A stretch of 64,000 nt of DNA from an uncultured delta proteobacterium (GCA_963832165.1 CAWHTE010000005.1:288001-352000); one strand, 5' to 3'; numbered from the stretch's first letter, positions 1 through 64,000 are shown. Numbers and translations are program-made. Notes: a model not told the origin generated them from the sequence alone.

Positions 1-3000
1 GTCGTTCTGGTTGCCGGTCATGCCGAGCCCGAGCCAGTCGGTCACCCAGAGGCGGCCGCTGCCGCCGAGCGCGAGCGCGTCGAGGTCCTCGAAGCCGGGC
101 GTGTACTCGTACTGCGCGACGAGCCAGGCCTCGTCGCCCGAGACGTTCTCGCTGCGCACGAACAGCTGATCGGACACGGTCGACGAGAGCGGCTCGGTGA
201 GCAGGATCCGGCCCTGGAGATAGTCGATGTCGTAGTCGACCGTCGGCTGCAGGTGCACGACGCCCGTCACGAGGCCGGAGTCCTTGTCGCGCACCTCGAT
301 CCGCAGCCGCTCGGAGCCCATCAGGATGTCCTGGCGCCGCAGGAAGTAGAGCGATCCCTCGGTGCCGCGGAACTCCTCGCGGCTCGGCACGGTGCCAGGC
401 TCGGCGGCGAAGCCGTCGATCGCGAGGCGCTGCTCGCCGTACTTCGTGGTCCCGAGCGTCTGGTAGTGGACGTTGCCGCCGTACAGACCGCGGTCGACCT
501 GCACGAGCTCGTTGTCGAGATAGCCGACCTTGAAGTTGCCCCACATCGCGTGGTTCTCGCGCTGGTCGACCTTCACGAAGAACTTGCCGTTGGTCGGGGC
601 GGCCTCCTTCACGGTGCCGTCATCCCCGAACGCCGGGTAGTGGTAGTCGGGATCGATGCGCCGGAACAGCGATTCCGGGGTCTTCTTCACGAAGTCGCTG
701 AACAGGTCTTCGACCGGCTCCTCGCGCGTGTCGGCGCTCGCGGTGAGCTTCCAGGTGTCCCAGAACTTGCCCGTCGTGAAGAACGCGAGTCGGCCGTCCG
801 CGTTGGAGTTCGGGTCGTAGGGCGCGTCGTTGCCCTCGAGCCCGTTCCGGCTCGGCTTGCCCTTCAGGTTCGCCTGCGCCGTGAAGTCGGCGATGCCCAC
901 GTAGAACCAGTCGTTGCGCTTCATCTCGAGGTCGCGCAGGAACAGCTCGCCGTTGCCCGCCTCGTCGAGCACCGCCACTTCGACCGTGTGCATGCCCTGC
1001 GGCAGCACGACCTCGGCGGCGAAGTTCCCGTGCTCGTCCACGGGCACCTGGGCCCCCGCGAGCCACACCGCGTGCTTGGGCGGAATGCCGCGGCCGTGCA
1101 CCGCGACCGTGCCCACGTTGTCGAGCGGGATGTTGCGCGTCGACGGGCCCGTCTCGCCGTAGTTCGCAAGCAGATTGTCCGCGGGCGGCGCGGCACCATC
1201 AGCGCCGTCGGTGCCGTCCGGGCCCGGCTCGGACCCGTCGGCGTACTTCAGCCACAGCGACTGCGGCTGCGTCTCGTCGAAGTGCCCGTCCTTGTCGTAC
1301 GCGCGCAGCACGTAGTGCAGCTCGCGCACAGGCGACGCGAACCACTCCGCGGTCGGCTGCCACTGCGCGTTGCCCTGCGCGTCGACCTCGGCCACCGCGA
1401 GCGGCTCGGCCTGGACCGACTGGCCCTTCTCGAAGATCCGCACCTCGGACCGCTCGATCCAATGCGCGTAGTTCGTGTAGCCCCGGAAGCGCACGGCCGG
1501 TCCCAGATCACCCTCCCCCGCATCCGCGGGCACGGGCGCCGTGATCGGGTCGGACGTCACGGAGAGGCGCGGCACCGCCTTGAGATCGTCGAAGCGGAAC
1601 TGCATCTCCGCGTCTTCGAGCGCCACGTCCGTACAGCGCTGGATGTCGGCCAGGCTGCGACCCGGGTCGTCGATCGGCTCGCCGTCCACGGTGATCCGCA
1701 TCAGGTTCAGCGCGAGCGGGTCCTTCGCCTCGAGCTCGCGGGTCATCGGCGTGACCTCGACGCCCTCGTAGTCGTCGATCAGCGCGAGATCGTCGTAGAC
1801 GACCTGCACCACCACGTAGGAGGTCTCGCCCTGCACGAAGCCCGCGTTCACCACATCGTCGGACTGTACGTAGCCGCGTCCCTCGTGCTCGGCCTGCGCG
1901 TCGGGCAGCGATAGGTCGGTCTTGATCCGGTCCATCGCGCGGCGCGCGCGTGCAGCCGAGAGGCCGACGTCGTCGCCGTACACGGACGCGGTGCGCCGGT
2001 CGAGCCGCTCGTTCCGCGTGTAGCCGATGAAGCGCAGGCGCGCGTGGGTCTTGTCCGCGACGTCGCCGAGCGCGCGCCGCAACACTTCTCCGTAGCCGGC
2101 CGGCACCTGCGCCTCGCCGTGCGCATCGACCTGCAGCGGCTCGATCGGGCCCCACGGCGGGTCATAGACCACGGTGACGAGGTCGGCGCCCGCCGCATCC
2201 GGGCAGATCTGGGGCTCGGTGGGCAGATCCGCGAGCGGATCGTCGTACCAGAACTCCACCTCCACGCGGCGGTTCAGCGCGCGACCGCGGTCGGTCTGGT
2301 TGGACGCGATCGGTCGGCTCGCGCCGCGGCCGTCGCTCGCGATCGCCGCCGTCGGCAGCGCAAGCGCGTCCTTCACCGCGAGCGCGGCCCGGTGGCCCAG
2401 CGCCTTCGAGAGCGCCAGATGCGTGCCGTAGATGCGCTCGGCACGGCCCTGGAGCGGCGCGTCATCGGTGTACCCGATGAACTTGACCGCGACGTGTTGC
2501 TTGTCGCGCAGGTCGTGCAGCGCCTGCTTGATCTGGGCGACGAACTCCTGCGTGACCTGGACGTTCTCCTCGCCCGCGTGCAGCGGCGGAATCAGATTCT
2601 TCACGCGCGCGCGCCGGGCGTGGCCCTCCTGATAGCGGAGCTTGCACACCGTCTCGGTGCGGCAGACCTTGACGCGCTTGATCTCTTCCTTGACGAGCAC
2701 GTCCTCGACCGAGGACGCCTCCTCCATCTGGTCGTACCAGACCTCGACCTCGACGCGCCGGTTCAGCGCGCGACCTTCCTCGGTCGCATTCGTCGCGATC
2801 GGCTGGGTGTCGCCCGCCCAGTCGAACGAGATCGCCTCGGGCGGCAGACCGAGCGCGGTCTGGAGGAACTCCGCGACCTCGCCTGCGCGCTCGCGCGACA
2901 GACCCTGGTTGTCGCCGAACACACCGGACAGCGCGGGCGACAGCGGCTGGTCGTCGGCGTGGCCCACCAGGTGCAACCGCACGTTGGGAAGGTCGTGCAT

Positions 3001-6000
3001 GCTGTCGAGCACGCTGCGCAGCTTCGCGATGTAGCTCTGCGGAATCTGCGCGACGCCCGACTCGAAGCGGATCGCCGGCACGATGCCCTTGAGCTTCACG
3101 ATCTTCGCGTGCTCGGTCGTGACTTCCTGCTTCTCGAACCGGTCGCCGAGCTGGTTCTCGAGCGTCTCCGGGTCCTGCGACCAGGTCTGGAACGGCGTGT
3201 CGCCCGACATCTGCCGCTCGACCGAGTTGCCCGGCGTCGTTTCGAGCAGCGGCGGACCCGCATCGACCGACGGCAGCTGCGGCGGGCCTGCGTCGACCGA
3301 CGGCAACAGCGACCCGAGCGCGCCGGCCGTGGTTCCGGCCGGGGCCGCGGGCGGACCGCCGCGGCGCCAGAAGATCTCGACTTCGATCGTGAGCGGGCCG
3401 CGGTTCTTGGCGGCCCACGCCTCGGCGATCATCTGCTTCACGACCGCCACGCGCTCGTCGACGAGCGAGGCGTCCTCGACGTCGGCGATGTAGGACAGGC
3501 GCAGGATCGCCTCGCCCTTCGCGAGCTCCTCGATCAGCAGGTCGACGCGCGGCTTCCACTGCTCGCGCATCACGGTCGAGTTCGGCTCGAACACCGGGTC
3601 CGCGAGGTCCATGCCGACCACGCGCCCGATCGCCGCGCCGAAGTGGAACGGCAGCACCTTGCCGCGCGTGGCGCGCTGCACCTGGACCTGGCGCGTCGTC
3701 ATGCGGTAGCCGCTCGGCAGCGAGCGGTCGTCGAGCTTGAGCACGAAGTTGCTGCCGCGGCCCTCGCGCGGAACCACGGCGCACGTGATGTGGAAGCGGC
3801 CGTGCGGATCGGTCGACGCGACGAGGCCGCGCGCCGTTACGAGCCGGACGCCCGGGAGGCCGCGCTCGGACTTGTCCTGCTCGCCGTTGCGGTTGCCGTC
3901 GTCGAAAACCTTGCCGATCACGTCGGTGCAGTCGAAGGTCGGATCCGGCACGACGCGCACGGTGGCGAACGCCTCGCCCGAGTACGGCACGCCGGCCGTT
4001 CCCGAGAGCGCCTGCGCCCGGTTGGTGAACTCGCCCTCGGTGACGCCACCGCCCACTGCGAGCACGAGCTGCAGTGTGCGATGCGAGAGACCGGGCAGGC
4101 CGCCGAAGTTGCTGAACACCAGATCGCGGCCGTTGATCGTGGGCTCGTTCGGCACGCCGTCGATCCGGCCCGACCCTTCGACGTAGTGGAAGCCGGCCGG
4201 GAAGCGGTCGAGCAGGATCAGGTCGGTGAGATCCGGCGCGAGCGCGTTGGTCACCACGATCTCGTACGGCACGAGCTGACCGCGGTTCACGTTCAGGAGC
4301 GGCGTGGTCTTCGTGATCGAGACGAGGCCGTCGATCACGGGATCGATCGGGATGTGGTTGTTGAAGAGCTGCGCCGAGCCCTCGCCTGCGCTGTTGTCGA
4401 GCGTGAAGTGCAGGTAGTAGGTCGTGGCCTCGGCGGGCTGCGGGCGCGGTCGTCTGGAACTGCGCTTCGCAGAACGCGAGCGTCGCGGGAACGGCGTCGC
4501 TCGGGCCGCCCGGGCACGTCGGCACCGAGAACGCGGCCGTCGACTGGTCCGTGGTCGGCGGGATGATCGTCGAAACGCCGGGGCCGAAGGCGCTGCCCGG
4601 GGGCGTCACCGCGAGCAGGAACGCACCACCGGGCGGGCACGACCCATCGGAGAAGTTCACGTCGAACTTGTAGAAGCCGTTGGCCAGCGTCACCTGGCCC
4701 TGCTGCACCGGATCCACGAAGCAGCTCGCCGACAGCGGCGTGCCGCCCAGCGTCGTCATCGTCACGGTGGCACCCGCCACGGGCGTGCGCGGAAGCGCGC
4801 TGTACACCACGCCGTTGGGGTCGATCGGCAGGTTCAGGTTCTGCAGGTTGGCGCCCGAGGTCACCACGATGGCGGTGATCTGCTGCGGACCGTTCGTGAA
4901 CGGCGAGTCCGCGATGCCCAGCGACGCGGTGTTCGCGCCTGCGCCCGGAGCGCGGAAGCGCAGCGCGTACTGGTCGCCGTTCACGTCGTTGGGCGGCACG
5001 GAGCCGAACTGGTAGGCGCCGTTCGCATCCGTGAGCACGGTCGCGAGCACCGAGCCGTTCCGGAGCAGCTCGACGGTCCAGCCCGGCAAGCAGGCGCGCG
5101 CTGTCGATCACGTTGTCGAAGTTGAAGTCGTGCCAGACCGTGCCGCTGAGCACGCCCACGCCCGGGGTCGTGCCCACGACGATCGTCACGCTCGCGGTGA
5201 GCTGCTGCGGGGGCGTGTTCCAGTCCACGACGCCCGTGTTGGTCACGGGCGTTCCGTTCGGGGCGTTGATCACGGCGCGGAAGCGCAGCACCGCGGACGC
5301 ACCCGGCGCGAGCGATCCGTACGTGCCGTCGTAGTCGGCCGTGATCAGGGAGCCCACCACCGAGACGCCGCCCGTGTTGCCGTTGAGCGTGGCCGACCCG
5401 GCCACGAGGGTGAGCGCACCCGGCGGGGGGTTCGCGTCGAGGTCGTCGCTCAGCACCACGTCGACCGCGGGCACCGACGACACGTTCGTCACGCGCACGA
5501 CGTACTCGAGCGTCGAGCCCGTGAGCGCGGCGCCGCCGCCGACCACCGCGACCGTCTTGGTGATCGTGAGCGCCTGCGTATCGCCCACCACCACCACGGT
5601 CGGCTCGGGCCCGGTCGCGGGGTTGCCGTCGCCATCCGTGGGCAGGTTCGGGAGCTGGTCGCTCGCCACGATGGCCTGGTTGCTGATCAGCGTGCCCGAC
5701 GCCACGCCCGCGTTCACCTGGAGCAGGAACTGGATCACGGCGCTCTCGCCCGGCGCGAGATCCGGGATCGCGATGCCCCCCGCGAGCGGCGAGACGCCGC
5801 CATCGGGCTGGCCCACGGGCGAGCCGTTCAACGTGGTGGTATCGGCGAGGTAGGTCGTGTTCGCGGGAACGCTGTCCGTCACCGTGAGGCCGGTCGCCGT
5901 GACCGCACCCGTGTTGTAGACGGTGATCGTGTAGCGGAGCGTGTCGAGCGGATCGACGATTCCCTGCGACCCGCCGTCGATCGCGATCGCCACCGACTTC

Positions 6001-9000
6001 GGCGCGAACAGGAGCGGCACCGCGCCCACCACGTCGCGCGTGGGATCGTCCGCAACGGCGGTGTCCGGATCGTCCGAGGGCTGGTCGAACACCTGGACCG
6101 CGGGCGCATCCACGAAGCCCTGGTTCGAGATCACCGTGCCGTCGACCGCGCCCGCAGCCACCACCACGTCGAACACGATCGTGGCGACGTTGCTGGTGGT
6201 CGTGGACCCGTCGGCGCGCATCGCGCCCGGCGTGGGATTCTCGGGCGCATGGATCAGGATGCCCGCGGCGAGCGGCGAGCTGCCGCCGGGTCCATCCGGC
6301 ACCGCAGTGCCGTTGAGGGTCGTGCTGCCGGCGACGTAGGTCGTGTTCGCGGGCACGGCGTCGCGCAGCGCGGCGTCGGTCGCGTTCGCGGTGCCGATGT
6401 TCTTGACCGTGATCGTGTAGCGCAGCGTCTCGCCCGCGAGCAGCACGTTCGGGTCGCCCGTGAGATCGGTGGAGATCTTCTGGACGCGGAACACCGCGCC
6501 CGAGGCGATCGTCAGCACCGTGGGATCCTCGTCGCCGGACACGAACGGATCGGACGGGCCGTTCGGGACCGGGTCGTCGCTGACCGTGAACGGGCTTCCG
6601 TTGATGCTCAGCGCGGACTGGTTCGTCACGAGCGTGCCGTTCGAGATCGGCGACGCGAGCTGGACCTCGAACTCGAGCACCACGGTCGCGCCAGCCGCCA
6701 CGCTGATGTTCCGCACGTCCACGACGCCCGTGCCCCGCGCGCCGCCCGTGGCGCTCGTATTGCTGATATCCGCACCCGGGGGAACGTTCACGAGTACGAG
6801 CGTGCTGGGCTCGAACAGCGGGTCGGGGGTGTTCAGGCGATCGAGCTCGTCGAAGATCGCGAGGTTCGTGAGCGCGGCGCCGCTCTGATTGACGAACCGC
6901 ACGGTGTAGCGCAGCAGGTCGCCCGGCGAGGCGGCCGTGGCCGGATTCGCACCGCTCGTCACGTCCATCACGGTCTTCTCGAACAGATAGGCCGGGATTC
7001 CGACCGTGACGGTGTGCGCGTCCTCGTGGTCGAGCGCGAGGGGAGTGCCATCCGTGATCGTGCGCGTGAACTCGCGCCGGCTCGGCGCCGCGGCGGCCGC
7101 GCTGAACCACTGCACCGCGCCCGCGATGTTCGTGAGCCCGGCGCCGTTCTGGCCGCCCGCGTCGAGCACCGTCTGATAGGTGACGATCAGCCGCTGATCG
7201 GAGCCGACCACGGCGGCCGCCGACAGCATGGTGAGCGTGAGCTCGCAGGTCGGATCGCCCGCGAACGACGCGCTGAAGTCCGTTCCCTGGACGAGGGCAC
7301 CCGAGACCGGCGTCGTGCCATCGGCCTCGAACACGCGCGCGGTGATCGCCGTGGGCGGCGCATCGCAGGTGCCGCCGCCGGCCGTGTTCGGCAGCAGGTC
7401 GAGGACCTGTAGATTCCACGCGGGGCCCGTGCCCGTATTGTGCGCATCGAGCGTGAACGTCCCGGGCGTGCCCGGAGACATCGAGACGGGGCCGCTCTTC
7501 TCGAGCGTCATCGCGTCGGGCCCGACGATCGTCATGGGCGGCGTGGTGTCGGGGAGACCGGGCTGCTGACTCAGCGGACTGCCGTTGGTCAGGTTGAACG
7601 TGTAGTCGGCCGTGTTCGTGAACTGGAGCCCGGTCACGTTCGTGGGCGTGTCGAGCAGCCGCACCGTGATCGCGATCGTGACCTGCTCGCCAGCCGGGAT
7701 GTCGATCCCGATCGCGGGGTCCTCGATCACGAGATTCGTCGGCGTTCCCGTGTTCACGGGGGTCGTCCAGGCGCCCGAGCCCGAGACCTTGGCCGCAGAG
7801 ACGAATGCGAGGTCGGCCGCCGACGCGTCGAGATCATCGGTGATCCGCACGTCGTACATCGGATGCGGGACCGGCGTCGCAGGAACCGTGATCTGGTAGG
7901 TGAACGTCTCGCCGATGGCGGCGGTCGCCTGCGTGTTGTTCTTGTCGAGTACGGTCGGCGCTGGTGTCCCGATCACGATGCGGGTCGGATCCTCGTCTCC
8001 ATCGACGTCGGGATCGGCCTGGCCGTTGATGTTGGGGTCGTCGCTGTCCGCGATCTTGGCCGGCGGCGGCGGCGAGTTGCGCATCAGGTCGGCCTGGTTC
8101 AACACCACCGTGCCGTTGGGAATGCCCCCGGCCAGATCGATCTCGAACTGGACCTGCACCTGGCTGTTGGCCGGGATGTCGATGTCGCGGATATCGAGGA
8201 GGCCGGCGCCGCTGGTGCCGCCGTTCGGATTCGAGAAGTTCGTGGCGCCCGGCGGCAGGCTGCCGACGATCGTGAGCGATCCGGGCACGAACACCGCGGT
8301 CGGGTTCATCGCACCGAGGTCGTCCTGGAACCCGATGTTGTTCAGCGGGACGTTCGTGCTCTGCAGGCGCAGCGTGTAGCGCAGCCGCTCGCCCGGGAGC
8401 GCCGTCGCGGCCGGGTTCACCCCCGTGGTGACGTTCGCGACCGACTTCTCGAAGAAGTAGCCGAACAGCTCCGCCGTGACGGTATGGGCGTCCTGGTGGT
8501 CGGGAAGCGCTGGAGTGCCGTCCGTGACGATGCGGTCGAATTGGATCCGGTTCGCGTTGCTGTCGTCGTCGTTGAACCACTGCGTGGCGCCCGTGATGTT
8601 CGTGAGTGGGGTGCCATCCGCGGTGTCGGGATCGAGCTGGGTCCGGTACGTGAGGATCAGCCGCTCGTTCGGGCCGATCGCGGCCGCCGCCGTGAGCATC
8701 GTGAGCGTGAGCTCACAGGTGGGTGCGCCCGCAAAGCCGAACGTGTAGTCGACGCCCTGCGTGAGCGGTCCCTTGCCCGGCACGGGCGTCGTGCCGTCGG
8801 CGGCGAACACGCGCGCGGAGAGGATCTCCGGCGTCACGCTGCACATGCCACCGCTCGCAACGTCCGGCAGCCGGTCGACGATCGTGACGTCCCACGCGGG
8901 AACGAGCCCCGTGTTCTGGAGGTCGAGTCCGAACGTGCCCCACTCGCCGAGGTTGAGCGTGCGCCCGAGCGTCGCGGGACCCGTCTTCGTCATCACGAGC

Positions 9001-9881
9001 GCCGGCGACGAGATCGTCATCGGCGGCGTGACGCCCCACTCGCCCGGCAGCGGCTCGTAGAACACGCCGTCGATCAGGCGTCCGAAGTGCCACTTCGCGG
9101 TGTTGATGAACTGCGTGCCCGGAGCATTCTGGGGGACGTCGTTCAGCACCACCGTGATCTCGATGACGAACTGCGTATCTGCCGGGATGACCGGGAAGTT
9201 GCTGAATGTGAGGAAGCCACCCGCGTTGCTGAACGTGTGCGGAACCGGCGCGCCGCCGTCGAGGTAGGTGGCGGTGTGACTCACATAGGTGAGGCTCGCG
9301 CCCGTCGCGTTGAGATCGTCCGTGACCGTGATGCTGTGGAGGTCGTTGGGCGAGCCCTGGTCGTCGACCACGACCTGGCCCGCCGGGTCGAACAGGATCG
9401 GGATCCGCAGCGAGTAGGTGAACGGTACTCCGATCGACGCGACCGGCGGGCCCGGCGGGTTGTCCTTGTCGATCTTCTCGACCGGGATGAACAGGTTCTG
9501 GCAGTTCGCGTGGATGCCGCTCGACGAGCCGTTCACGAACCAGATCTTGTGGCCCAGCACCCGGTTGCAGGACATCTGGCCGGTGTGCACGACGTTGTCG
9601 AAGATGATCAGCCACCGCTCATCCTGCTGGCCAGGCTGCGTGAAGAAGCTGAAGTTCGTCGACATGCCGCCCGGGTAGTTCCGGATCGTGCAGTTGCCCG
9701 AGATGTTGATCTGGGAGGGAGCCGGATCGCCCGCAAAGCCGTCGTACACGTCGGGATCGCCGGGGCCTCCGCAATCCGCCGCGTTCGCCGGAAGAGCCGC
9801 GCCCAGCAGCAATGCGCTGGCGAACAGTGCGCCTAGCGCCCTGCTCAGCGTCCCCCCACCCAACCCACCGCGCCCGAACAT
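1..9881 (-). CDS. Giant surface/outer-membrane protein: signal peptide, DUF11/isopeptide-type Ig-like repeats, SdrD-B-like domains, about 3 OmpA-like domains and a probable C-terminal beta-barrel region; 3' end runs off the window; two apparent frameshifts (~5095, ~4430)
   Basis: ATG 9881 follows GAGGGG; N-terminus MFGRGGLGGGTLSRALGALFASALLLGAALPANA-ADC is a signal peptide. ORF 4335..9983 has repeated K...G..LRYTI...N modules. The protein continues in the 2462..5089 frame (LPGWTVELLRNG...), then in a third frame read by hand from ~4430 to base 1 (TTYYLHFTLDNS...FDCTDVIGKVFDDGNRNG...VGHADDQPL...GRALNRRVEVEVWY...IGYTDDAPL...GRALNRRVEVEFWY...YDIDYLQGRILL). Confidence 0.85.
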
Positions 9882-9956
9882 CCAACCCCTCGTTCCACCA
9901 CCGCGAGACGCGCGCAAATGCCAGTGCAGAACGAGGCAGCCCACCGAATCGGGCCT

Positions 9957-10053
9957 CGATTCTTTTGGCGGTCCCGCTGTCATCGAGCCTGGGCCCGGAA
10001 GACCGGAGACTTTGCGTCGCCACCTTTCGGTGGGTTTGCCTTTGTCTGAATCG
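9957..10053 (-). ncRNA. c-di-GMP-I (GEMM-I) riboswitch
   Basis: Minus strand reads CGAUUCAGACAAAGGCAAACCCACCGAAAGGUGGCGACGCAAAGUCUCCGGUCUUCCGGGCCCAGGCUCGAUGACAGCGGGACCGCCAAAAGAAUCG. It shows GGCAAAC, a P2 with GAAA tetraloop, the GACGCAAAG junction, P3 CCGGUCU...GACAGCGGG and P1 CGAUUC/GAAUCG. It lies 76 nt upstream of the giant gene. Confidence 0.92.
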
Positions 10054-10114
10054 TTACGGGCCTTTTGGACCCGCTATGTCATCAGAAAACCACGGCCGAC
10101 CGCCGTTTGACCCC

Positions 10115-10136
10115 CGTGACGTGCGACACAATATTG
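10115..10136. promoter_or_regulatory. CRP/FNR-family-like binding box, copy 1
   Basis: CGTGACGTGCGACACAATATTG contains CGTGA-N6-ACACA (8/10 to TGTGA-N6-TCACA) and is 19/22 identical to 20194..20215. Confidence 0.55.
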
Positions 10137-10161
10137 CGATTAGTTAGGTCGACCGATCCGC

Positions 10162-11547
10162 CTAGCCCGCCGGCAGGAAGTCGATCGGGTAGAGGATCGA
10201 AACCGTTCCCACGTCCTTCGCACCGAAGTCGAAGGCCCGCACGCGCGCGACTACCTGCGCGGCCAGATCCGGCGCCCGCATGTCGGAGCCCTTCAGCTGG
10301 CACAGCGAGACGCTGCCGTTCGGCTCGATCGTCAGGCGCAGGATCATCTGCCCGCGCAGCGTCGGATCGCGCCGCAGCTCGCGGTTGTAGAGGCGATAGA
10401 GCTCCGCCTTGTGGCGGTCGAACACGATCTGGATCTCCTCGTCGGTGCGACCGGCCTTGGCGCCCGTGCCCAGGCCCGTGCCCGAGTCGCCGCGCCCGCC
10501 GCCTCCACCCGCGATCGTGCTCGTCGCGCGCGCGATCTGGACGCCCTGGATCGATCCGGAGCCTCCACCGCTGCCGCCCGAGTTCACGCCGCGCGAGAGC
10601 GACGCGAGGTTGATGCCTCCGCTCGAGCCGGGCGCCTGACTCGTGATCATCGAGCGCTGGACGGCGCCGCTCTCCGCGCCCGCGTTGGTCAGGTTGGCGG
10701 CCGCGCCGAGCCGCGCGAGCTGCTGATTCACCTTGATTCCGGACAGCTGCTCCTTGAACGCGAGCAGACCCTTGGCCGGACCTTCGCTGGGGCCCTCGGT
10801 CTTGCCCTTGCCGGGCCCGGTGTCCTTCTTGGCCGGCTCGGGAACGGTCTCGTCCGCGATCAGCTTCTTCTCGTCCGGGACCTGCTGCACGGGCGGCGGC
10901 GGCGGCGGAAGCGGCCGCGCCTTCGTCATCAGGCGCACCACGTTGTCCGGCAGCGGGGGGAGCGCATCGGGCTCGAGCAGCGGAATCTCGACCAGCGGGA
11001 TCACGAGCATGAGCAGCAAGGTGATCGCCAGGTTCGTTCCCATGTTCTTGCGGAAACGCTGGTCGGCCTCGTCGCCGCGCGACCACGGCATCACGATCGG
11101 GTGATAGGGAAGCTCGCTGGGGTTGCGGTCGACCTCCCACTCTTCGAGCCGCCGGAGCTCCTGCTCCTGCGCCTCGCGCACATCGTCGGCGATCCAATCC
11201 GCGGCGTCCTGCTGGCGCAGAACCTCCTCGAGCACCTCCTGGCGACGCTCCTCGATCTCGTCGATGCGCTTCTCGAAGCCCGCCACATGGCTGCGCACCC
11301 GCATCAGGAGCTGACTGCTGGCGGCCTCGCGCTCGCCCCAGAAGAGGCCGGCGCCGCCGAGCTCGGAGAGCTCCTCGAGCGCGCCGCACGCGGCGCTCAT
11401 GAGCTGGTGCTGCCTGCGCTCGGTGGACAGCGCCTCGAGCTCACCATCGATCGCGCGCAGGTTGCCCGCGAGACCGTCGAGCTTCTCCTGCGCCTCGGCA
11501 AGCTGTGCGAGGAGCGCCTGTTGATCTTGGCCGGTTACGGAGTCCAT
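10162..11547 (-). CDS. TonB-like energy transducer with AgmX/PglI C-terminal domain (GltG-like)
   Basis: 461 aa: N-terminal coiled coil, one TM segment, Pro-rich linker (PLPPPPPPV), Gly-rich spacer and a C-terminal RTDEEIQIVFDRHKAELYRLYNRELRRDPTLRGQMILRLTIEPNGSV TonB-C-like domain. Confidence 0.85.
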   Translation of the reverse strand: MDSVTGQDQQALLAQLAEAQEKLDGLAGNLRAIDGELEALSTERRQHQLMSAACGALEELSELGGAGLFWGEREAASSQLLMRVRSHVAGFEKRIDEIEERRQEVLEEVLRQQDAADWIADDVREAQEQELRRLEEWEVDRNPSELPYHPIVMPWSRGDEADQRFRKNMGTNLAITLLLMLVIPLVEIPLLEPDALPPLPDNVVRLMTKARPLPPPPPPVQQVPDEKKLIADETVPEPAKKDTGPGKGKTEGPSEGPAKGLLAFKEQLSGIKVNQQLARLGAAANLTNAGAESGAVQRSMITSQAPGSSGGINLASLSRGVNSGGSGGGSGSIQGVQIARATSTIAGGGGGRGDSGTGLGTGAKAGRTDEEIQIVFDRHKAELYRLYNRELRRDPTLRGQMILRLTIEPNGSVSLCQLKGSDMRAPDLAAQVVARVRAFDFGAKDVGTVSILYPIDFLPAG

Positions 11548-11604
11548 GGATCACCTAGATCTGGAAGTGTCTTGATATGCGTTCAACACCGGACGACGCC
11601 GGCG

Positions 11605-12132
11605 CTAGGCCGACTCGAGGCTCGCAACGGAGACCGGCTCGTCCTTCCGAATGACCGCGAGCGAGATCTTCCCGTAGGCGGCGGCAGTGCACGTCGCCAT
11701 CACCTTCTTCACCACGTCGTACGGCAGGGATTTGTCTCCCATCACCGTGATCTCGCGCGACGCGATGTCCTCTTCGGTCACGGGCGCACCGCCCGCGACC
11801 ATCGGCCGCTCGAGCACAGCCCGGAGCGGCGCGATCAGCTGCGTCTCGGCGTGGAGCACGTCCTCGACGTTCGCGACGAGCTCGCCCTGCACGAAGATCT
11901 GGTCCTTCGTGATCATCACGACCACGGACTGCTTCGGCAGCTCTTCCGCGACCGAGTGGGGAACCTCGACGCCCTTGCTGTTCTGGATCACCTCGACGTC
12001 GGCCGAGTACACGAGCAGGAACGCCACCATCACCGACATGATGTCGATCATCGGGATCAGGTTCAGCTCCGTCTCCGTGTGGTGGCTGCGGTCCTTCGCC
12101 ACGTTGCGGCGCGCGATGTTCAGAATGCTCAT
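11605..12132 (-). CDS. ExbD/TolR family protein (AglS-like)
   Basis: ELNLIPMIDIMSVMVAFLL TM with conserved Asp; GDKSLPYDVVKKVMATC. Confidence 0.9.
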   Translation of the reverse strand: MSILNIARRNVAKDRSHHTETELNLIPMIDIMSVMVAFLLVYSADVEVIQNSKGVEVPHSVAEELPKQSVVVMITKDQIFVQGELVANVEDVLHAETQLIAPLRAVLERPMVAGGAPVTEEDIASREITVMGDKSLPYDVVKKVMATCTAAAYGKISLAVIRKDEPVSVASLESA

Positions 12133-12175
12133 CGGGGTGTTTCTCCGTTGCTGTTCGCCGTGGGGGAGTGAAACG

Positions 12176-12757
12176 TCACGGCGCGTCGCCGACCGAGATG
12201 TCGGTGAACAGGGCCACGCGAATGGTCTTGGGCAGCACCGCCCTCGGACCGCCCGCCTTGGCCGGCTCCGCCTTCACCGGCAGGGCCGCGGCGTCCGGAG
12301 CAGCGGCCGCCGGGGTGAGCTTGGCCACGAGCTCGCTGTTCGAGGGCAGCTCGACGCTGCGGATCACGTCCATCACCTGGATCATGTTGTCGTAGTCGAT
12401 GTCGGGCTGGAGCAGAACCGAGGCGTCGTCCGAATCCGGGTAGTCGCTCTTCAGCGACACCACGAGCTCCCCGAGCGTCTTCATGTCGTACGCTCCGTCC
12501 ACCTTCGGGATCGTCGCGATCAGCGCCGTGCCGTTGGTGAGCTCGAAGCCCTCCTTGCGGACGATCACTTCGAGCCGGAACGGCGGCGTCGCGGCCACGG
12601 CGGTGTTCGAGCTCGGAAGGTCGAGCTCGATGATCGTGATGCGCGAAAACACCGCTGTCATCAGCAGGAACGTGACCAACACCGTGAAGATGTCGATCAT
12701 CGGCACGAGCATCAGCTCTGTCGCTTTGCGTTGCGGATGTCTGTGTTTCCGTCGCAT
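12176..12757 (-). CDS. ExbD/TolR family protein (AglQ-like)
   Basis: ELMLVPMIDIFTVLVTFLLMTAVF; PDIDYDNMIQVMDVIR. Confidence 0.9.
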   Translation of the reverse strand: MRRKHRHPQRKATELMLVPMIDIFTVLVTFLLMTAVFSRITIIELDLPSSNTAVAATPPFRLEVIVRKEGFELTNGTALIATIPKVDGAYDMKTLGELVVSLKSDYPDSDDASVLLQPDIDYDNMIQVMDVIRSVELPSNSELVAKLTPAAAAPDAAALPVKAEPAKAGGPRAVLPKTIRVALFTDISVGDAP

Positions 12758-12769
12758 TGACGATCTCCC

Positions 12770-13456
12770 TTAACCCTGCGCCGCCTGCGGCTGCACGAGA
12801 CCGAGGCGACCCGCCTTGGCGGCGTGGCGCTCGGTGACCGCGTTCAGGAACTTCGTGCAGGCCATCTCGAGACCGGTGACCAGCTCGATCGTCTTGGTCT
12901 GCAGGAACGCGTGGATGAACACGAACGGCACCGCGGTCATCAGACCGAACGCCGTACAGTTCATCGCCTCCGAGATGCTGGCCGAGAGCAGGTTCGCCTT
13001 CTCGGCCGGGTTCACGGTCGCCACCGCGCCGAACGCGTGGATCAGACCGCTCACGGTGCCGAGCAGGCCCAGCAGCGTCGCGAGGTTCGCGAACGTGGCC
13101 AGGTAGTGCGTGCGCTTCTCGAGCTGCGGGACGATCTCCATCATCGCCTCTTCCATCGCCACCTCGACGTCCTCGCGCCGGCGCACTGCGCCCTGGCGAG
13201 CCAGTCCCATGGCGAGGATCTGCGAGATCGCCGTCTCGTCGTTGCGCGTCATCTCGCGCGCCTGCTCGAACTCGCCGGCCGCGAGCACGGGCTGGAGCCG
13301 GGCCCATGTGCCCTTGTTCACCGAGCCCAGGCGGACCAGCGTGACGTAGCGCTCGAGCGCGATCGCGCCGCCGGCGGCCAGCACCAACGCGATCGGGAGC
13401 ATGAACACGCCGCCCCCCGCGAAGAATCCAACAATCGAATACATGAAGTCCATCAC
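12770..13456 (-). CDS. MotA/TolQ/ExbB proton channel protein (AglR-like)
   Basis: ANLATLLGLLGTVSGLIHAF...ISEAMNCTAFGL signature; 3 TM segments. Confidence 0.93.
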   Translation of the reverse strand: MMDFMYSIVGFFAGGGVFMLPIALVLAAGGAIALERYVTLVRLGSVNKGTWARLQPVLAAGEFEQAREMTRNDETAISQILAMGLARQGAVRRREDVEVAMEEAMMEIVPQLEKRTHYLATFANLATLLGLLGTVSGLIHAFGAVATVNPAEKANLLSASISEAMNCTAFGLMTAVPFVFIHAFLQTKTIELVTGLEMACTKFLNAVTERHAAKAGRLGLVQPQAAQG

Positions 13457-13495
13457 CCGATCCTCCCCATCAATCTGTCGTGGTTGCCTTCGGTC

Positions 13496-13813
13496 CTAAC
13501 GCGCGCCGGAACCGCTGGTTCCGGACGACTCCGATCTGATCTGGTAGTAGTCGAGCTCGCGCAGGAACACGTCCCTGTCGACGGGCTGGCGGCCATCATC
13601 GAGCGCGCGCGACACGTCGAGCGCGCTGCCGAGCGCCGAGCTCTTCCACGGCACGATCACGAGCGCCTTGGGCGCGTCGTCGTTGCCGACGATCGCCATG
13701 CCCGCGAGCTCCTTGTCGCCCTTGGGCGCCGCCGGCGTCTCCTTGGGCTCCTCCGCCGCGAGCGCGGCGGCGGCCGCGAGCATCACCGTGCATGACACGA
13801 TCGAGCGCAGCAT
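13496..13813 (-). CDS. Small exported protein (GltF-like position)
   Basis: ATG 13813 after GAGGAG; signal peptide MLRSIVSCTVMLAAAAALA; GMAIVGNDDAPKALVIVPWK motif typical of this gene cluster. Confidence 0.7.
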   Translation of the reverse strand: MLRSIVSCTVMLAAAAALAAEEPKETPAAPKGDKELAGMAIVGNDDAPKALVIVPWKSSALGSALDVSRALDDGRQPVDRDVFLRELDYYQIRSESSGTSGSGAR

Positions 13814-13821
13814 CGCACTCC

Positions 13822-14436
13822 TCACTTTCCGGCCCGCGCGCGCAGGTCGGCGACCCACATCGCGGCCTCCGCGTCACCCGGCACGGCCTGCAGGTAGAGC
13901 TCGTACTGCTCGAGCGCGCATTCCGCGTCGCGCAGATAGAGGTCGCACAGGATCCCGAGATTGCGCCGCGCGTAGTGGAAGCTCGGATAGAGCGCGAGCG
14001 CCTGCTCGTAGCTCTTGCGCGCCTGCGCGAAGCGGCCGGTCTTGCGCAGCACGATCCCCATCTCGTTGTGCGCGACCGGGTGGCGCGGATTCTGCTCGAG
14101 CGCCTTCACGAGGCTGGCCTCGGCGCGCGCGAGATCGCCCTTCTCGCGGTAGGCGATCGCGAGGTTGATGTGGGCCGACGTCGCATCCGGCGCGGCCTTC
14201 GTCACCTCTTCGAGCTGCGCGATCGCGCCGTCGTACTGCTTCTGCTCGAGCGCGCGGACCGCACCGTCGAACCCGGACCGCGCCGATCCGCTCGCGCGCA
14301 CGGTCTCGGTGATCGTGAAGCCCGAGAGGTCCTGGACCTCGACGGGCGCGGGACGCGCCGGAGCCGAGCCCGCGCACGCGGTGGCCAGGCAGGCGGCGGC
14401 GAACAGAGCGAGCGCGCGATTTTGGTGCTGCGACAT
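13822..14436 (-). CDS. TPR lipoprotein (GltE/AglT-like)
   Basis: C-terminal 204 aa of ORF 13822..17226 from ATG 14436; lipobox-like LATAC; TPRs (AHINLAIAYREKGD, AHNEMGIVLRKTGRF, ARRNLGILCDLYL). Confidence 0.82.
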   Translation of the reverse strand: MSQHQNRALALFAAACLATACAGSAPARPAPVEVQDLSGFTITETVRASGSARSGFDGAVRALEQKQYDGAIAQLEEVTKAAPDATSAHINLAIAYREKGDLARAEASLVKALEQNPRHPVAHNEMGIVLRKTGRFAQARKSYEQALALYPSFHYARRNLGILCDLYLRDAECALEQYELYLQAVPGDAEAAMWVADLRARAGK

Positions 14437-14438
14437 TC

Positions 14439-17400
14439 TCAGTTCTCCGCCATCGGCTCGTCGGCCGCCGCGGGATCCGGTGCGGCCGGCGGCGCGGGCG
14501 CCTCGGCCTCGGGAACCGCGATTTCCTCGGGGACGGCCGCCTCCGCGGGCGCGCTCGGCTCCACGCTCTCCGCGAGCTCCGGCTGCACGGGCTGCGCCGG
14601 CTCGGGCTGCGCGGGCGCCGGCCGGGCCGGTGCGCGATACGCGTAGCTGTCGATCGCCGCGACCGGGCCGCTGCTCGTCTCGGACTTCGCATAACGGCCG
14701 GGCGAGAGCGCCGCGAGCCGCGCGAGGCTCTTGTCGATCCAGGGGTTGTACACGCCCGAGCCCAGCAGCTCGAGGTTCTTCTCGTGAACCGCGATCGCCT
14801 TGTCCTCGAACGGGAACGCCTCGCCTTCGAGCGTCGCGTCGTACTCCGCGAGCTCTGCGGCCGAGAGGCCGCCCGGGCGCTCCGACTCGAGCAGCGCGCG
14901 GCTGAAGTCCGCGTAGACCTCGGCCATGTAGAACGTGGCGGCCGAGGTCACCTCGGCGACCTCGTAGTCCACGAGCGCGCCGAGCGCGTCGAGCGTCGTG
15001 TTCATGCGCTGCTGCTTCTGCTTGAGGCTGCGCTCGAACGGCAGCGTCAGAGCCACCTCGCCGAACGATCGGTAGAGCTCCTGGGCCAGCACGAGCGCCG
15101 ACTGTGCGGCGAGGAAGCGCACGCGCGCGGTGCGCTGCCCGCCCGCGTTGGCGTCGATGTCCACGATCTGGTGCAGCTGGCCGTGGTAGGCGACCTGGTC
15201 GCGCGCCGCCGAGTACATGCCCGCGATCTTCCAGCGCGTCTCCACGGCCGGCTCGATCGGCTCGGGGAACTCGCTCACGTACTTGAGGTAGGCCGCGAGC
15301 GCGCGCTCGGTCGACTTCGCCTTCTCGTACAGATCGCCCGCCTCGAGCTGGGCCTCGCGGCGCAGCTCGGGGTCTTCGGACTCCACCGCAACGCGCTCGT
15401 ACTCGGCGGCCGCACCGGCGAGATTGCCCTCTTCCCGCTTCACGAACGCGATCTGCTTGGTGGCCTCGCGGTTGAGCTCGTGCTCCGGGTAGGCCTTGCG
15501 GAAGCCATCGAGCACGGCGCCGGCCTTGGCCCAATCCTCGACCCTCATCAGCGCAGCGCCCGCGTCGTACTCGGCCGAGGGCCGGATGCTCGAGGTCGGA
15601 GCCGCCTTCGCAACGCGCAGGAAGTGGTCGGAGGCCGCGCGGTAGTCCTGGGCGGCATTGGCCTGCTCGCCCTGCTTGTAGATCGAGGCGGCCAGATTGT
15701 CGATCACCCCCTGGCGCGCCTTGTCCTCGCCCGCGGTCATCTCGAGCACGTGCGTGTAGGCCTGCTCGGCCTGCGGATAGGCCGAGGTCTCGAACGAGGA
15801 GTGCGCGACCACGGTCCACGCCGCGCGCCGGATCGCCGGATCGGAGCCCGGATAGCTCTCGATCAGCCGAGTGCCCGTCGCGATCGCGCGCTCGAACTCC
15901 TTCATCTCGTACAGGTTGTCGACGGCCGCGCCGAGCACCGCCGCGGCGTGCTCGTGCTTCGGGAACTTGTCCACGAAGCGGAGCGTGCTCGCGACCGCGT
16001 TGCGCTTGACCGCCACCTTGTCGTCGCCCGATGCGGCCTTCTCGTGCTCGCGATGCGCGTAGATCGCTGCATAACCGGCCGACGCGCTCTTCTCGTGATC
16101 GGGATACTCGTAGGCGGTGCGTTCGTACTCGCGCGCCGACTGGCCGAAGTCCTTGTTCTCGAGCAGGAGGTCCGCGAGCCGGTAGTGGAGCGCCGGCGTC
16201 TCCTGCTCCTTCGGGAAGGACGTGAGATAGCCGCGGTACCAGCGCTGAGCTTCGGCGAAGTTCGCGGGCTTCTCCTTCTCGAGGCCCTCCGCCTGATAGA
16301 GCGCGTGATAGTGATGCGCGAGGTCCTGGAGGTTCTTCTTGAGGAAGCCCCGGACTTCGGGCGACTTGTCGATGTCGAAGTGGCGCCAGTATTCGGACTC
16401 GAGCGCGTACGTGGCCGCGAACTGCTTCTTCGACTCGAGCACGAGCTTGGGGAAATCGCCCTTCCCGTAGATCTCGATCACGCGCATGCTGAAGTGCGGC
16501 GACACCTTGTGCAGCGGATTCAGCTCGATGAACGCCTGGTAGCTCGCCGCGGCGTCCTGGAAGCGCAGCTTCTCGAGGTAGTACTCGCCGAGGCCGCGGT
16601 AGATGCGGTCCTCGTAGCCCCGGTGTCCCTTCGCGCCGAAGTACGAGACCACGGACGACGGCCCGCCCAGGCCCGAGAACGAGAGGCTGATCACGTGATA
16701 GGTGTCGGCGATCCGGCGCTCGGTGTCCTCGTCGTTCTTCTGATCGAAGTCGTATCCCGTGGAGACCTTGTAATCGAGCAGCGCCATGTACTGGTCGAGC
16801 GCTTCCTCGAGCATGTCCTGCTTGTAGAGGGTCCAGCCGAGCTTGTACAACGCGAGCTCGTAGTACTCGGACCGCGAACCCATCGCCGTGATCGCGCCGT
16901 ACGACTTCTCCGCGTCGAGGAACTTCTTGCGCACGAAGTAGTACTCCGCACGCCGGAACTGCACTTCGTCGAGATGCCGCGACGCCGGATACTGCGCGAC
17001 CAGCTGGTCGATCACCGTGACCGCTTCGTCGACGCGGCCGAGCTCGTCGAACGCGCGCGCCTTCTGGTAGAGCACCTGGTCGTTGTGCGGGTAGTTCGGA
17101 TAGGCGGTGAGGATCTGGTCGTAGAGCGCGATCGCCTCGAGCGGACCGTCGGGCGCCTGCTCCTTCCCACCCGGCAGGTCGAGCGAGCGCGGAGCGCCCG
17201 ACGGCAGCTCCGTGGCGCGGTCGCACGCCGCTCGAACTCCTGATCGGATTCAGCGCGCTTCGGCTTCTCGCTCGCCTTGCGCGGCGCCGGCTTCGCTTCG
17301 GCGGGCACGGCGCTCGGCTCCGGAGCCGGCATCTCGCGGATCTTCGAGTCCTCGAGCAGCCCGTATTCCTTCTCGAGCTTGAGGTCCGCGAGGCGCCGCA

Positions 17401-17608
17401 TCGCCTCGGGCGTGAGCGCGGACTCGGGCGCCTCGTCGAGGAACTTGCGGTAACCCGACATCGCCTTGTCGAGGCTGTCCTCGACCTTCACCTCGGCGGT
17501 ATCGGGCTCGACCGAGTGCAGCTTCGCGAGCGTCTGCCCCGAGTTCCCGGCGCACGCGGCCGCCACCGCGGACGCGAACAGGAGTGTCGTGCGGGCCCAG
17601 TGATTCAT
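14439..17608 (-). CDS. Large TPR lipoprotein (GltD/AgmU-like), one apparent frameshift near 17200-17225
   Basis: Starts MNHWARTTLLFASAVAAAC (lipobox) at 17608 in the 17012..19513 frame, then continues in the 14439..17075 frame with many TPRs; span of 3170 nt is not a multiple of 3. Confidence 0.8.
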
Positions 17609-17616
17609 GGCGGGGC

Positions 17617-19542
17617 CTACTGCGCCGCGGCCTGCGCCTTGGCGGCGCGGTCGTAGCTGTCGGCGAACGCGAAGCGGGCCTCGTTCTGGTATTCCGCGAG
17701 TCGCTCGCGGCGCACGCGGAGCTCGCGGCTCGCGACGACCTCGACCACCTTGCCCTGCGCGGTCATCAGCGTGTCGAGGTTCTCGAGCGAGGCGGTGATC
17801 CGCGAGCGCAGGTTGCGAATCGGAGCGTCGTATCCGACGTAGCTGTGGGTCGCCGCCTGGCGCGTGCGCACGAACGAGTCGTACTGGGTCTGGAGCCGCT
17901 CGATGTCTGCGTTGAGCTCGCGCAGATGCGTGTGGGTGTCGGTCAGGCGCCGGTGGTAGTCGGTCTGCTGCGTGAACCGCAGCACGCCCCGGAGCCGGGC
18001 GAGCCGCTGCATCGCCATCTCCTGGGCGGGCCCGTTCGCACCCGCGAGACCGGCCTCGAGCTTCTCGATCCGCGCGGTCGCGGCCTGCTCGTGCGAGGTC
18101 GCCAGGTAGTCGGGGCGCGGCGCGATCAGCATGTGCTGCAGGCGGCGAGCCAGAGACTTGCGCTGCTCGAGCCGCAGCCGCATCTGGGCATCGAGCCTGC
18201 GGAAATTCCGGTCGAGCTCGGGCAGCAGCGGCTCGTAATACTCGCGGCGCAGCCGGATCAGATCGTCGAACGAGTCGAGACCCTTCTCCCACGCGACCAT
18301 CTTCTTGCGCATGTCCTCGAGGTCGAGGTAGTTCTGGAGCGCGGTCTGGAAGTCGTGCGACGCCATCAGCGTCATCAGGTAGAAGGTCTCGGGCGCGTCG
18401 GGCAGGCTGCGCAGCCGGATCACCCAGTCCTTGTCCTGGCGGATCTCCTCGCGCACGAGGTCCTTCAGGAACTCGCCCTTCTCGATGCTCGCGATCGAGG
18501 CGTCCACCTTCGTGAGCTCTTGGGCGAAGGTCTCGACGGCGCGCCCGTACAGCACCGCAGCGCGCCCGTGCACGTTCATCTTGCTGTAGGCGTAGGGCAG
18601 CGCGAGCAGCGCATCCTGAACCGCGGCGTCGGTGGGCTCGCGCTCGGCCAGAATGCTCCAGGGGACCACCGCGCGCTTGAAGTTCTGCGCCGAGACGTCG
18701 GCCCAGCCCGCGCGCAGGAGCGCCTGGTTGGAGTACGGCCCCTCGAGGCTCACGCGGTCCAGCGCCTTCTGCGCGGCGCCGAACTCGTTCGCCTCGAAGA
18801 ACATCGTGCCGAGCACGAAGTTGGCCTTGTCGCGGATCGCGACGGTCGCGGGGTCGTTGGCCGAGATCTGGCCCGCGGCGTCGAGCTGCTGCACGGCCTC
18901 CTTCGCGTTCCCTTCCTGGAGGCGCGCGATGCCGAGGTTGTAGGTCGAGAAGCCCTCGAGCGATTCGGAGCCCTGCAACCCCTCGAGCACGCGCGCGGCG
19001 TCCGCGGGTCGGCCCATCGCGGTGTAGACATTGGCGCGCAGGAACTCGACCTCGTCGCGAATCGAGTCGGGCACCTTCCCATGGATCCGATCGAGCGCGT
19101 GCAGCGCGTCGACCGGCTGGTCCTTCTGGAAGTGGATGCGCGCGAGCCGGAAGGCCGCGACGTTGCGCACCTCGTCTTCCACGTCGGCCTCGAGCACGGC
19201 CTTGATCGCGCGACCCGCGCGGTGATGCATGCGGTAATTGAGCTCGAACGCGCCGACCGAGAACTCTGCGGTCTTGATGTGGTACTGGAGCGTGTCGAGC
19301 GCCGGCTCGTCTACGCCGAAGTGCCCCGCGACCTCGGCATCGAGGCGCCCGAGTGCCTCGAAGTACTGATTCTGGAACGCGTAGTACAGCGCCTCGCCAA
19401 AATAGAGATCGCGCAGCTCGATGCGGCTGTCCTCGGGAATCACCGGGGCGGTGTCCCAATCCTGGTATGAGCTCGCTTCCGAGCTCCCAGTCGCGAGCGC
19501 CACGAGGGCGCACGCGGTGATCGTGGCCAGTGCTGCGCGCAA
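17617..19542 (-). CDS. Exported TPR/coiled-coil protein (GltC-like)
   Basis: 641 aa, TTG start, signal peptide, TPRs, coiled-coil C-terminus ending ARFAFADSYDRA. Confidence 0.8.
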   Translation of the reverse strand: MRAALATITACALVALATGSSEASSYQDWDTAPVIPEDSRIELRDLYFGEALYYAFQNQYFEALGRLDAEVAGHFGVDEPALDTLQYHIKTAEFSVGAFELNYRMHHRAGRAIKAVLEADVEDEVRNVAAFRLARIHFQKDQPVDALHALDRIHGKVPDSIRDEVEFLRANVYTAMGRPADAARVLEGLQGSESLEGFSTYNLGIARLQEGNAKEAVQQLDAAGQISANDPATVAIRDKANFVLGTMFFEANEFGAAQKALDRVSLEGPYSNQALLRAGWADVSAQNFKRAVVPWSILAEREPTDAAVQDALLALPYAYSKMNVHGRAAVLYGRAVETFAQELTKVDASIASIEKGEFLKDLVREEIRQDKDWVIRLRSLPDAPETFYLMTLMASHDFQTALQNYLDLEDMRKKMVAWEKGLDSFDDLIRLRREYYEPLLPELDRNFRRLDAQMRLRLEQRKSLARRLQHMLIAPRPDYLATSHEQAATARIEKLEAGLAGANGPAQEMAMQRLARLRGVLRFTQQTDYHRRLTDTHTHLRELNADIERLQTQYDSFVRTRQAATHSYVGYDAPIRNLRSRITASLENLDTLMTAQGKVVEVVASRELRVRRERLAEYQNEARFAFADSYDRAAKAQAAAQ

Positions 19543-19548
19543 GGTGGG

Positions 19549-20130
19549 CTACCAGGCTCCGAGCTGGATGCTGGCGTCCCCGGCGTCGGCCAGCGTGATC
19601 CCGACCAGCTTCGGCTCCACCTTCTTGCTGAACGTGAAGCTCTGATTGCGCGTGTAGTCCCCGCCGCTCGGCGTCTTGCCGAGCACGGCGACGTCCAGGC
19701 GGTGGTCGCCCGTCGCGACGTTGCCCGTGTAGATCCGCTGCACGCCCCCCATCTGCAGCGCCTCGAGCTCCTTGAAGGTGTAGATGTGATGCGCCACGAG
19801 CTGGCCATCGATCTGCACCTGCACCGAGTCGAGCCGGAACGTCTCCCCATCCTTCATCGACACGAACAGCGCCACCTGCGTGTTCGAGGGGTAGAGCAAT
19901 CGCTCTTCGAGCTGATTCAGCTCAGCGGCGATCCCCAACACGTCCGACTTGATCTCCTGGACCTGTTCGTCCAGGCTCTGCATCTGCTGCTTCGATGCCT
20001 CTTCGGCACCAGCGGCAGCGCCCCAGACTCCGCACAGCAGGGCGAGCGCAGCGGCAAAGCAGATCCAGCGCTGCGCGTGCGCACGGGCCCTGCGGCGAAC
20101 AGAATGCCTCTCGACGGTTGCGTCCATCAC
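19549..20130 (-). CDS. Conserved exported protein, first gene of the TPR-ExbBD operon
   Basis: Signal/TM segment, coiled coil, LEERLLYPSNTQVALFVS...GGVQRIYTGNV motif; no recognisable HTH. Confidence 0.75.
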   Translation of the reverse strand: MMDATVERHSVRRRARAHAQRWICFAAALALLCGVWGAAAGAEEASKQQMQSLDEQVQEIKSDVLGIAAELNQLEERLLYPSNTQVALFVSMKDGETFRLDSVQVQIDGQLVAHHIYTFKELEALQMGGVQRIYTGNVATGDHRLDVAVLGKTPSGGDYTRNQSFTFSKKVEPKLVGITLADAGDASIQLGAW

Positions 20131-20193
20131 GGGCTACCGGCCTCCCCGATTTTGCGTGGCAACGCCTCGTTCGTCCTTCCCGCACGCAGCGCG

Positions 20194-20215
20194 CGTGACG
20201 GCGGACACAATATTG
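20194..20215. promoter_or_regulatory. CRP/FNR-family-like binding box, copy 2
   Basis: CGTGACGGCGGACACAATATTG, 64-85 bp upstream of the operon ATG; matches 10115..10136. Confidence 0.55.
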
Positions 20216-20470
20216 ATTCCGCAGTGTCCTGCGACACATCGGCCTAACGTCTTTAGTCGAGCGTTAGTCTCAATCTTCCAGCGTGTTCGCAGTTGCGCAT
20301 TGCTGAGAGCCGCACCTCCGCAAGAGGCAGAACCCCTTCCGCGAGACGCACTTCGACGGCAACTCCGGCTTGCCGCTCGCTTGCCGATCCGCTGCGCATT
20401 CGTTTCCGCTCGAAGACGAGCGGGTTTCCGCGTTGCTCAACGAACCGGAAATTCGCCGCAGCGGCCGCGA

Positions 20471-21445
20471 CTATTCGTCGAGCAGCTCCATGAACAGCTC
20501 GTCGACGTCGTCCTTGGGCGGCGGCTCGCGATCCGCGATCGGAACCACGCGCGGCGCGAACGCCGCATCGAGCTCCGGGTCGGTCCGTTCCGCCTGCACC
20601 GGTGTCAGCCGGCGCATCGGGTGATCGCCCGGATCGGCCCAGCCGAGATCGCGGTGCGCGCGCTCGACGTCCGTGCGCGTGATCTGCGGATGACCCGCGA
20701 GCCAGGCCTCGTAGAGCGCGTTGTCCGCGAGCGTGTTGATGCGGCCCGGGGCGCCCTCCGCGAGCTCGTGCAGCGCCGCGCTCGCGCCCGCGAGCCAGAT
20801 CTCCGGGCTGCCGCCCGCGGCTTCCATGCGCACCGCGAGATACTCCTGCGCCTCCCCGCGCCCGAGTGGAGCGAGCGGGACGCGCATGTCGATGTGGTGC
20901 GACACGAGCGGGTCGGCTGCGATCGCGGCGTCGAGCGGCGGAGCCCCCGCGAGCACCACGGAGAGGAGTCGGCGATCTTCGTACTCGAGCTTCACGAGCC
21001 CGCACAGCTCGGAGAGTGCGTCGGCGTTCGCGAGCCCGTGCGCATCGTCGATGATCAGCACCGCGCGGCGCCCGTCTTCGTGGATGATCGCGAGGCGCTC
21101 GTAGATCTGGCGGATCACCGCCTCGCGGTCGACGTCAGCGCGCTCCACGCCGAGCTGATTCGCGATCCGGGGCAGCAGCCATTCGACACCGGCCTCGCGG
21201 CGCAGCACGACCATCATCGCCGCCTCGAACTGTTCCTCCTCGAGCCCCTCGAACAGCCGGCGCGCCACGCGCGTCTTGCCCGCGCCCACCCCGCCCACGA
21301 GCAACAGGAGCCCGCGCCCCTGGCGCACCCCGCGGTCGAGCCGCGCGAGCGCGTCGTTTTGCGACGGGAGCTCGGCGTCGAACTTCTCGTGCGCGTCGCT
21401 CCGGAACGGATCCTCGGCGATACCGAAGTGATGCAGGTGGTCCAA
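20471..21445 (-). CDS. ExeA/GspA-family AAA+ ATPase
   Basis: HFGIAEDPF N-terminus; Walker A GGVGAGKT; Walker B LIIDDAH; GAPGRINTLADNAL. Confidence 0.88.
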   Translation of the reverse strand: MDHLHHFGIAEDPFRSDAHEKFDAELPSQNDALARLDRGVRQGRGLLLLVGGVGAGKTRVARRLFEGLEEEQFEAAMMVVLRREAGVEWLLPRIANQLGVERADVDREAVIRQIYERLAIIHEDGRRAVLIIDDAHGLANADALSELCGLVKLEYEDRRLLSVVLAGAPPLDAAIAADPLVSHHIDMRVPLAPLGRGEAQEYLAVRMEAAGGSPEIWLAGASAALHELAEGAPGRINTLADNALYEAWLAGHPQITRTDVERAHRDLGWADPGDHPMRRLTPVQAERTDPELDAAFAPRVVPIADREPPPKDDVDELFMELLDE

Positions 21446-21459
21446 GCGCCATGCCTCGC

Positions 21460-24400
21460 CTACAGAAAGGAGATCTTCTTCTTGCGGCGCGGCGGCGCCG
21501 GATTCGGGTGACGCGGCGGCGGCTCTTCGGCGATCGGCTCGGCTTCGAGCACGGGCTCCGCATCCAGCACGGGGTCGGCGTCGAGGACGGGATCTCCCGA
21601 GTTCGCCTCGGCCACGAGGTCGTCGAAGGTCTCACCGCCGACCGCGACCTCTTCGGGCTCGGAATCGCCGGTGCGCTCGATCACGTCCTCGAACGACTCG
21701 AAGCCATCTTCTGCGGGCTCGGGCTTCGGCTCGCCGAGGCCTGCCAACCGCGCTCGCACGTTCTGGAACGCGGGCTTCTGGGCCGCGACCGCTCCCCACT
21801 CGCGGCGCGCACCCTCGATGTCGCCCACCGCCTCGAGCGCGCGTCCGAGATCGAAGCGCCCCGCAAGCCGCGCGTCGGCGGGCAGGCCCGGCAGGATCAG
21901 CAGCTGCTCGAGGTGCTCGATCGCGAGCGGCGCCTGGTTCGAATCGATCGCGCAGAGACCGATCAGGTGCAGGCATTCCGCGGTGCGGCTCGGGTCGGCC
22001 ATCGCGGTGCGCAGCTCGTAGATCGCATCGTCGAAGAGGCCCATCTCCTTGTAGGCGATCGCGAGGTCGTAGTGCGCCTGGTGATCGCCGTCCGAGAGCG
22101 TCTCGCGTACGCCCTTCTTGAACGCCTGGAACACCGCCGCAAAGCCGTCGTCGCCCGCGGGCAGTGGCGAGCGGATATTCGAGCTCGAGTCGTCGTCGAA
22201 CACGTCGGAGAGCGCGGCGGCGAGATCGAAGCCGCCGTCGTCATCGCTGGGCGGCTTTGCCGCAACGACTGCGGGCGCCGGCTCTTCTCTGACCGGGCGC
22301 AGCAGCTCCTCGGTGTCCGAGCCGTCCTGGGCGGGCTCGTCGCGCACCTCGACTTCGGCGTCGTCGAGGTCGAGCGAGGCGAAGTCGTCGAGCTCCGCAC
22401 CGATCGCGGGTGCGCCGCTGCCGATCTCCTCTTCCGAGATGTCGACCGGGATATCGACCTCGTCGAGCTCGTGCGCGGGGCTCTCCGGTTCGGTGAGCTC
22501 GCCCGTTTGGCCGAAGTCGATCTCGGGTTCGGGCGTCTCGTCCGGGTCCACGGCCACCACGGGACGCGGCGGCGCGACGCGCGGCGCTTCGCCGCGAGCC
22601 GCAGAGATCTCTCCGAGGCCCGCCAGAGCGCGTGAGTGACCCGGGGCTGCCGCGAGCACGCGCCGAAAGATCGCCTCCGCCTCGTCGTGCAGCCCCTGCT
22701 GCATGTAGAAGTCGGCTTCCTCGAGATCGTCGAGCACCTGCTGCTTCGAAGTGCTTCGCTGCGTGACGTCGTTCGCGATGCGCGGGGCTTCGCGCACGGG
22801 TGCCACGTCGGGCTCGCCGTCCAGCGAGATCTCGACATCCGGCTCGTCGTCGACTGCGAGCTCCACCTCCGGCTCGTCACCCAGCGCGAGCTCCACTTCG
22901 GGCTCGTCGTCCAGCGCGATCTCCACCTCGGACCCGCCGCCGAAGGCGAAGTCCTCTTCGGACTCGCTCGTGGAGATCCGGTTCTCGGCTTCGGGCGCAT
23001 CCGCGCCGACGTCGAGCGTGAAGTCCTCGAGATCCTCGTCATCCTCGAGCACGAGATCATCGTCGTGATCGGGCACGGCCGGCGCGCGCACTTCGGTCGG
23101 AATGTGCGCGGCGGCGGTCTCGTCGAGCACGGCGATGCGGCCGCGCAGAACGCGCAGCGCGTTGGCGTCGCGCTCGTCGTGCGCGCGCTGAGCCGCGCGC
23201 AGCCAGACCTCCACGGCGCGGCCGTGATCGCCGCTCTCGGCATACGCCTCGCCGAGCTTCTCGAGCGCGGCGCGGTGGCCGGGATTGGCCTGGACCACGC
23301 GCTGCAGGTGCGCGATCGCCTTGTCGCGCTTGCCGTAGCGCAGGTAGACGCTCGCCTCCGCGAGCAGCTGCTCCAGGTCGCCCGAGCCCGGAGGAGTCGG
23401 CTCGTGCACGTCCTCGAGCAGGAGCTCCTCGCCCTCGGTCCCGATCATGGTGGCTTCGGCGCCCACCTTCGGGCGCGGCGCGCCCGAGAGCGACGCACCC
23501 GGGCCGATCTCGAGCTCGCTGCCGAAGTCGATCGAGAGCTCCGGCGCGCCCTCGCTGTCGGGGAACTCCTCGCCGAACAATGCGCCCGCGTCGTCGTCGA
23601 GCAGTCCGCCGCCCGCGAGCTCGTCCTCGGCGCTGGGTCCGATGTCGTCCTCGTGCGCTGCCTCTTCACCCAGGTCGCCGACGGTGGCGAAGCGCTGCAG
23701 GATGTCGCGCGCGCGGCTCTCGTCGCCACGGCTGCGATAGAGCTCGGCGAGCCGGCGCATCACGCGCTCGTATTCGGGGAGCTTCTTCGCGCGCTCGTAC
23801 AGCGCCGCGAGCTGCTCGTAGTGCTCGGTGCTGCCGTCGTCGAGCTGCAGCGCGCGCTCGGCGAGCGAGATCGCCTCGGCGAGCTTCCCGCGCCGGTCGA
23901 GGCTCTTCGCGAGCGTCGCCAGCGCGCGCACGTTGCGCTCGTCGATCTCGAGGATGCGCCGGAACACGCCGCCCACGGCTTCGACGTCGCCCTGCCGCTC
24001 GAGCTCCTCGGCCGCGAGCAGGTACTCCGCGATCGCGTCGTCCTTCTTCCCTTCCTGGCGCAACAGGTCTGCGACCTTGATCCGGCTCCGCGTGTTAGTG
24101 GGATCCGCGTTCGCCATCTTGCGCAGCAGGTCGAGCGCTTCGCTCTTGCGGCCCTGGCGGTGATATCCGTCCGCGGCGGTCTGCAGCGCGGTGAGTGCCT
24201 CGCCGGTGAGTCCCATCCGCTCGTAGAGCTCGGCGAGCGGCGCGTAGGCGTCGAGCCGGTCCGGGTCGAGGTTCAGGAGCTGCTTGAACACAGCCACGGC
24301 GCGGGCATCGAAGCCCTCCGCCATGTACTGCTCGGCGACCTTGCGATAGGTGTCGACGGCCTCTTCGACCTGACCCCAGCGCCGATGGGCATCGCCCACC

Positions 24401-24531
24401 TCGAGCCGGAGCTTGGCGTCCTTCGGATCGAGCTTGAGGAGCTTCTGATACTCGGCGAGCGCCTTATCCTTGGCGTTCTTCTGAGCCAGCTTGCGCGCGA
24501 GCTCGAGGATCTTCCGCTTGTCCGCCGCCAA
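21460..24531 (-). CDS. sgmX: Large TPR scaffold protein, SgmX-like
   Basis: TTG 24531, LAADKRKILELARKLAQKNAKDKALAEYQKLLKLDPKD; N-terminal TPR array, acidic linker, C-terminal TPRs (HYDLAIAYKEMGLFDDAI), ends KKKISFL; lies between an ExeA-like gene and the mglC/pil genes as in Myxococcus. Confidence 0.72.
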   Translation of the reverse strand: MAADKRKILELARKLAQKNAKDKALAEYQKLLKLDPKDAKLRLEVGDAHRRWGQVEEAVDTYRKVAEQYMAEGFDARAVAVFKQLLNLDPDRLDAYAPLAELYERMGLTGEALTALQTAADGYHRQGRKSEALDLLRKMANADPTNTRSRIKVADLLRQEGKKDDAIAEYLLAAEELERQGDVEAVGGVFRRILEIDERNVRALATLAKSLDRRGKLAEAISLAERALQLDDGSTEHYEQLAALYERAKKLPEYERVMRRLAELYRSRGDESRARDILQRFATVGDLGEEAAHEDDIGPSAEDELAGGGLLDDDAGALFGEEFPDSEGAPELSIDFGSELEIGPGASLSGAPRPKVGAEATMIGTEGEELLLEDVHEPTPPGSGDLEQLLAEASVYLRYGKRDKAIAHLQRVVQANPGHRAALEKLGEAYAESGDHGRAVEVWLRAAQRAHDERDANALRVLRGRIAVLDETAAAHIPTEVRAPAVPDHDDDLVLEDDEDLEDFTLDVGADAPEAENRISTSESEEDFAFGGGSEVEIALDDEPEVELALGDEPEVELAVDDEPDVEISLDGEPDVAPVREAPRIANDVTQRSTSKQQVLDDLEEADFYMQQGLHDEAEAIFRRVLAAAPGHSRALAGLGEISAARGEAPRVAPPRPVVAVDPDETPEPEIDFGQTGELTEPESPAHELDEVDIPVDISEEEIGSGAPAIGAELDDFASLDLDDAEVEVRDEPAQDGSDTEELLRPVREEPAPAVVAAKPPSDDDGGFDLAAALSDVFDDDSSSNIRSPLPAGDDGFAAVFQAFKKGVRETLSDGDHQAHYDLAIAYKEMGLFDDAIYELRTAMADPSRTAECLHLIGLCAIDSNQAPLAIEHLEQLLILPGLPADARLAGRFDLGRALEAVGDIEGARREWGAVAAQKPAFQNVRARLAGLGEPKPEPAEDGFESFEDVIERTGDSEPEEVAVGGETFDDLVAEANSGDPVLDADPVLDAEPVLEAEPIAEEPPPRHPNPAPPRRKKKISFL
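22804..22930 (-). repeat. Four imperfect 30-bp coding tandem repeats (EVEIALDDEP-type acidic decapeptide)
   Basis: Protein EVEIALDDEPEVELALGDEPEVELAVDDEPDVEISLDGEPDV. Confidence 0.8.
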
Positions 24532-24690
24532 CGACAGCCCCGTCCTGCCAGATGGTCTTGGCCCGGCTTCGGCTCGCAGCGCGGAAGCCCGCGGCGCGAC
24601 ACCGAAAAGTGAACGGCACCGGAGCACTCCGGTACTTTTCCTCTCTTCGGTTGCGTGGGCTTCCCGGTTGAGGTTCCCGTGGGGGAAAGT

Positions 24691-25137
24691 TCAGCCGTCC
24701 AGCACGTCCAGCAGCGCCGCGAGTCCGAGCGTGTAGCTGCGAGCGCCGAAGCCCGCGACGAGTCCGACCGCGATCCCCGAGACATAGGAGGTATGGCGGA
24801 AGGACTCGCGCGCGAACACGTTGGAGAGGTGGACCTCGACCACGGGCATCCCCGTGGCCGCGAGCGCATCGCGCAGCACCACGCTCGTGTGGGTGAGCCC
24901 GCCCGGGTTGATCAGGATGCCGTCCGCCCAGCCGATCGCGGCGTGGATGCGGTCGACGAGCACTCCCTCGTGGTTGCTCTGGAAACACTCCACCTCGGCG
25001 CCGCGCTCCTTTGCGGAGTCGGCGAGCGCGGCGTCGATCTCCTCGAGCGTGGTCGCCCCATAGATCTCGGGCTCGCGCGTTCCGAGCAGGTCGAGGTTCG
25101 GGCCGTGGATGACCTGAATGCGGCGCAGCTCGCTCAA
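24691..25137 (-). CDS. aroQ: Type II 3-dehydroquinate dehydratase
   Basis: [60 protein letters not shown] start after GGAGG. Confidence 0.95.
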
Positions 25138-25168
25138 TGGCCCCCCTCCGACTGGCGAGTGGCGACCC

Positions 25169-25543
25169 TCAGAGCTCCTGGCGGATCGCCAGCAGATGCC
25201 GGCGAATGAGATAGCGCGCCTTGCCGAGGTTGCCATCGGCCGAGAGCACGAGCGCGAGGAACGTGTCGCCATCGATCGGCCGGAACACGAGGCTCATTCG
25301 CGCGAGCGAGACGACCGTCTCGCTCACGGCGCCGCCGCCCAGTGCGTCGGCCGCTTTGCGGATCTCCTCGAGGATGCGCGAGAACTCGATCCCGGCGCTG
25401 CCGATGTCCTCCTGGAGCGGGCCCTCCGGAATCCGATCGGTCACGTACTCCTCGATCGGAATTCCGTCCGCGCCCATCAATACGGCGCCGAGGCCTCCGC
25501 CGCACTCCTCCACGATGCTGCGCAGAATCGATCGGAACGTCAT
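25169..25543 (-). CDS. mglC: Roadblock/LC7 polarity protein, MglC-like
   Basis: [11 protein letters not shown]...LMGADGIPI...[13 protein letters not shown]...RQEL resembles myxobacterial MglC; located next to aroQ and pilQ. Confidence 0.78.
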
Positions 25544-26043
25544 GTCTGTGCTCTCCGCGCGTTCACGAGCCAGCGCTCGAGCGCCGCGATCACCGTTGCA
25601 TCCTCTCGCGCGGGCCGATCGGCCGCCGCGACGTCTCCGAGCTGCGCGCGGATGCGCGCCGCGCCGCGGCGATCACCCTGGCGCTCGAGCAGATCCGCCA
25701 TCGTGCGCGTCGCGAAGGCGCCGGTCGACGCGACCGTGCTGTGCTCATCCGCAGCGCCATCAGCGAATAGCGCCGCCTCTTCCGCGATCGAGTCGGGCGT
25801 GATCATGTGCGCGAGGTCGGGCTCGGCCGCCTCGAACGCGCGCTCGAGCTCGACTTCCGAGACGCCGGCCGGGACCGGGCCCGCCCTGCGCTGCAAGAGC
25901 GGCCGCGCCGACGCGAGCGCCGATTCGGCCCACGAGTCGATCTCGCGCCGCAGCCCGCCCCGGGCGTCGTGCTGGCGCAGTTCCGCGAGCGCGCGAAGCG
26001 CGTTCGCGAGCTCCGCGATCCGATCCTCCGCTGCGCCGGCCAT
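25540..26043 (-). CDS. Hypothetical protein with a TPR-like C-terminal segment
   Basis: 167 aa; overlaps the mglC start (ATGA); FATRTMADLLERQGD...IAALERWL. Confidence 0.6.
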   Translation of the reverse strand: MAGAAEDRIAELANALRALAELRQHDARGGLRREIDSWAESALASARPLLQRRAGPVPAGVSEVELERAFEAAEPDLAHMITPDSIAEEAALFADGAADEHSTVASTGAFATRTMADLLERQGDRRGAARIRAQLGDVAAADRPAREDATVIAALERWLVNARRAQT

Positions 26044-26054
26044 CCCTCTCCCCT

Positions 26055-27227
26055 CTACCGGCGGACGCGGCGCCGCGCCGCCCCAACGGTCCCGCGCCCC
26101 GACCGGGGCAGTCGCGCCGGCAGCGCCGCCGCGACCTCCGAGGGCAGGAGCGGCACCGTTCGCGCCGACCCCACACCCCCGAGCACCACGTAGTGGATGC
26201 GCGAGTCCTGCCTCTTCTTATCGACCTGGAGCGCGGAGAGATAAGCGCTTCTCGGGAACGGCGGGGGCTGGGTCGGCAGGCCCAGGCGTCGGCACAGCTT
26301 CTCGAGCCGCGCCGCGGTGCCCAGCGGCGCGTAGCCGAGGGCCTCGGAGCGCTCCGCCGCGTAGACCATCCCGATCGCGACCGCCTCGCCGTGCAGCAGG
26401 CCCCGGTAGTGCGTGAGCGCCTCGATCGCATGGGCGAGCGTGTGGCCGAAGTTGAGCAGCATGCGCACGTCGGCCTCGCGCTCGTCGCGCCGGACCACCT
26501 CGGCCTTGATCTCCACGGCGCGCCCGAGCACGGGCACGAGCACGGACTCCTCGAGCGCGAGCAAGCCCTCGACGTCCCGCTCGAGTGTCTCGAACAGCTC
26601 GGCGTCCCAGATGATCGCCTTCTTGACCACCTCGGCGAAGCCGGCCGCGCGCTCGCGCGCCGGCAGCGTGCGCAGCGTCGCCACGTCGACCGCCACGAGC
26701 CGCGGCTGGTGGAACGCGCCGACCAGATTCTTGCCCTCGCGCAGGTTCACGCCCGTCTTGCCGCCCACGCTCGCGTCGACCATCGCCAGCACGGTCGTGG
26801 GCACCTGAACGAACGGGATCCCGCGCAGATAGGTGGCGGCTGCATAGCCGGTGAGGTCGCCCACCATGCCTCCGCCGAGCGCGACGAGAACGCTGTGGCG
26901 ATCCGCGCGGGCCCGCAACAGCTCGTGATAGACCCGCTCGACCACGCGCAGGGTCTTGCTCGCGTCGCCGTCGGGCACGTCGATGCGCGCGGTGGCCATT
27001 CCGGCAGCGCGCAGCGAGCGCAGCACGCGCGTCGCATAGCGGCGCCCGACCGGCGGCACCGTGATCACCACGGCGCGGCGCGCACCCGTGCACGCGACCA
27101 CGCGCTCTCCGAGCCCCGCGAGCGTTCCCGCGCCGATCTCCACGGGGTACGAGCGATCGCCGAGCTCGACCGTCACGCTGCGCAGCGCGCGGCCCGCGGA
27201 GACTTTCGGCAATCGGTCGTTCGGCAC
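26055..27227 (-). CDS. aroB: 3-dehydroquinate synthase (start uncertain)
   Basis: GGGMVGDLTGYAAATYLRGIPFVQVPTTVLAMVDASVGGKTGVN; LNFGHTLAHAIE; LHGEAVAIGM. Confidence 0.95.
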   Translation of the reverse strand: MPNDRLPKVSAGRALRSVTVELGDRSYPVEIGAGTLAGLGERVVACTGARRAVVITVPPVGRRYATRVLRSLRAAGMATARIDVPDGDASKTLRVVERVYHELLRARADRHSVLVALGGGMVGDLTGYAAATYLRGIPFVQVPTTVLAMVDASVGGKTGVNLREGKNLVGAFHQPRLVAVDVATLRTLPARERAAGFAEVVKKAIIWDAELFETLERDVEGLLALEESVLVPVLGRAVEIKAEVVRRDEREADVRMLLNFGHTLAHAIEALTHYRGLLHGEAVAIGMVYAAERSEALGYAPLGTAARLEKLCRRLGLPTQPPPFPRSAYLSALQVDKKRQDSRIHYVVLGGVGSARTVPLLPSEVAAALPARLPRSGRGTVGAARRRVRR

Positions 27228-27258
27228 GCGCCGAGTATAAGCGGGCGCCGCGCCCGCG

Positions 27259-27294
27259 AAAACGAAGCGCGGCGGAGGGAGGCCTCCGCCGCGC
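27259..27294 (-). terminator. Rho-independent terminator after pilQ
   Basis: Minus strand: 12-bp stem GCGCGGCGGAGG/CCTCCGCCGCGC followed by TTCGTTTT. Confidence 0.8.
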
Positions 27295-27326
27295 CTGGTT
27301 TCACGCCGTCCAGAGACGGCCGATCG

Positions 27327-30074
27327 CTAGCTCGCCGCGGGCGCCTGCGTGTCCACGACGCGCGGGCTCACGAAGATCAAGAGCTCCTTGCGGTCGTCGC
27401 TGACCTCTTTGCTCCTGAACAGGTTGCCCAGGAACGGCAGCCGCGAGAGGTAGGGCACGGCCGTGCCCGTCTCCGAGCGATCGACCACGTAGATGCCGCC
27501 GAGCACGAGCGTCTGGCCGTCCTTCACGAGCGTCTCGGTCTGCACCTGGTTCTTCGCGATACCGGGCGTGCCGTCGAGCGTCGCGACACTGTCGTCGGGC
27601 GCGTTCCGGCTGACCTTGATCTTCATGATGATGCTGCCGTCGGCCGTGATGTGCGGAGTCACGTCGAGCTTGAGCACGGCGTCGACGAACTCGAGCTGGG
27701 CATCCCCGTTCTCGAACGTCTGGAACGGGATCGACACGCCCTGCTCGATGATCGCCGGGCTGTTGTCGAGCGTCACCACGCGCGGGCTCGAGATCACCTT
27801 GCCCTCGCCGTTCACCTCGGCGGCCTGGAGCTCGAGGTCGAAGTTGAACTTCTCGTCGAGCACCGAAGCGGCCATGCCCAGGATGCCCGTCGGGTTCGAC
27901 GTGATCGGGTTGCCGAACACCACGTTGTGTCCGTCGACGAGACCACCCGAACCCGGCGTGAACAGGTAGTCGCGTCCGCCGAGCGTGCCCTCGGTGAGCG
28001 GATTCGCACCGAAGTTCCAGCGCGTGCCCAGCTCCCGCGAGTACTGGAGGCCGGCCTCGACGATCTTCGCCTCGATCATGACCTGCGGCGTCATCGCGTC
28101 GACGGCCTTGATCAGCGCCGTCGCCTCGTCGATCACCGACGGGATGTCCTTGATGATGATCGTGTTGGTCCGCTTGTCGACGTTCACGGTGCCGCGCTCG
28201 GTCAGGAGCTCCTTCACCATGCTCGACACGTCGCCCACCATCGCGTAGTTCACGGGCTGGAGCTTCACGACGAGGTCCTCGAGCTTCTCCTTCGCGCGCC
28301 GCTCCTGGAGCCGGAGCTCCTCTTCCTGAGCCAGCACGTCGTTCGCCGCGATCCGCAACACGTTGCCGATCCGCGCGAACCCGAGACCCTTCGTCAACAG
28401 GATCACGTCGAGCGCCTGGTCCCACGGCACGTCCACAAGTCGGATCGTGACCTTGCCCTTCACCTCGTCGCCCGCGATCACGTTGAGGTCGGAGACCTCT
28501 GCGATCAGCCGCAGCACGTCGGCGATGTCGACCTCCTTGAAGTCGAGCGAGATGTGACGGCCCACGTACTCCTTGCCGTCCATCAGACCGCCCTCGTTCA
28601 GGATCTCGATCGCAGCGGGCGGCGTGCCCGACGCCGGATCGGCCGGTGCCGAGGCGGTGGGCAGGCTCGCGCCCTCGGGAGCGATCGAAGCCGGATCCGC
28701 CGGCGCGCCGTCGGCCGGCTGTGAGCCTTCCGCGTACGCGGGCGGAATCGCCGCGATCTTGTCCGCGCCGTTCGCGAAGTCCAGCGTCAGCACCGCGTCG
28801 TTCTTCGTCACCTCGGGCTTGAGGCCCGCGGCGCGCTTCACGACCACGCGCACCTCCGGCGTCTTCACGTCGGGCTGCGCGAACGCGCTCACGAGCGACA
28901 CCGAACCGACCTTCTCGGGGGCGATGCGCACCCGGGCCTCGGGCGCGATCGTCGCGTCCGCGATCGAGACGATCAGCGTCTCGGCATCCGGCTCGTAGAC
29001 GAGGTAGTCGATCGGCTGCTCGGAGAGCACGACCACGCGGTCGCGCTCGGGCTGCGCGTCGAACTCCACGCCGAGGATCTTCGCAGGGCCGCTCGCCGTC
29101 GCCTTCACGGGCGCGGGCTCACCGGCGGACTTCTCCGCAAGCGCCGGCTGCGCGCCGGATGCGTTGGCCACTTCGGCGTCGAGCGCCGCGTCGGAGCCGA
29201 GCGCCACCACGAGGCCCGACGGCACCGGAATCACGCGCCGGCCCTCGAACGGAGCCGCCTCGGATCCGCCGTCGACCACCACGCGCACCTTGTCGTCGTG
29301 GTTGCCCACGCGCACGCGCGCGACCTGCTGAGAACCCACTTCCACGGTCGGCTTCGCGACCTTGCTCTTCATCGCGGGCAGATCGACGACGAGCCGCGCC
29401 GGATTCTCGAGCGTAAACGTCACGGCGCTGTCGACGCTGCCATCGCTCTGCAGATGGATCAGCGTGCCTGCGCCCACCGCGCGCGCGTCGACGCCCGTGA
29501 GCAGCGTCGCGGCGGGGGCCTCGATCGAGAGCTCGCCCTCGGCGGGCTCGCCCGTCCAGGCTCCGGCCTCGGCCTCGTCGGCCTGCGCGGTCTCGTCGCC
29601 CTGGGGCGCCGTCCACGGATCCTGCGCATCCGAGCCCGAACCGACCGGAGACAGCGCGATCACGACGCCCTCGGGCCCTGCGGTCACCTCGTGCTCGGCC
29701 GCCGATGCCAGGCGGACCTCGACACGGGTCATCGGCTCGTCACCGGCCTGGTCGACCGCGGTGACCTGGATGTCCTCGACGCGTCCGTCGCCAACCGGAA
29801 CCAACGCGACGTCGCCCGGCTTCACGTTGGCGAGATCGACGACGAGGCGATCCGGATCGTTCTGTTGATAGGCCGTGTAGACCGGATCGACCGGCCCGAC
29901 CACGGTGATGGTGGTGCCATCGTCCGAGGATTCGACGAGAACGTCGACGACTTCGCCCTGCGCACTAGACGCCGACGGCGGCGAGCTCGCGCATGCGAAG
30001 GTTCCGACGCTGATCAGGCCGCACAGCGCGGCTCCGATCGCGACCTGGATCCCGAAGGTTTTCAAGCCCCGCAT
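27327..30074 (-). CDS. pilQ: Type IV pilus secretin with three AMIN-like domains
   Basis: ISLDFKEVDIADVLRLIAEVSDLN, VPWDQALDVIL, PQVMIEAKIVE, GKVISSPRVVTLDN, ELLIFVSPRVV; N-terminal PARLVVDL AMIN repeats. Start ATG 30074 or TTG 30083. Confidence 0.95.
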   Translation of the reverse strand: MRGLKTFGIQVAIGAALCGLISVGTFACASSPPSASSAQGEVVDVLVESSDDGTTITVVGPVDPVYTAYQQNDPDRLVVDLANVKPGDVALVPVGDGRVEDIQVTAVDQAGDEPMTRVEVRLASAAEHEVTAGPEGVVIALSPVGSGSDAQDPWTAPQGDETAQADEAEAGAWTGEPAEGELSIEAPAATLLTGVDARAVGAGTLIHLQSDGSVDSAVTFTLENPARLVVDLPAMKSKVAKPTVEVGSQQVARVRVGNHDDKVRVVVDGGSEAAPFEGRRVIPVPSGLVVALGSDAALDAEVANASGAQPALAEKSAGEPAPVKATASGPAKILGVEFDAQPERDRVVVLSEQPIDYLVYEPDAETLIVSIADATIAPEARVRIAPEKVGSVSLVSAFAQPDVKTPEVRVVVKRAAGLKPEVTKNDAVLTLDFANGADKIAAIPPAYAEGSQPADGAPADPASIAPEGASLPTASAPADPASGTPPAAIEILNEGGLMDGKEYVGRHISLDFKEVDIADVLRLIAEVSDLNVIAGDEVKGKVTIRLVDVPWDQALDVILLTKGLGFARIGNVLRIAANDVLAQEEELRLQERRAKEKLEDLVVKLQPVNYAMVGDVSSMVKELLTERGTVNVDKRTNTIIIKDIPSVIDEATALIKAVDAMTPQVMIEAKIVEAGLQYSRELGTRWNFGANPLTEGTLGGRDYLFTPGSGGLVDGHNVVFGNPITSNPTGILGMAASVLDEKFNFDLELQAAEVNGEGKVISSPRVVTLDNSPAIIEQGVSIPFQTFENGDAQLEFVDAVLKLDVTPHITADGSIIMKIKVSRNAPDDSVATLDGTPGIAKNQVQTETLVKDGQTLVLGGIYVVDRSETGTAVPYLSRLPFLGNLFRSKEVSDDRKELLIFVSPRVVDTQAPAAS

Positions 30075-30079
30075 CGAAA

Positions 30080-30662
30080 TCAACCCCCCTCGTTCCGACG
30101 CATCCGCATCTCAACGTCCTTGGTCGTTTCCTGACCCAGGTAATCGACATAGGTTTCTTTCACGACGACCGTGTTGTCATCGATCGAAATCACGTGTCCG
30201 CGGTTCTTCCCGATCGCGGCGCCGGCTCCGATGATGTACGACTCGCCCGACGGATCCTCGACCAGCGCGCGCGCGTTGCCCGTGCGCCACACGACCGCGA
30301 CCACCTCGAGCTGCGAGAGATCGAACTGGCCGAGCGGGCCCGCCTCCGCGACCGCCTGCATCTTGTCCGGGCGGTCCCAGACGAAGCTGCGGAACGGGTC
30401 GCGCTTGCCGGTCGCGTCGTAGGCATAGCCGGTCTCGATCTGCGCCACACCCGAGATCGGATCGATCGCGGGCTCCGCCACGCGGCTTGACCGCGGGCGG
30501 CGCCACGGCCCGTGCCGTGTGCGTGACCGTGGCTTCCTCGCGCGCCTGCGCAAACTCGTTGGCCGTGAGGCCGGCCGGCGGCTGCTCGGTGCAGCCGATC
30601 GCGGTCCCGAGTGAGGCCACCGTCGCGAGCGCCCAGAACGAGCTTCTGCGTCGTTTCGTCAT
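30080..30662 (-). CDS. pilP: Type IV pilus lipoprotein PilP, one frameshift near 30490
   Basis: Lipoprotein start MTKRRRSSFWALATVASLGTAIGC; continues in the 30080..30553 frame with YDATGKRDPF, PLGQFDLSQLEVVAVVW, IGKNRGHVISI. Confidence 0.85.
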
Positions 30663-30672
30663 GCCCCTCGCC

Positions 30673-31263
30673 TCAGCTCTTGCTCACGAAGCGGAAGGTG
30701 GTCGCGGTGCCCGACACGACCAGACGCGTCTCGGCCGCCGAGGACGACGCCACCTTCATGTCCAGCGCACCCAAGTTCACGATGCGCGGGAGTCGCGAGA
30801 CGGAATCGAAGAATCGCGCGATCTCGTGATAGGTCCCCTCGATCTGCACCGAGATCGGGACCTCCGCGTAGAAGTCGTGGACCTGCTCGTTCTCGCGCTT
30901 GAACGACTTGATCTCGACGCCGGCCGTCTTGCCCAGGTTGCTGATGTCGGCCAGCAGCACCTCGAGCTGCTTCTCGTTCGGAAGCTGGCGCAGCGCCACC
31001 CCGAGCTGAGCCTCGAGCTGCGTGATCTCCGCTTCGAACGCATGGATGTTCGCGGCGATCGTGCGAACTTCGGAGAGCTTGCGCTGGAGCTCGAGCTCCT
31101 GCGCGCGCAGGCCGGTCAGGCGCTCGTGCTCGGCCTGGTAGTACCCGAAGTAGTAGAGCGCGCCGATCAGCAGCGCGACGCCCAGCAGGATGCCCGCGCG
31201 CGCGCCGCGCGAGAGCTTCGCGAGTTGATCGAGCTGAGACTGGAGTCCGGGAGATACTTCCAT
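30673..31263 (-). CDS. pilO: Type IV pilus alignment protein PilO
   Basis: ATG 31263; TM plus coiled coil; QLPNEKQLEVLLADIS, FYAEVPISVQIEGTYHEIARFFDSVSRLPRIVN. Confidence 0.9.
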   Translation of the reverse strand: MEVSPGLQSQLDQLAKLSRGARAGILLGVALLIGALYYFGYYQAEHERLTGLRAQELELQRKLSEVRTIAANIHAFEAEITQLEAQLGVALRQLPNEKQLEVLLADISNLGKTAGVEIKSFKRENEQVHDFYAEVPISVQIEGTYHEIARFFDSVSRLPRIVNLGALDMKVASSSAAETRLVVSGTATTFRFVSKS

Positions 31264-31274
31264 GGCGTCCTCGT

Positions 31275-31897
31275 CTAGCCCTGCTTCTGCGAGGCCGGCG
31301 CAGTCGCGGGAGCCGGCGCTGCGGGAGCGCCCGGCGCCGCCTGCGCGGTCTGCGGCGCGACCATCGTCGCCTGGATCCGGAACTTCACGACCTTGAGGCC
31401 GTCGGGGCCGTTCCCGAGCTCGGTGCTGTTCGAGATCCACGTTGGCGAAGTACGGCGAGTCACCGAGCGAGCCCAGGAACACCGCCACGAGCTCGTTGTC
31501 GAGGCTCTGGCCGGTGATCTCGATCTGGGTGCCCTTGGTCGAGATGGCGTCGAGCCACACGCGCTCGGGCGTGTGCGTGGCCAGCTCGTCCATCACCCGC
31601 ACCGGGCCCTTGCGCGCGCGGTCGAGGCCCGCGATCACGTCGATCTTCTTCTGCAGCTCGGCCTTCTTGGCGCGGAACGCGGCCACCTGATCGAGCTGCG
31701 GCTGGAACTTCGCGATGTCGTTCTGCATCTGCGCGATGCGGTTCGTCGTCGTCTCGATCTGCCCGCTGAGATCGGAGTGCGCGAAGCCGATCAGCGCGCA
31801 CGACGAGGATCATCATCAGAACGAGCTCGAGCACGTTCTGCTTGACGTCCGCCTTGCGCTTGGTTTCGCGGACCGGAAGGAGATTGATCTGGATCAC
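31275..31897 (-). CDS. pilN: Type IV pilus alignment protein PilN, frameshifts near 31800 and 31430
   Basis: MIQINLLP start; PVRVMDELATHTPERVWL...SPYFANVDL in a second frame; C-terminus in a third frame. Confidence 0.85.
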
Positions 31898-32970
31898 CGG
31901 GCCTCCTCCCGCAGGGCGAGTCCCACTCCGACGCCCAGCGCGGGCGCGAGGTCATCGAGATAGTCCGGCTCGTAGCGGCTCGACGGGAGCATCCGCGTGA
32001 GCGGATTCAGCACCGCCACCGCGAGGCCGGTGCGGTCGTGGAAGGCCTTCGCGAAGCCGGACACCTTCGAGGCGCCGCCCGCGAGGTAGACCTTCTCGAT
32101 CCGGCTGTCGGCGCTCGTCGCGCCGTAGAAGTCGAGCGAGCGGCTGATCTCGCCGATCACGGTCTCGGTCACGCTCTGGATCGCCTGCTCGACTTCCTGC
32201 GGCACCACGTCCTGGCTGCCGCTCTTGCGTCCGCCGAGCTTGATCCGCTCCGCTTCGCTGAAGCTGATCGAGAGCGCCTTCTGGATCTCTTCGGTGTACT
32301 GGTTGCCCGCGGTCGTGATGTCGCGCGTGAAGCACGGCACGCCGCCCGCGACGATGTTGATGTTGACGACCTGCGCGCCCACGTTCACGAGCGCGACGGT
32401 CGAGCCGCGCGACTCGGCGTAGTTGGCCTCGAACGCGTTCTCCACGGCGAAGGCCGCGACGTCGATCGCCACCGGCACGAGGCCCGCCTCGTGGATCACC
32501 TGCACGTAGTCGTCGATCAGGTCCTTCTTCGCGGCGACGAGCAGGACCTCCATCTGACCCTCGTCGTTGCCTCCGCCGAGGATCTGGAAGTCGAGGTTCA
32601 CCTCGTTGACGTCGAACGGGATGTACTGCTCCGCTTCCCAGCGGATCTGCTCGTCGAGCTCCTCGCGGCTCATCGCGGGAAGGCTCACCTTCTTCACGAT
32701 CACCGAGTGGCCCGACACCGCGGCCGCGACGTTCTTGGTCTTGATCTTGCCGTTGTCGATCGCCTCGCGGATCGCCTCGGTGATCGCGCTCGCGTTCAGG
32801 AACGCGCCCTGCACGATCGCCTCGGCGGGCACGTTCGCGACGCCGAGGTGCGACAGCTCGAAGCCGCCCGAGCGGCCCTTCATCGTGAGCTCGACGGCCT
32901 TGATCGTGGACGAGCCGACGTCGAGTCCGACGATCGATCGGGAGTTGAAACGCGGAAGGCTGAATTTCAC
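31894..32970 (-). CDS. pilM: Type IV pilus actin-like protein PilM
   Basis: GTG 32970; VGLDVGSSTIKAVEL, IRWEAEQYIPFDVNEVNLDF, VLLVAAKKDLIDDY. Confidence 0.95.
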   Translation of the reverse strand: MKFSLPRFNSRSIVGLDVGSSTIKAVELTMKGRSGGFELSHLGVANVPAEAIVQGAFLNASAITEAIREAIDNGKIKTKNVAAAVSGHSVIVKKVSLPAMSREELDEQIRWEAEQYIPFDVNEVNLDFQILGGGNDEGQMEVLLVAAKKDLIDDYVQVIHEAGLVPVAIDVAAFAVENAFEANYAESRGSTVALVNVGAQVVNINIVAGGVPCFTRDITTAGNQYTEEIQKALSISFSEAERIKLGGRKSGSQDVVPQEVEQAIQSVTETVIGEISRSLDFYGATSADSRIEKVYLAGGASKVSGFAKAFHDRTGLAVAVLNPLTRMLPSSRYEPDYLDDLAPALGVGVGLALREEAR

Positions 32971-32996
32971 GATGAGATCTCCCCGGGACGCGAGTC

Positions 32997-33248
32997 TCAG
33001 GTCTGGTTCTCGTGCATGGACAGGAGCGCGGCCGCGATCGGCGCGTCGGTGCGCATGCCGAACACGCGGTCCTTGTCGCTGATGCGAAGACCGAGCGCGA
33101 GGAGCACCTTGCGCTTGGTGTCGAGGCGGCACGGACGTCCCGCCTCCACGCGATCGATCGTCAAGGTCGACAGGCCCGCCTTGCGAGCCAGCTCCGCTTT
33201 GCTCATCATCAGAGCTTCGCGATATCGCTGCACGTTGTTGCTCGGCAC
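32997..33248 (-). CDS. Small XRE-type helix-turn-helix protein upstream of pilM
   Basis: GTG after GGAGG; NNVQRYREALMMSKAELARKAGLSTLTIDRVEAGRPCRLDTKRKVLLALG. Confidence 0.82.
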   Translation of the reverse strand: MPSNNVQRYREALMMSKAELARKAGLSTLTIDRVEAGRPCRLDTKRKVLLALGLRISDKDRVFGMRTDAPIAAALLSMHENQT

Positions 33249-33457
33249 TCTCCCCCTCCAGCAACCCTGCATCCGCACCTTTTTCCGAGCACGGCAAAAG
33301 GACTTCGCTCGTATCGGCGCGAGGTTTGGGCGACTTGAGACTGCTTGCTCACTCTGCGCAAGCGCGCGCGTAGGCGGGCTGCGGGCAACTACTGCGCAGC
33401 AGGCCAGCAGCCCGGGATGCACTCACGCAGCGCGCAGGGCGATCCGATATCCCCACG

Positions 33458-34774
33458 GTGGCTGCCCGCATCCTGATCATCGACAGCGACCCTGCCGCCT
33501 GGGCGGAGGTCCAGCGCGCACTCGAGGCCGCGGGGTGTGAAGTGGTTTGCGCAGCCGGCACGCCCGCCGCGCTCGCGGCGCTCGACGGGTCGCGCTTCGA
33601 TCTCGTGCTGTGCGACTGGCGCATGCCGTTTCGGGAGGGCTCACCGCTCGCGGCCGAGCTGACGCGGCGCCTGCCCGATGGCCGCTGCGTGATGACCTCG
33701 GACGAGGGGCTCGACGCGCTCGCCGCCGAGGCGATCGCGCGCGGCTGGGCCGAGGTGCTCGCGCTTCCCACGCCGGCCGCCGCGGTGCTGCTCGCGCTGC
33801 GCCGCGCGCGCGAACGCCAGCGCCTGCGCCGGCGCGCATCGCTCTTCGAGGAGGACCTCGCGCGCGCCGCGGGCGATCGGCCGATCGTCGCGGCGTCGCC
33901 AGTCATGATCGACCTGCTCGAGGAGCTCGAACGGGTCGCAGTCGCGCGCAGCGCGGTGCTGCTCACGGGCGAGCCCGGGAGCGGCCGCGAGGGCATCGCG
34001 CGCGCGATCCACTCCCAGTCGCCGCGCCGCGGCGGATCGTTCGTCGCCGTGAACTGCGCGCACGGGTCCGATCGCGAGCGCGAGTACCGCCTGTTCGGCA
34101 GCGGCCGCAGCTCGGCACCCGGTTCTGCACTCGCGGACGCGCACGGCGGCACGCTCTACCTCGATACGATCGATGCACTCCCTCTGCCGCTGCAGACACG
34201 CCTCGTCAGCGCGCTGCGCGACGCCGAGTCGGCCAGCGCTTCGGAGGGCGCCAAACCCCGCGCGATCGCCTCGACGCGCGCCGATCTCGACGAGCTCGTG
34301 CGGCGCGGCGCGTTCTGGAAGGAGCTCTACGAGCTGCTGCGCGAGGTCCACCTGCGCGTTCCCCCGCTGCGCGAGCGGCGCGAGGACATCCCGTTGCTCG
34401 TCGACCATTTCCTCGCGCGCGCGGCCGCCGCACGCGGCCGCACCCAGCTCACGGTCACGGGCGACGCGCTCGACGTGCTCATCGCCTATCGCTGGCCCGG
34501 GAACGTGCGCGAGCTCGCCGCGGTGCTCGAGCACGCCGCAGACCTCTCGGCCGAGGACTCGATCTCCGCGCGCGAGCTGCCCGACGACCTCACGCACGGG
34601 CCCGAATCCGGGAATCCCTTCGCGCTGCGCGCCGCGCGGCGCGCGTTCGAGATCGACCTGATCCGCCGGACTCTGCGCGCAACCGCGGGCAACCGGACCC
34701 GGGCCGCGCGACTGCTCGAGATCAGCCACCGAGCGCTGCTGTACAAGCTCAAGGAGCTCGAGATCCGCGATTAG
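33458..34774 (+). CDS. NtrC-like response regulator with degenerate AAA+ domain (pseudo-bEBP)
   Basis: Receiver (DLVLCDWRMP), AAA remnants (GEPGSGRE, FVAVNCA, LYLDTID, WPGNVREL) and Fis HTH; GAFTGA absent. Confidence 0.8.
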   Translation: MAARILIIDSDPAAWAEVQRALEAAGCEVVCAAGTPAALAALDGSRFDLVLCDWRMPFREGSPLAAELTRRLPDGRCVMTSDEGLDALAAEAIARGWAEVLALPTPAAAVLLALRRARERQRLRRRASLFEEDLARAAGDRPIVAASPVMIDLLEELERVAVARSAVLLTGEPGSGREGIARAIHSQSPRRGGSFVAVNCAHGSDREREYRLFGSGRSSAPGSALADAHGGTLYLDTIDALPLPLQTRLVSALRDAESASASEGAKPRAIASTRADLDELVRRGAFWKELYELLREVHLRVPPLRERREDIPLLVDHFLARAAAARGRTQLTVTGDALDVLIAYRWPGNVRELAAVLEHAADLSAEDSISARELPDDLTHGPESGNPFALRAARRAFEIDLIRRTLRATAGNRTRAARLLEISHRALLYKLKELEIRD

Positions 34775-34795
34775 GCGCGGAAGCGCCGCGAACGG

Positions 34796-36208
34796 CTACT
34801 CCGGCTCGTCCTCGCCGCCCGCGCTGGGCTCCTCGAGGCCGAGCTTCTCGAGCCGGTAGCGGAACGAGCGGAACGAGATCCCGAGCCGCTGCGCAGCGCG
34901 CTTCTTCACGCCCCCGCATTGGTCGAGCGCCTCGACCAGGAGGCCCCGCTCGTAGTCTGCGAGCACGCTCTCGAGGGAGATCCCTTCCGCGGGCAGCCGA
35001 TCGCGCCCCGATCCGCTCCGCGCGCGCACCACGGTGGGCGGGAGCACCTCGACGCCGATCTCCCCGCCGCGCGAGAGCGCCACGGCGCGCTCGATCACGT
35101 TCTCGAGCTCGCGCACGTTGCCGGGATAGTCGTAGGCCACGAGCTTCTCGAGCGCCGCGTCGCTCACGCGCTGCACTTCGCGACCGAGCTCGCTCTCGTA
35201 CTTCGCGACGAAGTGCGCGACGAGCAGCGGGATGTCCTCGCGCCGATCGCGGAGCGGAGGCAGCTCCACTTCGATCACGTTCAGGCGGTAGTAGAGGTCC
35301 TCGCGGAAGCGCCCGCCCGCCACCTCCTCCTCGAGCCGGCGATTGGTCGCGGCGACCAGCCGCGCGTCGAAGCGGATGTCGGAAGTGCCCCCGACGCGCC
35401 GGAACGTGCGCTCCTGGATCACGCGCAGGAGCTTCACCTGGAGCGGCAGCGAGAGCTCGCCGATCTCGTCGAGGAAGACCGTGCCCGCGTGCGCGGTCTC
35501 GAACAGGCCCGGCTTGCTGTTCACCGCGCCCGTGAACGCGCCCTTCACGTGGCCGAACAGCTCCGACTCGAGCAGGTTCTCGGGGATCGCGCCGCAGTTG
35601 ACCGCGACGAACGGGCTGTCGCGCCGCTCGCTGCCATCGTGGATCGCGCGCGCGGCGATCTCCTTGCCGGTGCCGCTCTCGCCCGAGATGAGTACGTTCG
35701 CCTTGGTCGCGGCCACCTGTGCGATCAGGTCCACGACGCGTTGCATCACCGCGCTCGTGCCGATCAGGTGGCGTTCGCGGGTTCGGCTGCGCAGCTCGCT
35801 GCGCAGGCGGCGGTTCTCGCTCGACAGCGACTTCTTCTCGATCGCCTTCTCGACGATCAGCCGGATCGCGTCGACCTTGAACGGCTTGGTGATGTAGTCG
35901 TAGGCGCCTTCCTTCATCGCTGCGATCGCGGTCTCGGTGGTCGCGAACGCCGTCATCACGATCACGAGCGTCTCGGCGCCCGAATCCTGGCGCGCGTGCA
36001 CGTCGCGCAACAGCTCGAGGCCGCTGCCGCCCGGCATCTGGAGGTCGGTGATCACGAGATCGAAGTCGTCGTGCTCGAGCGCGACACGCGCGGCGGCGAC
36101 GTCGCCGACCGTCACCGCGTCATAGCCCTCGCTGCGCAGGAAGATCTCCAGGAACTCCTGCATGCTCTGCTCGTCGTCGACGACGAGGACCCGCGCGCGC
36201 GCGCTCAC
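34796..36208 (-). CDS. pilR: Sigma54-dependent response regulator PilR
   Basis: GTG overlaps the pilS stop; VLVVDDE receiver; GESGTGKE; ESELFGHVKGAFTGA; FLDEIGE; HTH ISFRSFRYRLEKLG. Confidence 0.88.
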   Translation of the reverse strand: MSARARVLVVDDEQSMQEFLEIFLRSEGYDAVTVGDVAAARVALEHDDFDLVITDLQMPGGSGLELLRDVHARQDSGAETLVIVMTAFATTETAIAAMKEGAYDYITKPFKVDAIRLIVEKAIEKKSLSSENRRLRSELRSRTRERHLIGTSAVMQRVVDLIAQVAATKANVLISGESGTGKEIAARAIHDGSERRDSPFVAVNCGAIPENLLESELFGHVKGAFTGAVNSKPGLFETAHAGTVFLDEIGELSLPLQVKLLRVIQERTFRRVGGTSDIRFDARLVAATNRRLEEEVAGGRFREDLYYRLNVIEVELPPLRDRREDIPLLVAHFVAKYESELGREVQRVSDAALEKLVAYDYPGNVRELENVIERAVALSRGGEIGVEVLPPTVVRARSGSGRDRLPAEGISLESVLADYERGLLVEALDQCGGVKKRAAQRLGISFRSFRYRLEKLGLEEPSAGGEDEPE

Positions 36209-37897
36209 GACGCGACCTCTGCGTTCGGAAGCAAGAGGCAGAACGCGGTCCGGAACGCGCCTGCGCGCCGCTCGACGCGCACGAGCCCGTGGTGCTCCGC
36301 GACGACGCGGTGCACGATCGCGAGACCCAGACCGGTACCGCCGGCTTTGGTCGTGAAGAACGGATCGAACACGCGATCCACGATTTCCTTGGGAATGCCG
36401 ACACCCTGATCCATCACGGTGATCTCGGCCCACACGGGTTTCTTCTCGTCCATTCGGCCCGGGAAGCGCTCCCCTTGAGCCGCCCCGCGGCGAGACGGCC
36501 GCGCCTCGATGCGCAGGGCGCCGCCGTCGGGCATCGCCTGCGCCGCGTTCACGAGCAGGTTCCAGAGCACCTGGCGGAGCTGACCCGGGTCCGCGTGGAC
36601 GGCGAGCCCCGCGTGCAGATCGCATTCGACCCCCACCGCCGCGGGGCGCGCGGCCTCGAACATCTCGAGCACCTCGCCCACGAGGTCGGCCAGCGTCACG
36701 CGCTCGATGCGCGGCTCGCCCGGCCGCGCGAACGAGAGGAAGTCGGTGATCAGCCCGTCGAGCCGGTCGACCTCGCGCAGCACGATCCCCATCAGCCGGT
36801 CCGAGTCGACGCGGCCTCCGGGGCCGTCCGACTTCATCATCTGGATCGAGCCCGAGATCGCCGCGAGCGGGTTGCGAATCTCGTGCGCGATGCTCGCGGA
36901 CAGCTCGCCGACCGCGGCCAGCCGCTCGGAGCGGCGCAGCTCGCGCTCCATCGCCACGACGTCGGTGACGTCCTGGAAGATCACCACCTCGCCCGCCGCA
37001 GCGTTCGAGGCGTCGCGCAGCACGTAGGCGCCGATGCCGAGATGCAGCGAGCTCCCTTCCGGCCCCGCGAACACCATGCGCGCGCGCGCGCCAGGCTCGC
37101 TCGGGTGCGCGCCCGGGAAGCAGCGAGCGCACGCCCGGAAGCACCTGCTCGACGTCGCGCCCGAGCGCTTCGGTGCGCGCGAGCCCGGTGATCCGCTGCG
37201 CCTCCTGGTTGAACGAGGTGACGCGGCCCTCGAGGTCGGTGGTGAGCAGCCCGCTCTTCAGGCTCTCCACGGTGCGCTGGTGCAGCGTGCGGAGCTGCTC
37301 GAGGTCCTGCGTGCGCTCGGCGAGCGCGGTGCCCGTGCGCATGAGCTCGCGCGCGAGGAAGCCCGAGAGCCCGGATGCGCCGAACAGAGCCGAAGCGTGG
37401 ACCGCCCAGCTCGTGAACAGCACCGCGAACGGCTCGGAGCCGAGCGCGGGTCCGAGCCAGCCGCGGTGGCCGAGCAAGAGCACGCAGGCGTAGGCGAGCG
37501 TCCCCGCGCTCGCGCACGCGAGCGCACCCACGCCCGGGAACAGCACACCCGCGTACAGCCCCACGGCGACGTACAGAAACGTGAACACCGAATCCTTGCC
37601 GCCCGAGAACAGCACGAGCGCCGATACCAGCGCGAGGTCGGTGGCCACGTTGATTGCCGCGAACGCGCGCGGGCGCTCGATCCGGCCCACGAGCGGCCGG
37701 TACACGAGCGTCGCGACGAAGCACAGCGCAACGGCGACGTAGAAGCCGGGCCACTGCGTCGCGGGCGTCTCGCGCCCGATCGCATCGAGCGTGATGCCGA
37801 TCGCGAGACCGCCGATCGCGAGCGCGAGCCGCGATGCCATCAGCACGAGCAGCACCCGCTCGACCCGAGGGTCGCGGTTCGGCCAGCGCGAGCTCAC
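36205..37897 (-). CDS. pilS: Sensor histidine kinase PilS, one frameshift near 37080-37120
   Basis: Multi-TM N-terminus and PAS-like segment in the 34796..37897 frame; SIAHEIRNPL, WNLLVNAAQAM, DQGVGI, FFTTKAGGTGLGL in 36205..37077. Confidence 0.85.
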
Positions 37898-37940
37898 CTG
37901 CTCCGCCCTCCCGTTCCGGATCCCCGCTCCTGCGCGTCGC

Positions 37941-39156
37941 TCAGCCGATCGTGTCCGCGATCTTGAAGATCGGCAGGTACATCGCGATCAGCAGGCCGCC
38001 GACCGTGCCGCCGAGGAACACCATCATCAGCGGCTCGAGCATCGCGGTGAGCGCCTCGACCGCCGCGTCGACCTCTTCGTCGTAGAAGTCGGCGATCTTC
38101 GAGAGCATCGTGTCCATCGCGCCGGTCTGCTCACCGACCGCGATCATCTGCACGACCATGCCCGGGAACACGTCCGACTCCGCGAGCGGCTCCGCGATCG
38201 TCTTGCCCTCGGTGATCGCCGCGCGCACCTTCCGGAGCGCCTCCTCGATCACCATGTTGCCGGCCGTGCGCGCGACGATGTCGAGCGCGTCGAGGATCGG
38301 CACGCCCGACGAGATCATCGTGCCGAGCGTGCGCGTGAAGCGCGCGACGGCCACCTTGCGCAGCAGCGGGCCGAACACGGGCATCTTCAGGAACGATCGC
38401 GTCGGTCGCGCGGCGGAACTTCAGGTTCTTGCGGCGCGCCGTCATGAACGCGATGAACGAACCGACGAGTACGACCATGAACAGCGCGATCCAGTCCTGC
38501 ATGAAGTGCGAGAGCTCGATGACGAACTGCGGTCGGGCCCGGGCAGCTCGCCGCCGAAGTCCGCGAACATCTTCTCGAAGATCGGGATGACCTTGATCAG
38601 CATCAGGACCACGACGCCGATCGCGACGACGAGCACGGTGGTCGGGTAGACCATCGCGCCCTTGACCTGGCGCTTCGAGCGCGTCCGCCTTCTCGATGTA
38701 GACGGCGAGGCGGTTCAGGATCGTGTCGAGGATGCCGCCGATCTCGCCGGCCTGGACCAGGTTGACGTAGAGGTCGTCGAAGAGCTTCGGGTGCTTGCGC
38801 AGCGCGTCGGCGAAGGTCGAGCCCTGCTCGACGTCCGCCTTCACCTCGCGAATGATCGCCTTGAAGGTCTTGTTCGGCTGCTGGTTGCCGAGGATGTCGA
38901 GGCACTGCACGAGCGGCAGGCCGGCGTCGATCATCGTCGCGAACTGGCGGGTGAAGATCACGAGCTCGCGGGTCTTGATGCCCTGCTTGAGGAACGGCAG
39001 GTACTCGCTGAGGTCCTTCGACTTCTCCTTGACCGTGACGGGCAGGAGCAGCTGCGAGCGAAGCTGCGCCATCACGGCGGCTTCGTTCATCGCCTCGATC
39101 TCGCCCTTCTTCAGCTTCCCGGTGCGGGTCCGCGCTTTCCACTGAAAGATCGGCAT
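37941..39156 (-). CDS. pilC: Type IV pilus platform protein PilC, about 3 frameshifts
   Basis: [69 protein letters not shown] spread over several frames. Confidence 0.85.
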
Positions 39157-39193
39157 CGCCCTCTACTCCTCCGCTCTCGAGTCGAGAGCCCCC

Positions 39194-40313
<1,120 letters not shown>

Positions 40314-40330
40314 CGAATCCGACTCCTGGC

Positions 40331-42040
<1,710 letters not shown>

Positions 42041-42328
42041 AACCCCCCCGCGCGCCAGCCGTGCAGTCCCAGCGGAGCTGCGCGAGCGCGCAATTCTGCC
42101 GAGATGCCGCAGAGATATCGGTCCGCGGAGCAGTGACCTTTACCGTCACCGCTCGGACGAAGTGCGCAGCCGCGCGCACGCAGGTTGCAGCCGCGGGCGA
42201 GGGTTCCAAGCGAGCTGGATTCAGATCCAGCTCATCGCAGAGTCGCGTGAAGCAGCTCCGCTTCGAGGGAAAGCCGCCCCCTTCGTTCCCTGAAAGCCAA
42301 ACCAGGAGTGCCTGGGCAGTCCCGCCCC

Positions 42329-43015
42329 CTACACCGAACGTCCGGGGATCTCCTCCGGATCCAGCAACCCGCTCCCCCGCCAGCCGATAGCCAGGAGCCA
42401 GGATCGAGGTAGGGCTACCGGCGACGACTCCACGACCTGGACCGTTGGCCGTCTCTTCCAGCCATCGAACCAACGCCCCGAGGACGCCGGATCGATCCGC
42501 AAAGCACTCGAAAGAGTCCGGCCGGCCTTCGCCGCATGCCGCCGTGCGTTCAGCAGCACGTAGGCGAGCGCATTCCGCACCTCGCGTGGGGTCCGCAGCA
42601 CGCGCATGTGGTAGCGATCGGCCAAGACCGGCCCCGAGCGCCCGAAGATGCGATTCACTCCTCGCGCGAGGCGCGCGCCCAACGCCTTCATTCCGCGGCC
42701 GAGAGCGTTCGCATCGGCGGCTTCGATGATCAGGTGGGCGTGATTGCTCTGGAGTGAGTAGTGAACCAGCCGAAAATCGTCGCGCTCACAGCCGGCAGCG
42801 AAGCTCCGCTCGAGTTCGCGCACCAGCCGGACCGTGCGCAGCGAAGGAATTCCTTCGCGGACCTTCAGGGTCACGTGACACGGTAGACGATGCGCGAACG
42901 CGCCGCGCGATCGATGCCGTATCCGCGGGTTCAGACCTGGCTTCCGTCCGGCGCCGGGTCTTCGACCCCCATGCCGAACCCGATCGAGCTCGAGCTGTTC
43001 CGCTATGTGACGCAT
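42329..43015 (-). mobile_element. REP-associated tyrosine transposase (RAYT, HUH Y1 family)
   Basis: [20 protein letters not shown] (HUH), [17 protein letters not shown] (catalytic Tyr helix); N-terminal HGGRRPGAGRKP. Confidence 0.82.
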
Positions 43016-43023
43016 CGCAGTGT

Positions 43024-43052
43024 AGATTAGGGCTATGTTCCAGAGGAGTCAA
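43024..43052 (-). promoter_or_regulatory. Sigma70-type promoter of the RAYT gene, probably giving a leaderless mRNA
   Basis: Minus strand TTGACT-N17-TAATCT; ATG 8 nt downstream with no Shine-Dalgarno sequence. Confidence 0.55.
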
Positions 43053-43166
43053 CAGCCCATCGATGAATCGCGCGTTAGGCGCCAGATTCAGACGTTATGC
43101 GCCGCTTCGATGGATCGAAATCCATTCCCTCGGAGCCAGCCGGCCGCGGTTGAGGCTCCCAGGCTG

Positions 43167-44183
43167 CTATTCAGCGGCTCCGCTCGGCGCCGAGCCGGGC
43201 AGATCGCGCAGGTGGACGTGCCGCGAGCGCATCACGAGCGCGCCGGTGCCGGTCATCGTGAACCAGAAGACGGCGTGGGCGAGCGTTCCGATCGCGACCG
43301 CGGTCTCCGCGGAGACGCCGAACTGCTCGAGCGCGAGGCGACACGCGGAGTGGTAGAGGCCGAAGAACCCCGGCGCCGCGGGCAGCGCCACGGCGACGCC
43401 GAGCGCGGAGAGCGTCATCCAGCACGCGGCGAGCGTGCGGACCGGGCCCCCGAGGTCCAGCCCGACCGCCCAGATCGCGGCGAGGATCGGCAGCGTCGAT
43501 ACGATCAGCCAGACCGCGATCGACTCCACCGCGATCCACGCGAGATGCGAGCCGCCGCGCAGCGCGCCGAGGCCCGCCGCGAAGCCGCGCAGCTGGTGCA
43601 GCACCCACTCCGAGATGCGCGCGGGGGTCGGGCGCAGCATCAGTGCGGCGAGTCCGAGCAGGGACTCCGGCGCTGCGCGCAGCCAGACGAGCCCTGCGAG
43701 CGGCACGAGCGCGACCGGCGCGAGCCAGAGCACTCCGCGCCGGAACACCTCGCTCTCGCCGCCCGCGAACGCCATGGCGGCGAGCGCCATCGCGAGCACG
43801 GACAGGCCGTCGATCACGCGCTCGAGCACGACCGTCGCGAGCACGGCGGGGACCGGGGCCTGCGTCTCGCGCGCGAGGAAGCCCACGCGCACGAATTCGC
43901 CGATCCGCAGCGGGAAGATGTTGTTGGCCATGAAGCCGACCGCGACGGCGCGAAACAGCGCCGCGCGCGGCATCGGCGCAATCGCGTCGGTCAGGTGACC
44001 CCAGCGCAGCGCGCGCAACCAGACCACCGCGACATAGGAAGGCACGGAGATCCCGATCAAGAGGCCCCAGCGCGCGCGCCGGAACTCGGCCCCGAGTGCG
44101 CCGAAGTCCACGCCGCGCAGCGCGAACCACACTGCGAGCAGCGCGACCGCGAGGCCAAGTGCGATGCGCAGGCGCTGGTTCAA
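43167..44183 (-). CDS. Lysylphosphatidylglycerol synthase TM / UPF0104 flippase-like membrane protein
   Basis: TTG overlapping the ribF stop; LRALRW, GFMANNIFPLRIGEFVR, VVLERVID, PAAPGFFG. Confidence 0.85.
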   Translation of the reverse strand: MNQRLRIALGLAVALLAVWFALRGVDFGALGAEFRRARWGLLIGISVPSYVAVVWLRALRWGHLTDAIAPMPRAALFRAVAVGFMANNIFPLRIGEFVRVGFLARETQAPVPAVLATVVLERVIDGLSVLAMALAAMAFAGGESEVFRRGVLWLAPVALVPLAGLVWLRAAPESLLGLAALMLRPTPARISEWVLHQLRGFAAGLGALRGGSHLAWIAVESIAVWLIVSTLPILAAIWAVGLDLGGPVRTLAACWMTLSALGVAVALPAAPGFFGLYHSACRLALEQFGVSAETAVAIGTLAHAVFWFTMTGTGALVMRSRHVHLRDLPGSAPSGAAE

Positions 44184-45136
44184 ACGTCCTGCTCGGCGAG
44201 CCGGTGGCGCGCTTCGTCTGCGTCGGCGCCGATCTGGGTGCGCAGCGCGTCGACGCTGGGGAACTTCCGCTCCGCGCGCAGCCAGATCGGAAACGACAGC
44301 TCGACGCGGCGCCCATAGAGGTCGCCGCTCCAGTCGAGCGCGTGCGCCTCGGCGAGCACCTTCTCGCCGCGCTCGAAGGTCGGCCGGCGCCCGACGTTCG
44401 TCACCACGGGCAGGCGCGTGCCGGCCGCAGGATCGCCCGCGTCGAGCAGACGCAGCTCGCCCGCATACACCCCGGGAGCCGGCAGCACCTCGCTCTCCGG
44501 GTCGAGATTGGCGGTCGGGAAGCCGAGCGTGCGGCCGCGCTCGTCGCCGCGCACCACCGTGCCGCGCACCGCGTACGGGCGGCCCAACATGCGCGCGGCG
44601 AGCTCGGGCAGACCGTCCGAGAGCAGGCGGCGGATCCGCGTCGAGTTGACGTCGCCCTCGTCCACCGTCACCTCCGGAATGATCGTCACGGCGAAGCCCA
44701 GGCGGGGCCCGAGCTCGGTCAACAGACGCATCGACCCGCTGCGGTCGCGACCGAAGTGGAAGTCGTATCCCACGTACACTTCCACGGGTCGCAGCCGGCG
44801 ATGCAGGCACTCGCGGATGAATGTCTCCGCGTCCGTGCGCGCGAAGTCGAGCGTGAACGGCTCGACGATCACCGCCTCGACGCCGTGCTGCTCGAGCAGC
44901 TCGATCTTCTGATCGAGCGTCGTGAGCAGGCCCGGCGCGCTGTCGGGTCGCAGCACCTTGCGCGGGTGCGGATCGAACGTGTAGACGACCGCTTCTCCAC
45001 CCACGACGCGCGCGCGCGCGACGACCGTGCGCAGGATCGCCTGGTGGCCGAGATGGATCCCGTCGAAGTTCCCGACCGTGACGACCGGGCTGACCAGCGA
45101 TCCCGCCGCTGCCGCGCTGCCCTTCAAGACCCTCAA
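44180..45136 (-). CDS. ribF: Bifunctional riboflavin kinase/FAD synthetase
   Basis: GNFDGIHLGHQ, TFDPHP, GYDFHFG, NSTRIR, GRTLGFPTAN. Confidence 0.95.
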   Translation of the reverse strand: MRVLKGSAAAAGSLVSPVVTVGNFDGIHLGHQAILRTVVARARVVGGEAVVYTFDPHPRKVLRPDSAPGLLTTLDQKIELLEQHGVEAVIVEPFTLDFARTDAETFIRECLHRRLRPVEVYVGYDFHFGRDRSGSMRLLTELGPRLGFAVTIIPEVTVDEGDVNSTRIRRLLSDGLPELAARMLGRPYAVRGTVVRGDERGRTLGFPTANLDPESEVLPAPGVYAGELRLLDAGDPAAGTRLPVVTNVGRRPTFERGEKVLAEAHALDWSGDLYGRRVELSFPIWLRAERKFPSVDALRTQIGADADEARHRLAEQDV

Positions 45137-45210
45137 GCGTGTGCCTCGCACGTGATCCGGGCGCGCTGCACCCGGGCTCTCCCGCGGGAGCGCGATGCTA
45201 GCCTCCCGCG

Positions 45211-46287
45211 GTGCGCATCCTCTCGCGCTACTTCGTTCTCGGCTACCTGACCTACTACGCCGCAATCCTCATCGTCTCGATCCTCGTGGTCGCAATCGTC
45301 GAGATGATGGTGAACTTCGATCACGTGATCGAGTACGGCGCGGGGATCATGGGCGCCGCCTCCTATCTCTTCCTGCGTCTCCCATCCTATTACCTGCCGT
45401 TCCTGCTCCCCGTGGGTTCCTTCGGGGCGGCGTTCCTGTGCCTCGGGCTCCCCGCGCGCGCGCTGGAGATCCTCGCGGCGCGCACGAGCGGCATCGCACC
45501 GCTGCGGCTCGCGGCACCCGTGCTCGCCACGGCGACCGTGTTCGCGGTGCTCGCGCTGTACCTGAACGAGACGGTCGTGCTCCGCGCCGCGCAGCGCGTC
45601 GACCGCGGGTCGGAAGGCGGTGAGCTGTTCCAGTCGCGGGGCGAATTCTGGTACCAACGCGGGAACACGCTGTTCAACATCAAGGCGGCGGACCGCGACA
45701 CCCGGACACTCCAAGGTGTCGCGATCTACGAGCGCGATGCCGCAGGCCGGCTCGTGCGCAGCGTGCAGGCCGAAGTCGCCCACATCCAGCCCGATCACCG
45801 CTGGCGCCTCGAGAACGCGCTGTTTCGCGACTTCCCGACCGGCGAACCCGAAGCCGCACCGCGCACCGAGGCGCGCGAATCGGCGTTCTTCGAGTTCGGC
45901 AGCTCGGCCGACCTCGCGCTGCTGGGCGCGGACCCGCGCGAGCTCTCGCTTCCGCGCCTGCGCGCGTACATCCATGCGGTCGACAGCGAAGGCCGCGACA
46001 CCAGGCGCTTTCGCTCTCTGTTTCATGCGCGGCTGGTCGACCCGTTCTCGGTGCTGCTGTTCGCGGTGCTCGCCACTCCGCTCGGATTCTCGGTGGAGCG
46101 CGCGCGCAGCCTCGGCGCGGCGGTGCTCCAGGGCATCGCGCTGCTCGGCGGCTATTACGGGCTGCAGACGACCGCCAGCGTGATCGGCGCCGGCGGGTTC
46201 GGCCCGGCCGCGTCGGTGGCCCCGTGGCTCGTGCTCGGCGCGTTCTCCGCGTTCGGGGCGTGGCGGCTCGCGCGCATGAGCGGCTGA
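45211..46287 (+). CDS. LptF/LptG family LPS export permease
   Basis: MRILSRY, 3+3 TM segments around a periplasmic domain, EILAARTSGI motif. Confidence 0.85.
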   Translation: MRILSRYFVLGYLTYYAAILIVSILVVAIVEMMVNFDHVIEYGAGIMGAASYLFLRLPSYYLPFLLPVGSFGAAFLCLGLPARALEILAARTSGIAPLRLAAPVLATATVFAVLALYLNETVVLRAAQRVDRGSEGGELFQSRGEFWYQRGNTLFNIKAADRDTRTLQGVAIYERDAAGRLVRSVQAEVAHIQPDHRWRLENALFRDFPTGEPEAAPRTEARESAFFEFGSSADLALLGADPRELSLPRLRAYIHAVDSEGRDTRRFRSLFHARLVDPFSVLLFAVLATPLGFSVERARSLGAAVLQGIALLGGYYGLQTTASVIGAGGFGPAASVAPWLVLGAFSAFGAWRLARMSG

Positions 46288-46309
46288 TCGGCGCGCGGGC
46301 GCCGCGCGC

Positions 46310-47188
46310 TCACTCGCGCCCCTGACCCTCGAGGTACTTGAAGAACTCGGTGTCGGGCGAGAGCACGAGCGTGGTGTGCCCGTCGATCGTCTTGCGGTAC
46401 GCCTCGAGGCTGCGCACGAACGCGTAGAAATCGGGATCGGCCGAGTAGGCCTCGCCGTAGATGCGCGCCGCCTCGGCGTCACCGATACCGCGCTGGATCT
46501 CGGCATCGCGACGCGCGTTCGCGACGATCACGCGCGCCTCGCGGTCGGCCTCGGCTCGGACCTTGCGCGCGCGCTCGTCGCCCTCCGCGCGGTTCTTCTT
46601 CGCGAGCCGCTCGCGCTCGGTCTTCATTCGCGCGTAGACCGACTCCTCGGTGCCGGGCGGCAGTTCGGTGCGGTTGATCCGCACGTCGTTCACCTCGACC
46701 CCGAGCGGCGCCAGCTGCTGATGTGCCCCCTCGGTGATCGTGGCCATGATCGCGGCACGCTGGCTCTCGAGCACCTCGGAGAGCGTGTGGCGGCCGATCA
46801 CGCTGCGCACGGCGTCGCGCACGACGCGGTCGATTCGCTGCTCCGCGGTATCAACGCTCCCGAACGAGAAGTTGAACTTGCGTGGGTCTGCGATCCGCCA
46901 GATCGTGTAGTTGTCGACCACGAGCTGCTCGCCGTCCTTGGTCTGGATTCCCTGAGCGTCGGTGCTGTTGTAGAGCCACGCGCTGGGATAGGTCCGGATC
47001 ACTTCGACGAACGGGAACGCAAGCGAGATGCCGGGCTCCGTCACGTCGCGCACGTCGCCGAACAAGAGCACGAGCTTCTGCTCTCCCTCGCGCGTGATCA
47101 CGACGGGCGGAATCCCGAGGTTGCCCGCCGCCACCGCGAGCACCGCAAGTGCGACGCCGAACAGCGCGAACAGCGCGAACTTCCTCAC
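46310..47188 (-). CDS. hflC: FtsH modulator HflC (SPFH)
   Basis: GTG overlapping the hflK stop; TKDGEQLVVDNYTIWRIADP, VYARMKTERER, DPDFYAFVRSLEAY, EFFKYL. Confidence 0.9.
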   Translation of the reverse strand: MRKFALFALFGVALAVLAVAAGNLGIPPVVITREGEQKLVLLFGDVRDVTEPGISLAFPFVEVIRTYPSAWLYNSTDAQGIQTKDGEQLVVDNYTIWRIADPRKFNFSFGSVDTAEQRIDRVVRDAVRSVIGRHTLSEVLESQRAAIMATITEGAHQQLAPLGVEVNDVRINRTELPPGTEESVYARMKTERERLAKKNRAEGDERARKVRAEADREARVIVANARRDAEIQRGIGDAEAARIYGEAYSADPDFYAFVRSLEAYRKTIDGHTTLVLSPDTEFFKYLEGQGRE

Positions 47189-48168
47189 TTCGCAGCCCGC
47201 GCTCGATCGAGCGGCAGATAGGGCACGACCTGGCCCGGCTTCACGATCACCTTCTCGACGCCGGGCAGCACCGATTCCATCGTCTCGAGGTAGAGGCGCT
47301 TGCGCGTCACCGCGGGCGCCTTCCGGTACTCGGCACTCACGGCCGTGAAACGCGCGGCCTCGCCGGCCGCCTCGGCGATGCGCGCTTCGCGGTAGCCGTT
47401 GGCAGCCTCTACGAGCTCGATCGCCTCGGCCCGCGCATTCGGGATCACCTGGTTGCGATAGCCCTCTGCCTCGTTCACATGCCGGCTCGCGTCCTGGATC
47501 GCGGCGACCACGTCGTCGAATGCGGCGCGAACCTGCAACGGAGCCTGGACGTCTTGAAGCTCCACGGCGTCCACCGCGATCATGTCCTTGCTGTAGCGGT
47601 CGAACACGCCCTGCAACGTGGCGCGCACCTCCGAGGTCAGGGCGGCGCGGCGTTCTCGCAACACGCCGTCCACGGTCATGCGGCCCACCACCTCGCGCAT
47701 GGCTGCGGCCGACGCGCTGCGCACGACGGACTTCAAATCGTCCACCTTGTAGAGCGCGGCGTAGGGATCCCCGATCCGATACTGAAGCGTGAAGCTCACG
47801 CGCACGATGTTGTTGTCGCTCGTCTGCATGCTCGCTTCGTGCACGAGCGCATCCGCGTCGGCGGGCTGGTCGGGTCCAGGGACGCCGAAGTCCTCGTTGC
47901 GCACCATACCCACGTTCTCGACCACACGGATCGTGATCGGGGGCGGAAGCGTCCAGTGGAAACCCTCGTCGCTGACCGTGCCGACGTGGCGGCCGAGTCG
48001 CAGCAGAATCGCCGCCTCGCCCGGATCGAGCGTGTACGCGCCCAGCGACAGCCACACGGCGAGTGCGCCGACCAGCACCGTGCCGAGCGTGAGGTTGCCC
48101 AGCGTCCGCGCGACCGAGCGCCGCACGCGCTGCTCGGTCGACAGCCCCTCCGGCTCCTCGTCGGCCAC
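47185..48168 (-). CDS. hflK: FtsH modulator HflK (SPFH)
   Basis: MQTSDNNIV, VRAAFDDV, NEAEGYRNQVIPNAR, AEYRKAPAVTRKRLYLETME. Confidence 0.9.
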   Translation of the reverse strand: MADEEPEGLSTEQRVRRSVARTLGNLTLGTVLVGALAVWLSLGAYTLDPGEAAILLRLGRHVGTVSDEGFHWTLPPPITIRVVENVGMVRNEDFGVPGPDQPADADALVHEASMQTSDNNIVRVSFTLQYRIGDPYAALYKVDDLKSVVRSASAAAMREVVGRMTVDGVLRERRAALTSEVRATLQGVFDRYSKDMIAVDAVELQDVQAPLQVRAAFDDVVAAIQDASRHVNEAEGYRNQVIPNARAEAIELVEAANGYREARIAEAAGEAARFTAVSAEYRKAPAVTRKRLYLETMESVLPGVEKVIVKPGQVVPYLPLDRARAAK

Positions 48169-48171
48169 TGC

Positions 48172-48942
48172 CTAGCGCCCCTCCGTCGATTCGCTCTTGC
48201 GCGCCATCTCGTAGAACGGCCGCAGGATGTCGATCGGGATCGGGAACAGCGTGGTCGAATTGTTCTCGGTGGCGATCTCGGCGAGCGTCTGGAGATAGCG
48301 CAGCTGGAGCGCCGACTCCTGCGACGAGAGCACGCGCGCCGCGTCGGCGAGGCGTTGCGCCGCCTGGAACTCGCCCTCGGCGTGGATCACCTTGCTGCGC
48401 TTCTCGCGCTCGGCCTCGGCCTGGCGCGCCATCGCGCGCTGCATCTCGACCGGCAGGTCGATCTGCTTCACCTCGACCGCGCGCACCTTCACGCCCCACG
48501 GCTCGGTCTGGTTGTCGATGATCTCCTGGAGCTTCTGGTTCACCTGCTCCCGCTCCGCGAGCAGCTCGTCGAGGTCTTGCTGGCCGCAGACGCTGCGCAG
48601 CGTCGTCTGCGCCATCTGCGAGGTGCCGTAGAGGTAGTTCTCGACCTGGATCACCGCCTTCTCCGGGTGGAGCACGCGGAAGTAGAGCACCGCGTTCACC
48701 TTCAGCGAGACGTTGTCGCGCGTGATCACCTCCTGCGCCGGCACGTCCATGACGATCTCGCGCAGGCTGATCCGCACCAGCCGGTCCACGCCCGGGATGA
48801 TCCATTTGAGGCCGGCCGCCTTCACCTCGCGGAACCGGCCGAGCCGGAAGATCACGCCGCGCTCGTATTCCTGCAGCACGCGAACGCCCATCAGGAACAG
48901 CACCGCGAGGATCGCGAACGCACCCAGAAGCCCTGTCGACAT
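48172..48942 (-). CDS. Slipin/stomatin-like SPFH protein
   Basis: [54 protein letters not shown]. Confidence 0.93.
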
Positions 48943-48972
48943 AACCTTCCTCCTGGCGCGAGCCGCCGCGCG

Positions 48973-50295
48973 TTAGGGCGTACCCAGCGCGCGTCGCACG
49001 CGCAGCTGCAGGCCCTCGACTGCAATCACCTCGACGCGCGAGCCGCGCGGGATCGTCTCGATGCCGACGGCGCTCCAGTACTCGCCGCGGATGAAGACCT
49101 TGCCCGCCGGATCGAGATCTCCCACCGCCTTGCCCGTCGTGCCGATCAGCTCGTCGACGCCGGCGGTCTGGCGCAGCATCATTGTGCGCCCGACCGCGAA
49201 CGCCACGAGTCCCGCGAACACGACGAACGCACCGACCGTAGGCACGAGCACCGGCCAGAACGACACCGACAAATCGCTCACCTCGGGAAGGTCGAAGACC
49301 ATAGTGCCCCCGAGCAGCATGCACAGCAGGCCCGCGACGAGCAGGACGCCGTAGGCGGACACGATGAGCTCCGCAGCGATCAGACCGATCCCGAGCAGGA
49401 GCATCATGAGCCCCACCCACGAGAACGGCAGGATCTGGAATGCGATGCCCGCGAGCACGAGGCACACGATCCCCGCGATGCCGGGCAGGACCACGCCGGG
49501 CTGGTTCACTTCGATGTAGAGACCGAGCAGCCCCGCGAGCAGGAGGATGAACGCGACATCCGGGCTCGCGAGCGTATTGAACAGACGCGTGAGCGGCGGC
49601 ATCTCGATCGTACGGCGCTCTGCGCCCGCGACGCGCAGCTCGACCGTCTTGCCCGCCACCTCCACCTTGCGGCCGTCGATCGCGCGGAACAGGTCATCGA
49701 CGTCGGCCGCCACCACGTCGATCACGCCGAGCCGGAGCGCCTCGTCCTGGTTGATCGCCTCGGCCTCGCGCACCGCTTTGGACGCCCATTCGACGTTGCG
49801 CTTGCGCTGCTTCGCGATCGCCTCGATGAACGCGGTCGTGAACTTCTCCGCCTTCTCGGCGCCGACGTCCTCGCGCTTGCCCTCGTCGTCGCGCGTGCCG
49901 CCCTCCCCGCTGGCGCCGACCGGTGACGCCGCGCCGATGCTCGTGCCGGGCGCCATCGCCGCGACGTGACCCGCCATCGTGATGAACGCGCCGGCCGAGG
50001 CCGCCCATGCGCCCTGCGGCGAGACGAACACGATCACGGGCACGCGCGCATTCAGCATCGCCTGGACGATGTCCTTGGTGGCGGCGAGCAGCCCGCCCGG
50101 CGTGTCGAGCTCGACGAGCACGGCCGCCGCACCGTCCGACTCGCTGCGCTTGATCACCTGCTGCAGGTGGTCGGAGGAGGCGGGATTGATCGAGCCGTCG
50201 ATCGTCACCACGTTCACGTGCGCGGCGTCCGCCGCGAGCGGAAGCGCACAGAGCAGAAGCCCGGCGATCTGGGCCAGGCTGTGGCGCAACCTCAC
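48973..50295 (-). CDS. nfeD: Long-form NfeD membrane-bound serine protease
   Basis: Signal peptide; LDTPGG, AASAGAFI, MAPGTSIGAASPV; TM bundle; OB-fold GKVFIRGEYWSA. Confidence 0.9.
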   Translation of the reverse strand: MRLRHSLAQIAGLLLCALPLAADAAHVNVVTIDGSINPASSDHLQQVIKRSESDGAAAVLVELDTPGGLLAATKDIVQAMLNARVPVIVFVSPQGAWAASAGAFITMAGHVAAMAPGTSIGAASPVGASGEGGTRDDEGKREDVGAEKAEKFTTAFIEAIAKQRKRNVEWASKAVREAEAINQDEALRLGVIDVVAADVDDLFRAIDGRKVEVAGKTVELRVAGAERRTIEMPPLTRLFNTLASPDVAFILLLAGLLGLYIEVNQPGVVLPGIAGIVCLVLAGIAFQILPFSWVGLMMLLLGIGLIAAELIVSAYGVLLVAGLLCMLLGGTMVFDLPEVSDLSVSFWPVLVPTVGAFVVFAGLVAFAVGRTMMLRQTAGVDELIGTTGKAVGDLDPAGKVFIRGEYWSAVGIETIPRGSRVEVIAVEGLQLRVRRALGTP

Positions 50296-51500
50296 CCGCG
50301 CTCTCCGAGCAGCTTCGCGATGCGGTCGAGCAGACGATCGGCGACCTCGTCCTTGTCGAGCGGGGGCAGCGACTCGACGTCGCCCGCGGGCCACACGAAG
50401 CTCACGGTGTTGCGGTCGCCGTCGAAGCCGGAGTCGGGCGCCGAGACGTCGTTTGCGACCAGGAGGTCGCAGCCCTTGCGCGCGATCTTGCGCCGCGCGG
50501 ACTCGATCACGTCCTCGCTCTCCGCGGCAAAGCCCACGATCACGCGCGACCCCTTCTCGCGACACAGCTCGGCGAGGATGTCGGGATTGCGCACGAGCTC
50601 GATCGCGATCCCGGCGCCCTCGGCGAGGTCCTCCTTGCGGATCTTGCGCCCCGAGACGCTTGCGGGCCGGAAATCGGCCACCGCGGCCGCCTTCACCACG
50701 ACATCGGCGCTCGCGAACTCGCGGCGCACTGCGTCGCGCATCTCGAGCGCGCTGCCCACGTCGATCCGCCGCACACCGGCGGGTGTCGCGAGCGAGCTGG
50801 GGCCGCTCACGAGCACCACTTCGGCCCCGCGCCGCGCCGCCTGACGCGCGACCGCGTAGCCCATCTTCCCGGACGAGCGGTTGCCCAGGAACCGCACGGT
50901 GTCGAGCGGCTCGCGCGTGCCGCCCGCGGTGACCAGGACGCGCACGCCCACGAGGTCGCGCGGGCCGAGCAGCTCCTGTGCGCGCTCGGCGATCCGCGCC
51001 GGGTCGCTCATGCGGCCCTCGCCCTCCCAGCCGCACGCGAGCTCGCCCGCGTCCGGGCCCACCCAGTGCGCTCCGCGCTCGGTGAGGATCCCCACGTTGT
51101 GCGCGGTGGCCGGATGGCGCCACATGTTCACGTTCATCGCGGGTGCGAGCAGCAGCGGCGCGCGCGTCGCGAGCACCACGGTGGAGACGAGGTCATCGGC
51201 GAGCCCCGCGGCGAAGCGCGCGAGCGCGTGCGCGGTGGCGGGCGCCACGATCACGAGCTCGGCCCAGTCCGCGAGCGCGATGTGATCGATCTGCCCCTCT
51301 TCGGCCGCGTCGAACAGGTCGCGGCGCACGGCCTGGCCCGAGACGGTCTGCAGCGCGAGCGGGCTCACGAACTCGGCCGCCGCGCGCGTCATGACGCAGC
51401 GCACGGCGTGCCCCGCGCGCCGCAGCGCGCGGACCAGCTCCGGCGTCTTGTAGGCCGCGATGCCGCCGGTCACCGCCAGGAGGATGCGCCGCTCTTCCAC
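50292..51500 (-). CDS. coaBC: Phosphopantothenoylcysteine decarboxylase/ligase
   Basis: TGGIAAYK, HIALADWA, APAMNVNMW, TAGGTREPLDTVRFLGNRSSGKMG, VGFAAES. Confidence 0.96.
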   Translation of the reverse strand: MEERRILLAVTGGIAAYKTPELVRALRRAGHAVRCVMTRAAAEFVSPLALQTVSGQAVRRDLFDAAEEGQIDHIALADWAELVIVAPATAHALARFAAGLADDLVSTVVLATRAPLLLAPAMNVNMWRHPATAHNVGILTERGAHWVGPDAGELACGWEGEGRMSDPARIAERAQELLGPRDLVGVRVLVTAGGTREPLDTVRFLGNRSSGKMGYAVARQAARRGAEVVLVSGPSSLATPAGVRRIDVGSALEMRDAVRREFASADVVVKAAAVADFRPASVSGRKIRKEDLAEGAGIAIELVRNPDILAELCREKGSRVIVGFAAESEDVIESARRKIARKGCDLLVANDVSAPDSGFDGDRNTVSFVWPAGDVESLPPLDKDEVADRLLDRIAKLLGERG

Positions 51501-51512
51501 GCGCTGCTCATT

Positions 51513-51679
51513 GTAGGGCGGATTAGCCCCGCAAGCCTCGCGCAGCGAGCCGAAGGCGAGCGAAGGCCATTCGAAGGGCGTAATCCGCCCTCGGCGATAG
51601 GCGGCTGCGGGATGGCGGATTCCGCTCGGTCGGTGATCCGCGTGTAGCTCGGTGGTACGCGCGAGCTAATCCGCCCTAC
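51513..51679. repeat. Inverted GTAG-type REP doublet (REPIN/BIME-like)
   Basis: GTAGGGCGGATTAGC at 51513 and its exact reverse complement GCTAATCCGCCCTAC at 51665-51679; each arm has an internal partner (TAATCCGCC, GGCGGATT). Confidence 0.85.
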
Positions 51680-52164
51680 GCGAACCGCTCGCGCAGCTTC
51701 TTGGCCACGAGCGGCGGCACGAACTCGTCCACCTCGCGGCCGAATCGGGTCAGCTCCTTGAGGCGCGAGGAGCTCACGTAGAGGTATTCCTGGCTCGGCA
51801 TCATGAACAGCGTCTCCACGTCCGCGTAGAGGTGCTTGTTCATGAGCGCCATCTCGAACTCGTACTCGAAATCGGACATCGCGCGCACGCCGCGAATGAT
51901 CGCGATCGCGCCGATCTCGCGCGCGTAGTCGACCGTGAGCCCTTCGAACGCCGTGACCCGGAGCGCGGGCTCTTCGCTCACCACGGAGCTGAGCATCTCG
52001 ATGCGATCCTCGAGCGAGAACGTCTCGGTCTTCCCGACGTTCACCGCGACCGCGAGCACCACCTCGTCGAACAGCCGCAGCGCGCGCCGCGCAATGTCCA
52101 GGTGGCCGTTGGTCACCGGATCGAAGCTGGCCGGAAAGAGCGCGACCCGCCGCGCACTGCTCAT
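51676..52164 (-). CDS. coaD: Pantetheine-phosphate adenylyltransferase
   Basis: FPASFDPVTNGHLDI, IIRGVRAMSDFEYEFEMALMN, VSSSRLKE. Confidence 0.95.
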   Translation of the reverse strand: MSSARRVALFPASFDPVTNGHLDIARRALRLFDEVVLAVAVNVGKTETFSLEDRIEMLSSVVSEEPALRVTAFEGLTVDYAREIGAIAIIRGVRAMSDFEYEFEMALMNKHLYADVETLFMMPSQEYLYVSSSRLKELTRFGREVDEFVPPLVAKKLRERFA

Positions 52165-52739
52165 GCTTCTGAACCCCCCTGATCGGCCGGCGCCGGGAGG
52201 CCGGCCCCCAACCACTCGAGTTCGGTGTCTCCGTAGCGCCGCACCTCGTGCGACACCAGACCATCGATCGCCGGCAGAGGATGACGCCGACTGCGCTCGA
52301 CGACCACGGTCGCGCCCGGCGCGAGCAGCTGGCCCGAAACGAGCTGAGCGAGCGGGCCCGTGAGCGCGCGATCCTCGTAGGGCGGATCGACGAGCACCAG
52401 ATCGAAGCGCCATCCCTCACCGGCGAGGCGCCGCAGTGCTCCGCGCGCGTCACCGCGCACGACGCGCGCGCATTCGTCGAGCTCGAGTGCGTGCAGATTG
52501 CGGCGCAGCACAGCGAGACTCGCGTGACTGCGATCGACGAACACTGCGCGCTCGGCCCCCCGGGAAAGCGCTTCGATGCCGAGCGCGCCCGTGCCTGCGT
52601 ACAAGTCGAGCACACACGCGCCGTCGAGATCGCGCAAGCGCGCGAACAACGCCTCGCGCACGCGATCTGCCGTCGGACGAACTCCCGACGGTGCCGCGAC
52701 GAGACGTCGTCCTCCCAGTCGACCGCCGGTGACACGCAT
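52161..52739 (-). CDS. rsmD: 16S rRNA m2G966 methyltransferase
   Basis: MRVTGG, VRPTADRVREALF, LDLYAGTGALGIEALSRGA, DPPY, RRYGDT. Confidence 0.93.
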   Translation of the reverse strand: MRVTGGRLGGRRLVAAPSGVRPTADRVREALFARLRDLDGACVLDLYAGTGALGIEALSRGAERAVFVDRSHASLAVLRRNLHALELDECARVVRGDARGALRRLAGEGWRFDLVLVDPPYEDRALTGPLAQLVSGQLLAPGATVVVERSRRHPLPAIDGLVSHEVRRYGDTELEWLGAGLPAPADQGGSEA

Positions 52740-52862
52740 TTGTGCGTTTCTCTCACAGTTCTGTTCACAGTGGTCGCGCATTTTCATGTTGCCCGCCACG
52801 CGCTCATTGCTAGGATCGCCGTCCCGTAACCCCCGCTTGCGGCGACACAGGAGAGAGACGGA

Positions 52863-53108
52863 ATGACGATTGCCTCGGTGGACCGCATCAAACGCAAGCT
52901 GCCCGATCGAATTGCTCAGATTCGCGGCGAGCGATCGCAACGACAGTTCGCGCGCGATCTCGGCGTGTTTCAACAGAACGTGAATCGCTACGAGAGCGGC
53001 ACGACACCGCACACGGACTTTCTGATCACGCTCGCGGTGAAAGAGAACGTGTCGATGGATTGGCTGCTGCTCGGTCGCGGAAAGATGAAGCGCGGCGGGC
53101 GCCCGTAG
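52863..53108 (+). CDS. XRE-family HTH transcriptional regulator
   Basis: RIAQIRGERSQRQFARDLGVFQQNVNRYESG...VSMDWLLLGRG. Confidence 0.88.
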   Translation: MTIASVDRIKRKLPDRIAQIRGERSQRQFARDLGVFQQNVNRYESGTTPHTDFLITLAVKENVSMDWLLLGRGKMKRGGRP

Positions 53109-53364
53109 CGCGCGCCTGATAGTCGCAGTAGCGCTTCCGCTCGATCTGGCCTTCGGAAGGCACGGAACATGGGACCCCTGCCGCGGGGCTGATTCCGCCC
53201 CGGAGGGGGTCCCCGCACGGAACCGGTGGCGGCAGGCGACCTCCGGAGTGGAAGAAGACTTCCCTCCTGCCGCGACCGCACCCGGGCGCTGCCGCTCGAT
53301 GGACAGGCAACCGGCCGGGGCAAGCCCGCACGGCCGCGGCCGAACTCGCGTTTCGAGCCGATTG

Positions 53365-53380
53365 GGGCACGCGGCTTGCT
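53365..53380 (+). promoter_or_regulatory. Sigma54 -24/-12 promoter
   Basis: GGGCAC-GCGGC-TTGCT matches TGGCAC-N5-TTGCW; GGAGG RBS and GTG start 35 nt downstream. Confidence 0.72.
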
Positions 53381-53414
53381 TTTCAGGAGCCCCGAGACCG
53401 AATCCGGAGGCTCT

Positions 53415-53747
53415 GTGTACGTCCTGGCGATCCTGACGATCCTGCTGTCCGCAGCAGACCATTGGACGACGTACCTCTGCCTCCGGGCGCCCGTCACGGG
53501 CTGGCACGTTGCCGAGGCAAACCCGCTCGCGCAGTGGCTATTCGATTCGTTCGGTCTCGTGCCCGGGCTGCTGATCGATAGCGGCGTCACGCTCGGGGCG
53601 ATCGCGTTCCTGCTCTCGACCCACCAGATCCCGAAGCTGACCAAAGGGCTCTTCTTCGGACTGGTGATCGCGGGCACGACCGTCGCGGTCTACAACAACT
53701 GGGTTGCGATCCAGGCGTTGGGACTCTCGCCGCTGGGGAGCGCCTGA
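53415..53747 (+). CDS. Small membrane protein, DUF5658-like
   Basis: GTG after GGAGG; ADHWTTY...EANPLAQWL motif; hydrophobic helices. Confidence 0.72.
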   Translation: MYVLAILTILLSAADHWTTYLCLRAPVTGWHVAEANPLAQWLFDSFGLVPGLLIDSGVTLGAIAFLLSTHQIPKLTKGLFFGLVIAGTTVAVYNNWVAIQALGLSPLGSA

Positions 53748-53749
53748 TC

Positions 53750-54361
53750 ATGCTGCAGTTGTCCCGCATTCGTGTCCTTCCGCTCGCAGCCCTCGTGCTC
53801 TTTTCGCTCTCGTGCGCGGTGACCCCTGCGCGTCTGCCGATCGCAGACCTCGCTGCGCCCGTCGCCGCCGCGCCGGCTACGGGCGATCCGTCCGTCGCAG
53901 CGGTGCGCGCGCGGCTCGCGGTCCACCAGGCGCGCACGGGCCTCACCGATGCCGAGGTCGATCGGCTCGCGCAGACGATCGTGGTCGAGGCGCGCCGCTA
54001 CCACTTCGATCCCCAGCTCGTGCTCGCGGTGATCCACGTCGAGAGCCGCTTCGATGTCTACGCCGTCTCCCCGAAGGACGCGCTCGGCCTGATGCAGCTC
54101 CTGCCCAGCACGGGTGAGTGGCTCGCTCCGATCGTGGGCGTCGAGTGGCACGGCCCGCAGACCCTGTTCGACCCGATCGCGAACGTGCAGCTCGGCGTCG
54201 CGTACCTGCGCCAGCTCACCGACCGCTACAACGGCAGCGTGCGCACCGCGCTCCTCGCCTACAACTGGGGCCCGGGCCGCATCGACCAGGTGGTGGCCGC
54301 GGGCGGCCCGTTGCCGCGCGAGTATTCGCAGCTCGTGCTCGCGGCGTACGATCGCTCGTAG
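53750..54361 (+). CDS. Lytic transglycosylase (SLT domain), probable lipoprotein
   Basis: LSC lipobox-like; AVIHVESRF, ALGLMQL, ALLAYNWGPG. Confidence 0.9.
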   Translation: MLQLSRIRVLPLAALVLFSLSCAVTPARLPIADLAAPVAAAPATGDPSVAAVRARLAVHQARTGLTDAEVDRLAQTIVVEARRYHFDPQLVLAVIHVESRFDVYAVSPKDALGLMQLLPSTGEWLAPIVGVEWHGPQTLFDPIANVQLGVAYLRQLTDRYNGSVRTALLAYNWGPGRIDQVVAAGGPLPREYSQLVLAAYDRS

Positions 54362-54376
54362 CCGATCTGCGGCGGG

Positions 54377-55822
54377 TCAGGTCCCGCCGCCGTCGACGAG
54401 CACGCCCGCGAAGACGTCGACCGCCGCCATCGCCTCGTCGGCTCCGCCGCGGAAGCCGTTCACGAGAATCGAGAACGAGAGCGTGCGCCCATCGGCGCGC
54501 CGCGCGAGGCCCGAGAGTCCGGTCACGCGCGTGAGCAGTCCGGTCTTCGCGCGAAGCTCGGCCCCTGCGCGCGACGCGCGCTTCTCGAGCGTGCCATCGG
54601 TGTGGCCGATCGGCAGGCTCGCGACGAACTCGGCGCCGTAGCGGAACGAGCGGGAGGCCTCGCGCAGCGCCGCAACGAGCAGGCGCGGCGGGACGCGGTC
54701 GTCGTAGGAGAGCCCGGAGCCGTCGACCTGGACGAGGCCCGCGGTCGGCAGGCCGAGGGCATCGAGCTCGCGCCGCACCACCGCGACGCCACCCTTCCAG
54801 TTGCCGGGTCCCCCATCCACAGAGACGGAGAGCGACTTGATCAGCGCCTCGCCGATCGGGTTGCTGCTGAACTTGAGGAAACGCCGCACGACGTCGGACA
54901 ACGGGCGCCCCTCGAACGCGACCAGCTCGTGCGCGGCTTTGGGCACATAGGCGCGCCGGACGGTGCCCCCGACCGGGATCCCGACCGCCGCGAGCTGCAT
55001 CTGCAACACGCTCGCCGCATAGCCCGCGGGATCGAGCACGCTTCGCTGGAACGTGCGCTCGGCGCCGCGCGGCCAGGTGCCACCGACCACGACCTCCTCG
55101 CCGCCCTCGATCGCGCGCCGGTCCACCACGAGGCGCCGGCCGCTCCCGGTGCGCGCCTGGTTCGACACGCGGAAGAACGCGAGCGGTGGATCGACCGCGA
55201 TCCGAACCGCTTCGCCGTTGCGCTTCGCGCCCTCCACGACCACCGCGTACGCGCTGTAGTTCGCCATCAGTGCGCCGACGGGCGCGACGTAGGCGCGCGC
55301 CGTGGTCGGCTGCCAGCTCGGGTGCCAGCGCTCACCGTCGAAGAGCGAATCGTCGACCGCGATGTCGCCGCGCACGCGGCGCAGCCCGGCGCGGTGCAGA
55401 TCGGCGGCGAGCCGCCAGTAGTCTTCGGAGGTGAGGCCGGGGTCGCCGCCACCGCGCACGTAGAGCGTGCCGACGCCGCCCTCGGCGTCGGGCTCGGCGT
55501 CGGCGTACACGCGCGTCGCGAACGTGTGCGCGGGCCCGAACACGCGCAGCGCCGCGAGCGCGGTGAGGATCTTCAGGTTCGACGCGGGAACGAGCGGCTG
55601 GTCGGGGTCGCGCTCGAACACCACGCGTCCATCGGCGTCGTCCACCACGAGCGCACCCACACGCGCTCCGCGCAGCGCGCGCGCATCGAGCGCGTGGGCG
55701 AGCGCGCGCCGCAGCGCCGAGTCCACGGGCGCTGCCGGCTCGGCCGCGCGCAGCGGGCCGGCGGCGGCGAGCAGCACCCCACCCATGGCAGACAGTTGGC
55801 GCAACAGTTGGCGCGACAGCAC
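54377..55822 (-). CDS. dacB: D-Ala-D-Ala carboxypeptidase/endopeptidase (PBP4 class, S13); start uncertain
   Basis: PASNLK (SxxK), GGGDPGL, SSN, DGSGLS, AKTG. Confidence 0.9.
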   Translation of the reverse strand: MLSRQLLRQLSAMGGVLLAAAGPLRAAEPAAPVDSALRRALAHALDARALRGARVGALVVDDADGRVVFERDPDQPLVPASNLKILTALAALRVFGPAHTFATRVYADAEPDAEGGVGTLYVRGGGDPGLTSEDYWRLAADLHRAGLRRVRGDIAVDDSLFDGERWHPSWQPTTARAYVAPVGALMANYSAYAVVVEGAKRNGEAVRIAVDPPLAFFRVSNQARTGSGRRLVVDRRAIEGGEEVVVGGTWPRGAERTFQRSVLDPAGYAASVLQMQLAAVGIPVGGTVRRAYVPKAAHELVAFEGRPLSDVVRRFLKFSSNPIGEALIKSLSVSVDGGPGNWKGGVAVVRRELDALGLPTAGLVQVDGSGLSYDDRVPPRLLVAALREASRSFRYGAEFVASLPIGHTDGTLEKRASRAGAELRAKTGLLTRVTGLSGLARRADGRTLSFSILVNGFRGGADEAMAAVDVFAGVLVDGGGT

Positions 55823-55913
55823 ACCGATCCAATCCGGGGGAAGGCGGGGATTGACGCGGGCGAAGTTATCCGGGAGCTTGCGCCCGGGCAATTTCCAGCG
55901 CATGGGGGCGCGG

Positions 55914-57215
55914 GTGCTCAACGCAATCTGGCTCGGCCTCGTGCTCATCTCCGTCTTGTACGCGGCGTACGCGGGGACGATGCCCGCGGTCACGGCTGCC
56001 GCTTTCAAGAGCGCCGAGACCGCGATCGGCGACGTCATCAAGCTCACCGGGTTCATGATCTTCATGCTCGGCGTGATGCGCGTCGCGAGCGAGGGCGGGC
56101 TGCTCGCGGCGATCGCGCGCGGGCTCTCGCCGATCCTGCGGCGCCTGTTCCCCGAAGTGCCGCCCGATCACCCGGCCATGGGCGCGATGGTGATGAACAT
56201 GGCCGCGAACATGCTCGGACTCGGCAACGCCGCGACGCCGTTCGGGCTCAAGGCGATGGCCGAGCTGAACAAGCTGAATCCGTATCCGGGCGTCGCGACC
56301 GACGCGATGGTGCTGTTCCTCGTGATCAACGCGACCGCGATCCACCTGATGCCGCCGACCGGAACGATGGCGGTGCGAGCGGCCGCGGGTTCCGCCGCGC
56401 CGAGCGCGATCTGGGTGCCGACGCTGATCGCGACGACCTGCGCGATGACCGTCGGCGTGCTCGTCGTATTCCTGCTGCGCAGACGCGAGCGCTACGCCGC
56501 GCGCCCGCTTCCCGATGCCGAGCCGGCCGTGGCGCGCAGCGCGGCGCCCGATCTGCCGGACACGACGCTGCCGATGCCCGGCCCCGCCAGCCCGGTGCGG
56601 AACGCGCTCACGATCGCGATCGGACTCGCGCTGCTCGCGGCGGTCGTCTGGGCGATCGCCGTGCCCGGTGATCGCACGCGCGCCGACATCGCGAAGGAGA
56701 TCGTGAATCAGTGGCTGATCGTGCTGCTCGTGGTGGGCCTGTTGCTCGTGGGTCTGCGCGGCGGCGTGCGGATCTACGACGAGATGGTCGCGGGCGCGCG
56801 CGAGGGCCTCGATGTCGTGGTCCGGATCGCGCCCTATCTCGTGGTGATCCTGGTCGCCGTCGGGATGTTCCGCGCCTCGGGTGCACTCGACCTCCTGATC
56901 GGCGCGCTGGATCCGTTCACGAGCGCGATCGGATTCCCCGCAGCCGCGCTGCCGATGGCGCTCTTGCGTCCGCTCTCGGGCTCGGGCTCGTTTGCGGTGA
57001 TGGCGGAGATCCTGCATGCCCACGGGCCGGACAGCTTCGTCGGCATGGTCGCGAGCACGCTCCAGGGGTCGACGGAGACGACCTTCTACGTGTTGACCGT
57101 GTACTTCGGGTCCGTGGGCGTCCGGGAGATGCGACACGTGCTCCCGGCCCTGCTGATCGGAGACCTCGCGGGCTTCGCCGGTGCCACCGCCGCGTGTCAC
57201 CTCTTCTTCGACTGA
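55914..57215 (+). CDS. SpmA-SpmB fusion (nucleoside-recognition/gate domain membrane protein)
   Basis: ANMLGLGNAATPFGLKAMAELNKLNP (SpmA); LRPLSGSGS, QGSTETTFYVLTVYFGSVGV (SpmB). Confidence 0.88.
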   Translation: MLNAIWLGLVLISVLYAAYAGTMPAVTAAAFKSAETAIGDVIKLTGFMIFMLGVMRVASEGGLLAAIARGLSPILRRLFPEVPPDHPAMGAMVMNMAANMLGLGNAATPFGLKAMAELNKLNPYPGVATDAMVLFLVINATAIHLMPPTGTMAVRAAAGSAAPSAIWVPTLIATTCAMTVGVLVVFLLRRRERYAARPLPDAEPAVARSAAPDLPDTTLPMPGPASPVRNALTIAIGLALLAAVVWAIAVPGDRTRADIAKEIVNQWLIVLLVVGLLLVGLRGGVRIYDEMVAGAREGLDVVVRIAPYLVVILVAVGMFRASGALDLLIGALDPFTSAIGFPAAALPMALLRPLSGSGSFAVMAEILHAHGPDSFVGMVASTLQGSTETTFYVLTVYFGSVGVREMRHVLPALLIGDLAGFAGATAACHLFFD

Positions 57216-57222
57216 GCGCGCG

Positions 57223-58266
57223 ATGAGCGAGCCGGACGCGCTCGAGCCGCAGCTCCTCCGCGTGTGCCGCGCCGCGGGACTCGAGCCGTTGCGCATCGAG
57301 TGGCTGCCCGCTGCGCTCTCGCTGCGCCGCTTCGCGCGGATCCATACCCGCACCGCGACGGCCGTGGCGCGGATCGAGACGCCCGAGGATCCGGCCGGTC
57401 GGCCCGCGAGCACCGCACCGGAGCCGCCCCACGAGCCGATCCGCGCGCTGCTCGAAAGCGCCGGGCTGCCGGTGCCGCGGCGCCTCGGCGGCGATCCCGC
57501 GGCCGGCATCGACCTGCTCGAGGACGCGGGGACGCTCTCGCTCCAGAGCGCGGCCGAAACGCTCGCGCCCGCTGCGCGCGCCGATCTCTACCGCGAGGCG
57601 TGCGAGCTCGTGCCGCGGATCCAGTCGGTCGCGCCGGCACCCGGTGTCGCCGCGTTCGCCCGGTCGCTCGACGCCGCGCTGTTCTCGTACAAGGGCGATC
57701 TCTTCGCGCGCTACGGGCTCGCCGCGCGCGGCCGCGATACCACGGCCGCCGAGACCGCCGTGGTGCGCGACACCTTCGCGTGGATCGCCACGCAGATGAG
57801 CGAAGCTCCGCAGCGGCTCGCACACCGGGACTTCCAGAGCAGCAACCTCTACGTGCGCGAAGGTGCTCCGCGCGGCGCACGCCTGTGCATGATCGACCTC
57901 CAGGGCGCGTTCCTCGCGCCGCCCGAGTACGACCTCGTGTGCCTGCTGCGCGACTCGTACGTGGAGCTGCCCGAGGACGAGATCGACGCGCACTGCGCGG
58001 CCGTGCGCGCCGCACTGCCCGACGCGCCCGACGCCGACACCTTTGCGCGCCGCTTCGATCTGCTCACGCTCACGCGCAAGGGCAAGGACCACGCGCGCTT
58101 CCTCTACGCCGCGCGCGAGCGCGGCGACTCGCGCTTCCTGCGCTACGCACCCGTCGCGGTGCGCCAGCTGCAGCGCGCCGCGGCGCGCGCGAGCGCGCGC
58201 GACACGCGCGTCGCCGATCTCGCCGCGCTGATCCACGAGCTGCCGGAGTCGCCATGCGAGCGATGA
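57223..58266 (+). CDS. amgK: AmgK-like anomeric sugar kinase (APH family)
   Basis: LSLRRFARI, LLEDAG, HRDFQSSNL, IDLQGA...YDLVCLLRDSY; directly upstream of a nucleotidyltransferase. Confidence 0.7.
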   Translation: MSEPDALEPQLLRVCRAAGLEPLRIEWLPAALSLRRFARIHTRTATAVARIETPEDPAGRPASTAPEPPHEPIRALLESAGLPVPRRLGGDPAAGIDLLEDAGTLSLQSAAETLAPAARADLYREACELVPRIQSVAPAPGVAAFARSLDAALFSYKGDLFARYGLAARGRDTTAAETAVVRDTFAWIATQMSEAPQRLAHRDFQSSNLYVREGAPRGARLCMIDLQGAFLAPPEYDLVCLLRDSYVELPEDEIDAHCAAVRAALPDAPDADTFARRFDLLTLTRKGKDHARFLYAARERGDSRFLRYAPVAVRQLQRAAARASARDTRVADLAALIHELPESPCER

Positions 58267-59198
58267 TCGTCGCCGCGGGCCTCGGCACGCGGCTGCGCCC
58301 GCTCACCGAGTGGCTTCCCAAGCCGGCCGTACCCGTGCGCGGAATCCCGCTGATCGCCTACCAGCTCGCGCTGCTCGCACACCACGGCGTGCGCGAGGTG
58401 GTCGTGAACACACACCATCTGCCCGAGCGGCTCGAAGCCGCCGCGCGGCGCCATTGCCCGCCCGGCCTCGCGCTCACGTTCTCGCGCGAGCGCGAGCTGC
58501 TCGACACGGGCGGCGGAATCCGGCGCGTCGCCGCGTTCCTGCGCGAGAGCGACCCCTGCCTGCTCGTGGGCGGCGACATGCTGCTCGACGTCGACCTCGG
58601 CGCGCTCGTTCGCGCACACCGCGAGCGCGGAGCGGCCGTTACGCTGCTCCTGCGCGAGGACCCGCGCGCGGCCGAGTTCGGCAGCATCGGCGTCGATCGC
58701 GAGGGGGTGGTCTGTCGGATCGGATCGCGCTTCCGGTTCGCGAGCGAGGCGGGCGCCGAGGCGCGCGCGGGGCTGTACGCCTGGGCCAACGTCGTGTCCG
58801 CGAGCGCGCTCGACACGCTGCCCGAGCGCGAAGTCTTCGGGCACTTCGACCACTGGCTCGCGCCGCGGCTCGCGGCCGGCGCGCGCGACGTCTACGGCGC
58901 ATTCCTGCCCTGTACTTGGGAGCCGGTCGGCACCCTCGCGGAGTACCTCGCCGTGAATCGGCGAGCGGCGCCGCTCTCCTACCTCGACGCCGACGCCGTC
59001 GCGCGCGCGGCCGGCGTGCGCTTCGAGCACGAGAGCGTGATCGGCGTTGGCGCGATCCTCGGCAGTGGCGCTAGCGTGAACAGGGTCGTGGTATGGGACG
59101 GAGAGCGGGTACCCGACGGCTGTCGCGCTCAAGACGCAGTGTTTGCGGGCGGACGGCTCCACTCTCTAGACCCGAACTCCGGCAGGAGTGCACCGTGA
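58254..59198 (+). CDS. murU: Sugar-1-phosphate nucleotidyltransferase, MurU-like
   Basis: MRAMIVAAGLGTRLRPLTEWLPKP, VVNTHHL, ELLDTGGGI. Confidence 0.7.
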   Translation: MRAMIVAAGLGTRLRPLTEWLPKPAVPVRGIPLIAYQLALLAHHGVREVVVNTHHLPERLEAAARRHCPPGLALTFSRERELLDTGGGIRRVAAFLRESDPCLLVGGDMLLDVDLGALVRAHRERGAAVTLLLREDPRAAEFGSIGVDREGVVCRIGSRFRFASEAGAEARAGLYAWANVVSASALDTLPEREVFGHFDHWLAPRLAAGARDVYGAFLPCTWEPVGTLAEYLAVNRRAAPLSYLDADAVARAAGVRFEHESVIGVGAILGSGASVNRVVVWDGERVPDGCRAQDAVFAGGRLHSLDPNSGRSAP

Positions 59199-59241
59199 AC
59201 CGGCGACCGGGGATCCGGGTGAAGTCGCGCGCCGCTCCGAC

Positions 59242-59979
59242 GTGACGGAAATCACCTTCGTCGGAACCAGCGATGCCTTCGGCGCAGGCGGACGGCGGCA
59301 GTCTGCGATCCTCGTGCGCGGCGCCTCGGGCGGTGCGCTGCTCGACTGCGGCGCCACCACGGGCAGCGGCCTTCACGCACTCGGCATCGCGATCGACGAG
59401 ATCGACGACATCCTGGTCTCGCACTTTCACGGCGATCACTTCGGCGGCATCCCGCTCCTGCTGCTCGACGCGCTCTACGAGGAGCAGCGCAAGCGCGCGC
59501 TGCGGATCGCGGGGCCGCCTGGGATCGAGGCGCGCGTGCAGCGGCTCGCAGCCGCGATGGGTCACCCGCTCGAGGGACGCGAGTGGGCGTTCCCGATCCA
59601 GTTCGTCGAGCTGCCGGCGGGCGTCCGCAGCGAGGTCGGCTCGCTGAAGGTCCGCTCATTCGCGACGCACCACAATCCCGACGCGCACCCGCACGGTCTG
59701 CTGATCGACACCGGGGACGCGAAGATCGCGTACTCGGGTGACACGGGCTGGTTCGAGGGACTGCCGCGTCAGGTCGCGGGCAGCGACCTGTTCATCTGCG
59801 AGTGCACCTATCACCGCAACAACTTCGAGTACCACCTCTCGCACGAGGAGCTGGTCGAGAACAAGCACCTCTTCGATTGCGGTCGCTGGATCATCACGCA
59901 CCTCGGCGAGGAGATGACGACCCGGCGCGCGAGCAGCGAGTTCGAAGCCGCCGACGACGGCCTCACGATCCGAATCTGA
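59242..59979 (+). CDS. MBL-fold metallo-hydrolase (RNase Z/BN-like)
   Basis: FVGTSDAFG, LDCG, SHFHGDHFGG, YSGDT, ECT, THL. Confidence 0.88.
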   Translation: MTEITFVGTSDAFGAGGRRQSAILVRGASGGALLDCGATTGSGLHALGIAIDEIDDILVSHFHGDHFGGIPLLLLDALYEEQRKRALRIAGPPGIEARVQRLAAAMGHPLEGREWAFPIQFVELPAGVRSEVGSLKVRSFATHHNPDAHPHGLLIDTGDAKIAYSGDTGWFEGLPRQVAGSDLFICECTYHRNNFEYHLSHEELVENKHLFDCGRWIITHLGEEMTTRRASSEFEAADDGLTIRI

Positions 59980-61123
59980 GCCCGCGGCCGCCCGGAACGA
60001 TCTCGCCGAGCACGCGCTCGCCGCGCGCGCCCGTGGTGCGCGGCAGGTGGTTCGGGAGACCCAGCAGCGCGTTGCGACCCAGCAGCGCGAACGCGATCGC
60101 CTCCGCGGCGCCGACCGGCACGCCGTGCGCGTCGAACGTCTCGACCGCGGCGCCGGGCACCGACGCGCGCAGCGCGCGCAGGAACGCGGGATTCCGCGCG
60201 CCGCCGCCGCCGACGAGCAGCCGCGCGATGCGCCCGCCAGCGCCCAGATGCTCGCGGCACGCGTGTCCGACCGCTTCGGCGCTGAACGCGAGCAGCGTCG
60301 CGACGAGGTCGTCGAGCTCGCGATCGCCCCAGCGGTCGACGAGCGCCTCGGCTTCCGCGAGGCCATAGCGCTCTCGCCCCGTCGATTTGGGCGGCGAGAC
60401 GCGCAGGAAGTCGTCGTCGAGCAGATCCGCGAGCAGTGCCGCGTCGACCGTGCCGCGCAGCGCGCGGCGCCCATCCGCGTCCATGCGCTCCGCACCGCGC
60501 GTCGCGCGTTGCACCACGCCGTCGATCAGCGAGTTGGCCGGGCCCACGTCGAACGCGATCACGTCGTCGGGTTTCGCGCCCGCGGGCAACCACGTCACGT
60601 TGGCGATTCCGCCCAGGTTCAACACGACGCGGCTCTCCCCGGGATCCGCGAACGCCGCGAAGTGGAAGAACGGCGCGAGCGGCGCCCCCTCCCCGCCCGC
60701 GGCGATGTCGCGCGGGCGGAAGTCCGCGACCGTCGTGACGCCGGTGCGCTCCGCGATCACGGATGGGTCGCCGATCTGGAGCGTGGCGTGCAGCTCGGGG
60801 TGGTGCGCGACCGTCTGACCGTGCGAGGCAATCGCGGCGACCCGATCGAGCGGGACGCCCGCGTCGTGCGCCACCAGGATCGCGGCCTCTGCGAAGCGCT
60901 CGCCGAGCGCGACGTCGAGCGCGGCGAACTCGCGCAGCGCGGTGCTCGCGGGGGTGCGGCCGGCCGCGAGCGCGTGGATGCGCTCTTGAAGCTCCGCGGG
61001 AAAGGCGTCCTCGCGCTGCGCGACGAGGCGGAACGGGCGCGCCGCTTCGCCGGGCGGCCACTCGACCAGGGCCGCGTCGACGCCATCGGCGGAAGTGCCG
61101 GACATGAGACCAATCACGTACAT
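59963..61123 (-). CDS. anmK: Anhydro-N-acetylmuramic acid kinase
   Basis: IGLMSGTSADGVD, SHGQTV, DFRPRDIAAGGEGAPL, NLGGIAN, FDVGPAN, PKSTGRE, GGGARN. Confidence 0.95.
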   Translation of the reverse strand: MYVIGLMSGTSADGVDAALVEWPPGEAARPFRLVAQREDAFPAELQERIHALAAGRTPASTALREFAALDVALGERFAEAAILVAHDAGVPLDRVAAIASHGQTVAHHPELHATLQIGDPSVIAERTGVTTVADFRPRDIAAGGEGAPLAPFFHFAAFADPGESRVVLNLGGIANVTWLPAGAKPDDVIAFDVGPANSLIDGVVQRATRGAERMDADGRRALRGTVDAALLADLLDDDFLRVSPPKSTGRERYGLAEAEALVDRWGDRELDDLVATLLAFSAEAVGHACREHLGAGGRIARLLVGGGGARNPAFLRALRASVPGAAVETFDAHGVPVGAAEAIAFALLGRNALLGLPNHLPRTTGARGERVLGEIVPGGRGLRFGS

Positions 61124-61140
61124 GGGTCGGAAACGTACCC

Positions 61141-61223
61141 GATGGCCTTCGCTCGCCGATGGCTCGCTGCGCGAGGCTTGCTGATGGCCTTCGCTCGCCG
61201 ATGGCTCGCTGCGCGAGGCTGCT
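61141..61223. repeat. Two tandem copies of a 42-bp palindromic unit
   Basis: GATGGCCTTCGCTCGCCGATGGCTCGCTGCGCGAGGCT(T)GCT x2; its reverse complement matches 51531-51571. Confidence 0.88.
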
Positions 61224-61353
61224 GAAACTCGGATCCGCATTTGACATGCCGTCACGGCGCTGGGATCATCCCGGCCCGATCGATCCCGATCGGGGTCCTT
61301 CCCTCCCATCCATTCCGCCTGCAACCCACCCCCGAAGCCATTCGGAGCCATCG

Positions 61354-61617
61354 ATGAGCGACTCTTCGCGAACCCAGGGCGGCCTGATCTGTGTGGGCGT
61401 GGTGATCCTCGCCGCGCTGTTCCTGCTCGGACTCCTCCAGCAGAGCTACCTGGCGCTCGCAATTCCCGTGGCCTTCGCGGTCTCGTTCGTGCTCGGTCTC
61501 GTGTTCTGGGTGGGCTACACGATCGCGACGATCCGGGTCGAGCCCGAGCACGATCCCGGCCGCGCTGCGGAGTCCGAGGCGCCGACCCAGGCGACGCCGA
61601 CGCAGCAGTCGGCCTAG
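61354..61617 (+). CDS. Small two-TM hypothetical protein
   Basis: ATG after GGAG; two hydrophobic helices. Confidence 0.7.
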   Translation: MSDSSRTQGGLICVGVVILAALFLLGLLQQSYLALAIPVAFAVSFVLGLVFWVGYTIATIRVEPEHDPGRAAESEAPTQATPTQQSA

Positions 61618-61633
61618 AGCTCCCGGCCCCCCT

Positions 61634-62887
61634 TTGCGGATCGCGCTGCTCACCTATCGCGGGAACATGTTCTGCGGCGGTCAGGGCATCTACGCCGCCT
61701 ACCTCGCGCGCGAGTGGCAGCGCGCAGGCCACGAAGTACACGTGATCGCGGGCCCGCCGCTGCCCGAGCTCGAGCCCGGCATCCCGCTGCACGTGATCCC
61801 GAACGAGAACGTGTTCGGCGTCCGGCACCCCGACTGGGCGCGGCGCGACAACCCGTTCGCGTTGCTCAAGCCGCTCTCGCTCTGGGAGCTCGGCGTCTCG
61901 CGGATCGGCGTGTTCCCGGAGATGCAGACCTTCTCGCTGCGACTGCTCGCGCGCTGGAAGCGACTGCAGGCAGAGCACCGCTTCGACATCGTGTTCGACA
62001 ACCAATGCCTGGGCTGGGGGCTGCTCGGGATCCGCGCGACCGGCGTGCCGGTCGTGTCGGTGATCCACCATCCGCTGCACATCGACCGCGAGGCAGATTT
62101 CGCGATCGATCCGATCCTGACCAAGAAGATCAAGCGCACGCTCTATTTCCCGCTGTTCATGCAGCAGCAGGTCGCGCCGCGGCTCGACCGGATCGTGACG
62201 GTGAGCGAGGCGTCGCGCGCGGAGATCGAGCGCTATTTCGGGATCCCCGAGAAGGAGATCCGCGTCGTCTACAACGGCACCGACAGCGATCTGTTCCACC
62301 CGGTCGAGGTCGAGAAGCAGGCGGATCTGCTGTTCGTGGGCCGCACCGAGGACCGCAAGAAGGGACTCGGCTCGCTGCTCGAGGCGATGGCGCTGTTGCC
62401 CGACACCACGCTCAAGATCGTGGACGGACGCATCCCCGAAGACGGGCTCGTGATGCGCTACCTGCGCCGCACCGGCATCGGCGATCGCGTGATCCTGCAC
62501 CGCCGCATGCTCACGACCCAGGAGCTCGTGCGCGAGTATTCGACCGCGCGCGCAGCCGTGGTGCCCTCGTTCTTCGAGGGATTCGGCTTCCCGGCCAGCG
62601 AGGCGATGGCCTGCGGACTGCCCGTGATCGCAAACGCCGCGGGCGCACTGCCCGAAGTCGTCGGCACCGACGGCAGCGCGGGCCGGCTGGTTCCGCCGCG
62701 CGACCCCGCGGCGATGGCCAAAGCGATCACCGAGGTGCTCGGTGAGCCGGGGCTCGCCGAGGCGATGGGGCGCGCTGCACGCGCGCGCGTGCAGCGGCTG
62801 TTCCGCTGGGAGCGCGCCGCCGCCGAGCTGATCGGCGTGTTCGAGGAGACGCTGCGTGCTGCTCACGGTCGATCTCGAGCGGCTTAG
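61634..62887 (+). CDS. Glycosyltransferase family 4
   Basis: YRGNMFCGGQGIY, IHHP, KKGL, EGFGFPASEAMACG. Confidence 0.92.
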   Translation: MRIALLTYRGNMFCGGQGIYAAYLAREWQRAGHEVHVIAGPPLPELEPGIPLHVIPNENVFGVRHPDWARRDNPFALLKPLSLWELGVSRIGVFPEMQTFSLRLLARWKRLQAEHRFDIVFDNQCLGWGLLGIRATGVPVVSVIHHPLHIDREADFAIDPILTKKIKRTLYFPLFMQQQVAPRLDRIVTVSEASRAEIERYFGIPEKEIRVVYNGTDSDLFHPVEVEKQADLLFVGRTEDRKKGLGSLLEAMALLPDTTLKIVDGRIPEDGLVMRYLRRTGIGDRVILHRRMLTTQELVREYSTARAAVVPSFFEGFGFPASEAMACGLPVIANAAGALPEVVGTDGSAGRLVPPRDPAAMAKAITEVLGEPGLAEAMGRAARARVQRLFRWERAAAELIGVFEETLRAAHGRSRAA

Positions 62888-63623
62888 GGTCCGCCGCGGC
62901 GAGCGACTGCTCGATGCGGGCTGCGGCGAGGGCCGCCACTGCTTCGGTGCGATCGAGCGCGGCGCGCACGTCGTCGGCCTCGACCTCGACCGCGACTCGC
63001 TGAAGAAGGCCGCTGGCGCGCTGCGCTTCCGCGGCGCGGAGCTCGGCCGGCTCGGCGCGATGCTCCAGGGCGACGCGTTCCATCTGCCCTTCGCCGACGC
63101 GAGCTTCGACAAGGTCATCTGCTCGGAGGTGATGGAGCACGTCCACGACTTCACGGGCGCCGCACGCGAGCTCGCGCGCGTGCTGCGTCCGGGCGGGCTC
63201 GTCGCGGTGACGATCCCGACCGCGACCAGCGAACACCTCTACCTGCACGTCGGTGACGACTACTTCGAATCGCCCGGCGGCCACATCCGCATCTTTCGTC
63301 CGCGCCAGCTCGCCGAGGGCCTCGCGCGCGCGGGTCTCGCCACCCAGGGCGTCGGCTTCGCGCACGCGCTGCACACGCCTTACTGGCTGCTGCGCTCGGT
63401 GGCCGGCCTGCCGCGCGCCGACGAGAGCGCGCTCGTGCGCGCGTATCGGCGGTTCCTGATCCGCGCGAGCGTATCGCCCGCGATGGCGCGGCTCGAGAAC
63501 GCGCTCAACTACTTCTGCCCGAAGAGCGTGATCCTGTACGCCGAGAAGCCGCGCGTGGCGGTGCGCCCCCCTCGTGGACTTCGCTCGCCTTCGGTTCATT
63601 ACGCGCCGGACGGCTCGCGGTGA
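62856..63623 (+). CDS. Class I SAM-dependent methyltransferase
   Basis: LLDAGCGEGRH, GDAFHLPFADASFDKVICSEVMEH, RVLRPGG. Confidence 0.92.
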   Translation: MLLTVDLERLRVRRGERLLDAGCGEGRHCFGAIERGAHVVGLDLDRDSLKKAAGALRFRGAELGRLGAMLQGDAFHLPFADASFDKVICSEVMEHVHDFTGAARELARVLRPGGLVAVTIPTATSEHLYLHVGDDYFESPGGHIRIFRPRQLAEGLARAGLATQGVGFAHALHTPYWLLRSVAGLPRADESALVRAYRRFLIRASVSPAMARLENALNYFCPKSVILYAEKPRVAVRPPRGLRSPSVHYAPDGSR

Positions 63624-64000
63624 CTCCGCTGCGCATCGCGTTCGTCGCCTATCGCGGCAACATGCGCTGCGGCGGTCAGGGCGTGTATCTGTGGTTCCTC
63701 GCGCGCGAGCTCGCGCGGCTGGGCCACCGCGTCGACGTCTGGGTCGGTCCGCCCTACCCCGACCCGATGCCGTTCGCGCGCAACGTGAATCCGCTGCGCA
63801 ACCACCAGTACTGGGGGAAGTGGTTCTCGAAGGATCGCCGCGCCCTGATCCCCGAGCCGCGCACGCGCCTGCTCAACCCGCTCGAGTTCTACGAGCTCGG
63901 CGCGAGCTACCTCGGCTTCCTGCCGGAGCCGCTCGCGTTCAGCGTGCGCGCGCTGCGCGCGATCGCGGCGAGCCTGCGCGCGGGCGAGCGCTACGACATC
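63620..64000 (+). CDS. Second GT4 glycosyltransferase, partial (runs off the window)
   Basis: GTG overlapping the MTase stop; hand translation VTPLRIAFVAYRGNMRCGGQGVYLWFLARELARLGHRVDVWVGPPYP, paralogous to 61634..62887. Confidence 0.85.
   Translation, partial: MTPLRIAFVAYRGNMRCGGQGVYLWFLARELARLGHRVDVWVGPPYPDPMPFARNVNPLRNHQYWGKWFSKDRRALIPEPRTRLLNPLEFYELGASYLGFLPEPLAFSVRALRAIAASLRAGERYDI

Follow-up and report, generated by a model that had tools for sequence, protein, structure and literature searches.

An Agl/Glt-like proton-motor operon upstream of a riboswitch-preceded giant fibre gene in an uncultured delta proteobacterium

Gene content of the motor operon

The stretch of DNA analysed here (the window) comprises 64,000 nucleotides from an uncultured delta proteobacterium (GCA_963832165.1, CAWHTE010000005.1:288001-352000). 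A first-pass annotation had described a contiguous minus-strand block of motor and TPR genes at its beginning, and each of the listed genes was found again by ORF calls and by Pfam and NCBIfam scans. All lie on the minus strand, and their order and tight spacing were established from the ORF calls:

19549-20130, minus strand: exported 193-aa protein, first gene of the operon (ORF with N-terminal hydrophobic signal)
17617-19542, minus strand: exported TPR protein, 641 aa, in the GltC-like position (TPR_21, TPR_19 and TPR_14 matches)
14439-17608, minus strand: large TPR protein, ~1,055 aa, in the GltD-like position, with a lipoprotein-like signal (by eye)
13822-14436, minus strand: small TPR protein, 204 aa, in the GltE-like position, with a lipoprotein-like signal (by eye); matches to many TPR families
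13496-13813, minus strand: small exported protein, 105 aa, with a signal-like N-terminus
12770-13456, minus strand: ExbB/TolQ/AglR-type proton channel, 228 aa (PF01618, E 1e-26)
12176-12757, minus strand: ExbD/TolR-type protein 1, 193 aa (PF02472, E 3e-15)
11605-12132, minus strand: ExbD/TolR-type protein 2, 175 aa (PF02472, E 9.5e-19)
10162-11547, minus strand: predicted GltG-like force transducer, 461 aa (AgmX/PglI C-terminal domain, NF033768, 60.6 bits, cut-off 40)

The first gene product had no match in the Pfam scan and belongs to no known family; a homologue is nevertheless present in all 53 related loci with at least 9 kb of upstream sequence. Likewise, the 105-aa exported protein matched no family in the Pfam and NCBIfam scans, and it is conserved in relatives as well as in three classical core clusters of Gammaproteobacteria. 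The three TPR proteins of the earlier annotation are all present, and signals read by eye suggest, as it had stated, that two are lipoproteins. The 641-aa protein is 57-68% identical to the copies in relatives. The large TPR protein exceeds the cut-off of the YbgF/CpoB model (TIGR02795, 104.3 bits vs 90.1) and also matches TPR_6 and TPR_16; its gene is interrupted by a single frame break near 17211 (between 17213 and 17210) and is unbroken in relatives. The small TPR protein scores 43 bits against the GltE model NF033758, under the cut-off of 225.

The ExbB-type channel is 46-53% identical to ExbB of the classical core clusters, as compared to 27-32% (41% over one 58-residue piece) for its paralogues in the same genome. 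Both ExbD-type proteins keep the transmembrane Asp, within the stretches 'MIDIF' (protein 1) and 'MIDIM' (protein 2) of the translations. The GltG-like protein consists, in this order, of a ~150-aa N-terminal stretch that on visual inspection looks like a cytoplasmic coiled coil, one transmembrane helix, a Pro-rich stretch, a Gly/Ser linker and the AgmX/PglI (TonB_C-like) domain. It is the only protein of the whole genome above the NF033768 cut-off, and with the TonB C-terminal model TIGR01352 it scores 23.4, under the cut-off of 27.1. In an alignment, the 'SHLS'-type His of TolA/TonB, a motif presented in PMC12204202, is missing from its transmembrane helix.

Riboswitch and promoter elements

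The motor genes are followed, after a 280-nt gap, by the gene of a giant protein. Regulatory elements were found in this gap as well as upstream of the operon:

20238-20223, minus strand: second CRP/FNR-type box 5' of the motor operon
20209-20194, minus strand: CRP/FNR-type box TGTGTCCGCCGTCACG 5' of the motor operon
10130-10115, minus strand: CRP/FNR-type box TGTGT-N6-TCACG, TGTGTCGCACGTCACG, 5' of the riboswitch
9964-10050, minus strand: c-di-GMP-I riboswitch aptamer (RF01051, 71.8 bits vs gathering score 35, full-length match, positions 1-87)
9882-9963, minus strand: expression platform, a small hairpin followed by an anti-SD facing the SD

The riboswitch, 5' of the ATG of the giant gene (9881), has no second copy in the window or elsewhere in the 5.5-Mb genome. 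Since it lies 3' of the motor genes, the motor operon itself is not riboswitch-controlled in this genome. The system had been described as a candidate for c-di-GMP control; the aptamer is real, but here it gates the giant only. A riboswitch also stands before the whole operon in only 15 of 80 related loci, and some Steroidobacteraceae loci have a duplicate in front of the motor operon. In the expression platform the anti-SD CCTCGTTC (9936-9929) is opposite the SD GAACGAGG (9895-9888), just 5' of the ATG. The CCUCG/CGAGG helix has five pairs, three of which are unchanged in all 12 leaders compared; of the remaining two, one is a standard pair in 11/12 leaders and the outer one in 10/12.

The two matching upstream boxes reported earlier (TGTGTCGCACGTCACG and TGTGTCCGCCGTCACG) were confirmed, and they are embedded in a longer stretch that is common to both sites. 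The same kind of box occurs in the intergenic regions of 16/79 relatives, as opposed to ~0.03 expected per 350 nt, and 5' of the operon in 21/54 relatives. A weak terminator-like hairpin and the riboswitch stand between motor and giant, and the two may be separate transcripts in this genome. As with other GEMM-I (c-di-GMP-I) riboswitches that precede adhesin or pilus genes, the 5' leader of a gene for a surface protein contains a canonical aptamer; unlike in the usual cases, this aptamer is part of a motor-plus-adhesin module and is the only copy of the genome.

The giant fibre/base protein

The annotated DUF11/OmpA protein of more than 3,290 aa is indeed present on the minus strand behind the riboswitch, but that description has to be amended in several respects. 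The protein extends 590 aa beyond base 1 of the window, with its stop at contig position C5:286228, giving ~3,880 aa in all; two breaks, near 5090 and near 4433, interrupt its reading frame; and its two parts are separate genes in most relatives. The frame breaks, two here and one in the large TPR gene, are probably assembly errors.

3350-9881, minus strand: fibre part of the giant (gene 1 of relatives)
3244-3349, minus strand: in-frame linker with LPSVDAGPP repeat, the fusion point (junction compared with seven split relatives)
1-3243 in the window, minus strand: base part of the giant (gene 2 of relatives)
C5:286231-288070, minus strand: predicted C-terminal beta-barrel, almost wholly beyond the window

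The fibre part opens with a signal peptide and an N-terminal region resembling pilins and adhesins, continues with DUF11 repeats, which come with an isopeptide-type domain, and with SdrD_B/CarboxypepD_reg domains, and closes with a conserved domain that ends in ...EIFWRRGGPP (DUF11, E 1.2e-35; TIGR01451, 163.6 bits; TIGR04226, 71.8 bits, cut-off 30). An AF2 model of fibre residues 34-353 (pLDDT 83) has BcpA, GBS80 and Cna-type adhesin domains as its best PDB matches, with TM 0.29-0.35, which suggests a pilin/adhesin-like fold of the N-terminus.

The base part starts with a conserved stretch carrying an ET(V/I)KL motif, followed by OmpA_C domains, a middle region and the predicted barrel. Two OmpA_C peptidoglycan-binding domains are clear (~2758-3069 and ~2257-2442) and a third is possible; PF00691 matches with E 4e-21, two stretches match NCBIfam OmpA models, and the peptidoglycan-binding motifs NRRVE and GHAD are invariant in the base-protein alignment. 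The barrel region has weak OMP_b-brl matches. Its AF2 model, of moderate confidence (pLDDT 66.9, pTM 0.48), contains about 30 consecutive strands, with generic PDB matches (TM 0.19-0.28).

Fibre and base are two genes at 50 of 52 relatives' junctions, the fibre gene followed by an OmpA-plus-barrel base gene, and in these split forms the fibre stop and the base start overlap or abut. Where relatives have a stop codon and a second signal peptide, the window has the LPSVDAGPP-type linker, and the fused protein P0088 carries the same type of linker. In the lineage of the window the two parts are fused in frame. Fused forms are the window giant, L017, P0088 and P0090; moreover, six genomes of the same order have fused open frames of 5,097-5,192 aa.

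Conservation of the locus in relatives

The synteny of the GltG-like protein was analysed in the best 80 of 574 loci. Among these, all eight upstream genes are kept in 53/53 loci with at least 9 kb upstream, the giant is kept in 61/63 loci with at least 2.5 kb downstream, and the intergenic riboswitch in 57/78. At least nine loci lack the intergenic riboswitch and have a fibre gene that begins ~20-180 nt after the GltG-like stop; in three of these the riboswitch precedes the whole operon. In genomes of the same family, all 7 contigs that extend past the GltG-like gene have the riboswitch, and 5 of the 6 with at least 0.6 kb beyond it have the giant. The sixth (L007) is the exception, with no giant match in 2.5 kb. 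A search begun from the base protein gave the motor operon and riboswitch just upstream in 6/6 genomes of the own order or class, and in a sample of 400 gammaproteobacterial genomes all five with a full-length GltG-like protein have, on the same strand, a base gene 6-20 kb further downstream. Gene order and orientation are the same in relatives with only 40-60% protein identity, in a Myxococcota-labelled lineage and several gammaproteobacterial families. Among the carriers of the locus is a cultured strain, Povalibacter uvarum DSM 26723. The proposed tie between giant and motor, which inconsistent linkage in other genomes would have spoken against, thus stands across these groups. This near-constant co-location of motor, riboswitch and giant makes it likely that the motor serves the fibre.

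The coupling is specific to one subfamily, namely that whose GltG-like protein has the extra putative N-terminal coiled coil; this extended form accompanies the giant in 5/5 sampled genomes. The three classical gammaproteobacterial core clusters examined, with a short GltG, all lack a giant and are followed by unrelated genes, and nine of nine more distant fibre/base pairs have neither motor genes in the fetched stretch nor a riboswitch.

Comparison with known systems

The gene content and order fit the Agl/Glt 'core complex' (aglRQS plus gltCDEG) as set out by Luciano et al. (2011, PLoS Genet, PMC3169522), in keeping with the earlier designation of the operon as Agl/Glt-like. In both, a single operon encodes one protein of the MotA/TolQ type, two of the ExbD/TolR type, a Pro-rich bitopic protein with the AgmX/PglI C-terminal domain, and three exported TPR proteins. 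According to that paper, the function of the core complex in Gammaproteobacteria is unknown, and the literature, as far as these sources go, leaves the function open and suggests secretion (PMC3169522; 10.1101/2020.07.22.216333). The widespread gammaproteobacterial core clusters have the same gene order and are 32-53% identical to the window operon. They differ in two respects. Firstly, they lack the extra ~150-aa N-terminal cytoplasmic coiled coil (by eye) of the GltG-like protein. Secondly, fibre and OmpA/barrel base genes, nearly always found behind the window type of operon and usually behind a c-di-GMP riboswitch, are absent.

In the Agl-Glt and Agl-Nfs machineries of Myxococcus xanthus, a proton motor is proposed to act via TonB-like proteins on an outer-membrane platform that handles the adhesin CglB (bioRxiv 10.1101/2020.07.22.216333). 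The proposed scheme of motor and TonB-like protein, outer-membrane platform and surface adhesin is similar here. However, the window operon has no equivalogue-level GltG or GltE match, there is a sole AgmX-domain protein in the genome, a single very large predicted barrel with OmpA domains takes the place of the small GltA/B/H/K barrels, and the adhesin is a DUF11 fibre rather than a VWA lipoprotein.

The module also resembles type V secretion in its N-terminal passenger and C-terminal barrel, on one chain or in an adjacent gene pair. Nevertheless, the barrel is far larger, OmpA domains separate it from the passenger, the locus includes a dedicated proton motor, and the Pfam scans of the module ORFs gave no match to the type V families Autotransporter, ShlB and POTRA. 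In type IX secretion and gliding, GldLM is an inner-membrane proton motor, SprA a very large single-chain outer-membrane barrel translocon, and SprB a giant adhesin made of repeats, whose C-terminal domain is conserved. The window module follows the same logic with its proton motor, very large (predicted) barrel and giant repeat-rich fibre, likewise with a conserved C-terminal domain, yet the protein families are unrelated, apart from a weak TPR match to PorW/SprE (26.5 bits vs cut-off 250), and here fibre and barrel protein can be one covalent chain.

Proposed function and alternatives

On balance we favour a conserved envelope module that combines an ExbB-ExbD-ExbD proton motor, a GltG-like TonB-type transducer and TPR proteins with the giant fibre protein encoded directly behind them after a riboswitch, which has OmpA domains and a predicted C-terminal outer-membrane barrel; the motor is predicted to act on the fibre base to export, extend or tension it. 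Several observations weigh against this view: the two modules occur apart in the classical core clusters and in the more distant fibre/base pairs, motor and giant may be transcribed separately in this genome, the barrel model is of moderate confidence with generic PDB matches, the GltG-like helix lacks the 'SHLS'-type His, and the giant and one TPR gene contain frame breaks in this assembly.

The similarity to Tol-Pal offers a different, rather unlikely reading: nothing is exported, and the proton-motive force modulates the peptidoglycan binding or position of the OmpA-type base, thereby relocating or locking an adhesin platform. The operon encodes TolQ-like, TolR-like and TolA-like bitopic proteins together with a TPR protein that passes the curated YbgF/CpoB cut-off, and the outer-membrane partner has Pal-like OmpA domains with invariant peptidoglycan-binding motifs. 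On the other hand, there are two ExbD paralogues, scans of the module ORFs with Pfam and NCBIfam gave no TolB-like beta-propeller, the C-terminal domain of the transducer is of the AgmX/PglI type and not TolA III, and the partner is a ~1,700-aa barrel protein tied to a giant fibre. The constant pairing of this very large barrel with a fibre that has a conserved C-terminal domain would be left unexplained.

That motor and fibre/base are simply co-regulated neighbours, both serving a sessile, c-di-GMP-high lifestyle without contact or dependence, we regard as quite unlikely. Each module is found without the other in other Gammaproteobacteria, and the giant is preceded here by a leader, a riboswitch and a promoter-like box of its own; against this, order and orientation persist across relatives of only 40-60% protein identity, several lineages have an intergenic gap of no more than some tens of bases, and the distinct extended GltG form goes with the giant. 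A gliding or surface-translocation machine that moves the adhesin relative to the cell body, as in Myxococcus Agl-Glt, is improbable, even though the core genes are homologous to Agl/Glt and in Bacteroidetes gliding the giant adhesin SprB is driven by the proton motor GldLM. The genome has only one AgmX/PglI-domain protein above the cut-off and therefore no GltG plus GltJ pair, the base would be held fast by its peptidoglycan-binding domains, and the core genes are insufficient for motility according to the account of Luciano et al. (PMC3169522).

As the first-pass annotation had noted, the window has no TonB-dependent receptor, judged by the Plug family: none of the genome's nine Plug matches falls inside. 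One Plug ORF lies outside the window, ~2 kb beyond the stop of the giant on the opposite strand, and has no counterpart in 111 related loci; the view that no such receptor belongs to the module is thus supported. An ordinary TonB-type nutrient importer that happens to lie beside a large surface protein, for which ExbB, ExbD, the TonB_C-like domain and this Plug ORF might speak, is very improbable given the strand and the missing homologues of the receptor, the TonB C-terminal model score under its cut-off, and three TPR proteins and a fixed fibre/base link that are foreign to importers.

Our best reading is a proton-motive-force motor that would be dedicated to a peptidoglycan-anchored giant adhesin, itself licensed by c-di-GMP, and that may display or transport this adhesin. 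Fibre and base would both reach the periplasm by Sec, and the base would put its large barrel into the outer membrane while gripping peptidoglycan via the OmpA domains. Because fibre and base can be one polypeptide, we propose that the conserved C-terminal domain of the fibre stays in the periplasm beside the OmpA domains, and that the DUF11 stalk passes outward through the barrel. The motor would deliver proton-motive energy to this outer-membrane step via the periplasm-spanning GltG-like protein and the TPR scaffold, modelled on the action proposed for GltG/J on the Glt outer-membrane platform. Binding of c-di-GMP to the aptamer would control the translation start of the giant through the conserved SD/anti-SD helix, the expectation for an adhesin being that the switch is 'on' at high c-di-GMP, and a CRP/FNR-type regulator would co-regulate both promoters. 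A literature search found no description of a module of motor operon, riboswitch and giant fibre. If the motor does serve the fibre, a function that can be tested would thereby be assigned to a motor family with no known role outside gliding bacteria.

Composition of the motor operon

The nine genes of the motor operon lie on the minus strand and are tightly spaced, from a 4-base overlap to gaps of 57 bases (minus-strand block 1-20130).

19549-20130, minus strand: exported protein, 193 aa (ORF)
17617-19542, minus strand: TPR protein, 641 aa (ORF and Pfam)
14439-17608, minus strand: large TPR protein, ~1,055 aa, lipoprotein-like signal (YbgF/CpoB TIGR02795)
13822-14436, minus strand: TPR protein, 204 aa (ORF and Pfam)
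13496-13813, minus strand: exported protein, 105 aa (ORF)
12770-13456, minus strand: ExbB (PF01618, MotA_ExbB, E 1e-26)
12176-12757, minus strand: first ExbD (PF02472, E 3e-15)
11605-12132, minus strand: second ExbD (PF02472, E 9.5e-19)
10162-11547, minus strand: GltG-like bitopic protein, 461 aa (AgmX/PglI NF033768)

The large TPR protein scores above the curated cut-off for YbgF/CpoB (TIGR02795, 104.3 vs 90.1 bits) and the GltG-like protein above that for the AgmX/PglI C-terminal domain (NF033768, 60.6 vs 40 bits; both NCBIfam). A1, which aligns the GltG-like protein with its relatives, shows a transmembrane helix and a Pro-rich run; the same protein falls slightly short of the TonB C-terminal model (TIGR01352, 23.4 vs 27.1 bits). 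Scores for the equivalogue models of M. xanthus are far below their cut-offs (GltG NF033760, 34.7 vs 650; GltE NF033758, 43 vs 225). All three TPR proteins of the operon have signal-like N-termini; their equivalence to GltC/D/E is by domains and positions only.

Like the Agl/Glt core complex, the operon has an ExbB-type gene followed by two adjacent ExbD/TolR-type genes, and a GltG-type bitopic, Pro-rich AgmX/PglI protein together with exported TPR proteins in one cluster. Gene order and homology are also common to the gammaproteobacterial core clusters L102-L104 (TPR-big, TPR-small, a small protein in 2/3, ExbB, ExbD, ExbD, GltG; 32-53% identity), and ExbB is 46-53% identical to core-cluster ExbB versus 27-32% to its paralogues in the same genome (41% along a single stretch of 58 residues). 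Luciano et al. 2011 (PMC3169522) defined the core complex and, in the parts of the paper available to us, described it as linked in Gammaproteobacteria, with an additional gene and no assigned function; we infer that L102-L104 are the same clusters. [quoted passage not shown]

The giant protein: fibre and base

The giant gene follows the motor operon. Its first frame, from 9881 to ~5097, encodes DUF11 repeats (E 1.2e-35; TIGR01451 163.6 bits) together with a pilin domain of the isopeptide type (TIGR04226, 71.8 vs 30 bits). A second frame covers 5086-4436, the switch falling inside an SdrD_B/CarboxypepD_reg domain, and a third covers 4431-1 and continues past the window for 590 more residues to a stop at C5:286228 (C5 being the contig), which gives ~3,880 residues in total. 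OmpA (PF00691) is matched on the base part with E 4e-21. The large TPR gene has one frame break near 17211. Since rpoB and rpoC of the same genome are unbroken while a dnaE-type gene on the same contig as the giant is split into at least 5 frames, the three breaks, two in the giant and one in the large TPR gene, are probably assembly errors rather than decay; indel errors seem to be concentrated in certain stretches of this assembly. Many frames and internal stops are found in two dnaE-type genes outside the window (C5:22529-25628 and C11:78-5748). The sequencing runs listed share at most 0.15 of words with the sequence and come from soil, rhizosphere and freshwater metagenomes, with no RNA run among the matches listed.

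In most relatives the giant is two genes. The fibre gene (1,350 to >3,300 codons) and the base gene (~1,700 codons) each encode a separate signal peptide. The fibre has a conserved C-terminal domain that terminates in ...(V/I)FWRxG.P; the base has a conserved stretch at its N-terminus, OmpA_C domains (two clear, a third that looks degenerate by eye) and a C-terminal barrel. The fibre stop and the base start overlap or abut in the split forms, which account for 50 of the 52 readable junctions; one junction is fused (L017) and one is odd. In the window, fibre and base are fused in frame, and a linker of LPSVDAGPP repeats replaces the stop and second signal peptide of the relatives. The fusion is not an assembly artefact, because fusions also occur in the database protein P0088, with the same linker type, in P0090, and in six genomes of the window's order, where the barrel terminates open frames of 5,097-5,192 residues. 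The OmpA domains of the base retain the invariant peptidoglycan-binding motifs (A4, the alignment of the base protein) and should therefore be periplasmic, so that the fusion would place the C-terminus of the fibre in the periplasm too. Immediately N-terminal to the first OmpA domain a stretch ET(V/I)KL is conserved in A4; it resembles a TonB-box-type strand.

The predicted structures differ in quality. For the last 800 residues of the giant, AlphaFold predicts about thirty consecutive beta-strands from about residue 190, a putative barrel (22-sequence alignment, pLDDT 66.9, pTM 0.48). Foldseek finds for this barrel model only generic large barrels, i.e. TonB-dependent transporters, LptD, MtrB and the FimD usher, at TM 0.19-0.28. 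No autotransporter, ShlB/POTRA or intimin-type barrel family of Type V secretion is matched, there being only weak OMP_b-brl, MipA and YadA_anchor matches. Residues 34-353 give a better model (pLDDT 83, pTM 0.76), whose best matches are pilins of Gram-positive bacteria and adhesin domains of the Cna type (BcpA, GBS80, Cnm, Sgo0707; query TM 0.29-0.35), which fits a fibrillar adhesin. The C-terminal domain of the fibre matched only unnamed DUF11/SdrD_B clusters in the ESM Atlas. The base protein family comprises at least 3,275 clusters in metagenomes, with no names other than 'MotB' or 'OmpA family'.

A few variations of the giant need to be mentioned. The fibre tips are of at least two alternative N-terminal types, one beginning AEITY... 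(L022, L026, L035, L067, L070, L073 and L074) and the other being that of the window (also L057 and L081); this suggests that a common stalk and base can bear swappable binding heads. Two gammaproteobacterial genomes contain larger fused giants, in which base-type barrels end open frames of 11,777 and 5,036 residues (G198:C2:461125-463986 and G193:C1:12128-15103, respectively), with no full-length GltG-like gene nearby among the matches listed. In families f21 (23/23 genomes), f38 and f32 of the window's phylum there are open frames of ~4,500-5,100 residues whose likeness to the base is limited to its middle region, ahead of the barrel (130-190 bits); they may represent a different family of giant envelope proteins in Myxococcota with larger genomes.

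The riboswitch, its leader and the upstream boxes

The 280-base gap between the motor operon and the ATG of the giant (9881) holds a c-di-GMP-I aptamer.

9964-10050, minus strand: c-di-GMP-I aptamer RF01051 (Rfam; 71.8 bits vs a gathering score of 35; full length, model positions 1-87)

This is the one RF01051 copy in the window and in the whole 5.5-Mb, 89%-complete genome, and a search of the window for a second riboswitch before the motor operon found none. As the sole copy lies after the motor genes, it would gate the giant and not the upstream motor genes in this organism. Of the c-di-GMP control put forward by the first-pass annotation for the system, the riboswitch thus stands, and the extension to the motor genes does not. 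By family assignment the ligand would be c-di-GMP rather than cGAMP.

The leader 3' of the aptamer contains a small hairpin and then CCTCGTTC, which faces the Shine-Dalgarno sequence GAACGAGG immediately 5' of the start codon. The helix has five pairs: three are unchanged in 12/12 related leaders, one is a standard pair in 11/12 and the outer one in 10/12; being almost invariant, the helix offers no covariation. The fold of the leader is no better than that of shuffled sequences (z -0.42). Translational control of the giant by the riboswitch, as an on- or an off-switch, is likely. In L003/L019 the aptamer (1953-2051) is best described as the c-di-GMP-I-GGC variant (RF03167, 59.2 bits vs a gathering score of 59) and its P3 insert is longer.

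The two matching boxes described at first reading do exist, TGTGTCGCACGTCACG preceding the riboswitch and TGTGTCCGCCGTCACG the operon, the two regions having been compared by eye and by pattern search. Both match the CRP/FNR half-site pattern TGTGN-N6-NCACN, which is present in 16/79 intergenic and 21/54 operon-upstream regions of the relatives (best 80 of 574 loci), against an expectation from the loci themselves of ~0.03 per 350 bases; we read the boxes as a putative CRP/FNR-type operator. Eight Woeseiaceae-type loci (L034, L042, L046, L047, L052, L054, L063, L075) have a conserved TGTGA-N6-TCAC box 64-170 bases past the GltG-like stop; no riboswitch was seen in L034, L047, L052 and L054, and only a 20-bit trace in L046, but a long conserved leader is present in all.

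Linkage of the motor operon and the giant

The first-pass annotation had proposed a c-di-GMP-controlled, proton-motive-force-powered Agl/Glt-like operon coupled to a giant adhesin; the data bear out the observation, with corrections, and support part of the interpretation. In genomes of the same family the riboswitch is present on 7/7 contigs that extend past the GltG-like gene, and the giant on 5/6 contigs with at least 0.6 kb past the riboswitch, the exception being L007 (2.5 kb, no match). Relatives were surveyed with an alignment of the GltG-like protein against one genome per species, which gave 574 relatives; the best 80 loci were kept, 5 of which repeat contigs already included. They span Steroidobacteraceae, Woeseiaceae, Candidatus Azotimanducaceae, other Gammaproteobacteria, and MAGs labelled Myxococcota or Deltaproteobacteria.

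Among these best 80 of 574 loci, all eight upstream genes are present in order in 53/53 with at least 9 kb upstream, and the giant directly follows the GltG-like gene in 61/63 with at least 2.5 kb downstream, the giant-less exceptions being L053 and a Gallionellales locus (L083). The riboswitch lies in between in 57 of the 78 loci with at least 300 bases downstream, one match being weak (28.5 bits), and before the first operon gene in 15 loci, of which 11 have both copies. Where it precedes the first operon gene, the whole module would be c-di-GMP-controlled in those Steroidobacteraceae-type loci. At least 9 loci lack the intergenic riboswitch and have the fibre gene start some tens of bases past the GltG-like stop; in 3 of these the riboswitch is found only before the whole operon. 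The reciprocal search, with the base protein against a 301-genome sample of the window's phylum, placed the 12 strongest full-length matches (own genome included) in the same order and class, and the complete motor operon with the riboswitch was found upstream of the base in 6/6 loci with room upstream. Thus the giant is consistently linked to the motor genes in both directions, as the proposal expected.

The second riboswitch of the Steroidobacteraceae-type loci lies ~100-500 bases before the first motor-operon gene; both copies were seen in L016, L018, L020, L024, L027, L033, L039, L050, L058, L059 and L089, and the upstream one only in L022, L026, L032 and L070. Many short-read contigs break off within the GltG-like gene or the riboswitch, or shortly past one of them (L008-L011, L014, L016, L032, L041, L043, L075, L086 and others). 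A repetitive fibre gene that disrupts assembly would have this effect, so the module is probably under-counted in MAGs.

The linkage is confined to one form of the motor. Of 400 evenly sampled gammaproteobacterial genomes, 75 contain a match to the GltG-like protein and 48 one to the base. The full-length GltG form, with an extra N-terminal stretch of ~150 residues that reads by eye as a coiled coil, occurs in only 5 genomes, and in 5/5 the base is encoded 6-20 kb downstream in the same orientation. In almost all of the remaining 70, GltG is a short form of ~310-350 residues belonging to the common core cluster, and where these genomes contain a base gene it is on another contig or far off. 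No giant follows the three short-GltG core clusters examined, unrelated genes being found there in 3/3, and nine more distant fibre/base pairs have neither motor genes in the stretch nor a riboswitch (Rfam on seven, our own model on nine). Motor and fibre/base are thus separable modules that were joined in one subfamily and later remained together across relatives with only 40-60% protein identity.

Two further genes stand upstream of the operon, and neither has a homologue in the 80 loci.

20471-21445, minus strand: ExeA-like AAA_22 ATPase, just upstream of the operon
21460-24627, minus strand: acidic TPR protein, 1,055 aa, outside the operon

The genes downstream of the giant are unrelated to the module by family. 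A Plug-domain ORF of ~693 aa (80 bits; C5:282083-284164, plus strand), which marks a TonB-dependent receptor, lies outside the window ~2 kb past the stop of the giant. It was the only downstream gene compared; none of 111 related loci has a homologue, so this receptor is a chance neighbour.

Proposed mechanism and comparison with known systems

Beyond the parts and their co-inheritance, which the sequences show, the mechanism is a proposal. The base would be an outer-membrane, peptidoglycan-anchored socket for the fibre, whose stalk may pass through the large barrel. The motor, acting via the GltG-like protein and the TPR scaffold, would deliver proton-motive energy to an outer-membrane step that could be export, extension or tension, and c-di-GMP would license the translation of fibre and base. 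The energy step is modelled, by analogy, on the proposal that GltG/J act on the Glt outer-membrane platform and CglB (10.1101/2020.07.22.216333, in the parts available to us). A complex prediction that paired residues 350-461 of the GltG-like protein (A1) with the N-terminal 75 residues of the base (A4) scored 0.01, which speaks neither for nor against contact.

Tentatively, and with rather less than even confidence in the whole, we speculate that the module is an unrecognised outer-membrane system under a c-di-GMP licence. Its proton-motive-force motor, TonB-like transducer and TPR scaffold would together thread a giant, covalently stabilised fibre through a peptidoglycan-anchored barrel of ~30 strands and hold it there. 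This would make the module a sister of the Agl-Glt gliding machine that is sessile and deploys an adhesin, frequent among Steroidobacteraceae and Woeseiaceae of soil and sediment as well as in one order of Myxococcota. Full-text searches of the main text of openly accessible articles gave no prior description of motor-giant coupling.

The leading alternative is a function akin to Tol-Pal, with the motor modulating the peptidoglycan binding or the placement of the base: the module shares with Tol-Pal a YbgF/CpoB-type TPR protein and a Pal-type OmpA partner, but it has no TolB beta-propeller in Pfam and NCBIfam scans of its ORFs. Mere co-regulation of motor and giant ranks lower. Gliding also ranks lower, the likeness to the core complex notwithstanding: the GltJ-type second AgmX protein of the complete Agl-Glt machine was not found (one NF033768 match above cut-off in the 89%-complete genome). 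Nutrient import, likewise ranked lower, would share the ExbB and ExbD genes, but unlike TonB-ExbBD import systems the module has no TonB_C match above cut-off and no TonB-dependent transporter, as first noted from the sequence, there being no Plug match in the module and the nearest Plug ORF not being conserved; moreover, the conserved transmembrane stretch in A1 has no His, unlike the SHLS-type helix of TolA/TonB-type transducers (PMC12204202, a 2025 survey whose available parts do not mention GltG).

On the reading of a fibre-deploying motor, one branch of the core complex has a fixed, identifiable outer-membrane partner, a cargo and a second-messenger switch. The function of the core complex thereby becomes directly testable in cultured carriers, of which there are at least two that are non-pathogenic, Povalibacter uvarum DSM 26723 and Lentisalinibacter orientalis, and a function for the base protein would re-annotate thousands of genes. 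If the motor does power the export or tensioning of the fibre, the module would be a further case of TonB-like energy directed outward, to secretion and adhesion rather than to import.
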